Below, in pieces: positions 1-64,000 of a DNA stretch of 64,000 nucleotides. This DNA is from an uncultured virus (IMG/VR IMGVR_UViG_3300007346_000024). Its lineage: Duplodnaviria > Heunggongvirae > Uroviricota > Caudoviricetes. The DNA lies in the IMG/VR virus record IMGVR_UViG_3300007346_000024; one strand, written 5' to 3'. The position numbers were made by a program, and so were the translations under genes. The notes under the pieces are model-generated. The model was not told the origin of the DNA, made no database searches, and saw only the letters and a program-made list of their open reading frames with translations. The number at the start of each line of letters is the position of its first letter. Position 1 is the first letter of the stretch.

Positions 1-128
1 CTGACCTGCTCGATAGACATTACCGCAACAGAATCATCTTCAATCAATACTAACTTCGGATAATCTACTTGACAAGTAGCTAACACTGCTATCAGCATTA
101 AGGCTAATAATGTTATCAATTTTCTCAT
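1..128 (-). CDS. Putative o-spanin/Rz1-like lipoprotein (partial, runs off window; not in ORF track)
   Basis: Manual translation from ATG 128: MRKLITLLALMLIAVLATCQVDYPK..., signal peptide with near-lipobox LATC, overlapping the 3' end of 40..387 in another frame. Confidence 0.5.
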   Translation of the reverse strand, partial: MRKLITLLALMLIAVLATCQVDYPKLVLIEDDSVAVMSIEQV

Positions 129-387
129 CGTATCTAATAATTATTGTATCTCTTTTTTTTTTAGATTCAAAAAGCTCTATAGCTAGACTATCTTTTATAA
201 CTATTACTGAATCAATACTAACAGAAAGCAAAGAATCCTTTTTTCGGATATTCTTAAGCTCTCTTTCTGTAGCGTTCAACTTATTATTCAATCCTTCAAT
301 ATCACCCTCCTCGCTTGGAGCAAGGAAGATGTATATGAATAGTATATTTATAACTATTGAGGCTATTAAAATAAAATTCTTATTCAT
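40..387 (-). CDS. Putative i-spanin/Rz-like protein
   Basis: N-terminal TM helix then coiled coil; overlaps a downstream lipoprotein-like ORF. Confidence 0.5.
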   Translation of the reverse strand: MNKNFILIASIVINILFIYIFLAPSEEGDIEGLNNKLNATERELKNIRKKDSLLSVSIDSVIVIKDSLAIELFESKKKRDTIIIRYDEKIDNIISLNADSSVSYLSSRLSEVSID

Positions 388-2366
388 TATGTAATTACAA
401 CATTATCTACAGTTAATGCATTAGAACCATTAAGATACTTAAGAACTAAAGTGCTTGCTGTTCTCGCTAATATCTCTTTACCTATGTTAGTATATTGAGT
501 TCCGTTCAAAGCAGGGGTATTACTTGATGATATTGTTCCGTTATTGTCAAAATCACCTCTAAATACAATATCTTGAAAACCACCTTGAAAACCAATGCTT
601 TTATACTCGCCTTCAAATGTTACATTTTTAAATGTAGCATTAATCCTTAATCCATCTGTCTTCCTGAAAGTAACCTCCTCCATAGGAGCAGGTGCTGTAA
701 AAACCATATTTAAAGCCTCTCCAAAGGAAACGTTAATAATATCTAGAGTAGGAAATTCTATATTTGAAAGAGATGTAATATTCTGTAACTTAGAACCTCT
801 ACACCCTTCCATTTTTCTAAAATTAAGAAATAACCCTTCTATAAAATCAAAATCACAATTATCAATATTAGAATCCCCTGAACCATAATCTGCATCCGCT
901 GATATTTTCAGGTTACAAGTTATAATCCTGTTTATAGTAGTAGAACTAACATTTTCTCCCAATATACAGTTTTGAGCTTCTCTTAAAGTTGAATTAGAAA
1001 CGTTCCCTGCTGAAACAGATATCCATCTATAACCACTAGTTCTAACTATCGTTCTAGCAACGCATCTGTACACAAAAACAAGGTCTGTACTATCTACTGT
1101 TACGATGGAACTACCTACTACTGTGTTTATTCTAGAATTAGTTATTACATCAAAATAATTAAACTCTCGACTTGTTTCCATTTTACAAGTGTCAATACTG
1201 TAATTTCTAGACGAGCCTCCGATAGTTGCCATCTCTGCATAATTAATATAGGCATTAGTTTGATTCATGTCTTGAGAATCGTTTGCTACTAAAACTACAT
1301 TATCAAGAGATTTCACACTTATATCTCTAACAAGGTTTACTTGACCTTTACCTCCTATAATTATACCTACTTCATTAGATGAACCTGTAACAAAGAACTC
1401 AACCTCGTTACCTGTAGGAGTTGCAACATGAAAACCATTAAAAAAAGGTATAACACAGTCAGGTAATGGAGACCAAATTGTAGAAACAAATTCATTAGGT
1501 AATTCAGAAGTATTAATACTCATTTCATACCTTTTATACTTAACGTTTCTCCAATCAATCCCTATATCAACATTATATAAAGAATCTACACGCCTTGTTA
1601 TAGAACCTTTAAACTCTTTACCTAAATATCCGATTAATTCAACTGTTCCTACTGCTAAGTCCTGAGAAGTATTAACATTATCAAAGTAAACCCTATGAGT
1701 ACCATCCCTAAGAACCTCTAGTGAGCAAGTGGTTGTTAGGTTTCCGTTACTTTGGTCAGGAGTTGTTGGAGAAGCTGTCAATTCCGTACTACCAAATGTT
1801 AGACTAATAACATCCCCACTATTAAATTCCAATTCAATATTAAGGTTAGCTTCCGAAGTGTTTACATACAGGTAATTTATAGGTAAGTCTGTATATAACC
1901 TATTTGAATCTACATCAAACGCTACAGAAACACTATTCTCACCTGAACTTGTTGTAAATCTAGCGTTTCTAGATATTGTATTGTATTCATCTAAAGCATA
2001 ATAGATAACGTCATTAGGTCGCTGAAGGCTATAAGCTCGAATATCTATCTCATTAATAGAAACAGCTTTTACTAATAATGGCTCTACTAGAGACTGATGA
2101 CTAGAGTTATAACCGTACTCTGTTCCTTTTATACCATGAAGGAAGTTTGTACTGTTGTAGTCTGTAATAATATACCACGAGCCTACAGAAAGCTTTGAGT
2201 CATTCTTTAAGGTTAGTAACTCGGAATAAGTAACTTCTTGAGCTGTTCCTGAAGAACCCACATCAAAAACAGTGTATCTTCCATTACCATCTATATAATA
2301 AAACTTAAATCCCTCTTCAGTATTAAACCTTGTAAGGTTAATTTTGTCTCCGTTTCTTAAATTCAT
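387..2366 (-). CDS. Spike/receptor-binding protein with beta-helix-like C-terminal region
   Basis: 659 aa, TYSELLTLK...GSWYIITDY module typical of Bacteroidota phage fibres, repetitive N/S/T/V/I C-terminal half. Confidence 0.55.
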   Translation of the reverse strand: MNLRNGDKINLTRFNTEEGFKFYYIDGNGRYTVFDVGSSGTAQEVTYSELLTLKNDSKLSVGSWYIITDYNSTNFLHGIKGTEYGYNSSHQSLVEPLLVKAVSINEIDIRAYSLQRPNDVIYYALDEYNTISRNARFTTSSGENSVSVAFDVDSNRLYTDLPINYLYVNTSEANLNIELEFNSGDVISLTFGSTELTASPTTPDQSNGNLTTTCSLEVLRDGTHRVYFDNVNTSQDLAVGTVELIGYLGKEFKGSITRRVDSLYNVDIGIDWRNVKYKRYEMSINTSELPNEFVSTIWSPLPDCVIPFFNGFHVATPTGNEVEFFVTGSSNEVGIIIGGKGQVNLVRDISVKSLDNVVLVANDSQDMNQTNAYINYAEMATIGGSSRNYSIDTCKMETSREFNYFDVITNSRINTVVGSSIVTVDSTDLVFVYRCVARTIVRTSGYRWISVSAGNVSNSTLREAQNCILGENVSSTTINRIITCNLKISADADYGSGDSNIDNCDFDFIEGLFLNFRKMEGCRGSKLQNITSLSNIEFPTLDIINVSFGEALNMVFTAPAPMEEVTFRKTDGLRINATFKNVTFEGEYKSIGFQGGFQDIVFRGDFDNNGTISSSNTPALNGTQYTNIGKEILARTASTLVLKYLNGSNALTVDNVVIT

Positions 2367-2368
2367 AA

Positions 2369-2677
2369 TTAATTAATTTCGTCTTCTTTTCTTAGAGACT
2401 TGTTTTTACATTTAATTTCTTCTGTTTCTTTTTCAGAGTTATACTTATCTTTTCTGTTTGATTGCCAAGCAGATATACCAAGTAAAGAACCTGCAAAACT
2501 AAGCCAAACAACAAGTAATTTAACAACATCAACGTCATATCTAATCATTCCGTAAAAAGTCACAATTGTACCTATTACAAGGACGATATATAGTGCTAAA
2601 AATCTTTTGCTACTTTCTTTAGAATCACTCTCTATAAGTTTCTTCCAAATGTTTTTTGCTTTGTCTTTATTGTCCAT
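2369..2677 (-). CDS. Putative holin (2 TM)
   Basis: SSKRF motif then two hydrophobic helices and a charged tail; near lysis enzymes. Confidence 0.55.
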   Translation of the reverse strand: MDNKDKAKNIWKKLIESDSKESSKRFLALYIVLVIGTIVTFYGMIRYDVDVVKLLVVWLSFAGSLLGISAWQSNRKDKYNSEKETEEIKCKNKSLRKEDEIN

Positions 2678-2686
2678 TACTTCTTT

Positions 2687-3013
2687 TTAACTTACAATTC
2701 TTTTACCATACCATTTAGAAAAAATATCCATAAACTCTTTCTTTTGACTTGGAGACCAATCCGCTTCTTTAACTCCCATTGTTGCAATTAGAGTTTCAGC
2801 TTCTTTTTTACTTAACTTCTTAACGAAATCGTCTTGTAGTTTAGCCATTCTAACATCGTCAACCCCTTCAAATGTATCAGCACCAACGCTTTTAGCGGTA
2901 CTAACAAGTTTGTCAAATTGTTCTTTTGTTGCTTTGTTAAAGTGCTTGTATGCAAAATAACTTCCCACACCTAGTATAGCAAGTCCTCCTATTATAAATA
3001 AAGTCTTTTTCAT
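2687..3013 (-). CDS. Membrane protein with N-terminal signal anchor
   Basis: MKKTLFIIGGLAILGVGSYFAYK. Confidence 0.6.
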   Translation of the reverse strand: MKKTLFIIGGLAILGVGSYFAYKHFNKATKEQFDKLVSTAKSVGADTFEGVDDVRMAKLQDDFVKKLSKKEAETLIATMGVKEADWSPSQKKEFMDIFSKWYGKRIVS

Positions 3014-3022
3014 ATTTATTAT

Positions 3023-3664
3023 TTATTTCTTTTTAACCATGTAATAAATTCCAACACCCGCACCTATAGCCATAATAGATGAAGCTATTACTATTTCTTT
3101 ATTTCTTTTAACGAAAGCTAAAGGGTTGTTTGCAAATGATTTCATTACTCCTGAAACACCATACTTACTGAATTTGTCGGCATAATCCTTTATACCGTTA
3201 TAAACGCTTTGTATTTTGTTAGAATAGTCGGGTGCTGTTGCATAACCCGCACTTTTTAATGCGTCAGCTTGCTCTTTTACTGTTTTAGCATTAAAAACAC
3301 CTGCTCTTTCGTATCTAGGATTGCTTTTCAAGAATTTAATATAATCCTTTATTGAATCCTCTACACTATCATAAGCTCTAAAACAAGCACTTTTATCAAT
3401 ATACTTGTTTCCTGAAGAATCGTATTCACCCGTATCTATATTGTAGGTTTTTCCGCTCCAATTATGACATTTAATACCGAAGTAATTATTTGAATTACGA
3501 GCTAATTTAGAAGCCCCTACTCTCCAATTCCCATCAGGCATCTTTCCCTGAGATTCAATTATAGCTTGAGAAATAAGAGTACCTTGAAGTATTCCTGTAC
3601 CCTTTACAGTTTTAGCTATAAAGCCTCCGTACTTTTCTACAAACTCCTCTCTAGTATAACTCAT
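3023..3664 (-). CDS. GH73 (FlgJ-like) glucosaminidase with C-terminal TM anchor
   Basis: QAIIES, NNYFGIK, FRAYDS, GYATAPDY motifs; C-terminal hydrophobic helix plus KKK. Confidence 0.85.
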   Translation of the reverse strand: MSYTREEFVEKYGGFIAKTVKGTGILQGTLISQAIIESQGKMPDGNWRVGASKLARNSNNYFGIKCHNWSGKTYNIDTGEYDSSGNKYIDKSACFRAYDSVEDSIKDYIKFLKSNPRYERAGVFNAKTVKEQADALKSAGYATAPDYSNKIQSVYNGIKDYADKFSKYGVSGVMKSFANNPLAFVKRNKEIVIASSIMAIGAGVGIYYMVKKK

Positions 3665-3782
3665 TTTTTCTTTTGTCTTTTATCTTTTTTCCGAAATATA
3701 CAGCAGCAGCTATAGTCCCGAAAGGCATTATCACAAAGATAATGGTTAAAACAATGTCTTTTTTACTTACCTTCTTCAACAT
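3651..3782 (-). CDS. Small membrane protein (43 aa; likely start ATG 3782)
   Basis: MLKKVSKKDIVLTIIFVIMPFGTIAAAVYFGKK; the longer track call overlaps the endolysin. Confidence 0.5.
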   Translation of the reverse strand: MLKKVSKKDIVLTIIFVIMPFGTIAAAVYFGKKIKDKRKNELY

Positions 3783-4284
3783 CTGAATATTCAATCTCGA
3801 TATACCTGATACCGAACTCATCCACCAAAGGGCTGTCTTTAATAGAATCTCTAAGGATAGGATAAAGTTTCTTGTAAGCATCCCCACTTCTAGCACCCTT
3901 GTCGTTAAGAAAATCTAAAACATAATTAGGAAGCAAACAACCTTCTGTATGGTTATCCGTATTACCTAAATGAACTAATATATATTGAAACTTCTTACCG
4001 TCAGGACAAGTTAACTTCCAATTATCCTCATTGTAAATACAAAGCATTCCTTCATGCATATCAGGGTATCTAGACTTGTACCTGTTATGAAAACCTCCTT
4101 CAGCTCTTAAGGCTAACCTGTATTTCCCGTTAGAAACTCTTGATTCCCCTTTTACTTTATCGCCTTTTTGCTCTTGGTCTTCTACAGAACCACAAAAAGC
4201 AACTCCGTCTAAATAAATAACTCCTAAAGATGCTTCACCGTTATCAGAAACTCTTTTTACTTCTACTTTCTTAATTAATCTCAT
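3763..4284 (-). CDS. Putative endolysin, DUF5675-like
   Basis: GKY.L...F...Y and ILVHLGNTDNHTEGCLL motifs. Confidence 0.7.
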   Translation of the reverse strand: MRLIKKVEVKRVSDNGEASLGVIYLDGVAFCGSVEDQEQKGDKVKGESRVSNGKYRLALRAEGGFHNRYKSRYPDMHEGMLCIYNEDNWKLTCPDGKKFQYILVHLGNTDNHTEGCLLPNYVLDFLNDKGARSGDAYKKLYPILRDSIKDSPLVDEFGIRYIEIEYSDVEEGK

Positions 4285-4953
4285 TTATTGTGTTGTTACT
4301 ATATTACTTAAATAGGTTATTATAATAGGATTTCCATACTCATTGAAGTAATAATGGACATCATATTTTAAATTTTCTCTACCAATTGGTTTTCCAAAAT
4401 ATACTTTTTTAGGGTCTCCCTCACAGTCTATAAAAACTTTTGGTTTATTCGTTACTATATCTTTTAAGACATATCCGCACTTATCTAGCTCTCCGTTTTC
4501 TAATTTTTCCTTTTGATTCTTTATGAACTCATGATTTTTAATCATATCCTCTACTTCTATATCTAAAGAATCTAAAGCCAATATAACTTGGTCAGCAAAC
4601 TTAAATCTACTTTGAATATAGGTTTTTAATTCAGCATCTTCTAAATCTTTAAATCCTTCAAAAACCTGAATCATTGCCGCTAATGCTGCTTTGTCTTTAA
4701 TCATCGCTCCAATAGTAATTAAAGATTGGTCTACTGAAGGTTGAATAATATGTTCTGTAGAAAACTCTGTTGGTTGTTTTGTTTTCCTACCTGTAGAAGG
4801 GTTTACAACTTCTTCTACTAGAACTTCTTCTACACTATTTTTAATAGTGCTTTTCCATATAACTTCTACGTAAGTCCAAACACCAAAAGAGAGTAACAAC
4901 GTTATAAACGCTACCACTCTCTCAAATGTAATCTTAAAACCTTTTATCTCCAT
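4285..4953 (-). CDS. Membrane-anchored hypothetical protein
   Basis: N-terminal TM helix, 222 aa. Confidence 0.55.
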   Translation of the reverse strand: MEIKGFKITFERVVAFITLLLSFGVWTYVEVIWKSTIKNSVEEVLVEEVVNPSTGRKTKQPTEFSTEHIIQPSVDQSLITIGAMIKDKAALAAMIQVFEGFKDLEDAELKTYIQSRFKFADQVILALDSLDIEVEDMIKNHEFIKNQKEKLENGELDKCGYVLKDIVTNKPKVFIDCEGDPKKVYFGKPIGRENLKYDVHYYFNEYGNPIIITYLSNIVTTQ

Positions 4954-5057
4954 TATCTTGCCGACTCTTTATAAACTACTTTTATGTATCTATCTTCCGA
5001 TATATATAGCGAGGATAACAAAGCAAAAAGAGCAATAAAGAATAGCTCATTGTTTAG

Positions 5058-5474
5058 TTACCTTAAAATAGAAAGGATTCCTGATATAACAGCAGGAGTC
5101 ATGCCTTCTATATTTTCTAAATTTTTCTTAGCGATTGGTCTCAAGTCTAACTTAACTTTTGTTTGATTAAGCTCTTCAAACCTTTCTTCGTATTCTGTCA
5201 TTTTTTCAGGTCTAATATCAGCTATAGACTGACCGTCTAAATCTAATTTAGTAATAACCTTTCCTTCTCCATCTTTTTCAGCATACTCTTCTAAAAGTTT
5301 TTTCCTTAAATCCCAAAACACCTTTGATTTGCCTTCAATCTTTTGTAAATTTTCAGCTATGTCAATCAGTTGCGTAAAAGGAACTTTAGCAGGGAACTTC
5401 ATTACCGATAAAGCTTGTAAAGAAGGCTGAACTTTGTTTAATAATTCTGAGTAAGTGTAATTTTTTGCTGCCAT
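5058..5474 (-). CDS. Hypothetical helical protein (likely start ATG 5474)
   Basis: The track start at 5498 lies inside a TAnnTTTG promoter box; MAAKNY start downstream. Confidence 0.55.
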   Translation of the reverse strand: MAAKNYTYSELLNKVQPSLQALSVMKFPAKVPFTQLIDIAENLQKIEGKSKVFWDLRKKLLEEYAEKDGEGKVITKLDLDGQSIADIRPEKMTEYEERFEELNQTKVKLDLRPIAKKNLENIEGMTPAVISGILSILR

Positions 5475-5495
5475 AATATATTTTTTTTGTTTTTC

Positions 5496-5503
5496 CAAAT
5501 GTA
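5496..5503 (-). promoter_or_regulatory. Bacteroidota-type -7 box TACATTTG
   Basis: Matches TAnnTTTG, 22 nt upstream of ATG 5474. Confidence 0.6.
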
Positions 5504-5519
5504 AATATAAAAAAGAAAT

Positions 5520-5831
5520 TTATGCTTTAAAAATAATGTCAGCTATCTTATCTGTTAAAGACTTAGGAACATCTTTTATTTCTAACTCAACTAAAGGATG
5601 GGGTTTACCTTTTTCTTGAATAACACCTACAAAAGGAAAGGGGTTAAAAATTTCTTTTACCTGATTAGAATCGCTAATAAAAAACCTATGTTTGTTTTCT
5701 ATGAAGGAATAAATCCAATAAGGGTCTTCTGAATCTATAGGAGGGTTTAGTTTTGAAAGATTTTGTTTTAAAAGCTCAGGCACTTCCCTGAACTTCATAT
5801 ACTTTATAAAAGAAAGACTATTCTTCTCCAT
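5520..5831 (-). CDS. Hypothetical protein
   Basis: 103-aa ORF overlapping upstream gene. Confidence 0.55.
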   Translation of the reverse strand: MEKNSLSFIKYMKFREVPELLKQNLSKLNPPIDSEDPYWIYSFIENKHRFFISDSNQVKEIFNPFPFVGVIQEKGKPHPLVELEIKDVPKSLTDKIADIIFKA

Positions 5832-6663
5832 AATCCATACCCATGAAAGCTCCGTTTATATGTTCAAAAGCTCCTATACAAGCATCAACCATACCGTTAG
5901 ACTCCACATGGATAAGTAACAAAACTTGCCTAAGCGTTTCGTAGTTAGAAGTGTTGTCCTCTTGGAAAACTTCATCAAAAACCTCTCCGTAAGACTCCAT
6001 AGCGTACTCTCTAAGCTCCAAGAATTTAGCCGTTAATTTTTCTGCTTCTTTTTTAGCTAAGCCTTCATTTATAAATCTAGATTCCATTTTGCATTTAACA
6101 TTCTTGTTACAAGCATCAAAGCATGTCTCAACTAAACTTCTAAGCGTGTCCTTATCCATGTCGTAAGTAGCTTTAGAAATTATTTTATTAATATGCTGTA
6201 TAGTAGAATCCATTTTAGATTCTAGAAAAACTTTAAATGCAGCAGCCTTAGAATGGTCTATCTCTCCATGTGTTTTAAACTCATGAGTTCTATTTTTTAG
6301 ACGCTCTAGCTTTCTAAGACATCTATGAGTAACAAGGCTTGAAATCGGTTTTCTCATCTCTTGAGACATTTTCCTCATATTTACAAGCTTGAAATTAGAC
6401 AAAAACTTCATAAGTCTAGAATATGTATTTTTTAAAATATAATTCCAAGTCTTGCTTGTTAATGTAAAAATTACCACAGCAATAATTACTATAGATGCTA
6501 ATATCTGACTTTCAATCTTATTAGACAGTTGCTCCCAAAGACTATTCATTCTTTTTCTAAAACTTAATTCAACATAAATCATACCTATCAATATTAAAAG
6601 TATTATGACTTCAAAAATAGGTTGGTAATACAAAGGTAACCTATTTATCAATTGGTTACGCAA
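5818..6663 (-). CDS. Membrane-associated hypothetical protein
   Basis: One or two TM helices then helical domain; true start may be MNSLWEQ. Confidence 0.5.
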   Translation of the reverse strand: MRNQLINRLPLYYQPIFEVIILLILIGMIYVELSFRKRMNSLWEQLSNKIESQILASIVIIAVVIFTLTSKTWNYILKNTYSRLMKFLSNFKLVNMRKMSQEMRKPISSLVTHRCLRKLERLKNRTHEFKTHGEIDHSKAAAFKVFLESKMDSTIQHINKIISKATYDMDKDTLRSLVETCFDACNKNVKCKMESRFINEGLAKKEAEKLTAKFLELREYAMESYGEVFDEVFQEDNTSNYETLRQVLLLIHVESNGMVDACIGAFEHINGAFMGMDYGEE

Positions 6664-6679
6664 TAATACTCGACAGGTT

Positions 6680-6976
6680 TTACTGCTTGTTTTTCTTATT
6701 TACAAAGTGTGTATAATGAAATATTGCAGCCCATAAAAAAATAACCGCTAATCCTATATTAAGAATAACTTCTGTTATTGGAGGTACACTCATAGTTAAA
6801 AAGTTAAATAATGAACCTGCGGCTATAAGAGCAAGTCCTGATTTAACAATCCATCTTTGAACTATTCCAAACTTTGCTGTAAGATTTAATCTTCCAAACA
6901 CAAAAATCATAAATGCTGATATGCTCAAACATATAACTACATTGCAAAAAGCATTGATTAATTTAATTGCTTCCAT
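6680..6976 (-). CDS. 3-TM membrane protein
   Basis: Three hydrophobic helices in 98 aa. Confidence 0.6.
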   Translation of the reverse strand: MEAIKLINAFCNVVICLSISAFMIFVFGRLNLTAKFGIVQRWIVKSGLALIAAGSLFNFLTMSVPPITEVILNIGLAVIFLWAAIFHYTHFVNKKNKQ

Positions 6977-7256
6977 CTTCTTCTTTTTTAATAAATTTAT
7001 TAGTGATGTACTCTACACCTTTTAAACCTAAAAAACCTAATACAAATGCTACAGACATTTGATATTTAGTATCTACTTTTGATATATCCATTACTAATGG
7101 TGTAATATAATTAGCTGATGCAACACCTGATATAATTGAAAAGAATGTTGCTCTTAAATTTGTTGTAGCATTTTTACCTATTAAGAGCAAGGAACCAAAA
7201 AGCCCTGCTACAGATATACCTATATTAATTCCTATTTCTTGAAGTATCTCTCTCAT
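6963..7256 (-). CDS. Holin-like 3-TM protein
   Basis: AGLFGSLL...ANYITP...AFVLGFLGLKGVE pattern. Confidence 0.55.
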   Translation of the reverse strand: MREILQEIGINIGISVAGLFGSLLLIGKNATTNLRATFFSIISGVASANYITPLVMDISKVDTKYQMSVAFVLGFLGLKGVEYITNKFIKKEEDGSN

Positions 7257-7270
7257 TATTAAAGTTTTTA

Positions 7271-7483
7271 TTACGATATAGTGCCTTTTACTAAGTTACC
7301 ACTATAAGACAGCCCGCAAACACATTGTAAAGAGTTGTCTACCACATAAGTCTCTAAAACACTTTGAACTTGTTTAAAGTTGTTATAATCTGTAACATGT
7401 ACTAAAAAGTGAATTTCAGCATCTACTGTCTGACAGTACTCTACTGTTACAGGAATTTCTTCTAATTTTAATTGTAAACTCAT
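7271..7483 (-). CDS. Hypothetical protein
   Basis: 70-aa ORF, TAATG-coupled. Confidence 0.5.
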   Translation of the reverse strand: MSLQLKLEEIPVTVEYCQTVDAEIHFLVHVTDYNNFKQVQSVLETYVVDNSLQCVCGLSYSGNLVKGTIS

Positions 7484-8145
7484 TAGTAATTAATTTTTAA
7501 GTTTGGATAATGACTATTTGCTGTACTAGTCGATGTTGTAATCATAGGAAAACTACCCGTAGTAATATTGTCGTAATCATCTTGAAATAAAGCTGCTCTG
7601 AAAGACAATCCTCTACTTCCATATTTCCACTTAGGTCTGTTTGAAATATTGTAGCTACCACTTCTATTTTCAAAAGTAATAACTATGTTACTTGTTCCAT
7701 CATAAATAAAGTTGTTACTAAAGTTTACAGTATTCCATGCATTACTTGTAGGAAAATATATACTATCATAACAAGTTTGCCTATCGAAATAAGTAAAAGA
7801 ACTTGATTGACTTATGTCTGTTTCCATTAACGTACTCAAGAAACTCTCTGTAGTGTGAGCAACACTTATTCTAAAACTACTCATAGATGCAGTACCATTA
7901 ACTCCATTCTCTATATCTACTCCTGTAATTATCTTAGCACCGCTATCTGTAGCGTTAATTTCTGAAGCTCTCACAATAACATGGCAAACAGAGTAATTGT
8001 AATACATGTTGTATGGCGTAGTAGCTGTATTTTGATAAGAGGCTGTATCATCAAAAGTAGTTCCTGAAGTAAAAATATCTACAGTTTTATTTTGAATAGG
8101 AGGTACGCCACTCCCAAAACTATATGGATTAATTATAAAACTCAT
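7483..8145 (-). CDS. Fibre-tip/receptor-binding partner protein
   Basis: MSFIINPYSFG N-terminus and beta-rich domain; coupled to the fibre gene. Confidence 0.5.
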   Translation of the reverse strand: MSFIINPYSFGSGVPPIQNKTVDIFTSGTTFDDTASYQNTATTPYNMYYNYSVCHVIVRASEINATDSGAKIITGVDIENGVNGTASMSSFRISVAHTTESFLSTLMETDISQSSSFTYFDRQTCYDSIYFPTSNAWNTVNFSNNFIYDGTSNIVITFENRSGSYNISNRPKWKYGSRGLSFRAALFQDDYDNITTGSFPMITTSTSTANSHYPNLKINY

Positions 8146-10379
8146 TACGCTCTTTTTCCAATTAAATAAACTTTTAACCCTGTTCCTGCTACTGTAGAGC
8201 CTACTTGGTCTATATCAATAGTTATTTCAGCGTCATCAGCTAAAGCACTGTCTGATATTACAGGAGGCGTGACAGCCGTTACGGATGTTTTTTCTCCTGC
8301 GTCAATTGAAATAACTGTACTTAAAACAGATGTTCCGCTTTCATTTATATCGCATGTTAAATTAGCTCCTGTTGGTGCTGTTGTAACACTTGCTCTAACA
8401 TCTTCTAAAGTCATAGCGTAAGGCATTCTGAAAGTAACTTTAGCTGCACCTGTTGTTAAGTCAGTTGTTTCATCTGAAGCTGCTACAACTAACACTTCTG
8501 ATTCTCCATCCCAAGCACCATAACCATTAGCGTCTGATTTTAAAACTTTACCTAAAGCCTCTGTACCGTCTACTAATCTTATCGCATAATTGCTTGTTCC
8601 TCCTGAAGCTCTAAAGTAACCTCCTAAGTTAATACCTGTTGACGTTCCTGAAGCTCTACCCTCTACACCTGTATTTGCTGCTGAAGAACCTCCTGCCGAA
8701 CCTATTACACCTGTATTAAGAGTTCCTGAAGAGCTTAAATTTTGTCCGAAAACCGCTGTCGCATTAGCTCCATTTACATTTGCAAGAATACCTGAACGAG
8801 ACGCGTCACTAATATACATTCTGTAAGCTGTAGTTGGAGCAATACCGATACCAATGCTTCCTGAGTCATCAATCTCTAATAAAGAGGTTGATAAACTATT
8901 CTCTACTAATAAAGCAGTAGTAGCAGAAGTAGACCCTTCGCCTTTAATATACAAAGTTGAAGGTATAGGTAATGTAGTGCTGTTTAAAGACATTCTTTTA
9001 GCTGAAAACATAGCTGTATGCACGTTTTGAGCTAATATTCTCAAAGTATTGTTAGACTTAATATACTCAGCATTACTTGCAGCATATAATCTTAAATTGT
9101 TAGATGGAACACCACCTGCCTGAACTAACAACCCTCTGTTAGTTGTAGAATTAAGCACCTCAACAGCTCCTGCATCTGTAACCTTAAAAACAGCTCTTGT
9201 AGTATTACTTAAAGATAAGTCATAACCGTTTAAAGAATGTGTTCTATTAGCGTCTAATGTTAAATCAGTATTAGCGAAGTTCGGGATATTTCCACTTATA
9301 ATACCATTATCTAGTATTTTAAATAACTCCGTTCCTAAACTATTTTCTACTAATAGCGAAGTGGTTGCAGAAGTTGACCCATTACCTGTTATATGCACCC
9401 TTGTACCTGCGGCAGGAAGATTTGTTACAGCGTTGCTAAATCTAACATCTCGACCAAAAGAAGTTTCACCGTTAAACTGAACCTTCATGGCATCAACTGT
9501 TCCGTTATTTGCCTTTAATGTCCATTGGTAGAAGCTTGCATTCATGTATCCTGCTCCTCCATCCCAAAAAGATAAACTATTATCAATGTTACCTGTTCCG
9601 TTCCATATTCTGAATCTATTAGATACCGAAGTTTTGAATATTAAGTCAGACCCGTTAAAATCTACAGTCCTCCTATTAGAAGTTCCTCCCGTTCCTGTTA
9701 TAACATCATCGGCTGTATAAATAGTGTTTACACTTGATGCAGTTTGCCAAGAAGCATTACCATTTGCGTCTGAAGTTAATACTTTACCCGCTCCTTGATT
9801 ACCATCAACTAACTGTAAAACATAGGAATTACCCGCTCCTGCATTAGCAGCCTCAAAGTAACCTGCAATATTGTCTCCTGAATTGCTTTCATTAGCAACA
9901 ACGCTAATACCGTAACCTAAACCGTCAGTCCAACTACCGTGAAATAAAGCTGCTGCTTTAATCGAAATATTTAAAGGCGACCAACCTGCCGCATTATCTC
10001 TTGCTCTTGCGTAAATTGACTGAACTATAGAAGGAGAAGTTCCTGTTACTGTAGTTGTAAATAATCCATTCCATGAATTAGAACCTGAACTATCGGCAAC
10101 TGAATCAATATTATTAGGAATACCTCCTGTGAAAGTACCTTCTATCTTTATACCGTTGATGTTATTGTTGTCAATCCAAAGCTTAGCACCGCTACCCAAA
10201 GCTCCATCAGATAATGTTAGGGTTGTCCCATCAAATCTGAAATTATCTGTATATATGAAGTCATTTCCCGCAGGATTCATATAAGGGATTTGCCTATTAG
10301 TACCTAAGCTAATGCTTGACCCACCCCCTGAGCCTGCTCCCTTAAATATCCCAAAACCTGAACCTATTCTTGTTCCCAT
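8145..10379 (-). CDS. Long fibre/spike protein with internal repeats
   Basis: G/S/T/N-rich; repeats GSTSATT.LLVENSL (x2) and LVDG...GKVL.SDANG...W (x2); C-terminal SDETTDLTTG...FRMPYA tip domain. Confidence 0.65.
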   Translation of the reverse strand: MGTRIGSGFGIFKGAGSGGGSSISLGTNRQIPYMNPAGNDFIYTDNFRFDGTTLTLSDGALGSGAKLWIDNNNINGIKIEGTFTGGIPNNIDSVADSSGSNSWNGLFTTTVTGTSPSIVQSIYARARDNAAGWSPLNISIKAAALFHGSWTDGLGYGISVVANESNSGDNIAGYFEAANAGAGNSYVLQLVDGNQGAGKVLTSDANGNASWQTASSVNTIYTADDVITGTGGTSNRRTVDFNGSDLIFKTSVSNRFRIWNGTGNIDNSLSFWDGGAGYMNASFYQWTLKANNGTVDAMKVQFNGETSFGRDVRFSNAVTNLPAAGTRVHITGNGSTSATTSLLVENSLGTELFKILDNGIISGNIPNFANTDLTLDANRTHSLNGYDLSLSNTTRAVFKVTDAGAVEVLNSTTNRGLLVQAGGVPSNNLRLYAASNAEYIKSNNTLRILAQNVHTAMFSAKRMSLNSTTLPIPSTLYIKGEGSTSATTALLVENSLSTSLLEIDDSGSIGIGIAPTTAYRMYISDASRSGILANVNGANATAVFGQNLSSSGTLNTGVIGSAGGSSAANTGVEGRASGTSTGINLGGYFRASGGTSNYAIRLVDGTEALGKVLKSDANGYGAWDGESEVLVVAASDETTDLTTGAAKVTFRMPYAMTLEDVRASVTTAPTGANLTCDINESGTSVLSTVISIDAGEKTSVTAVTPPVISDSALADDAEITIDIDQVGSTVAGTGLKVYLIGKRA

Positions 10380-10398
10380 AATTTCTTAATCTAAACTT

Positions 10399-10593
10399 TT
10401 ACAAATGAAATTTAAAAACTCTACAGTAATATCTTTGTGCTGAACCTTTCTGAAACATTAAATCATTACCGCTCAAGTTAACTGTTCCATATCCTGCTAG
10501 GAAACTATCACTATTATAAACAGTTAAAGCAGACCCACATCCTGAGCCTGCTCCTTTAAATATTCCAAAACCTGAACCTATTCTAGTTCCCAT
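10399..10593 (-). pseudogene. Truncated duplicate of the fibre gene start
   Basis: First 18 aa MGTRIGSGFGIFKGAGSG identical to 8145..10379; ends after 64 aa. Confidence 0.5.
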
Positions 10594-10673
10594 TACCTAT
10601 TATTTATCTTAATAAATACAGAGTACACTAAGTAATTATTTCTTAGTTAAGTCTGCAATGTAAAGATAAACAA

Positions 10674-11006
10674 TTAAGCAGTAGGTAATTCAACGATTGC
10701 AACTGTATAACCTTCAGACTCTAATTGTGCTTTTACTTTCTGATGACCCAATTGCAAAGATTGCTCTTCTCCTGCTGCTACATCTACAGTTATTTCGTAA
10801 TTATCTTGCAGCTCTTCTGTTTTTAAGAAACTTGAATCCTCTGTTTCGTAAAGTGCTTTAGACTCATAATTATAAAGTGCTGCTTGCATTGACTCACCGT
10901 TTTTAGGTAGTGCAAACTCTAGTCTAGAGTAAATAGTATTTAACTCTATTGTAGTTCCTTTGATTGTTAATTTGCTTGTTTCTGACGCTGTAATTTCTAA
11001 TGCCAT
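10674..11006 (-). CDS. Hypothetical protein
   Basis: 110-aa ORF. Confidence 0.6.
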   Translation of the reverse strand: MALEITASETSKLTIKGTTIELNTIYSRLEFALPKNGESMQAALYNYESKALYETEDSSFLKTEELQDNYEITVDVAAGEEQSLQLGHQKVKAQLESEGYTVAIVELPTA

Positions 11007-11023
11007 TTCTATTTTTTTTTATA

Positions 11024-11302
11024 TTAAACTATTGCTGTAATTTTTAGAGTACAACCCACAGGAGCCGTTATAACCACCTCTCCTAGAACCGAAGCTTCGA
11101 TTGAAGCTACCGTATAAGTCTCCCCTTCTTCTAAATTAATAGGAGAAGGAGTTATATCCTCTAGTTTTTGAGTTCCTGTAACTGTTCCCGCTGTTGCTGT
11201 AGGGTTATAAACTGATAACATTCTAACACCCATAGACTCTGTGATAGTTATACTATCATTTGTAATCTCAGCAGTAAACACATTGCTTTTTAATACACTC
11301 AT
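11024..11302 (-). CDS. Small all-beta structural protein
   Basis: 92 aa with alternating hydrophobic pattern. Confidence 0.5.
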   Translation of the reverse strand: MSVLKSNVFTAEITNDSITITESMGVRMLSVYNPTATAGTVTGTQKLEDITPSPINLEEGETYTVASIEASVLGEVVITAPVGCTLKITAIV

Positions 11303-11303
11303 A

Positions 11304-11720
11304 TTATTCTGTAAAAATATCTTTTAACTCAACCTCTTGAACAAGCTCTGCGTTATTGTAAATACCTATTTCAAAATCTTTTTCAGGAGTTCTTCCCTCA
11401 TCAATTCTGATATAAATTCTACTCGGCAAAACATCATGTTCTTGCGAAACGCTCATGAAGTATTTTGTGAAAAAATTTGATGCGTGGTAATCTTTTCCAA
11501 GCAAATCTACTTTCTCACCTAAAACATCTTGAACAAATCTCAAGTCCTTGTTTACAGGCTTCCCGTTTACCGCACAAAAATACTTAGGACTCGTTGTTGG
11601 GTTTGTGTCCGTTGGCTTTGTGTGGATAAACAAACTAATCTCTTTCGTTGTAACTCCTTGTAATGAAGCTAAGTTTCTCAAAGCTTTCTTCATCGCTTTC
11701 GCAATCATCTCTGCAATCAT
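11304..11720 (-). CDS. Hypothetical protein
   Basis: 138-aa ORF downstream of a TAnnTTTG box. Confidence 0.6.
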   Translation of the reverse strand: MIAEMIAKAMKKALRNLASLQGVTTKEISLFIHTKPTDTNPTTSPKYFCAVNGKPVNKDLRFVQDVLGEKVDLLGKDYHASNFFTKYFMSVSQEHDVLPSRIYIRIDEGRTPEKDFEIGIYNNAELVQEVELKDIFTE

Positions 11721-11751
11721 TGTAATAAAATTATTTGGTTAATAACTATTA

Positions 11752-11759
11752 CAAAAATA
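11752..11759 (-). promoter_or_regulatory. -7 box TATTTTTG
   Basis: TAnnTTTG match in intergenic gap. Confidence 0.55.
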
Positions 11760-11781
11760 GTAAATTACTAAACAAGTATTA

Positions 11782-12267
11782 CTACTCATCCATAAAGTCT
11801 CCTAATCGTATGTCAATATCTAAAGGAATACTAATAGGGAGACCAAACTTATTAACCCCTAATGAGCCTTTTAGATTTATGATTAAGTTTTTAAAGTCAG
11901 GAGTCAACATCATAGCCGCACCCGTGCTTCCTAATACTTGTTTCAAATTTGCTTTAATATCTACCTCGATAACTTTAGACGAAAAAGGTTTTAAATCAAA
12001 ACCGCTTTTTGATTTTACATCAGCTACCTTGTGACCATTAAGAGATACTACAAAATTGTACCTTTTTATTACAGCCTCTAAATCAGTTGGGTTTTTAACT
12101 TCTAAAAAAAGAGTAGCGTTAAGCGTACCCTTGTTTAAAGAAACTAATCTATAGTCTTTAGGGATGTATTCTAGCTTATAAGCGTTCTGAACTTGCTTGC
12201 TAACATACAAATAACCCCCACCCGCTAAGGCTAGAACTCCTAATCCTATTAAAACCTTTTTGTTCAC
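11782..12267 (-). CDS. LEA_2/WHy-like membrane-anchored protein
   Basis: Signal anchor; LEVKNPT...NG..VA...LKPFS...KGSL pattern. Confidence 0.65.
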   Translation of the reverse strand: MNKKVLIGLGVLALAGGGYLYVSKQVQNAYKLEYIPKDYRLVSLNKGTLNATLFLEVKNPTDLEAVIKRYNFVVSLNGHKVADVKSKSGFDLKPFSSKVIEVDIKANLKQVLGSTGAAMMLTPDFKNLIINLKGSLGVNKFGLPISIPLDIDIRLGDFMDE

Positions 12268-12518
12268 TATTTACCCGCTTTTGCTTTTTTGATAATAACA
12301 ACCATCAAGGCAATACCTAAAAGACCTGCTCCAACTACACCTGCTGTAGCTAAAGGAGACCATTTACTCTCTTCGTCAACCTGAGTGTTTTTTGCTACAG
12401 CCGCTTGAGCTAACAATAAATCAGCATTAGGGTCTCCGTGCTTAATAAGCTTAAGCCTTTCTTTTCTCTCTAAGCATTCGTCTTTTTTATCCCCTCTTTT
12501 TAAGAAACATAGTGCCAT
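12267..12518 (-). CDS. Small C-terminally anchored membrane protein
   Basis: C-terminal TM plus basic tail. Confidence 0.6.
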   Translation of the reverse strand: MALCFLKRGDKKDECLERKERLKLIKHGDPNADLLLAQAAVAKNTQVDEESKWSPLATAGVVGAGLLGIALMVVIIKKAKAGK

Positions 12519-12521
12519 ATT

Positions 12522-12788
12522 CTACCATTTATTTAAAGGACAATTCTCATCCTTGTACTCTGTTTTTAACTTCACAAAGCAACCGCACATTTTACAGTTA
12601 CCCGTTTTAGTAAGACCTCTTTCTCCTTGCTTAGCCTTGATGCCTGTAACCTTTTTCTGACCCGCTTCTAAACTACAAGTCATACAAGTTGCAAGTCTGT
12701 TTTTTCTTTCTTGCTCGGAAACTTTTTCGTCTGTACTATCTTTCTTTAAAGTAGTATAAACTTTGTCTACTAATTTATTTGCTCTCAT
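12522..12788 (-). CDS. Cys-rich zinc-binding protein
   Basis: RLATCMTC...CKMCGCFVKLKT...CPLNKW. Confidence 0.65.
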   Translation of the reverse strand: MRANKLVDKVYTTLKKDSTDEKVSEQERKNRLATCMTCSLEAGQKKVTGIKAKQGERGLTKTGNCKMCGCFVKLKTEYKDENCPLNKW

Positions 12789-12829
12789 ATCATTTTCTTG
12801 TTGGTTAATAACTAACCTAAAGATAATGA

Positions 12830-13339
12830 TTATTTCTTTTTAGCGATTAAGGCTATACCTACAATAAGGATTAAAGCACCACCTCCAATAAGACCGTACT
12901 TTAGACCATTGCTCATACCTTCTGAAGCTTCTGAGTCTGTAGAACCTGAGCTTGCTCCTGAACCTGTAGAACCTGAGCTTAAGCTAGCTCTAGACGCAGC
13001 TTCTCTTCTAAGTCTATCTTCTTCAGCTTTAATAGCTGCCTCTTCTTCAGCTCTTAATTGCTCTTCGTATGCCGCAGTTTCTTCATTTAAAATATCTTCC
13101 TGTAATTTTACAGCGTCAGACTTAAAAAGACTCCCCGTTTCAATTCTTTGCTCAAACTTTCTATCACAATCATTTCTACAATCTCTTCTCATTGCAGTCC
13201 TCTTGCTCTTGCTTTTTAGGATTCCTAATCTTTCGCAAGCAAGCTTACAAGTAGCTCTCAAAGCTGTGGCTCCCGCTGCCTCACTGTACTCATCTCCACA
13301 CGAAGGAGAAAAACCTAATTCGTAATCTAAATTGTGCAT
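12830..13339 (-). CDS. C-terminally anchored membrane protein (Cys pairs, coiled coil, GS linker)
   Basis: YSEAAG motif, CxxxC pairs, C-terminal TM plus KKK. Confidence 0.65.
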   Translation of the reverse strand: MHNLDYELGFSPSCGDEYSEAAGATALRATCKLACERLGILKSKSKRTAMRRDCRNDCDRKFEQRIETGSLFKSDAVKLQEDILNEETAAYEEQLRAEEEAAIKAEEDRLRREAASRASLSSGSTGSGASSGSTDSEASEGMSNGLKYGLIGGGALILIVGIALIAKKK

Positions 13340-13346
13340 ATCTTTT

Positions 13347-14177
13347 TTATTTTCTTCTTAACATTAATACTAAGGCAATAGCTCCTAAACCTAAAGCTCC
13401 CCACTTTAAATATTTTGAATTATCTGAATCAGCTTCTTCTGTCATGTAATCATCTTCAATTACCGATGAATCTGTGTACATTCCATCAGGATTAATGCCT
13501 CCTTCAAAAAGGTCTCCCGCTAAAATTTCATCTTCAATAGACATTCCACTAGTACCTAAACCTAAAGTGTCTTCTCCTTCTACAGGGACATCCATTACGG
13601 CTTCTTCTAATACAGTCTCAACAAAATCGCCTTTAGAACCCTTAGAGCTGTCATCAAACTTATTTGAAACCATAGCGTCTAAAACCTGAACTTGGTCTTT
13701 AGACGAACCCGTTTCTAGACGTTTAAGCGTGTCAATTCTATCTAAGTCTCTTCTAGCTTCAGTAGCTCTAGACATAGATAACTTTTTAGACATACTTCCC
13801 TCTCTAACAGCTATGCTATATCTTGTCTCATTCTTACCGAAAGGAAGTTTAATATCTGCAATACCTATTTTAACTCTGTTAATATCTTCAGCCGCAACAT
13901 GTTTTTTATTAAACAACTTTACTGAAACCTTTACTTTTATAGCCAAATAAGGTATTTCAATAATCTTTCCTTTTGAAAGAATCATTGTGTTCTCTGTCTT
14001 CCTAATTATTTTAATAGGTGCTTTTGCTGAAAAAGCCGACTTTACATGATACTCTAAGTAAACGATAGACTTAGCAGGTATTACAATACTCTTTCTACCT
14101 ACTTTAGTATCTAATGTAATCATGTGCTTGTAGTAAGGATTTACATTAGCTTTTCTCTTTGCGATTGCTTTTAACAT
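13347..14177 (-). CDS. C-terminally anchored membrane protein
   Basis: Basic beta-rich N-domain, acidic linker, C-terminal TM plus RRK. Confidence 0.65.
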   Translation of the reverse strand: MLKAIAKRKANVNPYYKHMITLDTKVGRKSIVIPAKSIVYLEYHVKSAFSAKAPIKIIRKTENTMILSKGKIIEIPYLAIKVKVSVKLFNKKHVAAEDINRVKIGIADIKLPFGKNETRYSIAVREGSMSKKLSMSRATEARRDLDRIDTLKRLETGSSKDQVQVLDAMVSNKFDDSSKGSKGDFVETVLEEAVMDVPVEGEDTLGLGTSGMSIEDEILAGDLFEGGINPDGMYTDSSVIEDDYMTEEADSDNSKYLKWGALGLGAIALVLMLRRK

Positions 14178-14181
14178 ATTC

Positions 14182-14766
14182 TTATTTTTTTCTTAGTAGT
14201 AAAACTGTAACAACACCTAAAACAGCTACACCTGCTACAATACCAACAACTAAACCTGTTTTGCTTCCTGAACCCTCGCTTGCTCCCGCTCCCGCTCCTG
14301 AACCTGCACCTGCACCTGCACCTGCACCTGAATCTGAACCTCCTCCAATTAAAACATCTGAAGAAAGACCTTTTTTATCTAATTTAATTTGATTAACACA
14401 AGAAGAATAGCACTGCTTACCTCCTTGACCCCACTTTAGACCTTTATCATCTTTACAGGTTTGTTTACACTCTTTTCTCTGACCTGATACAATTGCAGGG
14501 TATCCGAAAACACTTCTTGTTCCAAATAAATTACTGTAGTTTTCATCGTGAAAAACCTCTTCTGTTAAATCTCTGTCAGAATCTTCGTTCCATCCGTCCA
14601 TATTGCTCATATTTTCTAACGCTTGGGTATCGTTGTAAAAATCTAAAGACCAATCTTCAGTACCCAACTGAACTTGATACTTATTCATCCCTCTTACATA
14701 AGGGCTTTTAATATTTACATTTCTATTAGGTAATCCTAAATGCAATTGTTGTGCGTAACTTTCCAT
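14182..14766 (-). CDS. C-terminally anchored membrane protein
   Basis: MSNMDGW and YSNLFG motifs, CxxxC pairs, (GA)n linker, C-terminal TM. Confidence 0.65.
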   Translation of the reverse strand: MESYAQQLHLGLPNRNVNIKSPYVRGMNKYQVQLGTEDWSLDFYNDTQALENMSNMDGWNEDSDRDLTEEVFHDENYSNLFGTRSVFGYPAIVSGQRKECKQTCKDDKGLKWGQGGKQCYSSCVNQIKLDKKGLSSDVLIGGGSDSGAGAGAGAGSGAGAGASEGSGSKTGLVVGIVAGVAVLGVVTVLLLRKK

Positions 14767-14767
14767 C

Positions 14768-15277
14768 TTAAATATTCTTTAAAGTGATAACGTCCTCTCT
14801 TACATATCCATAGAAATGGTCAGGAGTTATATAATTCATATCAGGCTCGTCTAACTTCACTTTGAACCACTTATACTTGTCCCCGTATTCTTCAGAATCA
14901 ACAACAGCAGTTACAAGACCAACTCTCTTAGTATAATCTTCATATATGTTATTATTGATTGTACCATCATTTATCTTAGCTGAAGAACGAACATTAACAT
15001 CTTTACCTTTTGGATAAGCAAACATTCCTACTTTCTTATCCCCAACTTCCTTAAGAACTTCTTCAACAGCCGTTTCCTGATTTTCTTTTGCTAAAATTTG
15101 AGCTGCAACAGCTTTCTTTTCAGCTTCAGATTTAGCTCCTTTTATAGCTTCAGCAATCCTAGCTTTCGTTTCAGCCTCTCTTTGCTGCTTCTTCTTTTTA
15201 GCGATAGAAGTCCACAAGTAAACGCCTCCCCCTAAAAGAAGTGTTGAAGCTATACCGATTACTAATTTCTTGTTCAT
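14768..15277 (-). CDS. Membrane-anchored bacterial SH3 (SH3b) protein
   Basis: Signal anchor; VNVRSS...YKWFKVK...GYVREDVI. Confidence 0.65.
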   Translation of the reverse strand: MNKKLVIGIASTLLLGGGVYLWTSIAKKKKQQREAETKARIAEAIKGAKSEAEKKAVAAQILAKENQETAVEEVLKEVGDKKVGMFAYPKGKDVNVRSSAKINDGTINNNIYEDYTKRVGLVTAVVDSEEYGDKYKWFKVKLDEPDMNYITPDHFYGYVREDVITLKNI

Positions 15278-15281
15278 ATTA

Positions 15282-15289
15282 CAAATTTA
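15282..15289 (-). promoter_or_regulatory. -7 box TAAATTTG
   Basis: TAnnTTTG immediately upstream of ATG 15277. Confidence 0.5.
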
Positions 15290-15321
15290 TTTAATAAATA
15301 GATAGGTTTTTAAATTGTCAA

Positions 15322-15762
15322 TTATTTAAAAGAAACAGCGTCTTCTCTTACCCAACCTGTGTCAACTCCTTCAATAACTGTCTTAGGCTTAACTTTATAC
15401 CATAAGTAAGAATCAGAACCAATTTTAGCGTCAACAATAGTCCCTATAGGGTTTGAATCTACTTTAGCTAAAACATTACCTGATAAATAACATAAATCAA
15501 AAACACAACGGCTAGTACCATCAATCACAGGAGTTTGTCTAATGTGAGTATATCCTTCTTTAGAAGAAACGTTAACTTCTTTTCCAATTAAATCAGCCGC
15601 TTGAGAAGGCACTTCAACTTCTTTTTGTTCACAGTCCTCTCCTTTGCATTTTGCCTTCTCAGAACCTCCCGTTCCTTTATCTTTTTTCTTAGTAAGCAGT
15701 AAAATTGTAACTCCTGCCAAAACAACGCTTACTGAAGCGATTATAATGTGTGACTTTTTCAT
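15322..15762 (-). CDS. Membrane-anchored SH3b protein (paralogue of 14768..15277)
   Basis: Signal anchor; THIRQTP...YLWYKVK...GWVREDAV. Confidence 0.65.
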   Translation of the reverse strand: MKKSHIIIASVSVVLAGVTILLLTKKKDKGTGGSEKAKCKGEDCEQKEVEVPSQAADLIGKEVNVSSKEGYTHIRQTPVIDGTSRCVFDLCYLSGNVLAKVDSNPIGTIVDAKIGSDSYLWYKVKPKTVIEGVDTGWVREDAVSFK

Positions 15763-15763
15763 A

Positions 15764-16231
15764 TTAATAACCTAATGTTTTAAGTAGTCTTTTCTTTTCG
15801 TTTTTATTAAACTCTTCAATGATAACATCAATTAAGCTTTCCTCATATCTTATCATATATTCTTTACTTACTAAAGACATGTTGTGAGGGTTAGCCGCCT
15901 CTCTAACTGCTCCATAAAGAGCTTCTTCATCAGTACCCACTCCTGAAGCTGCTTTTTCAAAAACATAAGCAATTTGCTTAGCTCTAAAAGGGTCGATTGT
16001 AGTTTTTATAGGGTTGTAAAAATTAGGTTTGAAGTGATTCAATTTAGATAACTTCTCGTTTATCCTAGTATCCTCTTTATCTTCAATTATACCTAGTTTT
16101 TTTAACGTACCTCTCACTAGTAAAAAACCTCCTACAGTTGATACTAAAATCAATCCTCCTATAACATATGGAGTTGCTTTGTTTTTACTTAAACCGTCTA
16201 CCGCTGCTGCTGCTACTAAAGGTGCTGCCAT
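15764..16231 (-). CDS. Membrane protein with annexin-like repeat
   Basis: TM helix then ASGVGTDEEALY...Y..RY..SL...I..EF. Confidence 0.55.
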   Translation of the reverse strand: MAAPLVAAAAVDGLSKNKATPYVIGGLILVSTVGGFLLVRGTLKKLGIIEDKEDTRINEKLSKLNHFKPNFYNPIKTTIDPFRAKQIAYVFEKAASGVGTDEEALYGAVREAANPHNMSLVSKEYMIRYEESLIDVIIEEFNKNEKKRLLKTLGY

Positions 16232-16258
16232 AACTTATTTTTTTTGTTTATTCAAGAC

Positions 16259-17020
16259 CTAATTTACGTTACAAATTCTAGTTTTCAATTCATCGAAATT
16301 ATCAATGAATGCTTTTAAGTATGCATAACGCTCCTTATTTGTTTCAGTAGGAGTATTATGGAAGGTTTCCAAGAAAGCCTTGTGTGCTTCAATTACAGGA
16401 TAACCTAAACTTAAATAAATTGTCAATGCGTTCAAATCGGCTTCTATCTCATCTTTCTGAATTTCATTCATGTAGTAATGACTGAATTCATGACATAGGA
16501 TAGCCATTCTCATTGGAATACTCATTTTAGAGTATTTAGCTTGACTGATTTCCATTCTACCTGTGCTATTTGATATTCTAGCAGGAGTACTAATAACTTT
16601 CCCTTCGTGCTTAATAACAGGAAGGTAGTCAATCGTGTACATCTTATCGTCACTTTGGTATCTACCCGCTGATAAAATACCTGCGTCTTCACTAAATTGC
16701 TTAGCAAACTCGATGAACGATTGAGTTTCTTCACCAATTAAGCAAGGGTTGTACTGTTCTAAATCAACTCTTTCTAAATTAGTAACCTCAAAAGGCTGAC
16801 CTTTATCAGACCAAACCTTAATCAATAACTTCTTAGGACTCTGAGGCAATCTAATCTCAAACTCCTCTTCACCTTGTACAGTACTCCACCTATCTAGATA
16901 CAAAGCACCTTTCTTAAAAGGGTCTATTGCTCTAATATGAATCTTAGTAGGTCTTTCTGTTGATACACCTACTTTAATATTAGATGGCTGTCTATTTGTT
17001 TCTGCAAAAAATTGCTTCAT
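16259..17020 (-). CDS. HExxH zinc metallopeptidase
   Basis: ILCHEFSH followed by EIEADLNA. Confidence 0.7.
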   Translation of the reverse strand: MKQFFAETNRQPSNIKVGVSTERPTKIHIRAIDPFKKGALYLDRWSTVQGEEEFEIRLPQSPKKLLIKVWSDKGQPFEVTNLERVDLEQYNPCLIGEETQSFIEFAKQFSEDAGILSAGRYQSDDKMYTIDYLPVIKHEGKVISTPARISNSTGRMEISQAKYSKMSIPMRMAILCHEFSHYYMNEIQKDEIEADLNALTIYLSLGYPVIEAHKAFLETFHNTPTETNKERYAYLKAFIDNFDELKTRICNVN

Positions 17021-17118
17021 TAGTCTTCTTTTTTAGAGTACTTCTTATAAGCCATTAAAGCTATAAAAACAACCCCTAATACTACAGCTATCTTATCTCC
17101 TTGTTTTAACCCTTTCAT
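17020..17118 (-). CDS. 32-aa membrane peptide (not in ORF track)
   Basis: MKGLKQGDKIAVVLGVVFIALMAYKKYSKKED; TAATG overlap with the peptidase start. Confidence 0.6.
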   Translation of the reverse strand: MKGLKQGDKIAVVLGVVFIALMAYKKYSKKED

Positions 17119-17127
17119 TATAAATGA

Positions 17128-17604
17128 TTAAGAACATCTACGTAATTTATCATTACCCCATTTAGCACACCTGTCAATACCTGCCTTGTCAACGCATGCA
17201 GAACCGTCTCCGTATTCAGTCATTCCATCGGGACAATAACATCTACCTAAGCTAGCATTTCCGTATAAAGCACACCTCCAAGTTGAATTCTTAGTACTAA
17301 CACACGCAGAACCGTCTCCATACTTTTTCATTCCCGAAGGACAATTGGCATAAGACTTACCTTTTAAAGCAGCTATTTCAGCTCTTGCTGCTTCTCTAGA
17401 AGAAGTTTCCTTTAGTCTAGTAGACATTTCAGCTTTTGCTCTAGACATATCTAGTCTAGACTTTTGCATTCTCTTTTCGTCTTCTAAGTCTCCTTGAAGT
17501 TTTTCAGCTAAAGCGTCCTTGTCTTTTTTATCTTTAATAATAAAGTAAGCACCCGCTCCTAAAGCAAGTACTCCTAAACCTATAATTAAAACCTTTTTGT
17601 TCAT
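17128..17604 (-). CDS. Signal-anchored protein with two Cys-rich repeats
   Basis: CP.GM..YGDGSACV...RCA..GN x2. Confidence 0.65.
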   Translation of the reverse strand: MNKKVLIIGLGVLALGAGAYFIIKDKKDKDALAEKLQGDLEDEKRMQKSRLDMSRAKAEMSTRLKETSSREAARAEIAALKGKSYANCPSGMKKYGDGSACVSTKNSTWRCALYGNASLGRCYCPDGMTEYGDGSACVDKAGIDRCAKWGNDKLRRCS

Positions 17605-17605
17605 A

Positions 17606-18019
17606 TTAGAATGAATTTAAGCTTCCATTTGGAGTTGAACCAAAGTCCATTGGATTTCCTGAGAAAGACATTTTAGAAGGATTGCCTTCAAACTCACTTT
17701 CTTTACCATTAAAACCTACAAACATTGATTGAGCTACTTTTCCTGCTGAACGTCTATTTCTTCTAGCTGCTCCTTGCTCAGCGTTCATAGCTGCAAATTG
17801 AGCTGCTTGCTCTTCAGTTTTAGCCTCTTTAACACCTTCTTTAACGCCTTTCTTAATCTCAGACGCAATATCAGTTGCTTGATTTTGAGCTTCGTGTTGG
17901 TTTTTATAACCCCACTTACCCATCATTCTTTGTGCGATAAGGAAACCTACCCCGATAGAGAAGCCTGCAACAACGCCTCCAATTACTCCTTGCACTATTT
18001 TTTGACCATTTTCTCCCAT
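17606..18019 (-). CDS. Membrane protein
   Basis: N-terminal Gly-rich TM helix. Confidence 0.6.
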   Translation of the reverse strand: MGENGQKIVQGVIGGVVAGFSIGVGFLIAQRMMGKWGYKNQHEAQNQATDIASEIKKGVKEGVKEAKTEEQAAQFAAMNAEQGAARRNRRSAGKVAQSMFVGFNGKESEFEGNPSKMSFSGNPMDFGSTPNGSLNSF

Positions 18020-18030
18020 TTCAATAAGTT

Positions 18031-18207
18031 TTACTTAGTGAATAACTTGTAAATTCCATAACCTGCAAATCCTAATAAAGCGAATTGCACTAATGGATTA
18101 CCTAGATGACTTCTTTCAAATTCTAAAGACTTGTTGATTAATTTATCAACAGGCTCAATTCCCGTTTCTTCAGGAAGACCTTTGAAGTTGTTCCAATCGT
18201 TTTGCAT
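18031..18207 (-). CDS. 58-aa C-terminally anchored membrane protein (not in ORF track)
   Basis: MQNDWNNFKG...VQFALLGFAGYGIYKLFTK fills the gap. Confidence 0.6.
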   Translation of the reverse strand: MQNDWNNFKGLPEETGIEPVDKLINKSLEFERSHLGNPLVQFALLGFAGYGIYKLFTK

Positions 18208-18243
18208 AATATCTATTTTTTAAAATATAAATTAATTACTTGT

Positions 18244-18744
18244 TTATTTCTTTGTTGCGAAGTATATACCTACTCCAATACCGATTAAAGCTAAAGCTCC
18301 AACAGCAACAAAAAGACCTGTTTTTGAAGAACCTTCATCACTACCTCCTGAATAAGAGTCATCAGAATAAGATTCTTGCTCATTAGAACCTCCTGAACCA
18401 ATTTTACCTAAAAAGTTCCCTAAGAAACCTAAAGCAATCTGCCCCATATCGCCCATGCTCTTACTTCTTTTCTTAAAGTCTTCAAAGCTACCTTGATAGC
18501 CTTTACCTAAAGCTTTAGCATATTTTTTAGCAACAGCATCACAAGCTCCATCAGCTCCACATTGGTTAGCAGCATTCATACATTTACCATAAACACTATC
18601 ACCTAAAGAACCGCAAAGGTCTTCAGCTTGCATAGCCGTCATGTTCTCGAAAGAATCTTCTTTCCAAACAGACTTGATAATCTCATCATTAGCAAGAGCT
18701 ACTTCTCCTATCATTGCTGAGTTATATAAAGTATTAGAATCCAT
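18244..18744 (-). CDS. C-terminally anchored membrane protein
   Basis: Cys cluster, amphipathic helix, C-terminal TM plus KK. Confidence 0.65.
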   Translation of the reverse strand: MDSNTLYNSAMIGEVALANDEIIKSVWKEDSFENMTAMQAEDLCGSLGDSVYGKCMNAANQCGADGACDAVAKKYAKALGKGYQGSFEDFKKRSKSMGDMGQIALGFLGNFLGKIGSGGSNEQESYSDDSYSGGSDEGSSKTGLFVAVGALALIGIGVGIYFATKK

Positions 18745-18745
18745 A

Positions 18746-19027
18746 TTATTTTCTATTTTTAATAATTACAATAACACCAATTAAGGCTGCCACCGATATA
18801 CCTATCAAAGATAAGGTTAAAATCCTTTTGTTTTGAGAATTAGTTTCAGACATACTATGACCTCCTGTAGTCTCTTCTGAATAAACAATCTCTTCTTCTA
18901 AAGCTTCTTCTTCTCTAGCTTCTCTTTCAGCAGCTAACTTTGCCTCTACAGCCGCCTTAGCAGCTTCTTTAGCTTCTTTAAATTTTTTAGCACTCATATA
19001 TGAGTAAGCTTCCATTTGATGATGCAT
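18746..19027 (-). CDS. C-terminally anchored membrane protein
   Basis: Ala/Glu helix, C-terminal TM. Confidence 0.6.
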   Translation of the reverse strand: MHHQMEAYSYMSAKKFKEAKEAAKAAVEAKLAAEREAREEEALEEEIVYSEETTGGHSMSETNSQNKRILTLSLIGISVAALIGVIVIIKNRK

Positions 19028-19053
19028 TTTAATTCGTTTTATGATTAATAAAT

Positions 19054-19437
19054 CTAACCTCTTCTTTTTCTAGCAATAACTAAAGCAACTATACCTCCTA
19101 CAAGTACTAGACCTCCCGTAGCAATCATAGCTACTTTTACTTTAGAGGCTGCCGCTGCTTCCGATGCTGCTTTGCTTGCTTCCGCTTCTGCGGCTGCTCT
19201 TTCAGCTTCAGCTTCAGCTTGTTTACTCCTTTGCTTTCCTCCAACTAAGCTACCTAAAACCCCGATTATTGCCGCTCCTGTTCCAACAGCTTTTTTTCCA
19301 TCAATACCTTTACCTACTTCAGCTACTTTACCTGAAGCTGAACCTACAGAGCTACCTATTTTTGAAAATAAATCTCCTAAGTTAAAGTTTGAATACTCTT
19401 CTTTAGATAAATCGTGATATAAACAATTGTAATCCAT
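19054..19437 (-). CDS. Membrane protein (2 hydrophobic segments)
   Basis: EEYSNFNLG motif, Gly-rich helices, C-terminal TM. Confidence 0.6.
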   Translation of the reverse strand: MDYNCLYHDLSKEEYSNFNLGDLFSKIGSSVGSASGKVAEVGKGIDGKKAVGTGAAIIGVLGSLVGGKQRSKQAEAEAERAAAEAEASKAASEAAAASKVKVAMIATGGLVLVGGIVALVIARKRRG

Positions 19438-19439
19438 GA

Positions 19440-19901
19440 CTATTTCTTTTTATAGTTATAATAAATCAATAAACCAACTCCAAGAACAGCTAAACCTCCA
19501 ATTAAGTAATGCTTGCCTTTTATTTTCTTGTCGTCTGTTTTTGACTCGATAATCTCCTCTTCTTCTGACAAAGGTTCTACGTCTGACTCTCCTGTTTCAG
19601 GGTCATATTCTCCTGTAGCTAAACCTCCGATTAAGTTAATTCCCTTATCAAGCCATTCGCTATTTCTAATATTGTTAATCCAATCTTTAAAAGCAGACTT
19701 CTCTCCCTGAACAGGCTCTCCGTCTTGATTGTAATAACCATCTACACCTAACCAACCATTTTCTAATGATTTCTTATATGCTTGGTTAGGTGATATAATT
19801 CCAATTTCAGCTCTATTAGCAAGGTCAACAAATCTCTCTACTTGTTGTTTTTTATAACCCTTACTCAATAAGTAACCGTAAAACTCTGTAGCTGCACCCA
19901 T
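19440..19901 (-). CDS. C-terminally anchored membrane protein
   Basis: YYNQDG motif, C-terminal TM plus KKK. Confidence 0.6.
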   Translation of the reverse strand: MGAATEFYGYLLSKGYKKQQVERFVDLANRAEIGIISPNQAYKKSLENGWLGVDGYYNQDGEPVQGEKSAFKDWINNIRNSEWLDKGINLIGGLATGEYDPETGESDVEPLSEEEEIIESKTDDKKIKGKHYLIGGLAVLGVGLLIYYNYKKK

Positions 19902-20776
19902 TATTTAATTGGCTTAACAATTGCAAAAACAAGACCTGACGCTGCCAACACTAAAGGAAGGATGTACTTACTGTCTTTTTTTAGACCTAAATGCATTGCC
20001 GCTCCTGAACTTGCTCCCGCTCCTGACTCAGCACCTCCTTGACCACTATTAATCATGTCGGCTGTAGGCTCAATAAAAGAACCTCCTCCGTAACCACCTC
20101 CTCCTGAGATGATTGTATCAAGTTCTCCTGTAGTACCCGCATCTTCAATATCTCCATCAGTAATTACAACGTTAATATCCGTATCTACAACAGGAGTAAC
20201 AGGAACGCATGCTTTATCAGCATTGCTACATTTTGTTCCTTGAGGGCATCTTGCAGTTGCACAAAATGGTATTTCAGGCTCAGGTGTTCCACCACTACCT
20301 TTAATAGGGTCTCCGTATCCTACGATTGGAGGTTTTGGAGCAAAAACAGGTGTACCCTCGCCATTACCAACAGGGTCTCCTAGCTCTACAACAGGCGGTT
20401 TACTTATTGCAATAGTAGGAGTTTCTGTTCCTCTAACAGGGTCTCCTAATTTTACTATTGGTTTTTTTGGAAGTGTAGCCAACTTCTCTTTAATTTCTTG
20501 CTGACGCTTATTCGTTTTAGCAATCTCATTTTTTAAACGAGCTTCAGCTTCAGCTATTTCCTTTTTTTCAACAAGGTTAGTAGATGAATTAGCCTTTGCT
20601 TTAAGGTTTGAAATCGCTTTCTGAAAATTAATTTTAGAAGAAGCAGCTCTTTGAAAATCTCTATTAAGATTATCCCTAGCTATATCATAATTAGAAACTT
20701 CTTTTCTATCTTGAAGAATCGCTGTAGCGTTACTGAAATCCTCTTGTAATACTAAGTACTGTAAAGTTGGGTGCAT
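19901..20776 (-). CDS. C-terminally anchored protein with coiled coil, Pro-rich repeats and Cys-rich module
   Basis: KP..V..GDP..G..TP x3; CATARCPQGTKC...C; C-terminal TM. Confidence 0.65.
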   Translation of the reverse strand: MHPTLQYLVLQEDFSNATAILQDRKEVSNYDIARDNLNRDFQRAASSKINFQKAISNLKAKANSSTNLVEKKEIAEAEARLKNEIAKTNKRQQEIKEKLATLPKKPIVKLGDPVRGTETPTIAISKPPVVELGDPVGNGEGTPVFAPKPPIVGYGDPIKGSGGTPEPEIPFCATARCPQGTKCSNADKACVPVTPVVDTDINVVITDGDIEDAGTTGELDTIISGGGGYGGGSFIEPTADMINSGQGGAESGAGASSGAAMHLGLKKDSKYILPLVLAASGLVFAIVKPIK

Positions 20777-20779
20777 ATT

Positions 20780-21190
20780 CTATTTTTTTAGAGATTTGTA
20801 AATTAAGTAAATTCCTGTACCCGCAGCAATCAAACCACCTACAGGATAAATCCAATCAAACGAAGAAGCTTCATTTGTTGGTTCTTTTTTTTCAACTTTA
20901 TCCTTAGATTCAGTTGGTTCTATTTGAATATTAGACTCAGCATTTTCCTGACTATTATCAATAGCAGGGTTTTTTAGCTTTATATTTCTAACTTTTCCTA
21001 AATCCTCTTTATCTATATTAAGAATCTGATTAAGGCTAATACCGTAATTGTTTTTTAGCACAGCTTCATTAGTTGAGTAAAAATCAACTAATGGAGCAGG
21101 GCTTCCCTGAAGAACAGCATCAAGATAAGCTAAAGATAACTTAGACTTAAGTTGTGCTGAAAGTTTAGATATTCCTTTTTTGTTCTCCAT
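20780..21190 (-). CDS. C-terminally anchored membrane protein
   Basis: C-terminal TM plus KK. Confidence 0.6.
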   Translation of the reverse strand: MENKKGISKLSAQLKSKLSLAYLDAVLQGSPAPLVDFYSTNEAVLKNNYGISLNQILNIDKEDLGKVRNIKLKNPAIDNSQENAESNIQIEPTESKDKVEKKEPTNEASSFDWIYPVGGLIAAGTGIYLIYKSLKK

Positions 21191-21693
21191 TACTTTAAAA
21201 ACTTATAGATTATAACTATACCTAAAACACCTAATATGATTTCTTTACCCGTAAAGTCACCATACTTCTTATCTAGGAAAGATTCTGCCTTTTCAGTAGT
21301 AGCGTCAAGAGTTTCTTCAATAACCTCTTCACCTTTTTCGATAACTCTTTCAAGCTTTTGCTCTAACTCTTTAATCTTTTCACTTTTCTTTATTTCAGAA
21401 TCAGTAGTAGACTCTAAATTCTGAAACGGCATAATATAAGCACCATTATCGTCTTGAATAACTATAACAGGTCTAGAAGCACCATTTTTAGTTTTAACTT
21501 CTATTGCCGCAATACCTTCAATAATAGAATCTTTTAAGAAAGTCTTTTTAGTTCCAACTAATTCTTTTCTTCTTGAATCTAAATCAAGTTCTTTTGTTTC
21601 TTTAACAATAAACTTCTTGTAAACAGGATTTCCTTGAACGTGAAGTTGCGTCCCTAAAGAAGTTGTGAATGTCCTACCTTTCTTAGTTCTCAT
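21190..21693 (-). CDS. C-terminally anchored membrane protein
   Basis: Small beta domain, coiled coil, C-terminal TM. Confidence 0.6.
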   Translation of the reverse strand: MRTKKGRTFTTSLGTQLHVQGNPVYKKFIVKETKELDLDSRRKELVGTKKTFLKDSIIEGIAAIEVKTKNGASRPVIVIQDDNGAYIMPFQNLESTTDSEIKKSEKIKELEQKLERVIEKGEEVIEETLDATTEKAESFLDKKYGDFTGKEIILGVLGIVIIYKFLK

Positions 21694-22186
21694 TCTTTTG
21701 AAATTTTGTTTTAATATAACCTCCTAACATAGCACCACCAAAAGCACCGATAGAAGCAAATAATAATTTATTTTGTCGTTTCATCATTGCGTAAATTAAT
21801 CCGACAACAGCCCCTCCCATTCCGAAGTAAACTGCTTTTTTTGTTTTTAAAGTTTCCTTAGCTATCATTTCTGAAGCTACTATGTTTTTGTAGGCATCCT
21901 TAAAAACCTTAGAGTTGTCTTTAACTCCTTCTTTTTCATCTTCGATAATTTCAGCATCATCGAATCCTGAATCTTCAACCCATCCTAAAGCGTGGATAAA
22001 AGGTTCAGGTATAATGAATCCATTTTTTGTTTCTAAGGCTAGTATTTTATTACCATCAGGTAGCGTAACTTCTTTTACAGTACCCGTTACTTTAGTACCC
22101 TTAGTTATTGGCATAGACTCAGGGTTTCCTGAAGTCATCTTTTGTGCCATGCAATTCTGTGTAAGTACCGCTTCTACTAATCTCAT
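21683..22186 (-). CDS. Membrane protein with C-terminal hydrophobic hairpin (likely start ATG 22186)
   Basis: MRLVEAV start is TAATG-coupled to the upstream stop; two Gly-rich helices. Confidence 0.6.
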   Translation of the reverse strand: MRLVEAVLTQNCMAQKMTSGNPESMPITKGTKVTGTVKEVTLPDGNKILALETKNGFIIPEPFIHALGWVEDSGFDDAEIIEDEKEGVKDNSKVFKDAYKNIVASEMIAKETLKTKKAVYFGMGGAVVGLIYAMMKRQNKLLFASIGAFGGAMLGGYIKTKFQKNEN

Positions 22187-22776
22187 TACTTTCTTAAAAG
22201 AGTGAAATATGCTACTATACCACCTGTTAATAAAACACCCGAAACTATCGCAATCGGAATCCATTTCTTTTTAGAACCTTCGTCTTCAGGCTCTTCTTGC
22301 TCAGAAAAAACCTCATTATAGACTTCAATTCTGTCATTCTCTTTCTGAATCTTTTTCGCTTTACCTGAAGACAACCACTGAAAAGTAGTGTCTACAGCTC
22401 CGATAGCAGCACCAATAATAGCACCAACAATAGGGACAGGAATTGAAGCCTGACCTCCTAATGTTGCTTTAACCATTGTCTCTCCACTATCTTTTAAAAG
22501 CTTACCTTTTGATTTAGCACTTGCATTATGCCAAATCTCAGGTTTAATCTTCTTTACATTATCTAAAACCTTTAAGTCATTATAACCTATTAGTAAGCTA
22601 ATGTTTTTTTGAAAAGCTCTATTGTCATAAATATTATCAACAACGACATCTATTAATTCAGCTCTACTAAGACCTTCAGCTTTAACCCCTGAAGCCTCTA
22701 AAGCGTCAATAACAAAATCAGGTCTTTGCTTGATTAATTTTGCTATCTTTTTCAATATGTCGTTTCTAGAGTACAC
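22186..22776 (-). CDS. Membrane protein, paralogue of 22785..23363
   Basis: Shared I...P..V..AL..SG...LID...IY.N..F N-domain and WIP....GVLL.GG C-terminal TM. Confidence 0.65.
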   Translation of the reverse strand: MYSRNDILKKIAKLIKQRPDFVIDALEASGVKAEGLSRAELIDVVVDNIYDNRAFQKNISLLIGYNDLKVLDNVKKIKPEIWHNASAKSKGKLLKDSGETMVKATLGGQASIPVPIVGAIIGAAIGAVDTTFQWLSSGKAKKIQKENDRIEVYNEVFSEQEEPEDEGSKKKWIPIAIVSGVLLTGGIVAYFTLLRK

Positions 22777-22784
22777 TTAAATAA

Positions 22785-23363
22785 TTACGCTTTTTTACCA
22801 CCGATAACTTTCCAAGCTATAAGACCTCCTATTAAAAGAACGCCTCCAATAGCTACAACAGGAATCCAATTAGTCTTTTTACCACTATCACCTTCATCGC
22901 CTAAAATCTTACCGTAAAGAGTAGCTTTACTAGCTTGCTCGCTAGCTTTTAACTCATTATTAGATGACGCGAAAGTAAAAACAGAACCAATCATGCTAGC
23001 GATTGATGAAACAACCTCTGTTCCACTACCGCCTTGAGAACTTCCTTCAACAGCACCCTCAACACTTGAGTACTCAGGTCTAGCAGGTTTTCTTAAAATC
23101 TCTTGACTCTTAATAGCTTTTGCTAACTCTAAGTGAAATGACTTATTGTTGTAAATAGACTTAATAGTCTTATCTATAAGAACTTTAGGTGTTGGTTCGT
23201 CCCCTATAGTTTCTCCTGAATCCCTTAAAGCTTTTACAAGAACATAAGGGTTTTCTTCTATAATCGTAGAAAGCTCATCAAGAATCATATCCTTAAAGAG
23301 CTTGTCATCCTTAGCTTTAGCAGCGTTGGATAAATTCGATACTACATTAGAGTGATACCTCAT
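22785..23363 (-). CDS. Membrane protein, paralogue of 22186..22776
   Basis: As above; YSSVEG motif. Confidence 0.65.
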   Translation of the reverse strand: MRYHSNVVSNLSNAAKAKDDKLFKDMILDELSTIIEENPYVLVKALRDSGETIGDEPTPKVLIDKTIKSIYNNKSFHLELAKAIKSQEILRKPARPEYSSVEGAVEGSSQGGSGTEVVSSIASMIGSVFTFASSNNELKASEQASKATLYGKILGDEGDSGKKTNWIPVVAIGGVLLIGGLIAWKVIGGKKA

Positions 23364-23364
23364 A

Positions 23365-23811
23365 TTAATTTCTTGTTACAAGAGCTAAACCAATTAAGGC
23401 TACTGCTCCGATAATCATTAACTCTGTTCTGTCAGATTTCTCAGTTTTTTGAGAAGCTGAAGCAACTGAATCAATCTCTTGTTTCCTTTTAATGTCCTCA
23501 ACGACTTTCTTTACTTCTGAAGCCTCTGCTCCATCAGCACTTGAATAATCGTTCTTACCACAAGTACAAGGCTTGTCTTCTTTTTTCTCTTCTACCTTTG
23601 GAGCATTAACTTCATGATAGTCAGAGATAAGTTTCAAATCAGGATGAACTGAAGTGATTCTATATAAAGCTTCCTTCCCATGCTTATTAACCTTTTCCGC
23701 TAATTGCTTAGCTAGAATATCAGGCTGTCTAATAGCTTTTTCCCCGTAGCTATTAATTACTCTCTTAGCTCCTTCAGGGTTTTTGTAAGCTACATACTGA
23801 TATAAATTCAT
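23365..23811 (-). CDS. C-terminally anchored membrane protein
   Basis: NP.GA..VI..YG N-domain, YSSADG motif, C-terminal TM. Confidence 0.65.
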   Translation of the reverse strand: MNLYQYVAYKNPEGAKRVINSYGEKAIRQPDILAKQLAEKVNKHGKEALYRITSVHPDLKLISDYHEVNAPKVEEKKEDKPCTCGKNDYSSADGAEASEVKKVVEDIKRKQEIDSVASASQKTEKSDRTELMIIGAVALIGLALVTRN

Positions 23812-23834
23812 TTGATTATCCCTTTTAATTACTT

Positions 23835-23870
23835 AAAAAAAAAGGCGGCAACTTATGTTGCTGCCTTTTT
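23835..23870 (-). terminator. Intrinsic terminator after the putative major capsid gene
   Basis: GGCAGCAAC-ATAA-GTTGCCGCC stem followed by T9 on the minus strand. Confidence 0.8.
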
Positions 23871-23899
23871 CTATATATGCCGAGTCTAATTTCTTAGAA

Positions 23900-24580
23900 T
23901 TATCCTACTAATGGCTTCCTGTTAGGGAATTGGAACTGAGATAAGTTTGGCTTAGAGTAAGCTTTACCTACGCTTCTTCCTGATAAACCTCTAGAAACAT
24001 CTAACTGCTCCATTGGGTATAATCTAACAGTAAGTGTAGCAGATGCTAAAACTGTAGTTACAACTTTAGTAAATGCGTTTACAGGGAATTTGTGACGAAC
24101 GATAGTCACACCTGACTGCTGCTGCATTGGGTCTAACGCAGGAGAAACAGGTAAAGTAACTTGTCTTCCGTTTGGCTCTCTGTAAGTAATTACTAACTGC
24201 TTGAACGGCTGTGAAGTGTTCGCAGACTGTAAGTACATTAAACCTACTTTGAAAGGCTCTGACTTAATAGACTCTAAGAACTCAGTGTAAGTTACGTCTC
24301 CATTATCCATTGTGATAGTGATAGCCGCAGGGTTACCGAAGTTAGTAGCTCCAAATAAGTTAGAGTTAGCTCCTAAAAATACTACATCTGATACATCATC
24401 AGTAGTTGAGTTAGCGATGTTAATGATGAAAGGCAAAGATGCTTTAGCTTCTGCACCTGCTCCTGCACCTGCATAGTCATAATCATCTGCGTAATCATAA
24501 GCATCAACGTTGTCCCAACCATCGTAGTTTGAATACTCCTCGTTTGCGAAGTTCATTGCGTCTGAAAAATAGTTTTCCAT
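23900..24580 (-). CDS. Putative major capsid protein, single jelly-roll type
   Basis: Acidic/aromatic leader then ~150-aa beta-strand-rich domain; own terminator; paralogous to 27031..29316; near packaging ATPase. Confidence 0.6.
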   Translation of the reverse strand: MENYFSDAMNFANEEYSNYDGWDNVDAYDYADDYDYAGAGAGAEAKASLPFIINIANSTTDDVSDVVFLGANSNLFGATNFGNPAAITITMDNGDVTYTEFLESIKSEPFKVGLMYLQSANTSQPFKQLVITYREPNGRQVTLPVSPALDPMQQQSGVTIVRHKFPVNAFTKVVTTVLASATLTVRLYPMEQLDVSRGLSGRSVGKAYSKPNLSQFQFPNRKPLVG

Positions 24581-24656
24581 TTTCTTTGATTTTTGATTTT
24601 TGTTAATTACTTGATTTTATTCAACTCTGAATTCCTTGAATCAGTTGTTACAATTC

Positions 24657-24770
24657 TTAAGCTTCTTTAGAAGTAATCTTCTTAACTTGCTCGTGAATCA
24701 TTAATCCTGCTGTAACTCCTAATGCTACAGGAATCATTGCTTTTAAAATCCCTTTTGCTTGTTCTAACAT
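24657..24770 (-). CDS. 37-aa membrane peptide upstream of capsid gene (not in ORF track)
   Basis: MLEQAKGILKAMIPVALGVTAGLMIHEQVKKITSKEA. Confidence 0.55.
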   Translation of the reverse strand: MLEQAKGILKAMIPVALGVTAGLMIHEQVKKITSKEA

Positions 24771-24963
24771 GTTTCTTTCTTTTGTGAGGCACACACCTCG
24801 TTAATACTTTGTTCTAACACTACAAAGATGGAGTGTATTTTCAGAAGTAAAAAAACTTATTCTTGACAAGTAACGTTACTAAATTGCTGAAAACCTTAAT
24901 TTTACTACATGTTTAGCTGTCAATAAATGTCAATAAATAGCTTGCGAAACCGTTATAATTTGT

Positions 24964-24971
24964 TATTTTTG
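24964..24971 (+). promoter_or_regulatory. -7 box TATTTTTG for the plus-strand GT2 gene
   Basis: TAnnTTTG 30 nt upstream of ATG 25002. Confidence 0.55.
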
Positions 24972-25001
24972 TGAGTGAAAATATACTTTTAAAAATACAT
25001 T

Positions 25002-25724
25002 ATGAGTGAAATTAAATTTCCAAAAGTTTTAATAGCCGCACCTCAGCACGACTCTAAGAGTTACTGTTGGGACAAGTGGGTTGAAAGGGTTAATAACCTA
25101 ACCTATCCTAACTATGATGTCTTTATGGCTGATAATAGTGCTACTGATGACTTTGCTGAAGAAATGAAAAAGAGTGGGGTTAAAGTTAAAAGAGTAGGGT
25201 TCCATTTAGAAGGGGTTTTAGAAAGAACTACTCAAGCACACGAAGCATGTAGGTTAGAGGCTATTAATGGAGATTATGACTTTCTTCTACATTTAGAAAC
25301 TGATATTATACCTCCTCTTGATGTAATCGAAAGACTTCTTATTAATAGAAAGAAAGTTGTTTCAGGTACTTATGATATTTTTCATGGGAAAAGCAGAAAG
25401 TCTATGATTCAGCTTAACGAACCTTTGGATAGAACTTATGGAGCTTATCGTTGTGTTCAATTCGCTGAAGAGCAAGAGCCTTTAATATTTGACGGTACTA
25501 CTAAGCAAGTTTACCATGCGGGAATTGGATGCGTTCTTATCAGTAAGTATGTATTCGAGAAAGTACCTTTCAGATTTGTTGATAACGTACCTTTTCATGC
25601 TGACACATGGTTTGCTAACGATTGTTTTTCTTTAGACATCCCAATCTACTTAGATACCACAGTTAATTGCAAGCATTATAATACTACTTGGTTAGATGTT
25701 GCTGATGAAATATTAAACAATTAA
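25002..25724 (+). CDS. Glycosyltransferase family 2 (GT-A)
   Basis: PKVLIAAP...DNS...YDFLLHLETDII...GIGCVLI...D..F...H. Confidence 0.75.
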   Translation: MSEIKFPKVLIAAPQHDSKSYCWDKWVERVNNLTYPNYDVFMADNSATDDFAEEMKKSGVKVKRVGFHLEGVLERTTQAHEACRLEAINGDYDFLLHLETDIIPPLDVIERLLINRKKVVSGTYDIFHGKSRKSMIQLNEPLDRTYGAYRCVQFAEEQEPLIFDGTTKQVYHAGIGCVLISKYVFEKVPFRFVDNVPFHADTWFANDCFSLDIPIYLDTTVNCKHYNTTWLDVADEILNN

Positions 25725-25735
25725 AAAACAATATT

Positions 25736-25743
25736 TACTTTTG
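25736..25743 (+). promoter_or_regulatory. -7 box TACTTTTG
   Basis: TAnnTTTG upstream of ATG 25755. Confidence 0.5.
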
Positions 25744-25754
25744 AAAATACATTT

Positions 25755-26609
25755 ATGGAGAATACAGAAAAAAAGAAATTAGAAGGTCTTCTTTACAGAA
25801 AAGGTGTAACGGAGTCATTAATGACGGTTTGGCAAAAAGGTATTAAAACCTATAACGAACTTAGGGAGCAATGTATGATTGTTGCTAGCGATGAGACTAG
25901 GACTGATTTAGAAAGGTCTCAGGCTAAAGTTAGAATTCATGAGATTGACGCACCGTTAAAACATTACATTACTTCTTTTAAGCTTTCTAAAAGAGAGTAT
26001 GAGAATTTTATTATTCCTGAGATTGAAAAATTAGTTTCTGAAGAAGATAAGGAAATTATTGGGTTTGTAGACTTAGAAGCTCAAGCAAGAGAGTTAGCTA
26101 ATATTGAAGTTTTCGGTCACGGAAAACAACCTGAAAACGTTGAACTTAATGATGTAGCAAAAAGTCTTTCTCAACACATTGAATTACTTAAGAACATTAT
26201 CGAACAGATTAATGATAGAATTAACACTTCTAGCGATGAGTACGAAAAGGCTGTTCTTAAAATGGATTTATTCAAGCACAACCTTCATTTTATTTCAAAT
26301 AAGAAAAGGTTAGCTGAAAGAATAGACTACTATAATAATCAGTTCCTTCCTAAGTACAATAAAGACATGGAAGAGGCTGATAGGTTATTAGATAAGTATC
26401 TAGATAGAGCTAAAGAACTAATTGCTCTTGGAGTAGATATTAAACTTCAATTCTTAATAGATGAGTACGAAAAGAATAAAGCCGATAAAGAAAAAGTTTG
26501 GTTGTTCTACACGGCTCTTAAGTCAAGAATTAATAAAATTTCTAAGGAAATGAGAAAAAATAAGTCTACATTTAAAGGGAAAATGCATCTTGCAGAAGAA
26601 ATTTCTTAA
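25755..26609 (+). CDS. Helical/coiled-coil hypothetical protein
   Basis: 284-aa charged helical ORF. Confidence 0.65.
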   Translation: MENTEKKKLEGLLYRKGVTESLMTVWQKGIKTYNELREQCMIVASDETRTDLERSQAKVRIHEIDAPLKHYITSFKLSKREYENFIIPEIEKLVSEEDKEIIGFVDLEAQARELANIEVFGHGKQPENVELNDVAKSLSQHIELLKNIIEQINDRINTSSDEYEKAVLKMDLFKHNLHFISNKKRLAERIDYYNNQFLPKYNKDMEEADRLLDKYLDRAKELIALGVDIKLQFLIDEYEKNKADKEKVWLFYTALKSRINKISKEMRKNKSTFKGKMHLAEEIS

Positions 26610-26676
26610 TGAGACAATATATTTCACCACTTTCTTTTTTAAATGATGGGGCTTGCTCTAAAGGTGAATCGACTCT

Positions 26677-26715
26677 AAAAAAAAAGCTCACAGGTTTTTA
26701 CTTGTGGGCTTTTTT
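26677..26715 (+). terminator. Intrinsic (likely bidirectional) terminator
   Basis: A9-GCTCACAGG-loop-CTTGTGGGC-T6. Confidence 0.7.
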
Positions 26716-26791
26716 ATTACTACAACTATCTATACAAATAAATACCTAGCACAAACTTTGAATGAATTTATAAACTACCAAATTATTTAAA

Positions 26792-27034
26792 GTGAGAAAC
26801 AGAGCCGTGTCACTACGTAAACTAAAACTAGAACTAGAAGGAAAGCAAGTAACTAGAAAAGCATTAGAGAAATTACAATATCATAAAGATGGTAAGGTTA
26901 ATTTTGAGAAAGTAATAGAACTAAGAGATTTAGTTACTGACATCATGCTTTTACAAAAGAAAATTGACTTACTAGAAGATACAGGTCTGTATTTAGGGTG
27001 CAACTCTCAATTAGGTTATTCCTCATCTGTTTAA
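26792..27034 (+). CDS. Hypothetical protein
   Basis: 80-aa ORF with GTG start, helical. Confidence 0.4.
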   Translation: MRNRAVSLRKLKLELEGKQVTRKALEKLQYHKDGKVNFEKVIELRDLVTDIMLLQKKIDLLEDTGLYLGCNSQLGYSSSV

Positions 27035-29316
27035 TTGCCTCTTGAAATATAATTTCTTACAATTGACTTTATATTTCTTTTAGACCTTTTAGATTGGATA
27101 AACTCCTCTTCTGATTTTCTGATAGAATCTATAACTTCTACCTGAGACTCTTTTAGTTTTTCTAAATCAGACTCAATAGAATCTTTGTCTATAAAAACTG
27201 AATCAAGTTTGATTTTAAAGTCTTTAATATCTTGCTCTAAACCTCTTCTTTTAGCTATTGCTATAAGCTTTTCTTTTATGTAATCTTTTTGCTCTTCAGT
27301 AATATCTTCTACCAACTGTTTTAAAGATACATTCAAAGGAATATCGTGAGTTATATAAGCATCTATAGTTTCGATTATCGCGTTTAAATTACCCTTTGAG
27401 TATTCTATAGTAATAACAGCCCCTTGATTAGCTTTTACCTTATAAAGAAGTTTGCTTATTGTTTTAGGTAAGAAGTTAATCGGGTAGTCCTGAATTTTAA
27501 ACTGTCTCTGCATTGGAGATATAACAGGATTGTCTATCAATTTACTTGTATGACCACTAGCTCCTCTATTCACTTTAGTTATAGGCATGTTTGCCTGCTG
27601 TAAAGACTGAGTTCCTATTGATATTGTTTCAAACAAATAAGGAGTAGCATTATTTCTTAGACCTTGAACTAACTCTTCATAAGTCAAACCTCCTCTTACA
27701 TCAACTACTGATATACCCGTCCCTTTTATTACGGTGTTACATACAAAATCATAAGTTACCGCATCTGTATTATTTTCTACGTCAACAAATTTATTTTTCG
27801 TGTAGTACTCTTCTTCTTTAGCTCCTTTATTTTCAGAAGAAGAAGATTGGGATACTGCTGTGGCTATTTGGCTACCTGTAAGATTTGATGAGAACCTAAC
27901 AAAAGAATTATCCCCACTACCTTGCAAGTATTTTATATAGTAACCATTCCCTGAGCCAAAACTCTCTATCTGAACTGCTTGACCATCAAAATCTGTTACT
28001 AAAACTTCATTACTAGCCGAAGTATCAGACCATAAAATATAATCTCCATACACTTCTGCATACGAAAGAGACCTAATTGACCTACCTGAATAAAGGCTAG
28101 AGCTTATGAGTTGTTTAGTTTGAACGTCATAAACATCAACATAAGAACCTGCTCCAACTATACCCGCAACAAAAATCCTGCCTTTTATATATTGAACAAC
28201 AGGTTTATATGTAGACGCGGGCATTCCGTTTATAGTGTCATACAATATTTCATCAGTAGCTTGAGATATATCTCCATTTTCAAACTTAAATACACCCGCT
28301 TCAGCTCCCGTTGCAATTTGACTAGAATTACCAATCCAAGCATTACCTGATTCATCTTGAGAGAAACTCTCTCTTGTTTGAGAAAAAGATATGTTTGTCG
28401 TTCCCGCTACATTTAAAGGTTGTGTCTGTATAATTAGATTTCGGTCTTTATCGTAAGAGACTACTTCGGATGAAATACTTACACCTGTATTCATACCAAT
28501 AGTAGTCTGAGCTGCGTCCCAATAAAAAACAGCTCCTCTACACTGTGTTCCCGTAGGGTTTAAAATAGTATTAGGGGTTGCAAAAGCGTCTAACTCTATC
28601 CATGCAAATGAACCATTAGGCAAATCAACATCAGCTATCAAAGCGTTCTGATTATAGCTATCATAAGCTACAGATGAAGGGTTAGATAAACCCCATGCTG
28701 CATTAGTATCAATAGTTGAAAATGGAGATGTAGGATTCGAGTATCTGTAAAAAGAAAAATACCCTGAATTACTAAGGGTAAAGTAACCATTTTCAGTTGC
28801 CTGACCTGAGCCAAAGTAATTAGTTGAATTCAGAGCTTCCATTAGCCTTACACCGTTAAGCGAACCTAGAGCAAATGGTACTGTAATAGCTGAAGGTGTT
28901 CCAAAATCTACCCCTACAGGAGCTTGCCAAGCACTAAAGTAAACGAATGTATCAAAAGGTCTTTTTACAATCTTAAAAAAAGCACCCTCTACGCTATACC
29001 CAAAATTCTCTTTTGAAGCAGAGTTAAGATTGAGTATAAAGTCTGATATTGTCGTTGATGTAAATGTAGTTGTTTGAGCAACATCATCTTGGTCGAACCA
29101 ATTTATAGTCCATGACTTAGCTGAACCAAAATCAGTTAAAGGAATTAGAACTTCACAAAACTGAGTAGTGAATAAATCCCCATAGCCAATGCCTTGACTA
29201 GGATTAATACCTGAAGGAAGAGCAAACAAATCTATTACTTGGTCTTCATCAGTTCTATTGATTAAAGCAATCTTAATCTCATCCTTAACTAAACTATATA
29301 TTCCTTTGTCGCTCAT
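27031..29316 (-). CDS. Capsid-protein paralogue with large insertion (putative vertex/spike protein)
   Basis: N-terminal ~30 aa and the segment at 27400-27720 align with the putative MCP; ~500-aa beta-rich insert between. Confidence 0.6.
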   Translation of the reverse strand: MSDKGIYSLVKDEIKIALINRTDEDQVIDLFALPSGINPSQGIGYGDLFTTQFCEVLIPLTDFGSAKSWTINWFDQDDVAQTTTFTSTTISDFILNLNSASKENFGYSVEGAFFKIVKRPFDTFVYFSAWQAPVGVDFGTPSAITVPFALGSLNGVRLMEALNSTNYFGSGQATENGYFTLSNSGYFSFYRYSNPTSPFSTIDTNAAWGLSNPSSVAYDSYNQNALIADVDLPNGSFAWIELDAFATPNTILNPTGTQCRGAVFYWDAAQTTIGMNTGVSISSEVVSYDKDRNLIIQTQPLNVAGTTNISFSQTRESFSQDESGNAWIGNSSQIATGAEAGVFKFENGDISQATDEILYDTINGMPASTYKPVVQYIKGRIFVAGIVGAGSYVDVYDVQTKQLISSSLYSGRSIRSLSYAEVYGDYILWSDTSASNEVLVTDFDGQAVQIESFGSGNGYYIKYLQGSGDNSFVRFSSNLTGSQIATAVSQSSSSENKGAKEEEYYTKNKFVDVENNTDAVTYDFVCNTVIKGTGISVVDVRGGLTYEELVQGLRNNATPYLFETISIGTQSLQQANMPITKVNRGASGHTSKLIDNPVISPMQRQFKIQDYPINFLPKTISKLLYKVKANQGAVITIEYSKGNLNAIIETIDAYITHDIPLNVSLKQLVEDITEEQKDYIKEKLIAIAKRRGLEQDIKDFKIKLDSVFIDKDSIESDLEKLKESQVEVIDSIRKSEEEFIQSKRSKRNIKSIVRNYISRGN

Positions 29317-29347
29317 AAAAAAAAGGCTACCGATAATATCAGTAACC
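29317..29347 (-). terminator. Hairpin plus T8 directly before the ATG of 27031..29316
   Basis: GGTTACTGAT-ATT-ATCGGTAGCC-TTTTTTTT-ATG on the minus strand. Confidence 0.55.
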
Positions 29348-29350
29348 TTA

Positions 29351-29358
29351 CAAATTTA
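29351..29358 (-). promoter_or_regulatory. -7 box TAAATTTG
   Basis: TAnnTTTG match. Confidence 0.45.
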
Positions 29359-29378
29359 TTAAAAAAAGCTCTTTGTTG

Positions 29379-30245
29379 TTAGTTCCCGTAGTACTTTTCA
29401 GTGTACTCCTTAATTAAAGTTTTAGCCAAAGCTTTGTGGTCTTTATGAATAGGTTCTCCTGTAAACAGGTCTTTCTTATTCATCATTGGCTTTACAACTT
29501 TATTATAGTTATCCTCAAGGTACTTATAGATAGCGTGTTGGAATTGTTTCTTAGAGAACTTTCCTTGAATCTTACCTGTGTCTTTGTTTAAGTAAGCGTA
29601 AAACCTTTTGTTACCTTCATGATACTCAAGGTCAACCATTTTCTCAAGAATCTTTAAATGCTCTAAAGTTCCTGCGAATTTGTTTTTATGCCTCTCTACA
29701 GAATCATCACACTTATGATAACGAATCCAATTTGCATTACCCCAAATCTTAGGGTGTGCGGCTTTACCAATTGTTTGGAAATGAGTTATAACATCTACAG
29801 AAGCATGTCTCTGAGTAACGATAGAACCAATTAAATCATTAGGCATTGAATCCGAAACGAATCTGTTAATATCTTCAATTAACAATAATCCATTATGATA
29901 GTGTTCCAATATGTAGCTCAATGCTTCAGAAAGTTCTTTTAAATTCATCTTTCCTCCACCTTCCTTAAGAATGCTAACTCGTCTAGCTTCAACTAAACTA
30001 GAGTCAGCAAACTTTTTAACATCTTCTAACCTTAAACCTTTTACGTTTATAAAATTAGGATTTTGGTCTTCTTGGACGTTACCAAACTCGTTATTAACAT
30101 CTAGTATTAATACCTTTCTAGGTTTAGCTCCTGTAATAGGATTTCCTTTCAAATAAGGTTGTAGCATCTCTAGAGTAGCGTATGTCTTACCTACTCCTTT
30201 TCTACCTACCGCTATTCCTAATAAAGGCTCTCTAAGATTTCCCAT
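29379..30245 (-). CDS. FtsK/HerA-superfamily (A32/P9-like) genome packaging ATPase
   Basis: Walker A GRKGVGKT near N-terminus, Walker B LLLIED, QRH arginine finger, HFQ motif; 288 aa with no nuclease domain. Confidence 0.75.
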   Translation of the reverse strand: MGNLREPLLGIAVGRKGVGKTYATLEMLQPYLKGNPITGAKPRKVLILDVNNEFGNVQEDQNPNFINVKGLRLEDVKKFADSSLVEARRVSILKEGGGKMNLKELSEALSYILEHYHNGLLLIEDINRFVSDSMPNDLIGSIVTQRHASVDVITHFQTIGKAAHPKIWGNANWIRYHKCDDSVERHKNKFAGTLEHLKILEKMVDLEYHEGNKRFYAYLNKDTGKIQGKFSKKQFQHAIYKYLEDNYNKVVKPMMNKKDLFTGEPIHKDHKALAKTLIKEYTEKYYGN

Positions 30246-30253
30246 TTAATTTA

Positions 30254-30261
30254 CAAAGTTA
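30254..30261 (-). promoter_or_regulatory. -7 box TAACTTTG
   Basis: TAnnTTTG upstream of the ATPase ATG. Confidence 0.5.
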
Positions 30262-30267
30262 ACATTA

Positions 30268-31659
30268 TTAATCTACAGTTTCTTCAGCGACTACAGTTTC
30301 AACTACATCAGGCTCATCATGAGGTTGTTGAGAAATTGGATTAGCAGCAGGTTTAGGAGGTGTTGTGATAGCGTCAGGGCTAACGGCTTGTCTTCTCTGT
30401 TCTTTAGCAGCCTTAACCTTAGCAGCATTAGTCTCTCTTGTCATTGTAACAAAAGTCTCCATAATCTGATTAGCTTGCTTCTTTAATTGGAATGCCTGAA
30501 CCCCTTTTAGACCGAAATACTTTAATGACTCAGCTACGATGTATTGACCGTCAGTCATACCCATATCTCGTTTCATCATCTCTCTTTCTAAAGCAGGTCT
30601 AATCTTTTGCTCAAACTCAGGCTCGTAAGCTAAAGCTTCCTCTACCTGCTCATTATACCCTTCAAAGAATCCCGCAGGGCTAACAGTTGTCCCTTGTTCA
30701 TCAATAGGGATTTGCATAGAAGGGTCAATCTCTCCCGAAAGTATTTTTTCCTGAATTTTATCTTCAGGCATTTTAACGAAATTCTGACCTAGAGTATGTA
30801 ACATTTCAAGACCACTGAAAATTGCGTCAGCTAAGTTTTTAACCGCTACCTTTTTGTCTTTAGTGTCCATTTCCTCCATAGCCTCATTTCTGACATTATC
30901 GAAACCTGTAGAACTGCTTTCCTCTTCTTCGTAATACTCTTCGCTACGACTACTAGTTGTTACAGAAGGTTGTTCATCATAAACATTCTCCTCTTCAATT
31001 GGAGAAGTAGAACTTCCATCGTAATCAGGCTCTTCAATCTCTCCTGAAAACCCTCCTTCATTTTTATTATAACTTCTCTCCTTAACAGGGGCAGCTATAG
31101 GGCTGAAGAAATCAGGAATATCATTGTCAGAACCCACTGACTCATTTACCTCTAAATTTTGACCACTCATTTTTTGATTATTTTGATTATCACTTACATT
31201 TTCATTGATGCTCTTGGCAACTCTTTCTGTTTTCTCAGGAATGTCAGAGAATCGTGAGTCTTCGTTGAGTCCTTCATTATCAGTCTTGCGAACTGAGTCA
31301 CGTAGCCCATCTTCTTGTACCTCTTGATTGTCTTCGACATTCTGAACGCTCTCGGAATGCTGTTCTTTTGTGTTTGTTTGTGAATCATCATTTTTAGCAG
31401 CCTCGTTATTTTCAATAGTTTTTCCCTCAAGTATTTCTCCTGTTTCTTTATCAACGTTTTCAGTTTCTTTTGATTCTGAAAAATCGCTATTGAGCATATC
31501 CCAAATATAATTCAATCTAGAAGACTCTTTAACCTCTTCATTACTGAAATCATATTTAGATAATTGCTCTTCATCTAAAGAAGAAAGCAAGTTGTTTATG
31601 TTTTTAACCAAACCTTTCTCAATCTTGTTTGGTCTCCCGTTTTTCTTGAACTTAATCAT
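30268..31659 (-). CDS. Acidic, partly disordered protein upstream of ATPase
   Basis: E/D/N/S-rich N-half, helical C-half. Confidence 0.6.
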   Translation of the reverse strand: MIKFKKNGRPNKIEKGLVKNINNLLSSLDEEQLSKYDFSNEEVKESSRLNYIWDMLNSDFSESKETENVDKETGEILEGKTIENNEAAKNDDSQTNTKEQHSESVQNVEDNQEVQEDGLRDSVRKTDNEGLNEDSRFSDIPEKTERVAKSINENVSDNQNNQKMSGQNLEVNESVGSDNDIPDFFSPIAAPVKERSYNKNEGGFSGEIEEPDYDGSSTSPIEEENVYDEQPSVTTSSRSEEYYEEEESSSTGFDNVRNEAMEEMDTKDKKVAVKNLADAIFSGLEMLHTLGQNFVKMPEDKIQEKILSGEIDPSMQIPIDEQGTTVSPAGFFEGYNEQVEEALAYEPEFEQKIRPALEREMMKRDMGMTDGQYIVAESLKYFGLKGVQAFQLKKQANQIMETFVTMTRETNAAKVKAAKEQRRQAVSPDAITTPPKPAANPISQQPHDEPDVVETVVAEETVD

Positions 31660-31660
31660 A

Positions 31661-32119
31661 CTAACTATGCTTTAACCATAAATTATCTTTACGCTTCTTA
31701 ACCTTCTCTTCAACTTCCCTGTAAATGTCTAAATACATTCTATCAGATTTGATGTCATAATTTAGGTTATCAAACTCACGTAAAGCAGAGCTAACAATTG
31801 AATGGTTACTACCTCCAAACAAACCAACAATAGACTGATGACTCATATCTAAATGCTTCTTAATTAAAACAAAACACATGGAGCGAGCTTGAACTTTCAA
31901 TCCTCTAATGTTTTTCTTGCTTAATTCTTTTGGGTTTACTTGGAATTTAGTAGACACTTCATCTATGATAAACAAAGTAAGTTTCTTGTCCGACTCTTCA
32001 AAAGATTTTTGATTGTCAAGTTTGTCAAGGGCTGCTATTACCTCTTTTACTCCGTGCTTCTTAACGGCTTTAGCAATATTCTTAACTACAAGTACAATTT
32101 CCTTATCTAGATTATCCAT
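31661..32119 (-). CDS. DnaA C-terminal (domain IV) HTH-like DNA-binding protein
   Basis: IIDEV...F.V...EL...AR.M...L...L.MS...I..LFGG.NHS.V..A. Confidence 0.7.
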   Translation of the reverse strand: MDNLDKEIVLVVKNIAKAVKKHGVKEVIAALDKLDNQKSFEESDKKLTLFIIDEVSTKFQVNPKELSKKNIRGLKVQARSMCFVLIKKHLDMSHQSIVGLFGGSNHSIVSSALREFDNLNYDIKSDRMYLDIYREVEEKVKKRKDNLWLKHS

Positions 32120-32153
32120 AAATACAATAACTGTATCACTCTTTCAATGGTGA

Positions 32154-32161
32154 CAAAAATA
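32154..32161 (-). promoter_or_regulatory. -7 box TATTTTTG
   Basis: TAnnTTTG match. Confidence 0.5.
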
Positions 32162-32202
32162 GTCAAGTTTGTTAAGAAAAAATAGAGATAGCCTATTTTT
32201 TT

Positions 32203-32601
32203 TTAATCTATAACGGTAGGGGGTAAGCTCATGTACCAATCAACAACATTCAAAGCTTCATTAAATCCTGTACAAAAACCTGTGTAATAACCCTTTACAT
32301 ATAGATTGGCTAGCATTTTCCATTGCTCTCTTAAATGAGCATCATTTTTTAACATTCCTGTTTTTCTAAAAGGACTGTTCCCTGTAGCCTTCATCTCTAT
32401 TTTTAACCCAAAAAAACCACCTCTAGGCTCGTCAATGTTTAAGTCAGGAATTCCATTACTAGACTTAAGAGCTTTTATTTTGTTTGCTAAACCTTGAGAA
32501 ACCCTTATTCCTGAATGGTCGCTATTGAAAACGACTCCTTTATATTTTAATCGAATATACTCGCAAAGGGCTAATTGCTCTTTCTCTTCGTTTCTCGCCA
32601 T
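32203..32601 (-). CDS. VRR-NUC-like PD-(D/E)xK nuclease
   Basis: E...Q, GIPDL, IEMK, Q......L...GY motifs. Confidence 0.75.
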   Translation of the reverse strand: MARNEEKEQLALCEYIRLKYKGVVFNSDHSGIRVSQGLANKIKALKSSNGIPDLNIDEPRGGFFGLKIEMKATGNSPFRKTGMLKNDAHLREQWKMLANLYVKGYYTGFCTGFNEALNVVDWYMSLPPTVID

Positions 32602-32607
32602 AGTTTT

Positions 32608-33039
32608 CTATAATAAATCATTGTCTTGAATATATGATTTCTTTATCGGCTTACTATTAACTGCACCATTTGCCGTTTTAGAGCCGCTTTTTTTACGCAT
32701 AAAAGCACTTAATCTAGCTATACCCCAAGCGTTCCTGTTATTTGGCTTACCTCCCGATATAATAGGTCTATAACTTGTAGAATAAGCACCCATACCTCTC
32801 CTAACAACGGCTTTTGCGGTTGCAAGTGTTATTTTTTTGTTAGGGTTCCTTTTGTTGTAATTATAAACCTTGCCTTTTATGGTATTGATTGTAGATTCCG
32901 AGAACCTAATAGATTTAGCTGAAGACTTAGAGCTTGCCGTCCCTTTCTTATTAACACTACTTCCTTTTATCCTATCCTTTTTAGGTGCTAGAGTTTGTGC
33001 TTTTGATTTTCTACCTCTACGTTTATTTGCCATTACCAC
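32608..33039 (-). CDS. Basic conserved viral protein
   Basis: KAVVRRGMGAY.TS.RP...WGIARL.AF motif, very Lys/Arg-rich. Confidence 0.6.
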   Translation of the reverse strand: MVMANKRRGRKSKAQTLAPKKDRIKGSSVNKKGTASSKSSAKSIRFSESTINTIKGKVYNYNKRNPNKKITLATAKAVVRRGMGAYSTSYRPIISGGKPNNRNAWGIARLSAFMRKKSGSKTANGAVNSKPIKKSYIQDNDLL

Positions 33040-33320
33040 AAAAGTTTATCCGCATAGTAAGCAGGAGTGCCTACTCTATTTCGGTATATGTGTCTTTTTT
33101 TATAATTCTTTCTTTTATGATTGGCTGTTCCTTTAGGTATTTTTCCTTTCTTTTCCAACTCAAGATACGTAGGGTAATCTTTATAACCTTTAGCACCAAT
33201 ACTAGCTACCTTTAATCCTTTTTTAAAAACGTCTATCTTCTTGCCTTTGTTTTTACTAGGCTTTACGGTAACACCAAGTTTTTTAGCTTGTTTCTTTGTA
33301 TATTCTTTTATTCTATACAT
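33033..33320 (-). CDS. Tlr6F/DUF5754-like small basic viral protein
   Basis: KK..V...V..IGAKGYKDY...R..Y..RH...TP.YY...LLW. Confidence 0.6.
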   Translation of the reverse strand: MYRIKEYTKKQAKKLGVTVKPSKNKGKKIDVFKKGLKVASIGAKGYKDYPTYLELEKKGKIPKGTANHKRKNYKKRHIYRNRVGTPAYYADKLLW

Positions 33321-33321
33321 A

Positions 33322-33966
33322 CTATATGTCGTAGTTTAAGGTAAAAAAAGTTCTATACAATACAAAACTTGTACATACTATTGAATTAGATGCCGAAGCA
33401 CTACCCCATTGCAAATAAATATCTAGGTTATTAGCAACATTAGTGTCAAATGTAGTATTATTCAATGTATTAAAAGTCAATCCCTCGTAAACATTATTTC
33501 CATTTTTGTTATGAACAAATTGACCATTAGATTTTATAGAAGCAGTACCTGCATCTCCAACATCCCTAATAGTGAAGTCCAACTCCAACTCCCAAGCTTT
33601 ATTTGTTGATGCCGATAATTCTAAAGGTTCTGAATCCACCAAAACAACACCATTACTCTCAATATGAAAATCTAATGTTTCATTTTGTGAGCAACTCATA
33701 ACACCTCCAAGTTTAGCGTGAAAACTATCCCCTACATTAAAACCTTTCGGTGGAATATTTAGGCTACCTATACCATTTCCTATTATTGATGTTTTTACGG
33801 TTGTATTGGTTACAATATTACCATCTTCGGTTTGAGAAAATAAACCCGTAGGTTGATTTAATGTACCTCCAAATGGAAACTTCCTAAATCTATTAGAGCC
33901 ATCTATATACCAAAACTCATTATTGATTAGATACACTTCTATTGCATCCGAATTATCTAAATTCAT
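33322..33966 (-). CDS. Spike-like beta protein sharing its N-terminus with 387..2366
   Basis: MNL.N.D.I...F.YIDG..R...F..G module then beta-sandwich. Confidence 0.55.
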   Translation of the reverse strand: MNLDNSDAIEVYLINNEFWYIDGSNRFRKFPFGGTLNQPTGLFSQTEDGNIVTNTTVKTSIIGNGIGSLNIPPKGFNVGDSFHAKLGGVMSCSQNETLDFHIESNGVVLVDSEPLELSASTNKAWELELDFTIRDVGDAGTASIKSNGQFVHNKNGNNVYEGLTFNTLNNTTFDTNVANNLDIYLQWGSASASNSIVCTSFVLYRTFFTLNYDI

Positions 33967-33988
33967 ATAACCTTTTTTTAATTAAAAA

Positions 33989-34366
33989 CTACTTACGCTT
34001 AAGTCTATACACAGCATAAGCCGCTCCTGACAGACCAATTAAAACCCCTGCTGAAATCAAAGCAATCTTAGTCCAATTTCTTTTACCTCCAACGACTATT
34101 TTAACTTCAGGAAGCTCTTCTGATTGAGTTATTTTTAAGTCATGTGACTTACCTGCTCTTATTTTAAGAGTAGCAACACCTCCAAAAAAATCAGATGATA
34201 CATATTGACCTTCCATGCCTGAAGGAACGTCTATCTCAAATTTACCATTTGAATCAGATAAAACATTACTACCTCCTGCTAAAACCTTTCCTTTAGAATC
34301 CGTTAAATAGACAGGTGCGAATGGATGACTCTCTCCGTTAACCTCTACTGTACCCCTTATTTTCAT
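33989..34366 (-). CDS. Carboxypeptidase-regulatory-like (Ig-like) domain with C-terminal TM
   Basis: IRGTV...G...PFA.V...SD.NG.F.I...EL.EV.IV; C-terminal TM. Confidence 0.6.
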   Translation of the reverse strand: MKIRGTVEVNGESHPFAPVYLTDSKGKVLAGGSNVLSDSNGKFEIDVPSGMEGQYVSSDFFGGVATLKIRAGKSHDLKITQSEELPEVKIVVGGKRNWTKIALISAGVLIGLSGAAYAVYRLKRK

Positions 34367-34388
34367 GAATATGTATTTTTAAAAATAT

Positions 34389-34415
34389 AAAAAGCCCTGT
34401 ACATGCAGGGCTTTT
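34389..34415. terminator. Bidirectional intrinsic terminator
   Basis: AAAAAGCCCTG-TACATG-CAGGGCTTTT. Confidence 0.7.
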
Positions 34416-34476
34416 ATTACGGTTAAGCATGTCGTGAAACTCTTCAAAGAATCAACGAGTGCTTACGCACGGAATA

Positions 34477-34914
34477 TTAAATCCAAGTACGCTTATCCGT
34501 TTTAGAAGCTCTTCTTTCAGTATATTTCTTACCTCCTTCAGCTTTTCCAAATTGATTAGCGTTTCTTCTTCTAACTTTTTTAATAACAGTCTTTCCTGTT
34601 TTTGGGTCTTTAGTTTTGTACTCGATAATAGAGTACTTTCTACTAACTCTTTCCCCCGCTTCCTTAGCCTTGATTTTCATATCTGAAGCTCTGTCTGAAG
34701 CACCTACCTGTCTTTTTGAAGCTTTAGCTTTTTTAGCTTTAGCCTTTTTCTTCATCGCTACCTCTTTAGCTTTAGCGATTTCTTTCTTTAATTGCTCAGC
34801 TCCTTTTTCAACTCTTTTTCCACCAACAGTCTTAGTTAATCTAATACCGTGCTTTTTTGCAGTCTCTTTTTGTTTAGCTGTAGCTTTTCTTACCGTTTTC
34901 TTAGCAATTGCCAT
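34477..34914 (-). CDS. Highly basic histone-like/core DNA-condensing protein
   Basis: K/A/R-rich, 145 aa, followed by a terminator. Confidence 0.6.
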   Translation of the reverse strand: MAIAKKTVRKATAKQKETAKKHGIRLTKTVGGKRVEKGAEQLKKEIAKAKEVAMKKKAKAKKAKASKRQVGASDRASDMKIKAKEAGERVSRKYSIIEYKTKDPKTGKTVIKKVRRRNANQFGKAEGGKKYTERRASKTDKRTWI

Positions 34915-34929
34915 ACCTTTTTGTTTAAA

Positions 34930-35085
34930 TTAATTTTTACCTTCTATTTCCTCTATTTTAAGCTTAGTAAGCTTTATTTGATGAAAGTAGTTGATAATAG
35001 TAAGTGCAGCTATAGTAGAACCTACTATAATTAAAGCTGTTTTACCTTCTTTCGACTTTACTAAATCACCTAACAATGCAACCAT
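34930..35085 (-). CDS. 51-aa membrane peptide (not in ORF track)
   Basis: MVALLGDLVKSKEGKTALIIVGSTIAALTIINYFHQ...; follows -7 box at 35090. Confidence 0.55.
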   Translation of the reverse strand: MVALLGDLVKSKEGKTALIIVGSTIAALTIINYFHQIKLTKLKIEEIEGKN

Positions 35086-35089
35086 AATA

Positions 35090-35097
35090 CAAATATA
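35090..35097 (-). promoter_or_regulatory. -7 box TATATTTG
   Basis: TAnnTTTG match. Confidence 0.5.
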
Positions 35098-35103
35098 TTG
35101 AAT

Positions 35104-35640
35104 TTACCAATTAAAAATACCTCCAAGAACACTTGAAAAAATTCCTTCTTTCTTTTTTAAAGGCTCATCTTCATCCTCATCTTCATCCTCATATTCGTCC
35201 TCGTCAAAAGATTCTTCGATGTCTTTTTCAATTTCCTTTATCTCTTCTTTTGAAAAACCTTCCTCGCTAAGCCCCTCTTCTCCTTCTTCATCTAAATCCT
35301 CATCTTCATCTAAATCATCTCCATCCATGTTTGCTACCATAGCCTCTAGTATGACAGAAGATAAGTTTCTAAGGTTCAAGAAAGCATCTTCATTACCCTC
35401 CTGTTCTAACTCAGACCTCTTCTCATTAAACTCACTCATCATGTCCTGAACGTCTTTAGGTAATGTAGATATAGAAATATCTTCATCATCTAAATACTCC
35501 AAGTGAGGAAAATAAGAATCTTGAGTCTCTATAGGTTTTTTAACCTCTTTAGATTCTGTTTTCTTTTCCTTTGACTCGTTTTCTATCTCTTCGATAATAC
35601 TTTCAAACTTACTATCGTAAACCTTTTCTTTTCCTTTCAT
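35104..35640 (-). CDS. Acidic protein ending in GIFNW (tag variant)
   Basis: D/E-rich; C-terminus GIFSSVLGGIFNW. Confidence 0.65.
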   Translation of the reverse strand: MKGKEKVYDSKFESIIEEIENESKEKKTESKEVKKPIETQDSYFPHLEYLDDEDISISTLPKDVQDMMSEFNEKRSELEQEGNEDAFLNLRNLSSVILEAMVANMDGDDLDEDEDLDEEGEEGLSEEGFSKEEIKEIEKDIEESFDEDEYEDEDEDEDEPLKKKEGIFSSVLGGIFNW

Positions 35641-35642
35641 AA

Positions 35643-36113
35643 CTAATATCTCAAATCAATTCCGTAACCGTTACAACATTCAGGGCATATATCATTACAA
35701 CTTGTGTCTATAATTTCACCTCCAAATTCAAAACAACCTTGCCTCCTAATGTACCTAGCCTGAAGACCTTCTTTTTTATCACTGTAGTAAGAGCTTTTAG
35801 TTATTTTGTCAATATGCTTTCTCAGGTCTCCCGTTTCAGACATAGCTTGTTTTACAAACTCATTAAGCGAATAATCTGAAATTGGGCTAAAAATAGAGTT
35901 AGATATCAACCTAACATCTTCCTTACTAACTCCTGATGCCTCTGATATTTTAACAATATGAGGCGTGTCTTCAGTTACAGCTCCTTTAGGTGCAGCAAAT
36001 TGCTTCATGTAATCAGCAACATAATCTAGTTTCTGTTCATAATCAAGCCCTTCAGTCTCTTCGGCTAATTTTTTAAGTCTTGATTTTATCCAACCTGCTC
36101 TAGGTGCTTTCAT
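35643..36113 (-). CDS. Hypothetical protein with FEFGG motif
   Basis: 156-aa ORF in operon. Confidence 0.6.
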   Translation of the reverse strand: MKAPRAGWIKSRLKKLAEETEGLDYEQKLDYVADYMKQFAAPKGAVTEDTPHIVKISEASGVSKEDVRLISNSIFSPISDYSLNEFVKQAMSETGDLRKHIDKITKSSYYSDKKEGLQARYIRRQGCFEFGGEIIDTSCNDICPECCNGYGIDLRY

Positions 36114-36114
36114 A

Positions 36115-37014
36115 TTACCAATTTAAGAAAGATAATTTCCCTGTAAAATATCCTTTATACTTTATCGAACCTCCTTTTGATTTTTTATCAATTCTATATA
36201 TAGCAGATATTTCTTCGTACTCCTCAATGTTTTCAGATAAGCTATATTCTCTAGGCTCTCCTCCCCAAGACTCAACTTCTAAAACCTTATCTCCATCAAG
36301 ATATATAGCGTAATGTCTTGGATTATCATCACTACCAAACTGCAAAACATCTCCGCTTTTTAAGCTATCAACTCCTTTATATGGTAGTTTATTAAACTCT
36401 TTAAAAGACCTGTCGTTATGTATCTTATTGCAGAACAATTCGCAATTCATGAAACCACCTTCGCTAACAACTTTTTTATAACGTTCAATTACTGAATCTA
36501 TCTCCCCACCTTTAGCGTACATAGAAACACCTGTAGAGTCTTCTACTCTTATCTCAGCATTAGGAAACTCTCTTTTCATTTCTCTGTAATAAGCAGGTAT
36601 CAATCTATAGTCTTGAATACTAATTTCTTGTTTTAATACTTTTCCTTTTTTAGTATCAACGGCTATAACTGAAAAAGGAGAAGCGTAATCCTCTATAGAC
36701 TTCATTATACCTCTTAAAGAACCTCCTTTAGCTAGCTCTGTCCCTTCGTAAGAAACAACAAGTAAACCGTCTTCATCATCTCCAACTTCCCAAACAGGCT
36801 CTCCTGACTTATCTTCTACTTCCAAGTACCAAACATCTTCTTTAGGATGCATAGCCTGAGCTGATTTAAAAATATCTTCAGCACTTTCATATTCTCCATT
36901 TAAAGAAAGGTCTCCAAGATATTTAGAATCTGAAGATATAATCGTAGCTCTATGTGCTTTAGATGCGTCAAAAGGGATTCCTATATAATTTGTTTTCATA
37001 ATGTTTTTTACCAA
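36115..37014 (-). CDS. GG-linked modular cargo protein with NlpC/P60-like module and LSFLNW tag
   Basis: LAKGG/YAKGG/KSKGG linkers; NCELFC...GDVLQFG...HYAIYLDGDKVLE; ends YFTGKLSFLNW. Confidence 0.65.
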   Translation of the reverse strand: MVKNIMKTNYIGIPFDASKAHRATIISSDSKYLGDLSLNGEYESAEDIFKSAQAMHPKEDVWYLEVEDKSGEPVWEVGDDEDGLLVVSYEGTELAKGGSLRGIMKSIEDYASPFSVIAVDTKKGKVLKQEISIQDYRLIPAYYREMKREFPNAEIRVEDSTGVSMYAKGGEIDSVIERYKKVVSEGGFMNCELFCNKIHNDRSFKEFNKLPYKGVDSLKSGDVLQFGSDDNPRHYAIYLDGDKVLEVESWGGEPREYSLSENIEEYEEISAIYRIDKKSKGGSIKYKGYFTGKLSFLNW

Positions 37015-38267
37015 TTTAAAAATGAAAGCTCTCCATTAAAATAAGAAGAACATGACAATAACCCCCCGTTTTTAAACCTAATTTTAAGACCTGAGTAGTC
37101 CTGAATATCTCTGTGTATGTACTGATAATCACCATCAGAAACAGCCTTAAACTTTTTATATATCTTAGGGACTTGTCTTTTGTTAGACCTGTCAGGAGTA
37201 TAAGAAACTAAACCTTTGTATTTAGGGTTTATATGATTCAAAGCTGCTAAATACATCATTGAGCCTAAACCTTTATTTCTATGACTTCTATTTATATCAA
37301 TAATAGATATTTTCATAAAATCATTAGAAGGACTTAATTCTAAGTAACCAACTTTTTCAGGGTTTCCCTTACCTAAATACCAAAGAGTTATATATGAAGG
37401 ATTGTCCTTGTTGTCAATAGCAATTTCATAAGGTTTGTAGTTGTGATAACCGCTATAGACTATATACCTACCTCCTCTGTCTATTACGCCTCCTTCTTGG
37501 AACAATATAGGCTTTATAAATTCTCTTTTTTTAGAATCTCTTAAAGACCTAATTTCATCTCTTTCTTCTCTAGTCGATGTTGAGTTGGAAGGGATTCTGT
37601 ATTTAGACTCTATTTCTGACAACTTATTAGATTTGCTTTCAGCAGATTCGTAAATTTCTTTAATATCTTCTAAAGAGAGGTTTTTAAATTTCTCTTTTCC
37701 AAATACATTGAATGAAAAAGGTTTTTTGTAAGTGTATAGAACTCTTGGGTTTAAAACGACAATTTCCTGTTCTGAAAAATCAGAACTCCAATCACCTATT
37801 TTAACAGCATCAACACCTTTGTCCCATAAGTCTTCGATAAAATCTTCTAACTCATTTGCGTCCGAAACATCAGGCATGTTTATAACTTTAGCTCCTTTTT
37901 TTACTAAAACTAAATAAACAGAACCGCTTCTCGAATCAGAAGTAAAATTTGAAGCAATATTTTTGCTTTTAGACAAAGACACACCCCAATACTTTTCTCC
38001 GTAGCCTCCTCCTCCGAGTCTCTCTATATCTCTATCAGACACTAATATGCTTGGTTTCAAAGCTGAACCAACATAAGAGCCTGTTCCGTGATAATATATA
38101 TGGTCAGCAAAGTCTTTATAGTTGTCATACTCCAATATATGTTTGTATATTCCGTACTCGCCATAACCACCTCTCCCTGATGACTTTAAAGCTCTTTTTA
38201 TTTTGTCTTTAGTCCAACCGTTTCTTGGTTTAGGATATATTGACCTGTGCTTATTGAGCAATGTCAT
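37008..38267 (-). CDS. ADP-ribosyltransferase plus GNAT acetyltransferase cargo protein with LSFLNW tag
   Basis: YYHGT...GVSLS...EQEIVVLNP (ART); FQEGG linker; IDINRSHRNKGLGSMMY (GNAT motif A); FKNGG; ends YFNGELSFLNW. Confidence 0.7.
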   Translation of the reverse strand: MTLLNKHRSIYPKPRNGWTKDKIKRALKSSGRGGYGEYGIYKHILEYDNYKDFADHIYYHGTGSYVGSALKPSILVSDRDIERLGGGGYGEKYWGVSLSKSKNIASNFTSDSRSGSVYLVLVKKGAKVINMPDVSDANELEDFIEDLWDKGVDAVKIGDWSSDFSEQEIVVLNPRVLYTYKKPFSFNVFGKEKFKNLSLEDIKEIYESAESKSNKLSEIESKYRIPSNSTSTREERDEIRSLRDSKKREFIKPILFQEGGVIDRGGRYIVYSGYHNYKPYEIAIDNKDNPSYITLWYLGKGNPEKVGYLELSPSNDFMKISIIDINRSHRNKGLGSMMYLAALNHINPKYKGLVSYTPDRSNKRQVPKIYKKFKAVSDGDYQYIHRDIQDYSGLKIRFKNGGLLSCSSYFNGELSFLNW

Positions 38268-38270
38268 TTT

Positions 38271-40487
38271 TTACCAATTTAAAAATGATAGCTTTCCTGA
38301 GAAATAACCTGAAGATTTAATTGAACCACCTTTTGCGAAGAATCCCCTATCTCTACCTTTTTCAAATAATTCCTTTTTTAACTCAAACCAACTAATCGCT
38401 TTTTTATCGCTATTATCCAAAACATCAATGCTGATTATATGCGACCATTGTTCTTCTAATTCGTCTAATGTTTTTTCAGTAATTACATATTTTCCTATTG
38501 TTCTACCTTTGGATAGTCCTTTCCAATGCAATTCAACTTCAAATTTCTCTCTTACCTCTCCACCTTTAGCGTATTCTCCATCCTCATACTCTTGTTGCCA
38601 CTCATTAGCATCAAAGTAATACATATCCTCTCCATCTTCTTGTAGAACAACATCGCCAACACCATTAGATTTTCCTTCCATAATGTTTACTTTAACTTGC
38701 TCTAAGATAGAATCATATTTTTCGATAGCATCATCTTCATTATTAAATTTATGGTTGTTAGCTTTTCCAAAATAAGTTGTAACCACATATTTGCCTTCTA
38801 CCTCTCCACCTTTAGCGTATTTTGTAATACCTTGCTCTCTCATATATTGAGTTAGGTCAGACTTTTTAGGTGCGTAAATTGAAGAATGATAGCCATTATC
38901 ATCATAAAGTTGTAAAGTCCAAACTTTTGAATTTGTTTCTTTAATTATCTCGCCTTTTAGTTCCTCTTCTACCTCTCCACCTTTAGCCATTTTTTGAATA
39001 ATAATCTTGTCGTTTGGATAAACTTCTTTAAGCTCTTCTAACTTTAACTCAACAAGCTCTTTATCTGAACCTCTGAAGTAAATTTTATTTGTGTTATCAT
39101 CAACTATGATGTACTTATCACTTACCTCTCCACCTTTAGCGAACAATATTTGTTCTCCATTTATTTCTTCTATTTCATAGTTTTCAGAGTTCATACAATT
39201 AGGTATGCTCGTTCCGTCTGTAAAATGAATTGTATCACTTGTAATTTCTTTTACAAATGACTTTTTTCTTCCATAAGGAGAATTAAATAATATAGTCCTA
39301 ACTGATTTTGATTTTGGGTTAATTGATAAATCGCATCCTACCTCTCCACCTTTAGCGTAATACCCTGTTTCATTAATACTTGTGTAAGTAACCTCAGCAC
39401 CATTAAAACCTTCTTCTGAGTCAGAGAATTTATTTCTAGCTTTATTTTCTGCTAAATCTTCACTTTCTGCTAAAATATCAGAATAAACTTTTTCTCCGCT
39501 TGTTCCTTCTTCTTCGTTTTCCCAATAAACAATAACCTCATATTCTTTTTTCAAAGAACCACCTTTAGCGTATTTTCCTTTACTAGATAAACCTTTCAAC
39601 TCTCTAAACAATTCATCAATATAGCTAATTGAATCATACTTACCAATAGAAACTGAATGAAAGTCATGCCTACCAAAACCTTTATCAACTGTTCTATCAA
39701 TATTAATATAATTGTATTTTGTTAGATTGTCATCTACAAACTTTCTTGCATCTATTAAACTATCAAAAACAATAGGAGTTTGTTCGTCCTTATCTGTATA
39801 AATTTCTATACTTCCACCTTTAGCATATTCTTCTACCTTGAATTTCATTTCTAATACTTGCTTTTTTCCTTTTTCTTTTCCCTCAAACCAATCATTAACA
39901 AACATTTCTTTTGCTTTTTTTATGGCTTCACTATTTGTCTTGGCTTTTACTTTGTAAAAATCATCCCCATATTTAAAGTCTTTACCACCATAAGTAACAA
40001 CTTTTACCTCTCCACCTTTAGCAAATTCTTCAAACCCTTCTAATTTATTTAATGAAACACCTATTGGTCTTAAACCATAAGGCTCATTATCTAAACCATA
40101 ATCAAAAGTATATCCTACCAATTCCATTTCTTTAAGGAAGTTCTTACTATCCTTGTAATTATAGTCACCTTCTATGATTTTAGCTTCGTACTTTTCATAT
40201 ATATCGCGAGCATCTTTTGGTAGCTTTTCGTAGTCCTCAAATAAATCTACCATTCCACCTTTAGCAAAAGAATTATGATATTTACTCATTTGCTTTTGAT
40301 GTATTTCAATTAAAGAGGTTTCAATAAAATTCTCATCTACTTCTTCATCGTATCTCTCACATAGGTTGTCAGTTAACTCCTCATATCTCTCGCTTTCTTT
40401 TTCAGAGCTAAATCTTCCTTGTTTTTTAACAAGTTGTATAAATTCTAATAAATCAGAATCTAACTCTATTCTTTTATCTTTTCCCAT
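38271..40487 (-). CDS. Polyprotein-like array of ~10 mini-domains separated by [FYM]AKGG, with LSFLNW tag
   Basis: Ten AKGG motifs separating unrelated ~50-80-aa modules; ends YFSGKLSFLNW. Confidence 0.75.
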   Translation of the reverse strand: MGKDKRIELDSDLLEFIQLVKKQGRFSSEKESERYEELTDNLCERYDEEVDENFIETSLIEIHQKQMSKYHNSFAKGGMVDLFEDYEKLPKDARDIYEKYEAKIIEGDYNYKDSKNFLKEMELVGYTFDYGLDNEPYGLRPIGVSLNKLEGFEEFAKGGEVKVVTYGGKDFKYGDDFYKVKAKTNSEAIKKAKEMFVNDWFEGKEKGKKQVLEMKFKVEEYAKGGSIEIYTDKDEQTPIVFDSLIDARKFVDDNLTKYNYINIDRTVDKGFGRHDFHSVSIGKYDSISYIDELFRELKGLSSKGKYAKGGSLKKEYEVIVYWENEEEGTSGEKVYSDILAESEDLAENKARNKFSDSEEGFNGAEVTYTSINETGYYAKGGEVGCDLSINPKSKSVRTILFNSPYGRKKSFVKEITSDTIHFTDGTSIPNCMNSENYEIEEINGEQILFAKGGEVSDKYIIVDDNTNKIYFRGSDKELVELKLEELKEVYPNDKIIIQKMAKGGEVEEELKGEIIKETNSKVWTLQLYDDNGYHSSIYAPKKSDLTQYMREQGITKYAKGGEVEGKYVVTTYFGKANNHKFNNEDDAIEKYDSILEQVKVNIMEGKSNGVGDVVLQEDGEDMYYFDANEWQQEYEDGEYAKGGEVREKFEVELHWKGLSKGRTIGKYVITEKTLDELEEQWSHIISIDVLDNSDKKAISWFELKKELFEKGRDRGFFAKGGSIKSSGYFSGKLSFLNW
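38553..40022 (-). repeat. Six identical 18-nt direct repeats GCTAAAGGTGGAGAGGTA encoding AKGGEV
   Basis: Copies at 38553, 38799, 38970, 39123, 39339, 40005; four further partial copies. Confidence 0.85.
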
Positions 40488-40503
40488 TTTATTTTATTTC
40501 TAA

Positions 40504-41907
40504 TTACCAATTTAAAAATGACAAATGACCTTCAAAACAACCTTTTTTACGACCTTTGATTTTACCTCCTTGCTCGTAAAGCTTTCCTGAGTCTCTGTAC
40601 TCTTTGATTAACTCATTATAAATACCCTCAAGCATAGGTACATGACTATCTCCTACGAACATTTCAGACATAATATGAGACTTAAACTCATCTGTAGGCT
40701 TGTATTTATAATTACCTGCATAAGTATTAAAAAGGGCTTTCATTTCATCTTTAAGCTCTTTCTTAAGCTTAGCATCCTTTTTAGCTTTAATCCTTTTTCT
40801 AGCAGCTTCGTTCTTAGCCTCGATTTCTTTTTTCCTGTCTTCTTTAGCTTTCTTGTCAGCTTCTTCCTTAGCTTTTAACTCTGCTTTCCTAGACTCTTCT
40901 TTCTCTAAATCAGACTCGATATGTTCTCTAGCTTCTGACTCAGTATCAAACATTCCGTAAGAAACCTTGTTCATCGAATCTTTAGGGACTTCAAAGCCTC
41001 CTTGAGCAAGTTCGATATAAGTAACTCCCATGAACTTACTCTTAACGTCTTCTTTAGGCTCTTCAAGTAACTCATAATTAATAGCTACATAATGAACAGC
41101 TCCGAAAACATCATCATCACTCATAGCTCTAAAAAGCTCAGGATAACCAAACCCTTGATTCTCTGATAATTCTTCCATAACAGACTCTCTAGAACCCGTA
41201 GACATGTCTATATCATCAAGGTCTAACTCGTAAGCATCAGCAACACTCTTAATAGCTTTGTAAACCTTGTCATCACTCAACGCTCTAACTATTGCAGAAG
41301 GGTCTATACCATGCTCAACTTCTAAGTGTTCAACAGCAGCAATTCTATCACCTGTTTCAGCAGGTATTCCCGCTGATTTTAATCTGTCTTGAATTTCAGA
41401 ATGGTCTAACTCACCACCTCTAGACATCTTTTTTGCAGGTTCTTTTTTTACAACCTCGAAAGAACTCAATAAGTCAGAAACTTGCTTTCCATCCTCGTAT
41501 TTAACTGTAACAGTTTTTTGGTCAGGAATAGCCGAGTCAACACCTACAGCTATAACTTCTCCAATCATTGTAGCTTTAGGATATTTAAGATAGTCCCCTA
41601 TTTCAACAGAACCTCCTCTAGACATTTTTTTTACAGAATTCATGCCTACCAATCTTTTCTGATGAGCTGTTCCATACTCAGAAACATAATCAATAATCTC
41701 TTTTTCAATCTCATCTAACTGCTCATTCGATAAGCTAGAAAACTTTTTTATACCCGATAGATGAGAATGAGTTTTTGGAAGGTTTCCATTAGTCTGAATA
41801 CTAAAACCTCTTTCCCCTTTAAAACTTAACTTAATTGCTTGATTACCATTTCTATCCTTCTTTCTAGAATGCAAATGGATTTCTGAATTATTTAACTTCT
41901 TAGCCAT
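40504..41907 (-). CDS. GG-linked modular cargo protein with LSFLNW tag
   Basis: MSRGG x2, YEQGG; ends CFEGHLSFLNW. Confidence 0.7.
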   Translation of the reverse strand: MAKKLNNSEIHLHSRKKDRNGNQAIKLSFKGERGFSIQTNGNLPKTHSHLSGIKKFSSLSNEQLDEIEKEIIDYVSEYGTAHQKRLVGMNSVKKMSRGGSVEIGDYLKYPKATMIGEVIAVGVDSAIPDQKTVTVKYEDGKQVSDLLSSFEVVKKEPAKKMSRGGELDHSEIQDRLKSAGIPAETGDRIAAVEHLEVEHGIDPSAIVRALSDDKVYKAIKSVADAYELDLDDIDMSTGSRESVMEELSENQGFGYPELFRAMSDDDVFGAVHYVAINYELLEEPKEDVKSKFMGVTYIELAQGGFEVPKDSMNKVSYGMFDTESEAREHIESDLEKEESRKAELKAKEEADKKAKEDRKKEIEAKNEAARKRIKAKKDAKLKKELKDEMKALFNTYAGNYKYKPTDEFKSHIMSEMFVGDSHVPMLEGIYNELIKEYRDSGKLYEQGGKIKGRKKGCFEGHLSFLNW

Positions 41908-42005
41908 TGTACTTGTTTTTCCCTTTTAAAACCACTAAAGGAGGGCGATAAAAATCTAACCCTCCCGTAATAGTTACCTTTACATATTTCTTTTTAGATA
42001 GCTCA

Positions 42006-43076
42006 TTATTTTAGAAATGAAAGATAAGACCACTCGTCACTACCTCCTGTTTCTACAAAACCTCCATCTTCTTTTTTAACAACTCTTCTCTTAGTCTTAG
42101 CCTTAGCTTTTTTCTCTTCTATTTTATCTTTCTCTTCTTGAGCATCATCTTTATACCCTTCTAGGATAGTCATGATTTCTTTTCTTTGACCTTGAGGGAT
42201 TTTTTTACCCATTAACATTTCCAATTTGTCAAACAGGTTTCCAAAAGCTTTTTCTACTTCAGATACAGCTTTCTTAACTTCATCCATTGACTTATTGTCA
42301 TCGTTCTTTTTAGCTTCCCCTACTATTCTTTTAGTAATTGTCGCAAAGCTATCGACAACTTTAGTAGTTACAGGAATCTTTTTAGCTTCCTCTCTACCTT
42401 TTTCTCTTGCTGCTTTATGCTCAGCCTCTTCCTTTGCTTTCTCCTTAACTACCTTAAGTGCTTTCTCACACTCGTTTTTAGAAGCTTCATCATTGAAAAT
42501 ATATTCTTTACCATCAACAACTAACTTGAATACTTCTTTCTTTTCTTCTTTTTTAGCAGGAGCTTTTTTAGCAGGAGCTTTTTTAGCAGGAGCTTTTTTA
42601 GCAGGAGTTTTTCTAGCGGCAGGCTTTTTTTCTTCTTTAGAAAAAGCTTTTTCAGAAATCTCGATAATATTTGAAGCTTCTTTTTTTGCTTCTTCAGCTA
42701 ACTCCTTAGCTCCTTTAATAGCTTCTGAAACACCTGAGTTAGAGTAAATCTCTATAATGTCATCTTTGATTATTTCTCCGTCTTCAGTCATCTCCCTAAC
42801 GAAAAACTTGAAAGACTGTGTCTTAGAATCCTTTTTCTTAGAATCTTTTTCAACTTCTTTCTTCTCGTCTTTTTTATCCTCTTTCTTAGATTCCGCTTTC
42901 TTGACAGCCTCTTTAACTTTTTTACTGTCTTTGTCCCTAGACTCTAACTCAGCCTTATGCTGCTCAAGTTGCTTTAAAACAAGTTTGTTTTTTCCATCAA
43001 ACTTATCGTTGATACCTTCTAGTGATTTTATTTTTGCTTCTAATTTCTCTTTTGAAAGCTTTTTTAAGTCGCTCAT
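42006..43076 (-). CDS. Lys/Glu-rich protein with histone-H1-like PAKKA repeats
   Basis: PAKKA repeats; KEDGG then C-terminus WSYLSFLK. Confidence 0.65.
   Translation of the reverse strand: MSDLKKLSKEKLEAKIKSLEGINDKFDGKNKLVLKQLEQHKAELESRDKDSKKVKEAVKKAESKKEDKKDEKKEVEKDSKKKDSKTQSFKFFVREMTEDGEIIKDDIIEIYSNSGVSEAIKGAKELAEEAKKEASNIIEISEKAFSKEEKKPAARKTPAKKAPAKKAPAKKAPAKKEEKKEVFKLVVDGKEYIFNDEASKNECEKALKVVKEKAKEEAEHKAAREKGREEAKKIPVTTKVVDSFATITKRIVGEAKKNDDNKSMDEVKKAVSEVEKAFGNLFDKLEMLMGKKIPQGQRKEIMTILEGYKDDAQEEKDKIEEKKAKAKTKRRVVKKEDGGFVETGGSDEWSYLSFLK
42549..42624 (-). repeat. 15-nt tandem repeat encoding PAKKA
   Basis: Plus-strand TTTTTAGCAGGAGCT repeated about four times. Confidence 0.75.
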
Positions 43077-43078
43077 TC

Positions 43079-43615
43079 TTATAATTCTTTTAGATACTTA
43101 ACAAATTTATAGATTATTTCCTTTAGTTCTGAAATATCATCAGAAGATAACATTTTATGAGGTATTTCTTTGAATATTTTTTCAAAAATTCTCTCAATCA
43201 ATTTACTTGATGAACTTTCTATTTCTAAGCCTATCTTTTCAGCATATTCAACCAAGTAATTAACATCCATTTCGTACTTCTTTACCGCAGTACCAATTCT
43301 TTTGATATACTTTTTTTGTAGACTTGTAAGTTCTTCTGTTGAGGCAAACTCATCCCAATTAGAGTCGATATGACCTCCATTTTCAAAAGATAAGTCAACA
43401 ACTTTATCTTTTATTATATCCCCCTTAAGACTTTTAGCATAAGTACTACTAATTTCTTCAAACCCTTTAAAATCATCTTTCATTTTATCTGAAAGACTCC
43501 TTATCTCTAGCTCAATAAAATTAATCTCCTTGTTAAGCTCGATAGAAGAACTCTTGAGAGAACTCAACCTTTCCTTAGTTTCAAGGTATTCTTTGTATTT
43601 GTTTTTATCTATCAT
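43079..43615 (-). CDS. Helical protein with FENGG linker
   Basis: 178 aa, two helical halves. Confidence 0.6.
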   Translation of the reverse strand: MIDKNKYKEYLETKERLSSLKSSSIELNKEINFIELEIRSLSDKMKDDFKGFEEISSTYAKSLKGDIIKDKVVDLSFENGGHIDSNWDEFASTEELTSLQKKYIKRIGTAVKKYEMDVNYLVEYAEKIGLEIESSSSKLIERIFEKIFKEIPHKMLSSDDISELKEIIYKFVKYLKEL

Positions 43616-43626
43616 AACCTGTGTTT

Positions 43627-45516
43627 TTACAAATTTTTAAGCATCTCTAAAGTTTCAAGCTCTTCTTTTAATTGATTATAAGATTCAGGGTCATCCTCTT
43701 CAGAGAATATCTCTAACATCTCTTTAATAGCCTCGTACTCATCAATAATTTGCTGCATATCAGCATCCACTTCTTCCTTATCGCTCTCTACATCATCGTC
43801 TAAATCTAAAGAATCTAAGTCTATTTCATCAACCTCCTCTTCCACTTCTTCGATTGTTGGCTCAGGCTTAGCTTCAGGCATAGCTGATTTATCACTAAGA
43901 CCAATAATAGAAAGCCCTGTTATCTCTGTAACATCTCTTAAGAAATCAAACGTTTCTGAATCAGCACTTCTTAGCTTGCTATAAACTGTATCTAGCTCAT
44001 ATACTAATTCTACTTTATCAGGTATAGAAAGTTTCTCTCCATCAGTCTTTATCAATCCTATAACATTCCCTGACTGAACAATTTGCAAGAATTCATCAGA
44101 ATATAAAAACTCTATATTCTTTCCATAGTACTTCTTAAAATAACCAATGCTTAAAGCGGTAACTGAAACATATTTACCATTTTCAAGATAGAAATAAGTC
44201 CTAGACTTTGAGAATATTGAAGGTGTACCGAAGTCGTTGTATGACATCAAAGGGTATGCCTTTTTTTGATTTTTAAAAGAAGATTTAGAAACTACTCCTG
44301 ACTCTCTATCAAATTTACTTACATCAATCGTATTAGATTTTAAATGTGTTCCTACTTCGTAAAACGAAAAATCTTTTAATTGATTTGGAGAATAATAAAC
44401 AGTTGAGTTAACTTGAATAAAAGAACCTCCTTTTTCGTACATATACTGAACAGGTATGTAACAATAATCAATATAGTTGACACCGTATTGATAGTGAGGG
44501 CTTAATTCAGAAGAAACACTACTTAAATTTTCGTCTTTCTCAAAACTTTTAAGGTTTTTGAATATTTTAACAGCGTTGTTTTCATTGTCTGAAAAAGTTC
44601 TTCCTGTAATAGCTTTATCAAACTTACTATTCACTAGTTCGTCATAATATTCTGTATCAAAAATATCTTTCTTCAATGATGCATCTGTAAGACCAAGCAT
44701 ATCAGAATAGAAAGAGTTGTCAAATAATGGAATTAACTCCTCTAAAAGCTCTTCATTAGCTCCAACAATATAAGCCTTGCTTCTTTTCTTTACAGCTTCT
44801 TCTAATAAAGATGTTAATGATAGTACGGTGTCCGTAGCATTAACATCACTAGGGTATGAGAAAATTATTTTTGCAAAGAAATTAGGAAGCAGAATCATGA
44901 AGTAGTCACTACCATTAGCCCCTTCTTGATGATAAATCTTATTATCACTTTTAGAAACACTAAGTATAACAGCTAAATTAGCTATAGCTCCATACATAGA
45001 ACCTCCTGAAATAACCCATTCGTAACCAAACAAATCCGAATCAATAACTTCTTCAGCACCTTTTTCCTCTTTTTCCTCTTCTTCCTCTTCTCCCTCTTCA
45101 GACTCATCTAAGTCTAATTCATCTAAGTCTAATTCATCAACATCAACAGACTCTTTAGAAACTCCTTCTTTTTCATCGTCTTCTAATTCAATATCGGAAT
45201 CGTCTAAGTCTAAGTCGTCTAACGTCAACCCTTCTAGGTCAAAGTCTATATCAGAAATATCTATGTCTATTGAAATATCGTCTTTAGACTTAACTCCGTA
45301 CCCCATATCTTTAGCTTTTTCTATGAAAGATTCAGATTTTATAAAGTTGTTAAAATCCCTTAAAGCTATTTCGTATTGTTTAACTGTTAACTCATCTAAC
45401 AGACCTGATTCAACAAGCTCACCAAGAGCCTTCAATTCAACGAAGGTCTTGTAAGCTACTTTATCAATCTTTTCAAGCTCTACGCTACTAATTCCTAATG
45501 CTTCTAAAGCTTTCAT
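43627..45516 (-). CDS. Large acidic protein with (D/E)LDLD repeats and C-terminal helical hairpin
   Basis: 629 aa; coupled to helicase gene. Confidence 0.65.
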   Translation of the reverse strand: MKALEALGISSVELEKIDKVAYKTFVELKALGELVESGLLDELTVKQYEIALRDFNNFIKSESFIEKAKDMGYGVKSKDDISIDIDISDIDFDLEGLTLDDLDLDDSDIELEDDEKEGVSKESVDVDELDLDELDLDESEEGEEEEEEKEEKGAEEVIDSDLFGYEWVISGGSMYGAIANLAVILSVSKSDNKIYHQEGANGSDYFMILLPNFFAKIIFSYPSDVNATDTVLSLTSLLEEAVKKRSKAYIVGANEELLEELIPLFDNSFYSDMLGLTDASLKKDIFDTEYYDELVNSKFDKAITGRTFSDNENNAVKIFKNLKSFEKDENLSSVSSELSPHYQYGVNYIDYCYIPVQYMYEKGGSFIQVNSTVYYSPNQLKDFSFYEVGTHLKSNTIDVSKFDRESGVVSKSSFKNQKKAYPLMSYNDFGTPSIFSKSRTYFYLENGKYVSVTALSIGYFKKYYGKNIEFLYSDEFLQIVQSGNVIGLIKTDGEKLSIPDKVELVYELDTVYSKLRSADSETFDFLRDVTEITGLSIIGLSDKSAMPEAKPEPTIEEVEEEVDEIDLDSLDLDDDVESDKEEVDADMQQIIDEYEAIKEMLEIFSEEDDPESYNQLKEELETLEMLKNL

Positions 45517-48500
45517 TATTTTCTAAGTTTTATTAATTTATTAGACTTCTCAAACGACTTAACAACATCGTCAACATCTAAGTTATCAACTTCTTTTCTT
45601 TTACTAAGGATTTCAAGCCAATTTTTCTTGATTTCTTCCTTAAATAACTCATCATTGCTCAACCTTATTTTGTCATCAGCTATTGAATCTTCAAAAGATT
45701 TGATAATATCAGGTATATCATTAAATTTTTTTCCTTCGTTAACCACTAACTCTTCATAACCTTTAAGTATTGCTGAGTTTTCAGAAGGTTTGTTAGAGCC
45801 TTGAGTAAATCTATATATAGAAACTCTTTCAGACTTTCTAACCATAGTCATATCGTCTAGACCTAATATTAAAACAGTTGTTCTACCCATAAACTTAAAT
45901 AACGAGTCTTCATTACCTGTTAGTGAAGATGGTTTTTTGTAAACCTTGATTTTATCATCATCTTCATACATATTACTGTCATCTGTATTAACAGTAGCCT
46001 TAACATAAGGGGAATCATGCCAAATCTTAAGAACCTTAAAAGATTTTTTAGACTTTTTATCTATCCCTTTTATCTCAGCAGCTTGTTCTTCTATTTCCAT
46101 TCTGAAAAGACCTCCTTCAACCTTATAAGCAGATGAAAGTTCTTTTAAAATTTCAGTAAGAATAGGCTCTATAATAGAATAAGGAGTGTTTTCGTTAATA
46201 TCTGACTCTAAAGAAGGTATTGGATTTGAAAAATCTAACTCATCAAATACTGCATCAATCTCGCCTTGAGTAGGGTTAAATTTAGCTTTAAGCTCTTCTA
46301 CATCACTTCTGAACTCTTGCTCATACAACGTCCAACTTGGTTTTTTAGAGTCCTTTTTAGCTTTATACTTTTCACCTTCAGCATCAGAAAGACCTTCAAA
46401 CTGAACTCTAAGTTCATTTTTGAACTTGTTAACGGCTTTTTTCATTTCAGGTTTTCTAGACTTAAGAATCTCTTTTTCAATATCATTCTTTTTCTCATCA
46501 ACGTTTAACTTACTTAGCTCCTTTGCTAAATAATTTATAGTAGGTAAATAAGATGATATTTGAGTTTTTAAACTTTCGTATTTCTCGCTAATATTTCTAA
46601 GCTCAGAAATCTTTTTGTCTAATCTGTTAACATTGTTAGAAAGCTCTGATTTTCTCTGATAGAACTCAATCTTAGTCAATAAATCAGGGTCAGTAATAAG
46701 ACTTAATAGACGCTCTCTTGCGTTCATAGTAAACTGAGTAGTGTTCATATCATAAACACCCGCTTCTAACATTCTTTTAATGTTATTGATTTTTCTATTA
46801 AGCTTATCATAAACGAATGCGTCAATAGAGTTAAGTGCTAAAACATATACAATTCTAACGTTGTCATAAGGGTTTTTCTGTCTCCAAATTCTTCCTTCTA
46901 ACTGCATTGAAACTGTTGGTGAGAACTCCGCTTGAGCAATGTACATTGTATGAGAGTTACCTTGTAAATCAATACCTTCCTTGATTGCCTTAGAACCTAA
47001 AAGAATTTTAACTTTTCCGTTGTTAAATTGGTTTTTAATTAAAACTTTACCTCTTCTAGTTATTTCACCTTTTTTATTCTTAGAAGAATCATCTTTAACA
47101 CCTTTACCCGCAATAATAGCAACCTCAGTAAACTCTCCTGACTTTTCAAATTTTTCATCAGAAATGCCATCTACATATCTTGTGATGTATTCTGCTAATA
47201 ATTCAAATGCATTATAAGTTGTCCCTTTGTAAGTAAACTTAATTTTATTAAAGTACACTACCTGACCACCAATTTTTTCAATATCACCTTTCTTCAATTG
47301 CTCTTTTTGATAGTTTATTGTAGACTGAATAGCTTTAACAATAAATAAAAGCTTTGGTGAATTCTCTACAAAAATCTTAGCAGGGTCAGGAGATAAATCA
47401 GGAAGACCTTTGTAAACTAAGTCTCCATCCTTTCCAACCTTAACAAAGTAAGGGCTTATTACTAATTGCTCCTGAACCGACTGACAAGTGATTGCTTTAG
47501 CTTGAATAACTTTGTCTTTTGAAACGGCTGATAAATCAACGTCAGATTCGCTTGTAGAAAACTCTTCTTCAACATCTTCTTTTGATTCTCCTAAAACGCT
47601 TATTCTAGTCTTTTTAATCAGGTTTATTAACTTCTTGTTACCTGAATACATTACTAATAATGCGGCTTCTAATTCCGCTACTAAATCCTGTATAGCTTCA
47701 AAATCCTTGACTTTTTTGAAATCATTTATCTCTGCTCTTTTCTCTTTTATATAGTCTTCAACTTCTGAGTCAATAGATATTTCTGATTCTGATTTAATAG
47801 ATTCAGCAGGGAACATTTCTGATAACAACCTAGTTTCATTATCATCTCTAAGATAGTCCAAGATAATCTCTTGCATTTCCTTTTGTATCTTAGAAAGACC
47901 TACTCGGCTTGACACTCCTTCTAGCTCACTGAAATACTTTCCTGAAACCGTTACCTGAGTATCACCTTGATTGTCAATTTTTTCTTGAGGTAATACAGCC
48001 TTAACAGGTCTGCTTTTCTCAATAGCGTCATCAGTGATTTTAACATTTGAAACATTTGTAATCAAGTTACTTAAAGCCTTAGAGTTGTAGTACCCTTCGA
48101 TAGTAGGGAATAAACCTATATCTCCATTATGCTTAACTCCGTACTGATACGATTCTTTAACATAGTTATTAAAGAAGTCAAAAGAATTGTTAATCCCACT
48201 AGAAGTAAGCATCTTCTTATTGGAAAGACCTAATACGGATATAACCTGTAAAGGATGGTCTGTAAAAGGTGTAGCTGAAAGCATTAAAACGTTTCTAGAA
48301 TCTTTGTTTTTGTCTTGTATAAAAAAGCTTAGTGCAGCTAAGTTTAACTTGTTCTTATTAGCTGAAACCCAAGAACTATCATATTTAATAACTGCTTTAT
48401 CTTTAGCTCCCTTAGCGTTTTGAGTATCCTCCTGAACAGGGATATAAAGCTTATAACCATATCCTGAATAAAGGTATTGGTCAATGTTATTTATCTTTTC

Positions 48501-51500
48501 TTTTTCTTTACCGCTCTCTCTTCCCGCTTTATAAGATTTAGCAGAAACCTTACCTATAATGTTGTTAAAATTATGGATTTCATCAACCACTAATATGTCA
48601 ATTTCTAACTTATCTAAAGATACAGGGTGCTTTTGAAGTATATTATAAGCCTGACCGTATCCTGATTTAGATACTTTCCTCCATTCTGATTTCTTGTTAT
48701 ACTCAATCTCTTCATTAGGCTTAACCTCTCCTAATCCTAGTTTATAATGAAGGGCTTCTTGAACAGATTTAATACTAGGTCTAAGTCTTTCTACAGCTTT
48801 GTGAGTAGCTACAAATATTACGTTATCCTCCATGACTTCACTCTTATAAGAGCCAATTTCGTCTATAAGCCTAATATTAAAGGTGATAACTATCTCTTTT
48901 AGCTCTTCCTGAAGTTGGTTTGATGCTTTTTCTGCAAAAACCTCTCTATCGTCTTCATATTTTTGCTTTTCAGAATCAGTTATACTAGCGTTAATCTTAT
49001 TAGAGTAATCCTCGTAATTAGGCATTGTTTGTTCATAGATAGACATATACGAGTCTTTCATTAACTCAAACATATTATCGCTTAAGAAAGTGTATTTTTC
49101 ATAATCAGGTATTAAAGCCTTAATCTCTGATTTTAAAATCTTAACAAACTCTTCGTAAGACGACTTACTTGAGTAATTGTTTTCAAAAGCAAACATAATC
49201 CTGCTCTTAGGGAGAGCTTTATTGATTATTTTATCAACTGAAGATATTACTTCTTTAAATTTTGAAAGAAGATTTTCTTCACTATCTGTAAAAGGATTTT
49301 TAAGATTTCTAAGAGCTTTTTCTCTTGCATTTCCTAGTGGGAAAACTTTTGCATTAGGGAATAAACCATGAGTATCTGAATCACCTGTAATTTCTGTGAA
49401 AAACTTATCATAAACAGAAGTTGGAACTAAGAATAAAGCTCTTCTACCTTCTCCTGTATTGAACATCTGATTGGTGTAAGTGATAGATGTAGTTGTCTTA
49501 CCAAAACCTACCTCATGAAGAAGTAACCCACTATTATTATTAGCCGTTACATGTCTAACACCTTCCAACTGAGCTTCTCTAAGACCGAATTCAAAAGCGT
49601 TATCTCTTTCTCCAAAAAGAACATTATGTGTAACGAACACGGGCTGCTTAAGCAAGTCAGGCTTAGAGTAGTTATTATAATAAGTATTCCAAAGTTTGTC
49701 TATTGTCTCCTGAGAATCTTCCGTTAGAGCTTCTTTTAAGAATTTATTAAAAAGCCTTCTACCTTCGTTAGCACAATCCCATCTTCTCTCTAGAAAACTT
49801 AACTCTAATTGAGAATATATGTTTTCACTTTCTTTATCTGTGACAACATCAGGCGACTTTAAAAGACCTTGTTCATAAAACATATCTCTAGTCCAAGCCC
49901 TAGACCTAGTTAAAGTGTTTTTAGTGTACTTGTCATTATTCCTTTTAACATCCGATAAATCAATACCTTTTGAGTTACCATCTTTATCTTGCCAATAAGG
50001 AGCAATCCAATTATAGATATAATATCCTTTATCTACAGGCATTACATAAGCTTCCTTGATTTCATCTACACTAAAGTTCCCTAGAATTTGAGATGATGGC
50101 AACGATGTCAACCACCCCATAAATAAGGACTTAATACCCGTAACCCTACTATTTGAAGAGTAACCTGTAACTGTTTCAATTCTTATTCTAGGTGCGGCTC
50201 TACCTGTAGAGGATGCTGTATCTACGCTTGCATTATCTTTTAAAGTGTAAGACGCTTTGTAAAATATAGGGCAGTGAATATCTATGTTTAATCTGTTCGC
50301 CTCATCTTCCGCTTGATTACCCGTTGGCACAGGATTGATTGTTGGAACGAACCTATTCTCTATAGCTTCATTGATAATCTCTAAATGATTTCCTTCTATT
50401 TCAGAACCTTTTTCTTCTCCGTAGTATTTTTTAAGGTACTCTAGAAAAGAGTCAGACTCTAACTCATCTTTCTTTTCGTATATGTTTTTAGAAATAAAAT
50501 CATTTTTATCGCTATACTTTATACGTGCTATAAAATCTTTCTCACTTACGAAAATATTATTAACGAATAAAAACCCTTCCTCTATAAGCTTTTCAGAAAT
50601 AACATCTTGAAACAACCAATAATCTAGACCTAGTATTTTTAATGACAAATATCTATACCCTGTCTTATTTCCTTTAGACAAGAAGTAAGCTAACAGTTCG
50701 TCTACACTAATGTTTTGATTATAAGTCCAATAAGACTCTTCAATTTTATAAACATAATCAATCTTTTTCCAAGACTTTTTAGGCTTAGCCTTTCTAACTT
50801 CTTTGCCGTCTTCTTTTGATAAATATGTATAACTATCAATATAACTTGAAACAACATCATCAACGTAAGAAAGTCTGTCCTCTAAACTAGACGTACTAGC
50901 TATTACCTTTTGGTCGTTATATATTGAAACTAAATTAGGGTATTCCGAAATAAACTCCTTATTCAACATTAAAGGTATGTTTGTAGCAGGGTTTATTAGA
51001 GATATTTGCTCCCTTAAAGAGTATTCGCTAAACAGGAACTCTACGTAATCAACGTAAAAAGTATTTGTAGTTAAACTAACGTCTTGACCTTCTATTATTG
51101 AGTAGTTAGGGCTTTTTACAGTAATCTTCTTTCTTTCTTGAAATATGTTGTCACTTTGTACAAGCTCTTCTCTAACAACCTCTGTGTCTTTTGCTAGAAT
51201 TACTAATTTATTATTCTCTTCATCAAAATAAAATCTAGCCTCAGTCTCTCCATTTATAATCAACAAGTATAAAGACTGAAACAAATCAATAGAATCAGCA
51301 TAAAAGGATTTGTTCGACTCTATATCGAATACCATTTTATAAGTAATACCTCTATCAATAACCTTGCTTAAATCACTTGACTGTATAGTTAAATTTATAG
51401 CATTATTTACCTTATTAAATAACTGAATAATATCTATTGAACCTGTAAATACAGAATCATCTTTTCTTAATTCAGATATATAGCTACGCATCTCTTTAGC

Positions 51501-52301
51501 ATTCAAACCTATTTCTGAAGAAGTTCTTCCTGTTTTAGAAGGCTCTCCATTTGAGCTATAGTAAAACTCATCAGTTGTATAGTTAACTGTGTCTGAATTT
51601 ATATCTTCAGTTATTTTATTAGGCGAAACATTAGTGTAGCTATTCTTTGTTTTTTGAAATACAGAACTAGATGGAGAATGGAAAAAGTAACTTAGGTAAT
51701 CTCCTTTATTTCCAAAAGAATCCCAAGCCTTGCTCTTTGTTAAAATACTATGATTAGCTATCTGAAAAAGATAACTAAGTGTAAACTGATTAGATATATT
51801 AACATTATAATCCAAACTAGAACTTCCTTTTACAGGTGTTACTATTGAGTAAACAGGAAGGTTTTCAATACTAAAAGACGGAGATGACTTCCTGATAAAT
51901 TTACTCTTGCTAATAGCTAATGTATTAGCAAAATAAGCCAACATTTCCTTATAATCTTCTACCGATAAAGTAGAGTTAGGAAAGTCGTTTTGAATAAAAA
52001 TACCAATACTATACTGATAGCTATATGTACTGAAAATAAAATCAAGAGACTTCTTAAGCTCATGATTATCAACTGTCTTATCCGAGTTTAAGCCTTTTAA
52101 TTTGGAAGGGTCTATTAATGTTTCTTTGCTATCATACGTTCCCTCAAACTTAGCTTGAACAAGCTCTTTGTATTGCTTGTACTCTATACCTCTTTTCTGA
52201 CAGTCTTCCTTTATAGCTTTAACGAGTTTTGCTTGCTCAGCAACTCTTGTAATCTCCTTAAGAGTATATTTTAACATATTCTTACAGTTAAATGTTATCA
52301 T
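45516..52301 (-). CDS. Giant SF2/SNF2-type helicase (DarB-like polyvalent protein)
   Basis: HEVGFGKT, LVVDEIHNF, LSATP, EGIDLQ, QLEGRIWRQKN; 2261 aa. Confidence 0.8.
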   Translation of the reverse strand: MITFNCKNMLKYTLKEITRVAEQAKLVKAIKEDCQKRGIEYKQYKELVQAKFEGTYDSKETLIDPSKLKGLNSDKTVDNHELKKSLDFIFSTYSYQYSIGIFIQNDFPNSTLSVEDYKEMLAYFANTLAISKSKFIRKSSPSFSIENLPVYSIVTPVKGSSSLDYNVNISNQFTLSYLFQIANHSILTKSKAWDSFGNKGDYLSYFFHSPSSSVFQKTKNSYTNVSPNKITEDINSDTVNYTTDEFYYSSNGEPSKTGRTSSEIGLNAKEMRSYISELRKDDSVFTGSIDIIQLFNKVNNAINLTIQSSDLSKVIDRGITYKMVFDIESNKSFYADSIDLFQSLYLLIINGETEARFYFDEENNKLVILAKDTEVVREELVQSDNIFQERKKITVKSPNYSIIEGQDVSLTTNTFYVDYVEFLFSEYSLREQISLINPATNIPLMLNKEFISEYPNLVSIYNDQKVIASTSSLEDRLSYVDDVVSSYIDSYTYLSKEDGKEVRKAKPKKSWKKIDYVYKIEESYWTYNQNISVDELLAYFLSKGNKTGYRYLSLKILGLDYWLFQDVISEKLIEEGFLFVNNIFVSEKDFIARIKYSDKNDFISKNIYEKKDELESDSFLEYLKKYYGEEKGSEIEGNHLEIINEAIENRFVPTINPVPTGNQAEDEANRLNIDIHCPIFYKASYTLKDNASVDTASSTGRAAPRIRIETVTGYSSNSRVTGIKSLFMGWLTSLPSSQILGNFSVDEIKEAYVMPVDKGYYIYNWIAPYWQDKDGNSKGIDLSDVKRNNDKYTKNTLTRSRAWTRDMFYEQGLLKSPDVVTDKESENIYSQLELSFLERRWDCANEGRRLFNKFLKEALTEDSQETIDKLWNTYYNNYSKPDLLKQPVFVTHNVLFGERDNAFEFGLREAQLEGVRHVTANNNSGLLLHEVGFGKTTTSITYTNQMFNTGEGRRALFLVPTSVYDKFFTEITGDSDTHGLFPNAKVFPLGNAREKALRNLKNPFTDSEENLLSKFKEVISSVDKIINKALPKSRIMFAFENNYSSKSSYEEFVKILKSEIKALIPDYEKYTFLSDNMFELMKDSYMSIYEQTMPNYEDYSNKINASITDSEKQKYEDDREVFAEKASNQLQEELKEIVITFNIRLIDEIGSYKSEVMEDNVIFVATHKAVERLRPSIKSVQEALHYKLGLGEVKPNEEIEYNKKSEWRKVSKSGYGQAYNILQKHPVSLDKLEIDILVVDEIHNFNNIIGKVSAKSYKAGRESGKEKEKINNIDQYLYSGYGYKLYIPVQEDTQNAKGAKDKAVIKYDSSWVSANKNKLNLAALSFFIQDKNKDSRNVLMLSATPFTDHPLQVISVLGLSNKKMLTSSGINNSFDFFNNYVKESYQYGVKHNGDIGLFPTIEGYYNSKALSNLITNVSNVKITDDAIEKSRPVKAVLPQEKIDNQGDTQVTVSGKYFSELEGVSSRVGLSKIQKEMQEIILDYLRDDNETRLLSEMFPAESIKSESEISIDSEVEDYIKEKRAEINDFKKVKDFEAIQDLVAELEAALLVMYSGNKKLINLIKKTRISVLGESKEDVEEEFSTSESDVDLSAVSKDKVIQAKAITCQSVQEQLVISPYFVKVGKDGDLVYKGLPDLSPDPAKIFVENSPKLLFIVKAIQSTINYQKEQLKKGDIEKIGGQVVYFNKIKFTYKGTTYNAFELLAEYITRYVDGISDEKFEKSGEFTEVAIIAGKGVKDDSSKNKKGEITRRGKVLIKNQFNNGKVKILLGSKAIKEGIDLQGNSHTMYIAQAEFSPTVSMQLEGRIWRQKNPYDNVRIVYVLALNSIDAFVYDKLNRKINNIKRMLEAGVYDMNTTQFTMNARERLLSLITDPDLLTKIEFYQRKSELSNNVNRLDKKISELRNISEKYESLKTQISSYLPTINYLAKELSKLNVDEKKNDIEKEILKSRKPEMKKAVNKFKNELRVQFEGLSDAEGEKYKAKKDSKKPSWTLYEQEFRSDVEELKAKFNPTQGEIDAVFDELDFSNPIPSLESDINENTPYSIIEPILTEILKELSSAYKVEGGLFRMEIEEQAAEIKGIDKKSKKSFKVLKIWHDSPYVKATVNTDDSNMYEDDDKIKVYKKPSSLTGNEDSLFKFMGRTTVLILGLDDMTMVRKSERVSIYRFTQGSNKPSENSAILKGYEELVVNEGKKFNDIPDIIKSFEDSIADDKIRLSNDELFKEEIKKNWLEILSKRKEVDNLDVDDVVKSFEKSNKLIKLRK

Positions 52302-52551
52302 TAACAGCAGCTAGACTTTGTTCCCAAGTAAGCCCTGTTGAGTATTTTGTGTTAATTAAAGACTTTATAATCTGAACTTTAAACTGATTCCCCTTAGCAA
52401 TTTCTTTAGCTAAAAAAGGAAATTTAGTCTTATCCATCGAAGCGATAACCTTACCTGCTTCAATGAAAATAGGCTTGATAGAACTCAAACCTTTCTTTTG
52501 AATTGATTTTGTAAAATACATATTAAATAAAATCCACTTCTGTTGAACCAT
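52288..52551 (-). CDS. Hypothetical protein
   Basis: Short ORF in operon; true start may be MYFTKS. Confidence 0.5.
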   Translation of the reverse strand: MVQQKWILFNMYFTKSIQKKGLSSIKPIFIEAGKVIASMDKTKFPFLAKEIAKGNQFKVQIIKSLINTKYSTGLTWEQSLAAVNDNI

Positions 52552-52753
52552 TAGACAACATAAACAACCCTTTAGTGTTGTTTACTTTGCACAATAAAAC
52601 TCTATCATTCTTAACAAGTTCAGTCTCTTTGAACGAAACTTTACCACCTGTCTTTTCCATTGTTGAAAATGACTTTATACTGCCATCTTTTTTTTCTAAC
52701 AAAGAAAAGAAATCAGAGTCTTTATCTACTTCAAAATTTGGATTCACGTACAT
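52523..52753 (-). CDS. Hypothetical protein
   Basis: 76-aa ORF in operon. Confidence 0.5.
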   Translation of the reverse strand: MYVNPNFEVDKDSDFFSLLEKKDGSIKSFSTMEKTGGKVSFKETELVKNDRVLLCKVNNTKGLFMLSNGSTEVDFI

Positions 52754-52756
52754 ATC

Positions 52757-53449
52757 TTACTTCTTTTTTAGTATTACACTAATGTACTCTAATTTACTAT
52801 TTACAGGTGAGATTCTAGTCTCTAAATCAGAATACTTCTTAACATTACCATTTCTTAAAAACTGCTCAACTTCAGTCTTCTTACAAATTACACAAAGATA
52901 ACCACCTTTTGTTACAAAATCTAAACTTCTTGAAACATAATAATTGATTGGGTCTAAATAGGATAAGCTAGTCCCATCAACACCTTTGTAATAATCTTTA
53001 TCTTTCTCGATTCTAGTTATTACAATATCGTACTTTTTTGTATTTCCATTATCTCCATTGATAAAGAAATTACTTATATCAAAAACCTCTGAAGCGTAAG
53101 AGCTATCAATAATTTTCGATTGATTAAGCATATCTGAAATCTGCTTCTCTTCATAAGTCTCCGTGTAAACCTCTAAAGAGCAACTTTCAGGTGCGTTTTC
53201 AATTAATTTACCCGAACCTGCGTTAGTATCTAATATTGTAACCTGAGACCTTTGGTCATAATCTAATAATTCAGGGAATCTTTTCTTGAACTCATTCCAT
53301 ATTAAAGAGATTAACTCATTAGACATTTTACAGCTATAGCAATCTGAATAAGACCTTAACAAAGACTTGTCAACTTCTGTAGCAACATAATTCTTTTTGC
53401 TGCTAACTATCTTTAAGAAATCTCTTACTTGTGAATTAGTGTATTTCAT
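52757..53449 (-). CDS. N6-adenine methyltransferase-fold protein lacking the NPPY motif (likely start ATG 53449)
   Basis: ILDTNAGSG SAM motif; YDIVITRIEK where NPP(Y/F) is expected; SLD.V..GG.L. Confidence 0.6.
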   Translation of the reverse strand: MKYTNSQVRDFLKIVSSKKNYVATEVDKSLLRSYSDCYSCKMSNELISLIWNEFKKRFPELLDYDQRSQVTILDTNAGSGKLIENAPESCSLEVYTETYEEKQISDMLNQSKIIDSSYASEVFDISNFFINGDNGNTKKYDIVITRIEKDKDYYKGVDGTSLSYLDPINYYVSRSLDFVTKGGYLCVICKKTEVEQFLRNGNVKKYSDLETRISPVNSKLEYISVILKKK

Positions 53450-53450
53450 T

Positions 53451-54455
53451 TTACATTTTTTCTTTAGCGTCAATACCTATAAGCTTCCTAGTGTCAGGCA
53501 TCTCGTCAATATACTTTTTTGCCAATTTAATTGGCGTGTAATTTGAATCTATAACAGATTGTAATGTTACAAAGATAACACTTTCAGGAATAAGTTCAGG
53601 ATATGTACCCAAATCAACACCCATGTCAGTTAAAACCATCAATGTTACTTTAGCATCGGAATTCTGCTTTTTCATTTTATGCTCTATAGCCTTAACCTGT
53701 TCAAAAGCACCCCAAAACGAAGTCCCTCCACCTCCTGAAATCACAATGTCAGTATCTTTGGTGAAGTCCTCTAGCTCTAGAATGTTTTCATTAGGTATAG
53801 GTATTCCTTTAGGAGCGTCATCAACCATCCAAATCTGACCTTTATATTCATTTGCTATAGCAGGGAAGTGAGAAGAAAAAATCTTAAGCAATGGGTTCCC
53901 GTAAGCATCTGTATAGCCCCACATAGAACCCGAAGTATCTAATAGCACGTATAATGCGTTATTCTCATCAATTATCTTCCCTTTGGCTTTCCTTATAACA
54001 CCCTTAACAGCTTCTTCGTAATCCATTCCTGTCCTACCTTTCTCAGCATCAAAGTAATCCTTAACAGAACTCTTTATATCTCTTAACCAAGAAGGGAATG
54101 GTAGCTTTTTAAGTCTAACACGACCTTTGTCAGTACCTTTACCTTCACCATATTCAGGCTCTTCAGCTATTTGTGCCTGACCTGATATTTCTTTATACTT
54201 AAAAGGGTCGTCTTTGATGGCGTTAGCTGTAGTTTCTACTGCTCTCTCGTACTCATTAACCTCTTCAGGAGTTAATGGTTCAATTCTTTTTGTTATACCG
54301 CAAGCAGGATTGTATTCCGTAGTATCTATTGCATTGTGAGACTCTACGTAATCATCTGACTTTTTCATCAACCTATCAAATATAGGCTTAAGGTCTTCAG
54401 TCATCTTTTTAGACAACTTTTCAAATTTCTTTTTTCTTGATAAATAATCTGACAT
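53451..54455 (-). CDS. VWA-domain protein (DUF2201 C-terminal-like)
   Basis: MIDAS DTSGSM, GGGGT, VLTD. Confidence 0.8.
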   Translation of the reverse strand: MSDYLSRKKKFEKLSKKMTEDLKPIFDRLMKKSDDYVESHNAIDTTEYNPACGITKRIEPLTPEEVNEYERAVETTANAIKDDPFKYKEISGQAQIAEEPEYGEGKGTDKGRVRLKKLPFPSWLRDIKSSVKDYFDAEKGRTGMDYEEAVKGVIRKAKGKIIDENNALYVLLDTSGSMWGYTDAYGNPLLKIFSSHFPAIANEYKGQIWMVDDAPKGIPIPNENILELEDFTKDTDIVISGGGGTSFWGAFEQVKAIEHKMKKQNSDAKVTLMVLTDMGVDLGTYPELIPESVIFVTLQSVIDSNYTPIKLAKKYIDEMPDTRKLIGIDAKEKM

Positions 54456-55204
54456 TAAAGTAGGTTTTCGTATTGCTCAATGTATTTCTTAATCTTAGAT
54501 TTTTCAGAGTCTTTTAAAGCAGGGTTTTTATGTGCTGCTTCTAATGATTTAATCTTAGAAAGTATTTCAACCTTCAGTTTTTTATCTTGCCTCTCTTCTT
54601 TTTTCTTTTCCTTTCTGCTCTTTGTTTTGGAAGAGCTATCAGTACTATCAGAATCGTCACTATCTTTAGAAGTAGAATCTCCTTCATCAGAATCATCAGA
54701 ATCATCGGAATCTCTAGATTCAGAACCTTTAGAATCTTCATCTGTATCGTCTTCAGAATCAGAATCACCGTCTTCTAATCCATCATCATAAGCACTAGAA
54801 TCCTCGCCTTCATCTTCAACATCTACAGGATTATCTGAAACACCTGCGTTTCTCAAATCATTAATAGCTTTTTCTATGTCTTCTATTTCTTGGTCTAGGT
54901 CGTCCGAGCCATATTCGTCTTGGTCAGACTCATCGCCTTCACCTTCTTCAGACTCATCTTCTCTATCATCAGACTCCTCATCACTATCACCTTCCCCTCC
55001 TTCTCCATCTTCTGAACCATCCGAAGGTGGAGGTGGAGGCGTGTCCTCTTCACTCCATTGAACTTCGTTTTCAGGCTGAGGTTCACTATCATCTGAATCC
55101 ATGTCAGGAGTTTCGCTAGCTTCTTCATCGCTTATTTGAGGAGGTTGAATTATGATTAAATCACTACTATCAAACTCTCCTAGTATTTTTGAATTATCGC
55201 TCAT
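54455..55204 (-). CDS. Extremely acidic disordered protein
   Basis: D/E/S-rich; between peptidase and VWA genes. Confidence 0.65.
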   Translation of the reverse strand: MSDNSKILGEFDSSDLIIIQPPQISDEEASETPDMDSDDSEPQPENEVQWSEEDTPPPPPSDGSEDGEGGEGDSDEESDDREDESEEGEGDESDQDEYGSDDLDQEIEDIEKAINDLRNAGVSDNPVDVEDEGEDSSAYDDGLEDGDSDSEDDTDEDSKGSESRDSDDSDDSDEGDSTSKDSDDSDSTDSSSKTKSRKEKKKEERQDKKLKVEILSKIKSLEAAHKNPALKDSEKSKIKKYIEQYENLL

Positions 55205-55253
55205 TACTTAATTTATATTTTACAAAATACATATTATTAAACAATATGCAACA

Positions 55254-56126
55254 CTAAAGACTACCCTCGACTATAGCGTTGAAATAATCGCTTACCTCTT
55301 CCTCTGTCATTTCTTCAATAACCGACTTTCCGTCTACAATATCGACAACTCTACCATAAGAACCTTCTTTGCTACCTGACCTAACTTGAACTATATCTCC
55401 AACTTCAGGGTCTTTAATGTATGTTTCAGGTTTCTTATTATCTTTTTTAACAGGGTCTTTCTGACTATTGAATATGTAGTACTCATGAAGTGTTTTCCAA
55501 GAATAATCAGCTCCACCCTCAACGTAAGGCAATCCTATTTGAGGATAAAAGAATCTAGGTATAATAGGAGTGAAAGACTTCATTTTGAAGTAATAAACAC
55601 CATCATACAAATCCATTAAAGAAGATTCTTCTATTTGTGAGTTAATTCTACAATCCATACAGATATTAACGCTATTTGCGTAACCTGAAAGCTGAACTAA
55701 CAAGTCCTTGTTAAGGATATGTCCCATTTCATGCTGAACACCTGCTACAATGATAGGCGGGTACATTAATTGGTAGTAAGCATAAGTAGGAACTATTAAC
55801 TCCAATCTTTTCTTTTCTCTATTAAACGTACAAGCCCATGTCTGCATTGAAGGACTGTAAACTAGGTACACATTATTAGGCACAGGAGAAATCTCTCTTA
55901 TCTTAGAAAACATGAAATCCCTTTGCTCTGATGAAAGCTTAGGAATTTTCTTAACTATAGTTTGATACCTACCTGATAAAACATAAGCTTTAAGAGCAGG
56001 TACAAAAGATTTAATAATAGGCACGTACCATTCAAAAAACTCCTCTGAAGTCTTGAAAGGCTCCATGCTTTTTAAGTCAATATGATTTAATTTATCACTC
56101 ATTTTATTATGCAAATAAAAACTCAA
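55254..56126 (-). CDS. HExxH metallopeptidase (DUF2201 N-terminal-like)
   Basis: HEMGHIL...NICMDCRIN; C-terminal KOW-like GDIVQV..G...G.YGRVV. Confidence 0.75.
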   Translation of the reverse strand: MSFYLHNKMSDKLNHIDLKSMEPFKTSEEFFEWYVPIIKSFVPALKAYVLSGRYQTIVKKIPKLSSEQRDFMFSKIREISPVPNNVYLVYSPSMQTWACTFNREKKRLELIVPTYAYYQLMYPPIIVAGVQHEMGHILNKDLLVQLSGYANSVNICMDCRINSQIEESSLMDLYDGVYYFKMKSFTPIIPRFFYPQIGLPYVEGGADYSWKTLHEYYIFNSQKDPVKKDNKKPETYIKDPEVGDIVQVRSGSKEGSYGRVVDIVDGKSVIEEMTEEEVSDYFNAIVEGSL

Positions 56127-58242
56127 GAACCTTTGCTAAGGTTTTCTTCTTAGGGGAATTAGTTTTTAAAAGGCTAGCCTGAAGAGCTTTAACCTGATTG
56201 AGGTAATTGTTTTTTATGTACCTCCTAGCTTCTTCGTTATCTTTAATCTTATCTCTAGTTGAATTGTTTAGATTAGCAACAATAATAGGGAAGCTAGAAT
56301 TCATTGCTTTAACTGCTAACTTATTAGTTATTGTATGCTTAAAAGCAGATTCATTAAACGCTACTAAAGCTTCATCAGCAACTTCGTCAACTTCTTCTTG
56401 AGACATTGAATTCAACTCCCTCTTAGTAGCTCCGTAAAGAGCTTGTTCAGCAGCTCCTTTATCAAATTCTAAACTCTGATTAGAAGGCAAGTCGTTGTAA
56501 ACTCTTAAGAAGAAATCTTGGAAATCTTTAGTAATAGAAGCAATGTTATCTGATTGATTATCAGAATCATTAACCACCTCCGTGTAGAACACGTTAACAA
56601 TAGCAGGTACAAGGTATTTGCTCACTTCTAAAGGAACAACAGCTCCTTCAGTAGAGTACATTACAGCTTCCATGTATTTCTTAAGTGTGTCAGTCCACGA
56701 AATCAAACCTTGCAATCTTGTAGCCCCTTCAACCTCAACAACCATAGATTGATAAGCGTCTCTTAGTTTTTCAGAAATATCATCAGACACAGCGTCATAA
56801 CTTCCGAAAGTATCAATCAATTGCTCAATTTCACCCCTTAAAGACTGACTCTGTCTTTCTGACTGCTTAACATCTTTTCCAATGTTCTCAGGTTGTAAAA
56901 TATCAGATGTAAGGCAATCAAAAAGCCTTTCCGAAGTATCAAAAACCTCTCCTTTAGCAGACAGGTCTTCAAAGTTGTCTTCTAAAACTTTATAAAGAGA
57001 TGTGAATTTCTTTTCATTATTCCACTCTCCTTTAGAAGCGTTAGCTTGCATTACATTCTGAATAAACAAGTTTCCTACTAAGTCATTTTTGTTCATCAAC
57101 TTAGGAAGGAAGTTATATTGCCATTGAAGGTTTATCTCATCAATTTTCTGAACCAAGCTACTATCTATGATGTAATCTCCTTGCTCAATACCTCTATCAA
57201 TCATAGCGTCCTTAACGCTTTTGATGCAAGATTCAATATTGCTTTGCTCTAAATTGATTTGAGAACGTCTCCAAATAAGTAAATCTTCAGCAATCACCTG
57301 AACGAATCTTCTAAATAAAGCTTCCTCGATATTTTCAGTTTTATTAGCGATAGCCATAACTCTAGTATCAAGAACGCTTTGCTTATTATCAAGCTGAATA
57401 TTAAGCTCATCAATTATACTCTGATAACCTCCTTTATTTCCTTTTACTTTTGAAGGAACTCCAATACCCTTTCCATCATTAACGTCAATCATTCTAAAGT
57501 TCTTCAAAGTTCTTTCACGAACAATATGAAGTAACGGAGCGAATTTGTCTTTATCGTATTTTTCAACCTTGTCAATCTCATCTAAGATTAACCAATAATT
57601 ACCGTAACCTAACACTGTTGTAAGGTAAGCACAAAAGTCTTTTAAATCATCTCTGAAATACTCATCAGGAACTTGCTCTCCACCTTCGTTTTCATCCCTT
57701 TTCTCTAAATGCTTAAACATTGGAAAAGGTTTCGAGTTTAAAGTTACTTGTTTTCCTGTGTCTTCGTTATGCTCAACAAGTATAGCCGATTTTTCCAACT
57801 TCCCATCAGCTAGAATATCTTTTTCATCTCCCCATTTCAAGTAAGATAAACCATTTAAAAGCTGCTCTAATTTTAGGTAAGAAGCATCAAAATCACCATC
57901 ATAGTAATTCTTGATGAATTTTTCAAAAATAGCTCTACCATTAGAAACTGACTGACTAATAACTTCTGCATTTGGAAACCAATAAGGCTTTAAGTATTCA
58001 AGAATATCGCTTTTACCGTCCCCTCTTTCCGTTAATTTAGGAACACCCTCGATATTCTCTGACTTCTCAGAACCGATATACAATAATGAGTGTGTGATAT
58101 TCCATTTCTTAGTAATATCAATAAGCGTATATGATTTACCAATTGAAGACTTTCCTAATGTCAAAACAGGAATGTCGTACCTGATTAACTGTAGAACGGT
58201 CTTAATCGTTAAGTTACCGTCAAATGTCTGTTCGTTAGCCAT
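56107..58242 (-). CDS. MoxR-like AAA+ ATPase
   Basis: GKSSIGKS, LILDEIDK, MAIAN, ALFRRF. Confidence 0.8.
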   Translation of the reverse strand: MANEQTFDGNLTIKTVLQLIRYDIPVLTLGKSSIGKSYTLIDITKKWNITHSLLYIGSEKSENIEGVPKLTERGDGKSDILEYLKPYWFPNAEVISQSVSNGRAIFEKFIKNYYDGDFDASYLKLEQLLNGLSYLKWGDEKDILADGKLEKSAILVEHNEDTGKQVTLNSKPFPMFKHLEKRDENEGGEQVPDEYFRDDLKDFCAYLTTVLGYGNYWLILDEIDKVEKYDKDKFAPLLHIVRERTLKNFRMIDVNDGKGIGVPSKVKGNKGGYQSIIDELNIQLDNKQSVLDTRVMAIANKTENIEEALFRRFVQVIAEDLLIWRRSQINLEQSNIESCIKSVKDAMIDRGIEQGDYIIDSSLVQKIDEINLQWQYNFLPKLMNKNDLVGNLFIQNVMQANASKGEWNNEKKFTSLYKVLEDNFEDLSAKGEVFDTSERLFDCLTSDILQPENIGKDVKQSERQSQSLRGEIEQLIDTFGSYDAVSDDISEKLRDAYQSMVVEVEGATRLQGLISWTDTLKKYMEAVMYSTEGAVVPLEVSKYLVPAIVNVFYTEVVNDSDNQSDNIASITKDFQDFFLRVYNDLPSNQSLEFDKGAAEQALYGATKRELNSMSQEEVDEVADEALVAFNESAFKHTITNKLAVKAMNSSFPIIVANLNNSTRDKIKDNEEARRYIKNNYLNQVKALQASLLKTNSPKKKTLAKVLEFLFA

Positions 58243-58372
58243 TTCTTAATAAATTGAATTGTTATTTTAAATCTTATTCCTGTTTATGTTTGAAAATTTA
58301 TTTTTTAAAATATAAATTATTTCATCAAACATTTTGTTTTTCTTTAGCATTCTTTTAAACACCGAACTGTTG

Positions 58373-58380
58373 CAAAGATA
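58373..58380 (-). promoter_or_regulatory. -7 box TATCTTTG
   Basis: TAnnTTTG upstream of the AAA operon. Confidence 0.55.
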
Positions 58381-58430
58381 ATAAATAGACGCTGAGGTTC
58401 TACAATCTATTAACAACCTTGTTCTTAAAT

Positions 58431-60257
58431 TCAAGATATAGCTATCGTTTCTAGTAAATCTAGCTCGTCTTTAAGCTGCTTAATATCTTCTTTTGAGGCG
58501 TATGTAGTGTCTGAAAGAAGTAATTTTATTGTTTCTATTTCATTTTTAATTTGAATCAAGTCTTCATCATCAGAATCCTCGTCAGTTGAAAACAAATCCA
58601 TCTGAGCCTCTTCTGCCTCTTCCGTAAGAACCGCTCCTTTATCTAAAATAGACTCGTAAAGCTCTCTAATAGATTTAACTTTAAAAAACCCTTCTTCTTT
58701 AAGCCAATATTCAAGCTCGAAGAAACCATCTCTTGTAAAGAATAAATACTTAACAATATCCTCCTCTTTAGCATCGCTTAAAATATCTACAACATTAGAA
58801 TCATTGCTTTGCTCATAAAAAGCCATTAAGTTCTCGTAGCTTTTAATACCCGCTCTTTCAAAATCTCTCCTTGTTTCTCTAGGAGCAGCTTTAAGGTAGT
58901 CTTTTAGCTCTTTATCGTTTGTTATGTCTTCGTTCTCAACTATGTAGTCTATATCGTTTGAAAATGTATGTACAAAATCTTTAACATCAATCTGATAAAC
59001 CGACTCGGTCACATCTCCTTCTTTGCTTGTAGCGTCTATTAAATAGTCAAGCATCTTAACTTCATTCTTTGAAAGCTTTTCTTCGTCAATCCTATCTGTT
59101 ATTATCCAATTATAGATTCTAAACAGATTAGACCTGTTTCTTTCATTCATTGACTTGCTAAGGTCTGATTTCTTCCATTGGTTAAAATAACCAACTTCAC
59201 CACCTTTACGCATGATAATATCAGGGTTATTAGGGTCGTACATTCCTGAATTACCAATAGCTGATTTTATATGAGTAGGCTCAAAAACTATATAATGAAG
59301 GTCTCCATACTCAATACCTTCCATAGGCATCCCGTTTTTCCTACCCTGACCAAATTCATTGTAAGCATCCTGAATTATACCATCAAAACCATAGTCTTCT
59401 AATCCTTCTCTGATTATCTCAGAATTAACAAGCTCACCTTCATCATTAGTAGCGTAAAGCATCGTCTCTTTTAAAGCATTAAAAAAGTCTTTTGGAGTCA
59501 TTCTAGCCTCCTCATCAGTAAACTTGTTTTTCAATGTCTCAAGTTCTTCAATATTTACATCGTTATAAGAATTAGATGCTGATACTATCTTGTCAATAAT
59601 ATCAATCGCGTTGCCCTCTATTTCAGGGTTGTAGTCATCATAGTATTTTTCACGCTTAAGGTCTTCTATAGCATCCTCATACTCCCAATCCTCATCGTAA
59701 TCACCCCTATCTATCTCTCCCTTAGCCTCATCCTCATAATACTCCCAATCAATCTCAGCAAATATTGTTTCTTCATCTGAAGACATGTCAAAAGGATTTT
59801 CCATTTTTATAAAAGCAGGTATAACAGCTCCGTCATGCTCTCCTTTTAGTTTTTTAGTGGCTAATCTTTTTGAAAGGGTTTCTAGAAGCTCTTCGTTATC
59901 TCCGTTTTCAATCTCTTCAGCAACAGAAATATCTATATCGAATAAATCAACAAGCTCATTAGCATCCATGTTTTCAGCTTGAGATTTTATTTGGTCTGAC
60001 TTTCCTTCAATATTATTAGTAAGGTCAGCTCCTATTCCCGCATAATTAATACTCGCATCATCCGCTGAAGTTGTGAAGTAGTAACCTATACCTACAGCGT
60101 TACCGATAGTACCTCTATCAGGTTCAAAGCTATCGAAATCATGAGTCGTCCCATGATAAACAACTAAAGGCTCCCCATCTTCATCTACAACTTTACTTTC
60201 TCCAAACCAACGCTTAAAATTAGCGTTGTCCAACATTGATTTATTCATATTATTCAT
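58431..60257 (-). CDS. ART-PolyVal-type ADP-ribosyltransferase fusion protein
   Basis: FKRWFG.SKVVD.DG.PLVVYHGT...GYYFT...P.F.KMENP...GFDGII...YIVFEP..IKSA.GN.G.YDP...DI; MRKGG linker. Confidence 0.8.
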   Translation of the reverse strand: MNNMNKSMLDNANFKRWFGESKVVDEDGEPLVVYHGTTHDFDSFEPDRGTIGNAVGIGYYFTTSADDASINYAGIGADLTNNIEGKSDQIKSQAENMDANELVDLFDIDISVAEEIENGDNEELLETLSKRLATKKLKGEHDGAVIPAFIKMENPFDMSSDEETIFAEIDWEYYEDEAKGEIDRGDYDEDWEYEDAIEDLKREKYYDDYNPEIEGNAIDIIDKIVSASNSYNDVNIEELETLKNKFTDEEARMTPKDFFNALKETMLYATNDEGELVNSEIIREGLEDYGFDGIIQDAYNEFGQGRKNGMPMEGIEYGDLHYIVFEPTHIKSAIGNSGMYDPNNPDIIMRKGGEVGYFNQWKKSDLSKSMNERNRSNLFRIYNWIITDRIDEEKLSKNEVKMLDYLIDATSKEGDVTESVYQIDVKDFVHTFSNDIDYIVENEDITNDKELKDYLKAAPRETRRDFERAGIKSYENLMAFYEQSNDSNVVDILSDAKEEDIVKYLFFTRDGFFELEYWLKEEGFFKVKSIRELYESILDKGAVLTEEAEEAQMDLFSTDEDSDDEDLIQIKNEIETIKLLLSDTTYASKEDIKQLKDELDLLETIAIS

Positions 60258-60690
60258 TTTCTAAGTCAACTATCAAAAGTTCAAATTCATTCGGGCTTAA
60301 TATCTCGTAAACCTCATCAAAATAAACTTGTTTACGATTCATACACGCATATGAATTTATGTACTCACCCTTATCTAATTCACCCTTGAAAAAGTTAGTG
60401 AAATTAGTATTATGATACCTGTAAATGGAGTTATCTCCATGATATTCTAAGTCAAAACCTTTTTGATATTCTTTAAAAGCATCGAACAATAGAATCTTAG
60501 CACTTCTGTAGTTGATGATAACTTTATAAATATAGCCCGACTTGTGCTTTCTGCTCACCATGAATGGGTCGCTAAAAAGTTCGGGAATCCATCCTATTGA
60601 GTCCCAATCGTATTTTTCAAATACCTCGTTACTATGAAAATAAAACGATTCCATTACCAATTTAAGAAGCTCAATTCTTCTATAAACCAA
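60250..60690 (-). CDS. Hypothetical protein
   Basis: Aromatic-rich ORF; true start likely MESFYF (TAATG-coupled at 60654). Confidence 0.55.
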   Translation of the reverse strand: MVYRRIELLKLVMESFYFHSNEVFEKYDWDSIGWIPELFSDPFMVSRKHKSGYIYKVIINYRSAKILLFDAFKEYQKGFDLEYHGDNSIYRYHNTNFTNFFKGELDKGEYINSYACMNRKQVYFDEVYEILSPNEFELLIVDLENE

Positions 60691-61349
60691 TTAGAGATTA
60701 AACCTCCTTTCGACATTCCTTTTTTACCCTCTAAAGGACAAGCTATAACAGCTTTAACTCCCGATTTTAAAGATATAGTCCTAAACGAGTTTTTAACGTA
60801 AGAATCAGGGTTATTTTGTCTAATTCTATACGAGTCTTTGTACTCAGTAATTTTACCATATCTAAAATCATGGTCTTTAGCCCACATTCTAGATTGCTGT
60901 TTGTTAAATGCTGATTTATGGAATATAAGTGTTTGAATTTCAGTACCTACAGGACAAACAAAACCTCCGTCTTTGAAATAAACGCTTTCATTCTCAACTC
61001 TACAAGATTTCTCACCTTGCATTTCATTAAGAATTTCCGATATTGTTCCTTTTCTATCTCTTTTAGAGTCATCAAGAACAACCATTTTACAAACAATAAA
61101 ATCACCTGTATTCATTGCCTCTTGATTAAGCTCACAAACATAGCTAGTATAGATTTCGTCCAAAACCTCTTTATTGGTCATGGATTTAAAATCATACTCT
61201 TTATTTGAGTTGTAAGCCTCTCGGCAAATGTAGTATTCGTCTCCCTCTATCTCTATCTTTCTTCCCGTTTCAACTATTTCAGAAGGAATACCTCCTAAAG
61301 AATGGGGCTTCCCTATAAAAAGCCCCTTTGTATCCTTTTTTTTAGGCAT
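60654..61349 (-). CDS. Two-domain GG-linked protein with LSFLNW tag
   Basis: G.F.GKPH..GGI...EIEGDE domain; FKDGG; QTLIF.K..F...W...H...RIRQ..P domain; MSKGG; ends WFIEELSFLNW. Confidence 0.7.
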   Translation of the reverse strand: MPKKKDTKGLFIGKPHSLGGIPSEIVETGRKIEIEGDEYYICREAYNSNKEYDFKSMTNKEVLDEIYTSYVCELNQEAMNTGDFIVCKMVVLDDSKRDRKGTISEILNEMQGEKSCRVENESVYFKDGGFVCPVGTEIQTLIFHKSAFNKQQSRMWAKDHDFRYGKITEYKDSYRIRQNNPDSYVKNSFRTISLKSGVKAVIACPLEGKKGMSKGGLISNWFIEELSFLNW

Positions 61350-61350
61350 A

Positions 61351-61650
61351 TTAAAGACCTACAGATAAAGTGTCAGAGTCCCAACCATCAGCACTAGCCA
61401 TTTCTGACTTAGCAACAACTTCTTCAACAGTCTTAACATCATAAGCCGTGTCTCCTAATTCTTCAGCCATTGCTTCACCTTCAAGAGTCTCTTCCTCAGA
61501 AACACCTTCAGTTACAGCAGCTAAATCTGAACCTGAAACAACACCTTTGATTGCTTCTACCTTCTCTTCGTTTGCTTCTTTCTTTGTTAGGTGGTCATAA
61601 AGCAAATAAGCACCAACTCCGACAAGAGCAACTTTTAATACATTTTTCAT
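61351..61650 (-). CDS. Signal-anchored acidic membrane protein
   Basis: N-terminal TM; MASADGWD motif near C-terminus. Confidence 0.6.
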   Translation of the reverse strand: MKNVLKVALVGVGAYLLYDHLTKKEANEEKVEAIKGVVSGSDLAAVTEGVSEEETLEGEAMAEELGDTAYDVKTVEEVVAKSEMASADGWDSDTLSVGL

Positions 61651-61691
61651 ATTACCTTTTTTGAAACGTTTAAAAAAAATAGTTTATAAAA

Positions 61692-61721
61692 CAAAAGTAC
61701 AATCATTTTTTTTTACTTTTG
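61692..61721. promoter_or_regulatory. Divergent pair of -7 boxes
   Basis: TACTTTTG on minus (61692-61699) and on plus (61714-61721) between divergent genes. Confidence 0.65.
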
Positions 61722-61756
61722 ATTTTCAAGTATTTAATTTTTAAAAACAATTCACT

Positions 61757-62179
61757 ATGGCTATTAAAGGAAAGAAGATTTCTGAAGAGTTAAAAAAGGA
61801 AGCAAAAAAATTCAAAATCACTTTAACTGAGGTTAAAAAGGGTGAAAGAACTTACAAGACCGAAGCTAAATTAAGAAAGGAAATTGAAAAAGCTGTAAGC
61901 AAGTCTGAAAACGTTGCTAAAGCTAAAGAGGTTGAAACACCTATTAAGAAAGAAGAAACTAAAGAGTCTAACAAAACTTCAAAATTAGACGATTCTAAAG
62001 TTAAATCTTTTCATTCAAACGTAATGAGTACTAGCAGAAACGCTAATCAGTTAGTTAATTTTGCTAACAAAACATTCAGTGGTCTTGATGTTAAAGTGGA
62101 CAAGCTAAACCCTAAGCAAGTTAGGTTTATTGTTGAAGGAACAATGATTCCTGAAGAAGGTTATTATACTACGAAGTAG
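61757..62179 (+). CDS. Basic hypothetical protein
   Basis: K-rich; AKK..I.LT....G.R..K....L..EI.KA segment resembles the N-part of 34477..34914. Confidence 0.6.
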   Translation: MAIKGKKISEELKKEAKKFKITLTEVKKGERTYKTEAKLRKEIEKAVSKSENVAKAKEVETPIKKEETKESNKTSKLDDSKVKSFHSNVMSTSRNANQLVNFANKTFSGLDVKVDKLNPKQVRFIVEGTMIPEEGYYTTK

Positions 62180-62202
62180 TAGTTCAATACATAAAAAAAG
62201 AG

Positions 62203-62226
62203 AGCCTGATTTTTTCAGGCTTTTTT
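62203..62226 (+). terminator. Intrinsic terminator
   Basis: AGCCTGA-loop-TCAGGCT followed by T-run. Confidence 0.7.
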
Positions 62227-62346
62227 GTGATTAAATTCTTGTTTTTAAAATATAATAACTATATTCGTAAGCGTTCTTACAGTTTGAAATTAATAGATAC
62301 TTAGCAACGACATAGCTTGTGTGTTGAATTCTATTTTCGTTGCTAT

Positions 62347-62365
62347 AGCCCCCTTCTTGGGGGCT
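62347..62365. terminator. GC-rich hairpin at the end of the PSD-like gene
   Basis: AGCCCCC-TTCTT-GGGGGCT. Confidence 0.55.
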
Positions 62366-62372
62366 TCTCATT

Positions 62373-62792
62373 TTAAGAATATTCAAAGAATCCTAAATCA
62401 GTAATGCCACCGACTACTTTAGAACCCTTTTTTATATTTTTTGAGAAATCCACCTTCCCTTTAGGTATTTTTATCTTAGTCTCACTACCGTAGCTTATCC
62501 TAGATAGTCTTTCAGATGTGTTTATCTTCATCTCATTTCCTATAAAAGACTTTAGCTTACTCTTATTACTTAAAGATAGTTGATTTACAGAAACCTTACC
62601 TATTGGGGAATCTATTTCTGTTTTAATAAAAACCCTTGTAGAAGGAATTCTGTAATGATTCTTAATCTTTCCGAATATAGGGCAATATTGATTATGAGAG
62701 TCTAGTAAATTAGATTTTATAGTAATCTGAAGGTCATTTTCACCTTCTCTTATTTTTGTAACTATACCTGATGATGGGCTTTTTATGTTCAT
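62373..62792 (-). CDS. Phosphatidylserine decarboxylase-like proenzyme (likely start ATG 62792)
   Basis: IKSPSSG.V, D.H...CP..G.I, ER...I.YGS, G.KV.GG.T motifs; -7 box at 62814-62821. Confidence 0.55.
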   Translation of the reverse strand: MNIKSPSSGIVTKIREGENDLQITIKSNLLDSHNQYCPIFGKIKNHYRIPSTRVFIKTEIDSPIGKVSVNQLSLSNKSKLKSFIGNEMKINTSERLSRISYGSETKIKIPKGKVDFSKNIKKGSKVVGGITDLGFFEYS

Positions 62793-62813
62793 TGCTTTTT
62801 TTAAATTCTGATG

Positions 62814-62821
62814 CAAAGGTA
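62814..62821 (-). promoter_or_regulatory. -7 box TACCTTTG
   Basis: TAnnTTTG 22 nt upstream of ATG 62792. Confidence 0.55.
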
Positions 62822-63041
62822 TCGCTTTTTTAAAGGAATAATTAATTAATTTTATGATTGCACTCGCCATAGTGTATTTTCATTGTAGTATTATTTATTT
62901 TGGTTAATAATTCACTTACTACAAATTAGCCCATTAGCTTTACGCTTTTGGGCTTTTTTACTTAGATTAAATAGAATGCCGCCTGAAAAACAGGCAGCAA
63001 CTCTATCGTGGTAGGTATGTGCATTGCACATGGACGGAAAT

Positions 63042-63950
63042 TTATTGTTGGTTTTTTCTAGGTCTACCTCTACCCCTCTTAACAGGATTTTCAGGCAAAT
63101 CCTTTTCTATTACTTCAGTCTCTTCTTTATTTAGACTTGAAAACATATCTCTAGTACCTGAGTTAGTTTTTTTAGCAATATCCGTAGACTCTTCGATGTC
63201 TTTAGCTTTTTCTTCAGAATCCTTTAGGAAATTAGATAAGAATGAAGTGTCCGTAGAAGACTCAATCTTTTCTTCACTAACCTCAACATTTGCAATATCG
63301 CTAAAAGAACTTTTCTTTTGGATTTTAGCTTTTGGAAAAAGGTCGAAAATAGCAGCGTCACCATCATCAACAGCGTTTTTAAATCCTATAAGGAGTATTA
63401 CAGACGAATCATCCCAAACACCCTTGTCAGGAGAAAACTTTTTAAGCATATCTCCCTCAGAAATACCTTTTGCTTTAAAGAAGTTTATATACCCTTTCCA
63501 AGTGTCATCTTGAACATTATCATTGATAAATGATTTAATCTTGTTGATTATAGGGTTGATATAAGACGTTGGAATAGCTTTCAACACAGCATTTCTAAAA
63601 GCAATACTACAAGCAGCAGAACTTACCTTTTGAAGCTCTTCACCGCTCATAGGTAAATTATTATACTTAACAATGCTTCTTAATATTTCAATCTCAAAAG
63701 TTGAGTTTTTCTGAATGTCGTTTACAAATCCTTTTACGTAAATATACTTGCCGTCATTCTTAGTTATAGTAGCACCTGTTTTAATATTGCCCCAAGTACT
63801 AGCTATAATTTCAGCAAGACGAACACTAACTCCCGTGAAAGGTTTTCCATCACTGAAATTAACATAAAAACAGCTTATTGCTGAATCTATATCCATTGTG
63901 GAAAGCTCTAAAATCTCCTCAAGATTTTCTTTGATGTTTCTCTTTTGCAT
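63042..63950 (-). CDS. Conserved phage protein, possibly ssDNA-annealing (likely start ATG 63950)
   Basis: CFY...G..G.SVRLAE.IA..WGN...A.S.A.RNA.L..IP; C-terminal AT-hook-like KRGRGRPRK; -7 box TATATTTG at 63972-63979. Confidence 0.5.
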   Translation of the reverse strand: MQKRNIKENLEEILELSTMDIDSAISCFYVNFSDGKPFTGVSVRLAEIIASTWGNIKTGATITKNDGKYIYVKGFVNDIQKNSTFEIEILRSIVKYNNLPMSGEELQKVSSAACSIAFRNAVLKAIPTSYINPIINKIKSFINDNVQDDTWKGYINFFKAKGISEGDMLKKFSPDKGVWDDSSVILLIGFKNAVDDGDAAIFDLFPKAKIQKKSSFSDIANVEVSEEKIESSTDTSFLSNFLKDSEEKAKDIEESTDIAKKTNSGTRDMFSSLNKEETEVIEKDLPENPVKRGRGRPRKNQQ

Positions 63951-64000
63951 AGCTTGTGTTATTGTGTTGTTCAAATATATACAGTCCCGATTAAAAAAAC

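Follow-up and report, generated by a model that had tools for sequence, protein, structure and literature searches.

A probable virion-morphogenesis block of a tailless, membrane-type jelly-roll phage in an uncultured virus genome

Gene content of the window

The window analysed here is a stretch of 64,000 nucleotides from an uncultured virus (IMG/VR record IMGVR_UViG_3300007346_000024), with 33% GC and 80 ORFs, which were compared to PHROGs (cut-off E<=0.001), Pfam (E<=0.01) and NCBIfam (E<=0.001). It is part of a larger genome: contigs of up to 93,865 bases hold proteins identical to 4 window proteins, and the window's own contig is 93,865 bases long with ~30 kb outside the window, the hallmark-gene scan of this virus covering the 64,000 nucleotides. 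The main features are as follows.

3023..7256, minus strand: lysis region with holin, DUF5675 protein and endolysin
3023-3664, minus strand: glucosaminidase-type endolysin (PHROGs E 7.1e-39; Pfam Glucosaminidase E 5.9e-29)
3763-4284, minus strand: DUF5675 protein
6963-7256, minus strand: holin (PHROGs E 3.2e-11)
7483..10379, minus strand: proteins of 744 and 220 aa, spike or receptor-binding candidates by their position between block and lysis genes
11024..11720, minus strand: pair of conserved small proteins of 138 and 92 aa, immediately upstream of the spike genes; they may be vertex or adaptor proteins
11782..23811, minus strand: run of 23 small ORFs, candidate virion-membrane proteins
11782..12267, minus strand: 161-aa protein with N-terminal membrane anchor (membrane helix) and LEA_2 domain (Pfam E 3e-7)
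12522..12788, minus strand: 88-aa cysteine-rich protein (DUF6171, phrog_13558)
16259..17020, minus strand: 253-aa probable zinc metallopeptidase (HExxH motif)
23847..23865, minus strand: terminator-like hairpin and T-run
23900..24580, minus strand: 226-aa jelly-roll protein, major capsid protein candidate
25002..25724, plus strand: 240-aa probable GT-A-type glycosyltransferase
25755..26609, plus strand: 284-aa conserved protein
27031..29316, minus strand: 761-aa paralogue of the 226-aa protein
29379..30245, minus strand: 288-aa genome-packaging ATPase candidate
30268..31659, minus strand: 463-aa protein directly upstream of the ATPase
31661..32119, minus strand: 152-aa protein with DnaA C-terminal helix-turn-helix domain (Pfam Bac_DnaA_C E 2.7e-11)
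45516..52301, minus strand: 2261-aa polyvalent protein with SNF2-type helicase (Pfam SNF2-rel_dom, ResIII, Helicase_C; PHROGs 1685, 62, 11801)

The packaging ATPase candidate

The ATPase candidate belongs to the B204/A32-like branch of the FtsK-HerA superfamily. Its Walker A (GRKGVGKT, residues 14-21) and Walker B (LLLIED, the last residues being E124-D125) motifs are invariant or nearly so across 14-15 relatives, and the family comprises 821 cluster representatives at E<=1e-10. Pfam matches are weak (AAA_22, DUF87/HerA) and no PDB chain was matched at the sequence level. When the AF2 model (pLDDT 71.9) was compared to the PDB with Foldseek, B204 of STIV or STIV2 accounted for every match listed above rank 16 (best E 1.5e-6). 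The VIA comparison with 4kfr_A gave Z 14.3 and rmsd 3.0 over 184 aligned residues (chain length 204), and lower scores were obtained for DndH-C (12.7), HerA (11.5), VirB4 (11.0), FtsK (8.6) and Zot (8.0). The model thus confirms the structural class as B204-like, in agreement with the A32/P9-type ATPase proposed in the first-pass annotation. The match to B204 of these Turriviridae is nearly full length, and the two proteins share a small single-domain size and a Walker A close to the N-terminus, although they are only 15% identical and the ATPase has an extra C-terminal helical part of ~60 residues. STIV infects Sulfolobus whereas the hosts here are bacteria, and the genome here is at least three times larger than that of STIV.

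Two paralogous jelly-roll proteins

In the AF2 model of the 226-aa protein, a core of about ten strands (residues 47-196, pLDDT ~90) is flanked by disordered ends, an acidic, aromatic-rich N-terminus (1-46) and a C-terminus (197-226). The family has 116 cluster representatives in a set of 5.8 billion proteins, and no PDB sequence match was found. Every fold match listed is a jelly-roll sandwich, and many are capsid or penton proteins from tailless viruses; among them are PRD1 P5, PR772 chain O, picornavirus VP3 and the capsid proteins of FLiP, PBCV-1 and EhV, as well as fibre heads of the C1q/TNF type and some tailed-phage tail or cement proteins. P23-77/SH1-type capsid proteins are missing from all of the fold-match lists for this protein, and the best Z is 6.2, below the noise level of 7-8 stated for the tool. 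The first-pass assignment of a jelly roll is therefore upheld as far as the fold is concerned: the protein is modelled confidently as a jelly-roll-like beta sandwich, with generic matches that point to no specific family. Because the matches are generic, fall below noise and include fibre heads and tail or cement proteins, its role stays that of a candidate; we infer that it would be the major capsid protein. The gene was also said to have its own terminator, and a terminator-like hairpin does lie at 23865-23847 on the minus strand, 35 bases after the stop codon; 3 such sites occur in 1.8 kb, where 0.9 are expected.

The earlier annotation recognised a single capsid protein, but there are in fact two paralogous jelly-roll proteins. 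The profile of the 226-aa protein (alignment A1) matches the 761-aa protein adjoining the ATPase (E 2.1e-7) and its counterparts in the related virus records G001 (E 1.1e-11) and G002 (E 3.2e-9), and hhalign of A1 against the alignment of the 761-aa paralogue (A3) gives a probability of 97% (E 8e-11) over 102 columns, or 182 columns at a relaxed setting. On these profile comparisons the two proteins are paralogous. In the larger one a sizeable, variable insertion is added to the jelly-roll core, and the C-terminus forms a coiled coil; the length of this protein ranges from 269 to 836 aa among 20 loci, and it is a candidate for a second, tower-bearing capsid protein or a vertex protein. Neither a penton protein nor a double jelly-roll protein was identified.

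Membrane proteins and other genes of the block

Hydrophobic helices (Kyte-Doolittle, 17-aa window, threshold 1.6) are concentrated in the run at 11782-23811, where 20 of 23 ORFs have one, compared to 9/19 in 1-11781 and 1/38 in 23812-64000. The total of 30 helix-bearing ORFs among the 80 in the window agrees with the "dozens of membrane proteins" noted previously. Twelve of the 20 are C-terminal anchors followed by K/R. The same architecture is seen in the relatives (18/23 in G001, 15/19 in G002 and 8/9 in the third virus record, G003), and several ORFs of the run are conserved in sequence. The 161-aa LEA_2 protein is conserved in G001 and G002. Homologues of the 253-aa protein inside the run are found in 13 metagenome loci, the three virus records and a metagenome-assembled genome (MAG); it matches no PDB or Pfam family, but its HExxH motif (H177, E178, H181) is invariant among the 14 sequences of alignment A5, and the protein is probably a zinc metallopeptidase.

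The 152-aa protein is the first conserved gene of the block, with homologues in 18 metagenome loci and G001; its NCBIfam match to DnaA covers the C-terminal part only. The 463-aa protein, also conserved in 18 metagenome loci (31-45% identity) and G001, has an N-terminal half that is acidic and of low complexity and a C-terminal half that is conserved, and found no family match in PHROGs, Pfam or NCBIfam. Two conserved genes lie on the strand opposite to the ATPase and capsid-candidate genes. The 284-aa protein (30 metagenome loci, G001 and G002) has no family match in PHROGs or Pfam. The 240-aa protein (39 loci, all three virus records and the MAG) is probably a GT-A-type glycosyltransferase: among 18 family members scanned, 10 match Pfam Anp1 weakly (E 1.2e-5 at best) and 8 match Glycos_transf_2 (E 0.0012 at best), every one of these matches falling under the curated cut-offs.

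Downstream, the 138-aa and 92-aa proteins match no Pfam or PHROGs family but have homologues at the equivalent position in G001, G002 and a MAG contig. The spike candidates, outside the span of the first-pass annotation, match phrog_27064 at their C-terminus (E 2.6e-5), and their positional counterparts in G001 match tail-spike or virion-structural PHROGs. The 2261-aa polyvalent protein has counterparts in G001, G003 and the MAG.

Tailed-phage genes and relatives

By tblastn the block is conserved in three virus records, one MAG and a further 56 loci from metagenomes. The 80 window ORFs gave no match in PHROGs, Pfam or NCBIfam to a terminase, portal, HK97-type capsid or tail-tube/sheath family, and none to a DNA polymerase or primase. 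Tailed-phage hallmark genes are likewise absent from 96 of the 98 ORFs of G001 (64,176 bp) and 85 of the 86 ORFs on two contigs of the MAG, which is assigned to Saprospiraceae, these being the ORFs scanned. The complete relative G003 (59,677 bp; terminal repeat of 127 bp; integrase present) carries the ATPase, a jelly-roll homologue, tail-anchored proteins and the HExxH protein; none of its 90 ORFs, all scanned, matches a portal, HK97 capsid or tail family, and its only "terminase" match is the B204-like ATPase itself. The absence noted earlier for the window thus extends to these relatives.

The exception, G002 (54.5 kb), holds TerS, TerL, a tape-measure-like protein, a protease and a portal in addition to the block. 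Its last 733 bp repeat positions 16942-17673 with 98.9% identity, and the fibre-type ORF at the contig end resembles the spike on the block side in its C-terminal part only. Furthermore, G405, a complete siphovirus of 36,552 bp with terminal repeats and a portal 93% identical to that of G002, is collinear with G002 from 17.2 to 53.75 kb, matches only 220 bases of positions 1-16,900, and has neither the ATPase nor a jelly-roll protein. These observations rule out G002 as a single genome: it is an assembly chimera with a separate siphovirus of ~36.5 kb, joined through a shared receptor-binding gene segment. Since this chimera was also labelled "100% complete" by CheckV, that label is unreliable here.

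Comparison with known tailless viruses

In PRD1 (Tectiviridae) and PM2 (Corticoviridae) the genes are ordered ATPase, capsid, small membrane proteins, spikes and lysis, an order repeated here with the capsid candidates in the capsid position; PRD1 P5 and the PR772 chain also appear, as weak matches, in the fold comparison of the 226-aa protein. The capsid protein of these phages is however a double jelly-roll, of which none was recognised here, and their genomes are only 10-15 kb. Metagenomic prokaryotic double jelly-roll viruses are given as 7-18 kb in the source consulted (PMC5894146).

The presence near the ATPase of two jelly-roll paralogues, one of them bearing an insertion that could be a tower, resembles the arrangement in Sphaerolipoviridae, Simuloviridae and Thermus phage P23-77, for which a packaging ATPase, two single-jelly-roll capsid genes and an inner membrane are described (PMC12643093, PMC12642351). 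Nevertheless, the genomes of those viruses are smaller (16-31 kb), their capsid proteins are absent from the structural matches listed here, and two opposite-strand genes lie between the paralogues here. SSIP-1, which infects a Bacteroidota host, is described as tailless, with an inner membrane and two types of capsid protein (PMC6356626). Its circular genome of 43,788 bp is the largest of this build compared here, which corrects the range of ~10-31 kb given previously for known members. The 2319-aa structural protein of SSIP-1, gp43, has polyvalent-protein domains in common with G003 proteins (E 6.5e-12), but neither the ATPase profile nor the jelly-roll profile matched SSIP-1 beyond noise at E<=1, and the GC content of this phage is 57% versus 33% here. 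Genomes here range from 59.7 kb (the complete relative) to ~94 kb or more, compared to its 43.8 kb; the claim of unusual size holds with respect to the cultured phages compared, although "jumbo" is too strong a term for 60-117 kb.

Interpretation

All four elements of the first-pass annotation (the ATPase, the 226-aa ORF, the membrane proteins and the lack of hallmark genes) are present, and its central idea of a tailless membrane-type jelly-roll phage is supported with the above corrections, contradicted neither by the fold modelling nor by the scan for tailed-phage genes. We consider the genes from 11782 to 32119 to be the block for virion morphogenesis in a tailless virus of PRD1/SSIP-1-type build, with a probability of about 0.72. 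The particle would be icosahedral and, judging from the predicted proteins, would have an internal membrane; indirect evidence suggests Bacteroidota as the host phylum.

A tailed phage is unlikely. Its hallmark genes would lie in the ~30 kb beyond the window or be too divergent, and the block would encode an accessory system, associated with the membrane and equipped with a HerA/FtsK-type ATPase. The incompleteness of the window, the spike, fibre, fibre-chaperone and Ig-like repeat proteins of some relatives that match "tail"-category PHROGs, and the gene content of G002 could be read in this way, but the tailed part of G002 is a separate genome, the complete G003 has the block genes and no portal, HK97 capsid or tail family, and the block occupies the place of structural genes, between early genes and spike/lysis genes. 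It is quite improbable that the virus is tailless but of another build, enveloped or pleomorphic, with the membrane proteins in an outer envelope and the jelly rolls as surface or nucleocapsid components. B204/A32-type ATPases are tied to packaging into preformed icosahedral shells, the holin and endolysin suggest lytic release and not budding, and two paralogous jelly rolls near the ATPase fit the layout of SH1 and P23-77-type viruses, in which two jelly-roll genes lie beside the ATPase. Consistent with an envelope, on the other hand, are the trimeric C1q/TNF-like heads found along with PRD1 P5 among the jelly-roll matches, the lack of an identified penton protein in the window, a genome far larger than those of known inner-membrane phages, and the acidic, not basic, N-terminus of the 226-aa protein. 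Very improbable is a DNA-transfer apparatus of another mobile element, for example a novel conjugation or secretion system with a VirB4/HerA-like ATPase. VirB4, TrwB, TcpA and HerA are indeed structural neighbours of the ATPase (Z 8.8-11.5), and polyvalent proteins, ParB, methyltransferases and an integrase, encoded in the window or its relatives, are reportedly typical of conjugative elements too. However, B204 is the best full-length match, and the ATPase, at 288 aa, is in the viral size range. Pfam, PHROGs and NCBIfam gave no match to a relaxase, coupling-protein or Tra/VirB family in the 80 window ORFs. Also against this reading are the holin, the endolysin and the spike- or fibre-like proteins, and the listing of the relatives, one of which has terminal repeats, in a virus collection.

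Under the preferred reading of a tailless virus of PRD1/SSIP-1-type build, the shell would be built from the 226-aa single-jelly-roll protein, with the 761-aa paralogue and its variable surface insertion functioning either as another capsid protein, one that bears towers, or at the vertices. It would form over a lipid vesicle bearing ~20 single-pass, mostly tail-anchored membrane proteins, and the B204/A32-like ATPase would then pump double-stranded DNA into the preformed particle. Giant polyvalent proteins, including that of 2261 aa, would probably be packaged and delivered along with the DNA. Spikes encoded just downstream of the block would attach to the host, and the holin and endolysin would free the progeny. 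If the tailless reading is true, this virus would have a genome considerably larger than that of any cultured phage of the same build in this comparison.

Gene content of the window

The 64-kb window has a G+C content of ~33% and yields 80 non-overlapping ORFs, 76 of which lie on the minus strand. All 80 were scanned against the PHROGs, Pfam and NCBIfam profile libraries, and few of them could be named.

Window genes named by the profile scans
3023-3664, glucosaminidase-type endolysin
6963-7256, holin
lysis region, DUF5675 protein
31661-32119, protein with a DnaA C-terminal domain
32203-32601, VRR-Nuc/resolvase-like protein
45516-52301, polyvalent protein with SNF2 helicase, 2261 aa
58431-60257, ART-PolyVal protein
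62373-62870, minus strand, phosphatidylserine-decarboxylase-like protein, 165 aa (Pfam)

The phosphatidylserine-decarboxylase-like protein scores above the Pfam cut-off (E 3.2e-6; 27.4 bits against a cut-off of 22 bits) and its NCBIfam matches are under the cut-offs; such enzymes act in lipid synthesis, and the virus that encodes this one is predicted to bear a membrane. Terminase, portal, HK97-type capsid and tail tube/sheath families were matched by none of the 80 ORFs in any of the three libraries, so the first-pass annotation was right, for the window, that these hallmark genes are missing. DNA polymerase and primase families likewise had no match among the 80 ORFs in the same libraries. 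The window is only part of a genome: four of its proteins have identical counterparts on contigs whose length reaches 93,865 bases. In the metagenome and virus collections there was no match to an exact 60-base word taken from the window end.

Some ORFs resemble each other at their N-termini. A 64-aa ORF (10399-10593, minus strand), upstream of a 744-aa spike candidate (8145-10379, minus strand), repeats exactly the N-terminal 18 residues of the spike, with the likeness extending a few residues further. Possible readings of this ORF are a remnant of the spike's attachment end or a swap cassette for it. The N-termini of a 659-aa protein (387-2366, minus strand) and a 214-aa protein (33322-33966, minus strand) appear alike by eye (MNL.N.D.I...YIDG.NR...F) and may represent a common attachment module on two different proteins.

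The ATPase

The genes considered in this and the following sections belong to a conserved block at 11782-32119.

Block genes discussed individually
16259-17020, minus strand, 253-aa protein with an HExxH motif
23900-24580, minus strand, 226-aa candidate major capsid protein
27031-29316, minus strand, 761-aa paralogue of the 226-aa protein
29379-30245, 288-aa ATPase

The A32/P9-type motifs that had been noticed in the ATPase are genuine: the Walker A motif (GRKGVGKT) and a Walker B motif ending in E124-D125 are both kept in 14-15 relatives, and residues G14, G17, G19, K20, E124 and D125 are invariant in 14 sequences, as expected of a P-loop protein. Pfam matches are weak, with AAA_22 (E 4e-4) and DUF87/HerA (E 0.009) both under the cut-offs. 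A profile search of the PDB found no sequence match for this protein, and neither did DNA and protein searches of a phage collection.

An AlphaFold2 model built from a 15-sequence alignment (pLDDT 71.9) was more informative. Among the Foldseek matches listed, all those above rank 16 were B204, the genome-packaging NTPase of STIV and STIV2 (best E 1.5e-6). In VIA-align the model matched B204 with Z 14.3 and an rmsd of 3.0 A over 184 aligned residues of a 204-residue chain, followed by DndH-C (12.7), HerA (11.5), VirB4 (11.0), FtsK (8.6) and Zot (8.0); the model is nearer to the solved viral packaging ATPase than to the cellular translocases. Because B204 comes first in these structural comparisons, we place the ATPase, as modelled, among the small proteins of the FtsK-HerA superfamily, with B204 as its closest structural match. 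To our knowledge, B204 is the only solved packaging motor of tailless, membrane-containing viruses.

Two paralogous jelly-roll proteins

The 226-aa protein belongs to a well conserved family of 116 cluster representatives and, as the first-pass annotation had it, its ORF is directly followed by a putative terminator of its own, a terminator-like hairpin at 23865-23847. Structure modelling covered this protein and the ATPase. The model has a confident core of about ten strands (residues 47-196, pLDDT ~90) and both ends are disordered. In the disordered residues 1-46, Asp, Tyr, Asn and Gly are unusually abundant, a composition that is kept across the family at variable length.

Every fold search with this model returned jelly-roll sandwiches. 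The matches include PRD1 P5, picornavirus VP3, C1q/TNF heads, a PR772 capsid chain and capsid proteins of FLiP, phiCjT23, PBCV-1, EhV and Faustovirus, and extend to carbohydrate-binding modules and to tailed-phage tail or cement proteins. The jelly-roll class of the proposed capsid protein is thus supported by the model, in a form generic across families; its assignment to a specific capsid family is not, the best Z (6.2) being under the tool's stated noise level of 7-8. No solved capsid protein of the SH1, P23-77 or SSIP-1 type was among the fold matches listed. The PDB sequence-profile search gave no match to the 226-aa protein, a protein atlas gave nothing usable (scores up to 0.79), and no double jelly-roll capsid family of the PRD1/PM2 type was matched by any of the 80 window ORFs in PHROGs or Pfam.

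The profile of the 226-aa family also matches the protein adjacent to the ATPase, in the window (E 2.1e-7) as well as in two relatives from the virus collection, G001 (1.1e-11) and G002 (3.2e-9). Profile-profile comparison of the two families gave a probability of 97% (E 8e-11) over 102 columns, or 182 columns at a relaxed setting. There are, then, two paralogous jelly-roll proteins near the ATPase, both candidates for a capsid role. In 20 loci the paralogue measures between 269 and 836 aa; a variable middle part separates a short, conserved strand motif at the N-terminus from a conserved barrel. A candidate reading of this layout is a jelly roll with a surface insertion, which could serve as a second, "tower" capsid protein or as a vertex protein.

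A conserved block in related genomes

Searches with the jelly-roll family identified 2 virus-collection records and 56 metagenome loci; with the ATPase family as query, one more virus record and a Saprospiraceae metagenome-assembled genome (MAG) were recovered. The metagenome relatives, including contigs of 55.8 and 48.9 kb, were examined within 10 kb of the jelly-roll gene. The common set, as determined by tblastn, comprises the DnaA-C protein, a 463-aa protein, the ATPase, the jelly-roll paralogue, two opposite-strand genes, the 226-aa protein, a run of tail-anchored membrane proteins, the HExxH protein, DUF6171 and LEA_2 proteins, and a pair of small proteins immediately preceding the spike genes. 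One of the opposite-strand genes, coding for a 240-aa protein, is a probable GT-A glycosyltransferase, judging by weak family matches to Anp1 (10 of 18 members) and Glycos_transf_2 (8 of 18); a PDB profile search gave no match. Since the block is followed by spike-like proteins and lysis genes, it lies where a virus keeps its structural genes.

The relative G003 (59,677 bp) is flagged with direct terminal repeats, and because a 127-bp terminal repeat was confirmed we regard it as a complete genome. It carries the ATPase (34% identity) and a jelly-roll homologue (profile E 8.3e-12), after which 8 of 9 ORFs code for tail-anchored proteins. The genome also encodes the HExxH and 240-aa proteins, polyvalent proteins and an integrase. 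Portal, HK97 capsid and tail families were found in none of its 90 ORFs, and its sole "terminase" match, to phrog_2666 (E 1.8e-8), comes from the B204-like ATPase. No terminase, portal, HK97 capsid or tail family was found in G001 (64,176 bp; 96 of 98 ORFs scanned) or in the MAG contigs (42,959 and 17,336 bp; 85 of 86 ORFs scanned) either. Matches of the relatives to the PHROG "tail" category are to spike, fibre, fibre-chaperone and Ig-repeat proteins. The integrase of G003 (9281-10444) is of the tyrosine type, and the genome also encodes repressor-like regulators and an anti-repressor, so that the lineage includes temperate members.

The many membrane proteins of the first-pass annotation are concentrated downstream of the capsid candidate. 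A single hydrophobic helix is predicted in 20 of the 23 ORFs of 11782-23811, against 1 of 38 in 23812-64000, and in 12 of the 20 helix-bearing ORFs it is a C-terminal anchor followed by lysines or arginines. This bears, indirectly, on the predicted internal lipid membrane. Amid this run lies the 253-aa protein, whose HExxH residues H177, E178 and H181 are invariant in 14 sequences. It has no match to a known peptidase family by sequence, nor any in a PDB profile search, and could be a maturation or entry protease.

G002 is a chimeric contig

In G002 (IMGVR_UViG_3300034357_000647; 54,524 bp) the block occupies 183-19,000 and is truncated at the contig start. The contig also encodes TerS, TerL (Pfam Terminase_3C, E 1.4e-15), a tape-measure-like protein, a head protease, a capsid-like protein and a portal. 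Its last 733 bp repeat positions 16942-17673, inside the block-side spike gene, with 98.9% identity; the preceding 225 bp are only 87% identical. The ORF at the contig end codes for a long fibre-type protein that has only its C-terminal part in common with the 544-aa spike. From the end repeat and this ORF it follows that positions 17,673-53,793 close a circle of ~36.85 kb. A search with the G002 portal identified the separate siphovirus record G405 (36,552 bp, with terminal repeats; portal 93% identical), which has neither the ATPase nor the jelly-roll protein. It is collinear with G002 over 17.2-53.75 kb, including across the inferred circle junction, and matches only 220 bases in positions 1-16,900. 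In G002, then, part of a block-carrying virus is fused to a complete siphovirus by way of a receptor-binding segment common to both. Base composition alone did not settle this, tetranucleotide correlations within G002 being 0.69-0.88. CheckV rates the chimera as 100% complete, and we have for this reason not relied on its completeness label.

The two copies in G002 (16488-17673 and 53471-54524) place the same receptor-binding domain on two different N-terminal attachment domains, short in the block-carrying virus and long and fibre-type in the siphovirus.

Host

Because their receptor-binding segments are nearly identical, the block-carrying virus and the siphovirus of the G002 sample probably infect the same kind of host. 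Of 148 phage records with a relative of the siphovirus portal, 145 bear the names of Bacteroidota genera (Bacteroides 98, Phocaeicola 24, Parabacteroides 15, Cellulophaga 7 and Tenacibaculum 1), and the remaining 3 names are uninformative. Among 401 sampled Bacteroidota genomes, only the Saprospiraceae MAG matched the ATPase profile; its two contigs concerned are all viral, no bacterial flank was seen, and such binning is weak evidence. The nearest phage relatives of the endolysin are Firmicutes phages, and the last window gene matches one Microcystis phage, neither of which is informative about the host. A Bacteroidota host, as originally proposed, is plausible for the window virus.

Genome size and comparison with known viruses

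The known tailless membrane-containing phages amount to a few isolates, whose genomes span 10-44 kb. Among the cultured phages of this build that were compared, SSIP-1 has the largest genome, at 43,788 bp. The complete relative G003 has 59.7 kb, G001 at least 64.2 kb, and proteins of the window virus occur on a 93.9-kb contig. The ATPase family comprises 821 cluster representatives. Their contigs reach 117.5 kb, apart from one of 1.2 Mb that may hold an integrated copy. A range of 60 to ~117 kb is 1.4 to 2.7 times the size of SSIP-1.

SSIP-1 has no detectable similarity to the window ATPase or to the jelly-roll profile. Its 2319-aa structural protein has polyvalent domains in common with G003 proteins, from which we infer that the polyvalent proteins of the window virus travel in the particle. 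For SSIP-1 a PRD1-type architecture with two capsid protein types is described (PMC6356626), and for prokaryotic double jelly-roll viruses from metagenomes, genomes of 7-18 kb (PMC5894146). An ATPase with two single-jelly-roll capsid proteins, in genomes of 16-31 kb, is the design given for Sphaerolipoviridae and Simuloviridae in PMC12643093 and PMC12642351. The window resembles this design in layout, its own capsid proteins being candidates.

Alternative readings and significance

The first-pass observation stands as a whole: the ATPase motifs, the 226-aa ORF and its terminator, the membrane-protein run and the missing hallmark genes. We favour a tailless, membrane-lined virus with jelly-roll proteins and a B204-like motor, a reading to which we assign a probability of roughly 0.7. 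The chief alternative is a tailed phage that has its hallmark genes in the remaining ~30 kb of the contig, outside the window. The window does represent only 64 kb of a contig of up to 93,865 bases, and G002 at face value unites the block, TerL and portal on one contig, which would overturn the first-pass interpretation. We reject G002 as evidence for a tailed phage, since its end repeat and its collinearity with G405 assign the TerL and portal part to a separate siphovirus; the complete G003, moreover, lacks portal, HK97 capsid and tail families throughout its 90 ORFs. A tailed phage is accordingly unlikely.

A tailless virus of a different build is, in our estimate, less likely again. Least probable is a non-viral transfer apparatus, against which it counts that none of the 80 window ORFs matches (Pfam, PHROGs, NCBIfam) a relaxase, a coupling protein or a VirB4/TraC-class ATPase of at least 600 aa, as used in conjugative type IV secretion; the window ATPase has 288 aa.

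The tailless, membrane-lined reading can be extended to a joint one, for which we see about even odds. The window virus would belong to a widespread, so far undescribed lineage of bacterial viruses of high rank, marine and freshwater, with tailless membrane-lined capsids built from two paralogous single jelly-roll proteins, 60 to ~117 kb of DNA packaged by a B204-like motor, and particles that also contain giant polyvalent proteins. The literature search found no account of such a lineage; subscription journals were mostly outside the scope of this search, which is hence no proof of absence. The lineage combines the motor class and jelly-roll proteins of tailless membrane phages, as predicted, with genomes of at least 60 kb. 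The number of ATPase representatives and the length of their contigs point to a sizeable group of aquatic bacterial viruses that would be missed by phage detection based on capsid, portal and terminase genes. Such viruses would provide a bacterial system for the scaling of jelly-roll capsids over a membrane and for the delivery of large polyvalent proteins into the host. If the joint reading is true, the design of single jelly roll and FtsK-type motor scales to large bacterial-virus genomes, independently of the giant viruses of eukaryotes.

Follow-up and report, generated by a model that had tools for sequence, protein, structure and literature searches.

A peptide signal of six residues is shared by the leader of the putative major capsid protein and by shell-associated membrane proteins of this virus, and its enrichment, position and conservation in orthologues support the view that it is under selection. 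The earlier note on the window (the whole stretch of 64,000 nucleotides that was analysed) had proposed a maturation-cleavage or capsid-docking signal. A shared, selected signal is upheld, and the positions of the tag favour the docking half of the proposal. Judged from sequence and analogy, the chances are about even that the hexamer is a docking tag, which would recruit membrane proteins to a single jelly-roll capsomer in competition with the capsid leader, as in vaccinia A17/D13.

The Capsid Protein and Its Leader

23900..24580, minus strand: putative major capsid protein of 226 aa, named from its structure model and fold matches
24464..24535, minus strand: four tandem motif copies in its leader, residues 16-39, period 6 (9.1-12.3 bits, conserved columns)

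The capsid model starts with an N-terminal helix (residues 3-13), followed by the motif leader (14-46, low confidence, with pLDDT < 50 in the monomer), a single jelly-roll core (47-191) and a low-confidence C-terminal arm. Its fold matches, among them PR772 chain 6q5u_O, the phiCjT23 capsid and the FLiP MCP, reach Z 5.6-6.5, which is below the caution line of Z 8. Foldseek gave no match of the model to the PDB at E <= 0.001, matches in BFVD were weak only, and all ESM Atlas hits stayed below 0.8. The gene is found in 11/11 genomes examined, and the capsid proteins of the lineage diverge down to ~25-30% identity. Each genome has one leader-bearing capsid gene together with shorter or split jelly-roll paralogues. 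In two genomes (G001 and G002), soluble jelly-roll paralogues carry the motif close to the C-terminus.

Between two and six motif copies are present in 99 of 109 capsid leaders. The leader motif pointed out in the earlier note is conserved in capsid homologues, with G21 invariant and S17, N18, Y34 and A37 kept in at least 90% (n=53). The strictest copy is the last one ahead of the core (A 0.93, G 0.76), and in 28% of the middle copies position 6 is D. A hybrid site, [FMYLN]A-x-GG, occurs in 15/109 leaders compared with 1.9 in shuffles.

Consensus and Enrichment of the Motif

A profile learned only from the 109 divergent leaders gives the consensus aromatic-x-[N/S/Y/G]-[A/F]-[D/N]-G. Position 3 of the leader sites is N in 35% and S, Y or G in 47%, position 4 is small or hydrophobic (A 0.60, F 0.22), and position 5 is mostly D or N. 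The capsid protein of the window, whose leader copies are scored above, is among the training sequences. Window ORFs were counted as matching at >=9 bits.

All 12 ORFs listed in the earlier note lie on the minus strand and contain the quoted hexamers. The signal it had recognized is real, but the wording aromatic-S-N-x-x-G does not hold (the 86 ORFs of the window give 2 matches, where shuffles give 0.7) and is replaced by the leader profile. The looser [FYWM]x[NS]xxG is not enriched either (24 matches in the window ORFs, 21.8 in shuffles). With the profile, there is an excess in the region covered by the earlier note: 6/21 non-capsid ORFs between 12830 and 24580 match (1.1 expected), compared with 4/64 ORFs in the rest of the window (4.7 expected). 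The acidic residues said to precede the motif are a tendency only, D or E being found two residues before the aromatic in 44-45%.

The true column order of the profile gave 42/126 matches, against a mean of 7.4 for column-permuted profiles, of which 1/150 reached 27 hits. In terms of families, 13/68 match; local shuffles gave 2.0 and, in 20 runs, never more than 5. For the EM run on the capsid leaders, the shuffled control had 15 starts against 40 for the real run, so that its gap is somewhat overstated. De novo EM on the tail-anchored proteins alone drifted into Pro-rich and Ala-rich stretches of low complexity. Pattern enumeration in the tail-anchored set placed aromatic-x-N-x-x-G first and aromatic-x-x-A-x-G third (16/57 families, ~5 expected), with p ~1e-4, which is not significant once corrected for multiple testing.

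Membrane Protein Sites in and outside the Capsid Operon

23365..23811, minus strand: tail-anchored protein directly after the capsid gene, motif 23530-23547 (11/11 genomes)
22785..23363, minus strand: tail-anchored protein, motif 23055-23072 (14/30 orthologues, 2.4 expected)
22186..22776, minus strand: tail-anchored paralogue of 22785, motif 22516-22533 (11.5 bits; 1/3 orthologues)
19901..20776, minus strand: tail-anchored Pro-rich protein, motif at residue 14, 20720-20737 (10.2 bits; 1/1 orthologue)
19440..19901, minus strand: tail-anchored protein, two adjoining copies in an internal linker, 19719-19754 (11.2 and 5.4 bits)
19054..19437, minus strand: tail-anchored protein, doubtful Gly-less site 19378-19395 (3.7 bits; no orthologues in hand)
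18244..18744, minus strand: tail-anchored protein, Gly-less variant site 18634-18651 (1/19 orthologues at >=7 bits, 1.0 expected)
18031..18207, minus strand: hydrophobic protein of 58 aa, motif at residue 5, 18178-18195 (5/8 orthologues, 0.1 expected)
17606..18019, minus strand: N-anchored protein, motif in the C-terminal part, 17705-17722 (8/13 orthologues, 0.8 expected)
14182..14766, minus strand: tail-anchored protein, copies 14593-14610 and 14521-14538 (conserved in orthologues)
12830..13339, minus strand: tail-anchored protein, motif at residue 18, 13271-13288 (8.2 bits; 2/2 orthologues, 0.2 expected)
61351..61650, minus strand: N-anchored protein, motif 10 residues before the C-terminus, 61384-61401 (11.2 bits; no orthologues in hand)

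Anchors were assigned by a crude hydropathy rule. A site was scored as kept in an orthologue when it reached >=7 bits within 10 residues of the reference site. By this measure, sites that the earlier note had listed are conserved in 23365, 22785, 19440 (11/18 orthologues, 2.2 expected), 18031, 14182 and 12830, and the site of 18244 is not. About two thirds of the 18244 orthologues, by eye, retain aromatic/Met-x-N-hydrophobic without the final Gly. The site of 17606 was missing from that list, and 61351 is located outside the structural cluster.

The 23365 protein consists of a conserved N-domain, a variable linker with the motif, and a C-terminal membrane helix. The linker reaches >=9 bits in 38/46 proteins of the family (0.5 expected), as a conserved island amid variable sequence. 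Among orthologues, 40/45 hold a site of >=7 bits (1.3 expected), A is kept in 36/45 and G in 43/45, and all four codons occur for both Ala and Gly. The tag stands 10-50 residues off the folded domain and 8-41 off the anchor.

In the 18031 family, leaders of variable length precede the motif and conserved sequence begins directly after it; one orthologue is without both leader and motif. Orthologues of 14182 keep the first and the second site in 3/5 each (0.6 and 0.5 expected), and one of them (L005) has three copies in tandem.

Distribution across Relatives

Downstream of the capsid gene in the 11 genomes, 40/87 tail-anchored proteins match the capsid-trained profile (4.8 expected), whereas 2/39 tail-anchored proteins elsewhere in the same genomes do so. 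Among representatives, the matches are 118/439 for tail-anchored proteins (9.7 expected; families 30/133, 7.4 expected), 25/300 for N-anchored proteins (3.8 expected; families 14/154, 3.7 expected) and 28/913 for unanchored proteins, a small excess over 15.9. Because the motif is present near the C-terminus of N-anchored proteins, it is not always the end of a leader, and the earlier view of it as a divider between a leader and the remaining protein does not apply throughout. An origin of the motif in repetitive DNA was rejected, as no repeat family lies under the sites among the 20 largest families and synonymous codons vary.

The Zincin Peptidase and Other Conserved Genes

16259..17020, minus strand: zincin-type peptidase (HExxH...E, model pLDDT 88)
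29379..30245, minus strand: P-loop ATPase, putatively for packaging (weak Pfam AAA_22 and DUF87 hits below cut-off)

The peptidase has an N-terminal jelly-roll-like beta-sandwich (residues 1-87), followed by the catalytic domain, in which H177, E178, H181 and E191 are invariant in 31 homologues. Residues 100-244 match BepA (Z 6.7), and M60 peptidases are among the weak Foldseek hits. The zincin gene is in the same operon in 11/11 genomes, 8 of which were found via the zincin. The LEA_2 protein 11782, the peptidase, 23365 and the ATPase are each present in 11/11 genomes and the acidic protein 30268 in 10/11.

The GG Code of Cargo Proteins

35643..41907, minus strand: GG-code cargo genes, [FMY]-A-[KDNE]-G-G, used as comparison set (10 copies in 38271, 3 in 40504, 2 in 37008)

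The hexamer had not been noticed in the GG/LSFLNW proteins, and indeed none of those in the window reaches 9 bits (best scores 8.6, 7.4, 8.4, 2.9 and -0.5). Similarly, GG/polyprotein cargo shows no enrichment of the shell motif (5/16 families, 6.1 expected), and tail-anchored proteins show none of the GG motif (15 matches, 13.2 expected). The two codes, described earlier as orthogonal, are so in their distribution; the claim does not extend to their sequence, since the A-x-G core is common to both and the hybrid sites stand in capsid leaders.

Docking and Its Alternatives

As a short linear motif for docking, the hexamer would be recognized by the capsid lattice, most simply through a pocket at the base of the capsomer, on the side that faces the membrane. 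The roughly three copies of the capsid leader would fill this pocket, either keeping free capsomers in a pre-assembly state or linking neighbours. Proteins anchored at either end would present the motif on the soluble side and would displace the leader or share its site. In this way tagged membrane proteins would be sorted into the particle and the shell tied to the inner membrane; trimming by the zincin could follow but would not be required. The inner membrane of the virion, the membrane topology, the receptor and the competition are parts of the scheme that we infer.

Docking is favoured because the tag is found at residues 3-12 of several tail-anchored proteins, 6-14 residues from the C-terminus in several N-anchored proteins, and in conserved Gly-less variants. 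Copies are also expanded in tandem with a period of 6-7, as in avidity tags, which they may resemble. Further points for docking are that a profile built from capsid leaders picks out unrelated anchored proteins, that these matches are tied to the capsid operon, and that vaccinia and HCIV-1 offer precedents. Against docking, fewer than half of the tail-anchored proteins of the operon reach the threshold, unanchored proteins have a small excess as well, the leader is modelled with low confidence, a conserved zincin shares the operon, and the strict last leader copy is what a maturation site would show.

Maturation cleavage, the chief alternative, is possible but doubtful. The 16259 zincin would cut the capsid leader and the membrane proteins at A-x-G, behind it or close by, removing the leader piecemeal and freeing soluble domains, and the GG code would be the cargo version of the same specificity. 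Consistent with this are the invariant HExxH...E zincin of each genome examined, the strictness of A-x-G in the last leader copy and in 23365 orthologues, its recurrence in the GG code and in the hybrid leader sites, and the 18031 family, in which conserved sequence starts just past the motif and one orthologue has lost leader and motif together. Moreover, A-X-E sites and multiply cut propeptides are described for SPN3US in the available text of PMC10052503, and zincins are proposed as processors of polyvalent phage proteins in that of PMC5512222. On the contrary, with the tag at both ends no single cut position is functionally sensible for both, and meaningless stubs would be released at one end. 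The conserved Gly-less variants (18244, and the middle leader copies with D at position 6) fit a strict P1 poorly. The two motifs stay apart, one with the cargo proteins and the other with the membrane proteins. The peptidase family has no site of its own, the shell motif being found in 0/31 members and the GG motif being absent too, unlike SPN3US gp245 (PMC10052503, available text).

Docking to a receptor other than the capsid core is improbable. Candidates would be the N-domains of 23365, 22785 and 22186, the LEA_2 protein, the acidic 30268 protein, the ATPase, or the jelly-roll of the peptidase as an exosite. The near-universal presence of 11782, 16259, 23365, 29379 and 30268 is compatible with it, as are the non-catalytic beta-sandwich of the peptidase and the three motif copies per capsid subunit, which exceed one pocket per subunit. 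However, no positive evidence singles out any candidate, and the capsid protein is the sole partner that we would expect to be abundant enough for so many ligand families. Three capsid cores modelled as a complex with the peptidase, zinc and the 23365 linker peptide, for which controls were not folded, gave a score of 0.04 and a mark of 0.32, which speaks neither for nor against any of these readings.

Chemical modification or self-cleavage (Asn/Asp-Gly succinimide, Asn cyclisation or N-glycosylation) is highly improbable. Asn cyclisation does occur in nodavirus maturation, D or N often precedes G, N-x-S/T is present in three window sites, and glycosyltransferase-like genes are seen by eye in these genomes. 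The composition of position 3, with N in just about a third of leader sites, nevertheless rules out Asn self-cleavage and N-glycosylation as general explanations, and most sites lack the sequon. Chance or a compositional artefact is scarcely credible: the failure of the literal and loose patterns in the window, the pattern counts lost to multiple testing and the one permuted profile with 27 hits speak for it, but the excesses in proteins, in families and in the 23365 linker, the varied codons and the lack of an underlying DNA repeat show that the motif as a class, judged on sequence, is real and that a chance origin is refuted, although single sites such as that of 19054 may be due to chance.

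A wider reading, which we advance tentatively and hold to be improbable on balance, is a two-address peptide code built on one A-x-G core in a bacterial single jelly-roll virus: aromatic-x-N-A-D-G would be the shell switch, aromatic-A-K-G-G the cargo address, and the jelly-roll-fused zincin would erase one or both during maturation. The capsid leader and dozens of unrelated membrane proteins would share one address, and a competitive switch would start the shell only on a tagged membrane.

The Virus Group

The virus belongs to a so far undescribed family of large viruses without tails, and its endolysin points to a bacterial host. No match was found by tblastn of the capsid protein, ATPase and peptidase against 50,697 phage records, Pfam and PHROG hold no family for the capsid or membrane proteins, and a search of genome contigs with the peptidase gave no relative. 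No description of the group or the motif was found in the literature searched, which covered few subscription papers, and the group is not apparent in the available part of PMC5894146.

In membrane-containing jelly-roll viruses, the selection of membrane proteins and the coupling of shell and membrane are so far known from few single protein pairs. Here a six-residue tag recurs across dozens of unrelated families plus the capsid protein. With the motif, virion proteins can be called from sequence in a virus group that lacks annotation, and it may be a portable tag for loading proteins onto the capsid.

Comparison with Known Systems

Adenovirus, poxvirus (I7) and ASFV (pS273R) mature by Gly-directed cysteine proteases, and in these jelly-roll viruses, too, the short sites in polyproteins and in precursors of structural proteins contain Gly. 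The candidate protease here is a metallopeptidase, and no CE-clan cysteine protease was detected by Pfam among 33/86 window ORFs (the genome extends ~30 kb beyond the window).

T4- and phiKZ-like phages use a serine prohead protease. Their code, which in SPN3US gp245 is A-X-E with sites recurring within propeptides (PMC10052503, available text), resembles the present one in the small residue at P3, the repetition in an N-terminal capsid propeptide and the use of one code on many head proteins. As far as that text goes, they differ as HK97-fold tailed phages with a self-cleaving protease, compared with a predicted jelly-roll beta-sandwich and a zincin without a self site; Gly also replaces the Glu of SPN3US, and the targets here are membrane-anchored.

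In the sphaerolipoviruses HCIV-1 and HHIV-2, a vertical single-barrel capsid lies on a membrane bearing tail-anchored helical proteins (GPS-II/GPS-III), and membrane-proximal proteins position the capsomers in HCIV-1 (PMC6414509, available part); the virus here would share this architecture. Their genomes are linear with inverted terminal repeats, as classed for 2/12 related records here (G003, G004). According to the same part, they have two capsid protein types, to be set beside the one leader-bearing capsid gene with jelly-roll paralogues of each genome here, and they differ in genomes of ~30 kb and folded GPS domains, with no shared linear motif described there; the IMG/VR records here span 55-84 kb, and the longest contig with this capsid protein is 93.9 kb.

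In vaccinia, the aromatic N-terminal tail of A17 displaces the N-terminus of D13 from the cavity that it fills at the base of D13, and so triggers assembly of the lattice (PMC13672803, available text). In both systems a membrane protein exposes a short aromatic peptide on its soluble tail (the anchors here resting on the hydropathy rule), and this peptide is proposed to bind a jelly-roll shell protein at the site that the N-terminus of that protein also occupies; the identity of leader and ligand motif is seen here and the competition is surmised. No homology between the systems is shown. As far as that source goes, A17/D13 is one ligand on a double jelly-roll trimer of a eukaryotic virus, whereas the capsid protein here has one barrel in 226 aa. 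Moreover, one motif is common here to the capsid leader and to 30 tail-anchored and 14 N-anchored families (~11 expected by chance). If the two-address reading were true, a bacteriophage would assemble by a logic like that of poxviruses, made general in the form of a transferable tag.

Genomic Setting and Capsid Protein

The window is a piece of a larger viral contig, and the longest contig with the 23900 protein (the putative major capsid protein; such numbers are ORF start positions) has 93,865 bases. From 11782 to 24580 the genes are located on the minus strand; most of their products are small and have a single hydrophobic segment, N- or C-terminal. Other features of the window are the following:

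11782-12267, minus strand: N-anchored LEA_2-domain protein that closes the membrane-protein cluster; present in 11/11 genomes
25002-26609, plus strand: two conserved genes upstream of the capsid gene on the opposite strand, one glycosyltransferase-like by eye
27031-29316, minus strand: 761-aa protein similar to the capsid core in its N- and C-terminal parts, with a long insertion between; candidate penton or spike
53451-58242, minus strand: consecutive genes for an AAA ATPase (weak Pfam hit), a HExxH protein, and a VWA-like protein, by eye resembling a MoxR-VWA system

The predicted model of the 23900 protein shows a beta-sandwich core (residues 47-191) and a low-confidence leader. Its best structural matches are jelly rolls with middling Z values, including PR772 chain 6q5u_O (Z 6.2, rmsd 3.0, 94 aligned), the phiCjT23 capsid (Z 5.6), and the FLiP MCP (Z 5.6). 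One search gave 116 homologues, and there are 516 at the 50% cluster level. Based on these matches, a P-loop ATPase, and an endolysin, we infer a tailless, probably membrane-containing bacterial virus. The capsid protein, ATPase, and peptidase had zero matches among 50,697 phage records, and the literature searched gave no account of this virus group or of the motif described below. Two related records, G003 (84.4 kb) and G004 (68.8 kb), are classed with inverted terminal repeats.

Definition of the Shell Motif

The consensus aromatic-S-N-x-x-G, as proposed in the earlier note, is not enriched in the window when taken literally (2 matches against 0.7 expected); a loose form gives 24 against 21.8. 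Therefore, a profile was learned by EM from capsid leaders alone, that is, 216 sequences reduced to 109 below 55% identity. Its log-likelihood is 609, compared with 85-98 for three shuffled sets. Position 1 is F/Y/D/W, position 2 is variable, and positions 3 to 6 are N/S/Y/G, A/F, D/N, and G/D/A, respectively. Among the 109 leaders, 5 contain no copy, 5 one, 19 two, 40 three, 26 four, 12 five, and 2 six, most commonly spaced by 6-7. The first copy is strict in its aromatic (F+Y 0.81), and the last, whose end lies a median of 9 residues ahead of the core, in A (0.93) and G (0.76).

Enrichment Outside the Capsid Protein

The shell profile is enriched in tail-anchored proteins of two sets. The first, scored at >= 9 bits, comprises the window and the related IMG/VR records G001-G010. 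The second, scored at 10 bits, comprises proteins <= 400 aa from all loci (1874 representatives; 1697 scored after removal of those <60 aa and capsid-like ones).

Matches to the shell profile, with expected numbers in brackets, in the first and the larger set; a simple hydropathy rule served to call anchors and misclasses some proteins
Tail-anchored: 42/126 (5.6); 118/439 (9.7)
N-anchored: 10/126 (4.6); 25/300 (3.8)
Anchored at both ends: larger set only, 1/45 (0.5)
Soluble or unanchored: 64/833 (50.3); 28/913 (15.9)

Column-permuted profiles gave a mean of 7.4 and a maximum of 27 matches, against 42 for the shell profile. At 11 bits, 13/68 tail-anchored families match, against 2.0 under local shuffles. 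Of the tail-anchored proteins encoded up to 12.5 kb downstream from the capsid gene, 40/87 match (4.8 expected); of those encoded elsewhere, 2/39 do (0.9 expected).

Placement of the Motif

In the family of 23365, the tail-anchored product of the universal gene that follows the capsid gene, the motif is the only well-conserved stretch within a variable linker. It is found at >= 9 bits in 38/46 proteins (0.5 expected), and its distance to the folded domain floats between 10 and 50 residues. All four codons are used for the motif Ala and Gly, indicating that the constraint acts on the peptide. In 22/46 proteins (23365-23811 and orthologues), the linker also contains a Cys-x-Cys pair close to the motif, and some members have a tandem copy with Cys replacing the aromatic.

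Tandem expansion occurs in several families. Some tail-anchored proteins have the motif at residues 3-12, and some N-anchored ones have it 6-14 residues before the C-terminus; in two genomes, soluble jelly-roll paralogues carry it close to the C-terminus. Shorter relatives of the 761-aa protein in G001 and G002 carry it at their end. A site-by-site orthologue check bears out most sites of the earlier note, 18244 just as a variant that lacks the Gly; it leaves 19054 in doubt and adds 17606.

The L040 orthologue of 18031 begins at the conserved part, without leader or motif, and another genome has three tandem paralogues (L026 15483-16275) with unrelated leaders ahead of the motif. Both paralogues at 22186-23363 (minus strand) show, by eye, a Gly/Ala-rich hydrophobic segment between motif and anchor, which bears some likeness to DNA-pilot helices or helices that insert into membranes.

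Relation to the GG Code

The motif of the cargo proteins, [FMY]-A-[KDNE]-G-G-[EK]-[IVT], is overrepresented in soluble proteins (370 matches, 106.7 expected) and not in tail-anchored ones (15, 13.2 expected). Cargo shows no enrichment of the shell profile (5/16 families, 6.1 expected). Thus, different proteins use each motif, and the supposed orthogonality of the two codes stands for their distribution. It does not extend to sequence, as A-x-G is common to both. Both also occur as tandems of period 6 (17 such spacings in 20 polyproteins), and hybrid sites are found in capsid leaders, 4/109 with a strict cargo pattern (0.4 expected) and 15/109 with a looser one (1.9 expected).

In G004, G005, G006, and G010, a single cargo polyprotein can contain as many as 24 GG motifs; most are separated by 40-100 residues, and tandems of period 6 occur as well. 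LSFLNW as an ending was seen only in close kin of the window. A GG motif also occurs here:

58431-60257, minus strand: ART-PolyVal ADP-ribosyltransferase domain (E 3.5e-20), then one GG motif

Docking or Cleavage

A conserved motif in flexible linkers is predicted by both docking and cleavage. The favoured reading, to which we give an even chance, is a putative docking tag, because it works at either protein end, can dispense with the final Gly, and is multiplied in tandem arrays. A putative cleavage site seems rather unlikely; it is supported by the strictness of the last copy in the leader, by A-x-G as the core, by the SPN3US precedent (PMC10052503), by PMC5512222, where zincins are proposed to process polyvalent phage proteins, and by a zincin:

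16259-17020, minus strand: zincin-type peptidase, jelly-roll-like N-domain and zincin domain

No other peptidase was recognised in the universally conserved families. The zincin occurs in 11/11 genomes, 8 of which were found via 16259 itself. H177, E178, H181, and E191 are invariant in 31 homologues. The zincin domain matches BepA (Z 6.7), and the N-domain gives a best Z of 8.2 with the GOLD/CBM type. As modelled, this jelly-roll-like sandwich could serve shell attachment or substrate binding. The protein itself carries neither the shell nor the GG motif. Docking and cleavage, both putative, can also act in sequence.

Comparison with Known Systems

The system would work like A17/D13 docking, or like a prohead-protease code, but it lacks some defining features of the one and of the other, and so falls outside both families.

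Follow-up and report, generated by a model that had tools for sequence, protein, structure and literature searches.

A capsid-protein paralogue with a nested, exchangeable predicted propeller head in an uncultured virus, a candidate vertex capsomer

Why would a virus keep a second copy of its coat protein, broken open by about 500 residues? The question is raised by a 761-aa protein (P0001) encoded in the window analyzed here, which is made up of the first 64,000 bases of a virus record of 76,676 bp (linear, 77% complete). The window also encodes a P-loop ATPase, a conserved 226-aa protein (P0002) and numerous small proteins with a C-terminal membrane segment. The ATPase has a Walker A motif visible in its sequence and weak Pfam matches, below the cut-offs, to AAA_22 and HerA DUF87; it is likely the packaging ATPase. 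No head, portal, terminase or tail family was found among the 30 ORFs (part of the genome) scanned against PHROGs. With regard to the features of tailless Varidnaviria-like viruses, a predicted jelly roll is present, the ATPase family stays below the Pfam cut-offs, and no HK97-module family occurs in the 30 ORFs. The record probably represents an uncultured, tailless bacterial virus. Neither the 226-aa protein nor the ATPase had a match in 50,697 GenBank phage records, and the virus group is not described in the excerpts of PMC8812541, PMC7600307, PMC10848233 and PMC5894146.

Relatives of this virus form a widespread family with genomes of 72-102 kb and a single-jelly-roll coat candidate; among the sister records, G006 (72.5 kb) falls in the class with inverted terminal repeats. 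The genome carries DUF4494 and DUF3127 genes, which we take to indicate a Bacteroidota host. The sole match to the coat candidate in 185,579 genomes, a 12.5-kb contig (L074) in a Saccharibacteria MAG, was set aside as host evidence, since it may be a virus fragment binned into that MAG. Elsewhere in the window, two long ORFs at 8145-10379 and 387-2366 (minus strand) look fibre- or beta-helix-like by inspection and have no Pfam match, and the minus strand at 45516-52301 and 58431-60257 encodes a 2,261-aa SNF2-type helicase protein and an ART-PolyVal protein. SNF2-type helicase and ART-PolyVal domains are typical of polyvalent proteins. The genome also carries an acyl-carrier-like gene (L075, 5952-6230, minus strand).

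P0002 has 116 relatives with identities of 29-100%. Its AF2 model is a nine-stranded sandwich over about residues 50-193 with disordered arms. Foldseek with this model gave viral jelly rolls as the best matches (E 3e-4, low TM), and the VIA rows, at Z of 6.3 or less, include capsid chains of PR772, phiCjT23, FLiP and PBCV-1. Searches of solved-structure sequences with the family profile gave no match at E up to 1, Atlas matches were all below 0.8, and no longer relatives were found among 7,995 candidates. Based on the jelly-roll model, the high conservation and the gene context, P0002 is likely the major capsid protein (MCP), of the single-jelly-roll type, an assignment that leans on structural Z-scores below 8.

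P0001 is 761 aa long in all five members of its cluster, on contigs of up to 93,865 bp. A preliminary description had proposed that it is a paralogue of the MCP, and three comparisons bear this out. By BLASTP, the core was 24% identical to the 226-aa protein over 100 aa (E 8e-6). Profile-profile comparison aligned residues 534-638 with MCP 86-188 (probability 97.7, E 2.2e-12), and an HMM of the paralogue core in turn recovered the MCP at E 1.5e-11. The segment matched earlier to the MCP (27400-27720) corresponds to residues 533-639. Chance or artefact is ruled out for the core match by the reciprocal result and by the constant length in the cluster. The proposal that the joined N- and C-terminal segments align with the MCP stood for the C-terminal segment; for the N-terminal one (residues 13-31 versus MCP 50-69), the match was significant between family profiles and not between single sequences. 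With single sequences, the match shared second rank, 300 of 300 shuffles reached its score, and local hhalign did not find it. When the family profiles were slid along each other (leaving out the misaligned P0129), residue 13 was the best offset, with a score of 14.2 against shuffled maxima of 4.0 +/- 2.3, which none of 300 shuffles reached.

Pfam and PHROGs gave no informative family match for P0001, and solved-structure sequences searched with the paralogue profile gave only two unrelated matches (E 0.7-0.9). The MCP and P0001 are the only jelly-roll matches in the 76.7-kb record (77% complete). In an unrooted tree of 51 cores, the MCPs (support 93/85), the paralogues (100/98) and the reversed halves described below (97/98) were separate; the paralogue branches were far longer than the MCP branches, and the head types were scattered over the paralogue side. 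Judged by these sequence comparisons, P0001 is a divergent, fast-evolving duplicate of the likely coat protein.

The AF2 model of P0001 was built from a 44-row alignment (mean pLDDT 73, pTM 0.56). As the preliminary description had it, the jelly roll is split by an insert of about 500 aa: 501 residues (32-532) stand in place of the 16-aa loop formed by MCP 70-85. Table 1 lists the parts of the protein. The first two strands, at residues 13-20 and 26-29, have a pLDDT of 90-94, and the core has a pLDDT of 76-94 over residues 535-641. Homology to the MCP and the same strand-helix order in both models indicate that the predicted base is a single jelly roll. The stalk (about 130 aa, residues 32-127 plus 498-532; pLDDT 86-98 over 50-126 and 500-530) holds the propeller within the insert, and in the model the insert is nested, jelly roll to stalk to propeller. 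The N-terminal stalk half occurs alone in relatives of 270-510 aa. No informative family match to the stalk was found in Pfam or PHROGs. Atlas scores of the stalk against viral clusters, among which is the crAss auxiliary capsid protein, were 0.89-0.91; few features are shared, and this is a lead only.

Table 1. Locations of P0001 and its parts, of neighboring genes in the window, and of two-gene forms in relatives
Feature	Location	Strand	Basis or remark
Capsid-protein paralogue P0001, 761 aa, whole gene	27031..29316	-	ORF
Residues 13-31, first two predicted jelly-roll strands (B, C by count), matching MCP 50-69	29224..29280	-	Profile slide; AF2
Residues 32-127, N-terminal stalk half (beta-beta-beta-alpha-beta-beta)	28936..29223	-	AF2, pLDDT 91-97 over 51-120
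Residues 130-497, predicted beta-propeller, exchangeable head	27826..28929	-	AF2, VIA, Foldseek, mosaic pattern
Residues 498-532, returning stalk half	27721..27825	-	AF2 strands 500-530, pLDDT 86-98 over 501-530
Residues 533-642, core of the jelly roll with an extra strand, a helix and strands D-I, matching MCP 86-193	27391..27720	-	Homology and AF2
Residues 643-761, charged helical tail	27034..27390	-	AF2 helices, pLDDT 54-76; variable among relatives
P-loop ATPase	29379..30245	-	Directly upstream of paralogue; Walker A visible in sequence
226-aa single-jelly-roll protein P0002 (likely MCP)	23900..24580	-	Jelly roll at 24002-24433
In-order fission near stalk end	L042 389-1386; L068 6730-7751; L064 4789-5762		Short A/T-rich spacer and new start codon
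Reversed two-gene paralogue, sister clade	L140 4001-5271; L143 4001-6150; L149 4001-5680; L142 4001-6618		

The propeller that had been proposed within the insert is supported by the AF2 model, Foldseek and VIA. By VIA, the predicted domain matched the LRRK2 WD40 domain with a Z of 20.8 (rmsd 3.3, 300 residues aligned) and YncE with a Z of 19.7 (rmsd 3.5, 295 of 321 residues aligned). The model of residues 130-497 is that of a WD40/YncE-type propeller, with four-stranded blades in a closed ring, at a pLDDT of only 40-87, and is probably seven-bladed. The P0001 sequence gave no Pfam propeller match. With the full model, the propeller took up the rows of both Foldseek and VIA, which do not cover the jelly-roll part. 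In the tail, hydropathy revealed no transmembrane segment.

Where the insert leaves the jelly roll bears on which way the stalk points. Since the MCP model has strand D at residues 110-119 and an E-F hairpin at 129-145, the strand count places the insert in the C-D connection; the insert precedes strand D, being in C-D by count or else in B-C, and is not in the D-E position of the pentons compared below. In the MCP family, covariation over 197 rows (Neff 61) gave B-I, D-I, E-H and BC-loop/HI-loop contacts and paired the extra strand with B, and its couplings place the re-entry point (56-88 and 58-88) next to the BC/HI loop end (59-179 and 61-179), near the BC loop. Covariation in the paralogue family (40 rows, Neff 40) gave B-I contacts across the insert and paired the extra strand best with C. 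The loop-direction signals of the two families (Neff 61 and 40) disagree. The strand pattern and the weak B-I coupling suggest that the jelly roll closes across the insert. In vertical jelly rolls, insertions in BC, DE, FG and HI are exterior and those in CD, EF and GH are interior (PMC9617893, excerpt).

The gene setting was compared among the loci gathered by MCP searches (74, namely 73 loci and the genome). The paralogue is next after the ATPase in 27 of the 27 ATPase-bearing loci, one of which is cut by a contig end and several of which are near-duplicates. This placement, and the single pair of halves found in 8 of 10 sister records (see below), are those of a morphogenesis-module gene. 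The distance between paralogue and MCP is 2.5 kb in the window and 13-38 kb in the sister clade. An opposite-strand island lies between the two genes in the window (25002-27034, plus strand), encoding a 240-aa glycosyltransferase-like protein, a 284-aa helical protein and an 80-aa protein, and its position is kept in nearly all relatives viewed.

The insert itself, as had been anticipated, varies among relatives: it is exchanged, absent, or made of stalk only, propeller only or both, and ranges from 95 to 513 aa. Stalk-only inserts have about 95-138 aa. Inserts of about 353 aa hold a YncE-like propeller without the stalk, with weak Pfam support for P0159 and P0164, and those of about 400 aa in L049, L052, L056 and L060 look repeat-like by eye and have no Pfam match. 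Stalk plus propeller inserts have 474-513 aa. P0144 has no insert; a role as the ancestral form is not supported, as it nests among the split forms and lies on a 997-bp contig. The existence of stalk-only and insert-less forms suggests that the head is dispensable in some relatives.

The 20 heads fell into five BLAST groups. Compared with 10 long relatives, the core of P0001 was 38-90% identical and the head 12-49%, a gradient that, at the level of sequence, is typical of exposed host-contact modules. The clearest exchange was seen in P0168, which is 87% (B-C), 90% (core) and 48% (head) identical to P0001, while its head is 93% identical to that of P0169 (100% over 226-405) and its core only 46%. 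This mosaic indicates that an entire propeller was transferred recently and that the borders of the exchange are in the stalk. Chimeric assembly could produce a mosaic as well; against it, the transitions at the borders are gradual, and another cluster member of 764 aa is found on four contigs.

In other relatives the paralogue is divided between two genes. The natural split point is near residue 520, so that the downstream products begin in the returning stalk half. In L042 and L068, the junction that is intact in the close relative L045 gives way to a stop codon, 11 A/T-rich spacer bases and a fresh ATG start, which rules out sequencing errors for these two; L064 is split at a like point. 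On the core tree, in-order splitting arose two or more times. Neither the two-gene forms nor the nesting of the insert and the swapping of whole propellers had been noticed in the preliminary description.

The sister clade, whose ATPase is 42-49% identical, has the halves in reversed order: a gene for strands D-I (146-180 aa) comes first, and a gene for B-C and the stalk follows downstream. The sister search returned 27 loci, 18 with the D-I gene and 9 with MCPs. The B-C and stalk partner was found one or two genes downstream of the stand-alone D-I gene in all 18 loci, and in 14 of them the two halves are separated by a membrane-anchored LRAT/PPPDE-like gene. The D-I half is homologous to P0001 at E 3.2e-9, and the head-bearing half to residues 10-108 at E 1.9e-5. 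The partner's C-terminal head is interchangeable: it may be an NHL/Vgb-type propeller, a set of PKD plus DUF285 repeats or an unnamed domain, or it may be missing altogether. An initial view of 6 kb on either side of the ATPase had suggested that the sister clade lacks the paralogue; this was wrong, as the halves are found 13-38 kb away from the MCP. When sister records were searched whole, 8 of 10 had one of each half and 2 had neither, the latter being linear records of 73-77 kb that are possibly incomplete.

These features were compared with known systems as presented in excerpts of the cited papers. The mavirus and Sputnik pentons have a variable insertion domain between D and E, a 139-aa beta-sandwich in mavirus (PMC6048507), and the adenovirus penton has an exposed insertion domain (PMC5850374). 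P0001 is like these in that a single jelly roll is broken by a sequence-variable insert with a proposed role in host recognition. However, virophages and adenoviruses have a double-jelly-roll MCP, and the mavirus insert is in D-E, whereas the insert of P0001 precedes D, is nested, includes a whole predicted propeller and is swapped; its gene is also split or reordered in relatives, unlike those of the virophage and adenovirus pentons in these excerpts (PMC6048507, PMC5850374). The PBCV-1 penton variant P1v1, which has a pair of insertion domains and a bridging helix at its C-terminus, and the PBCV-1 MCP variants are likewise paralogous capsid proteins whose conserved base carries large insertions that vary, but PBCV-1 is a giant algal virus with DE-loop insertions, and the excerpt describes no propeller, exchange or gene split (PMC9617893).

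Among prokaryotic viruses, SH1 VP4 has a DE-loop barrel of about 75 aa (PMC6441041), and SH1 VP4 and P23-77 VP17 with the penton VP9 resemble the present system in having vertical single jelly rolls and an inserted barrel in one MCP (PMC6441041, PMC7600307). Sphaerolipoviruses, however, have two MCPs as heterodimers and separate spikes (same excerpts), and their genomes are near 30 kb, compared with 72-102 kb here. P0001 does not carry the DE-loop barrel turret of Helvetiavirae: its insert precedes D and spans 95-513 aa among relatives. As to kinship with the MCPs SH1 VP4 and P23-77 VP17, no solved-structure sequence matched our MCP profile at E up to 1, and VIA Z-scores were below 6.4. The PRD1 vertex also combines a jelly-roll penton with a beta-propeller receptor-binding head on a tailless phage, using three separate proteins, P31, P5 and the receptor-binding P2 (PMC5850374, excerpt), whereas base, stalk and predicted propeller are one chain in P0001, and its two-gene relatives would share one jelly roll between two chains. 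By analogy, P0001 likely resembles vertex proteins in its proposed working. Since its insert is not in the DE loop and the homopentamer is presumed, we did not class it as a known penton type. The literature searched, which includes few subscription journals, held no description of a propeller inside a jelly-roll capsomer or of a two-gene jelly roll. Relative to known insertion-bearing pentons, the apparently new elements are the nested stalk with a whole predicted propeller, the head swapping and the gene fission and reordering.

The homology to the coat candidate, the nested model, the conserved single gene by the ATPase, the variable and exchanged heads, the mosaic and the two-gene forms are directly supported. 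The explanation that we favor, and hold to be somewhat better than an even bet, is that P0001 is a vertex capsomer displaying an exchangeable host-binding head; its pentameric state, outward orientation and binding are presumed. The vertex is the likeliest place because few copies would leave room for heads of 350-600 aa and would relax the constraint on the core. Copies of P0001 would build the five-fold vertices, with residues 13-31 and 533-642 closing into one jelly roll that docks among the MCP capsomers and with the propeller held outward on the conserved stalk, which would raise it clear of the shell. The head would bind the host surface, and recombination in the conserved stalk and jelly-roll flanks would swap whole heads and thus change the host range. 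The charged tail (643-761) may tie the capsomer to its neighbors or to an inner layer. In the split forms, the chain with B-C, stalk and head would plug into the D-I chain and complete one fold.

Propellers serve many functions, and against a receptor role, the fibre-like ORFs at 8145-10379 and 387-2366 could be the real receptor binders. Against the vertex, the insert precedes D, while the precedents compared use the DE loop, and CD insertions are classed as interior in the excerpt of PMC9617893.

The detectable paralogy with the MCP would also suit a turret-bearing second capsid protein mixed with the MCP in hexameric capsomers, like SH1 VP4 or PBCV-1 MCPv1. A single-jelly-roll MCP needs partners for hexamers, SH1 VP4 has its inserted barrel of about 75 aa and PBCV-1 its MCP variants with large exterior insertions (PMC6441041, PMC9617893, excerpts), and the stalk-only forms, adding about 95-138 aa, are of turret-like size. 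We consider this arrangement unlikely, since the core evolves much faster than the MCP, unlike a lattice partner with a copy number in the hundreds, hexamers would be expected to become crowded by heads of 350-600 aa, and the gene is a neighbor of the ATPase, at a distance from the MCP of 2.5 kb here and of 13-38 kb in the sister clade.

A spike whose jelly-roll foot plugs into a vertex made of another protein, as proposed for PRD1 P5 and P31, seems less probable still. The P5 N-terminal domain is common to the penton P31 (PMC5850374, excerpt), the split forms act like a socket chain and a head-bearing chain, and some relatives have further plain jelly-roll paralogues. However, the 76.7-kb record of the window (77% complete) offers only the MCP and P0001 as jelly-roll matches, and the head is inserted in the fold and not appended to it. 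Least probable is an inward-facing or non-virion protein, with an insert that exits from a base loop and acts in assembly, in contact with the membrane or in taking over the host. In its favor, insertions at CD are interior in vertical jelly rolls (PMC9617893, excerpt), the loop-direction covariation of the two families disagrees, and in 14 of 18 sister loci the halves are separated by a membrane-anchored LRAT/PPPDE-like gene. Against it, the cargoes (YncE-like and NHL propellers, PKD plus DUF285 repeats) are large, differ among relatives and were exchanged recently, as one would expect for surface adhesins, and the MCP couplings place the re-entry point next to the BC/HI loop end.

A further step from the vertex capsomer can be proposed tentatively, and we hold it with distinctly less confidence: a plug-and-socket vertex, in which a jelly roll opened at one loop takes the stalk and any of several adhesin heads, swapped whole by recombination. 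In many lineages the vertex would come from two genes: the head chain would lend its strands B and C to finish the socket chain's fold, which would allow host specificity to change through replacement of one small gene. The small natural split pairs have about 115 and 150 aa, so the idea of a shared jelly roll is directly testable. If true, a jelly roll split over two chains would be an unusual capsid building block. The vertex capsomer would provide a candidate host-range determinant for this widespread virus family, and a possible route from a coat-protein copy to a display platform through loop insertion, nesting, swapping and then fission.

Some loci have extra plain MCP-like genes without the N-terminal arm, some adjoining glycosyltransferase-like genes. 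They were seen in L004 (814-1434, minus strand), L026 (7345-7851, minus strand), L087 (6860-7441), L098 (5336-5989), L133 (1363-2556), L137 (1618-2142) and L139 (1513-1977). The ORF in L133 has two MCP-like domains in 397 aa, and L090 has a tandem pair of full MCP genes.

The 761-aa protein of the window stops short of a Y-x-Y-x-D-G-like motif that is C-terminal in 7 of the 10 long paralogues (P0119, P0121-P0125 and P0170). The motif also occurs in 64 of 116 MCP N-terminal arms, including that of the window (24431-24580), against a background of 6 in 963 ORF ends for a pattern that was written after seeing the sequences.
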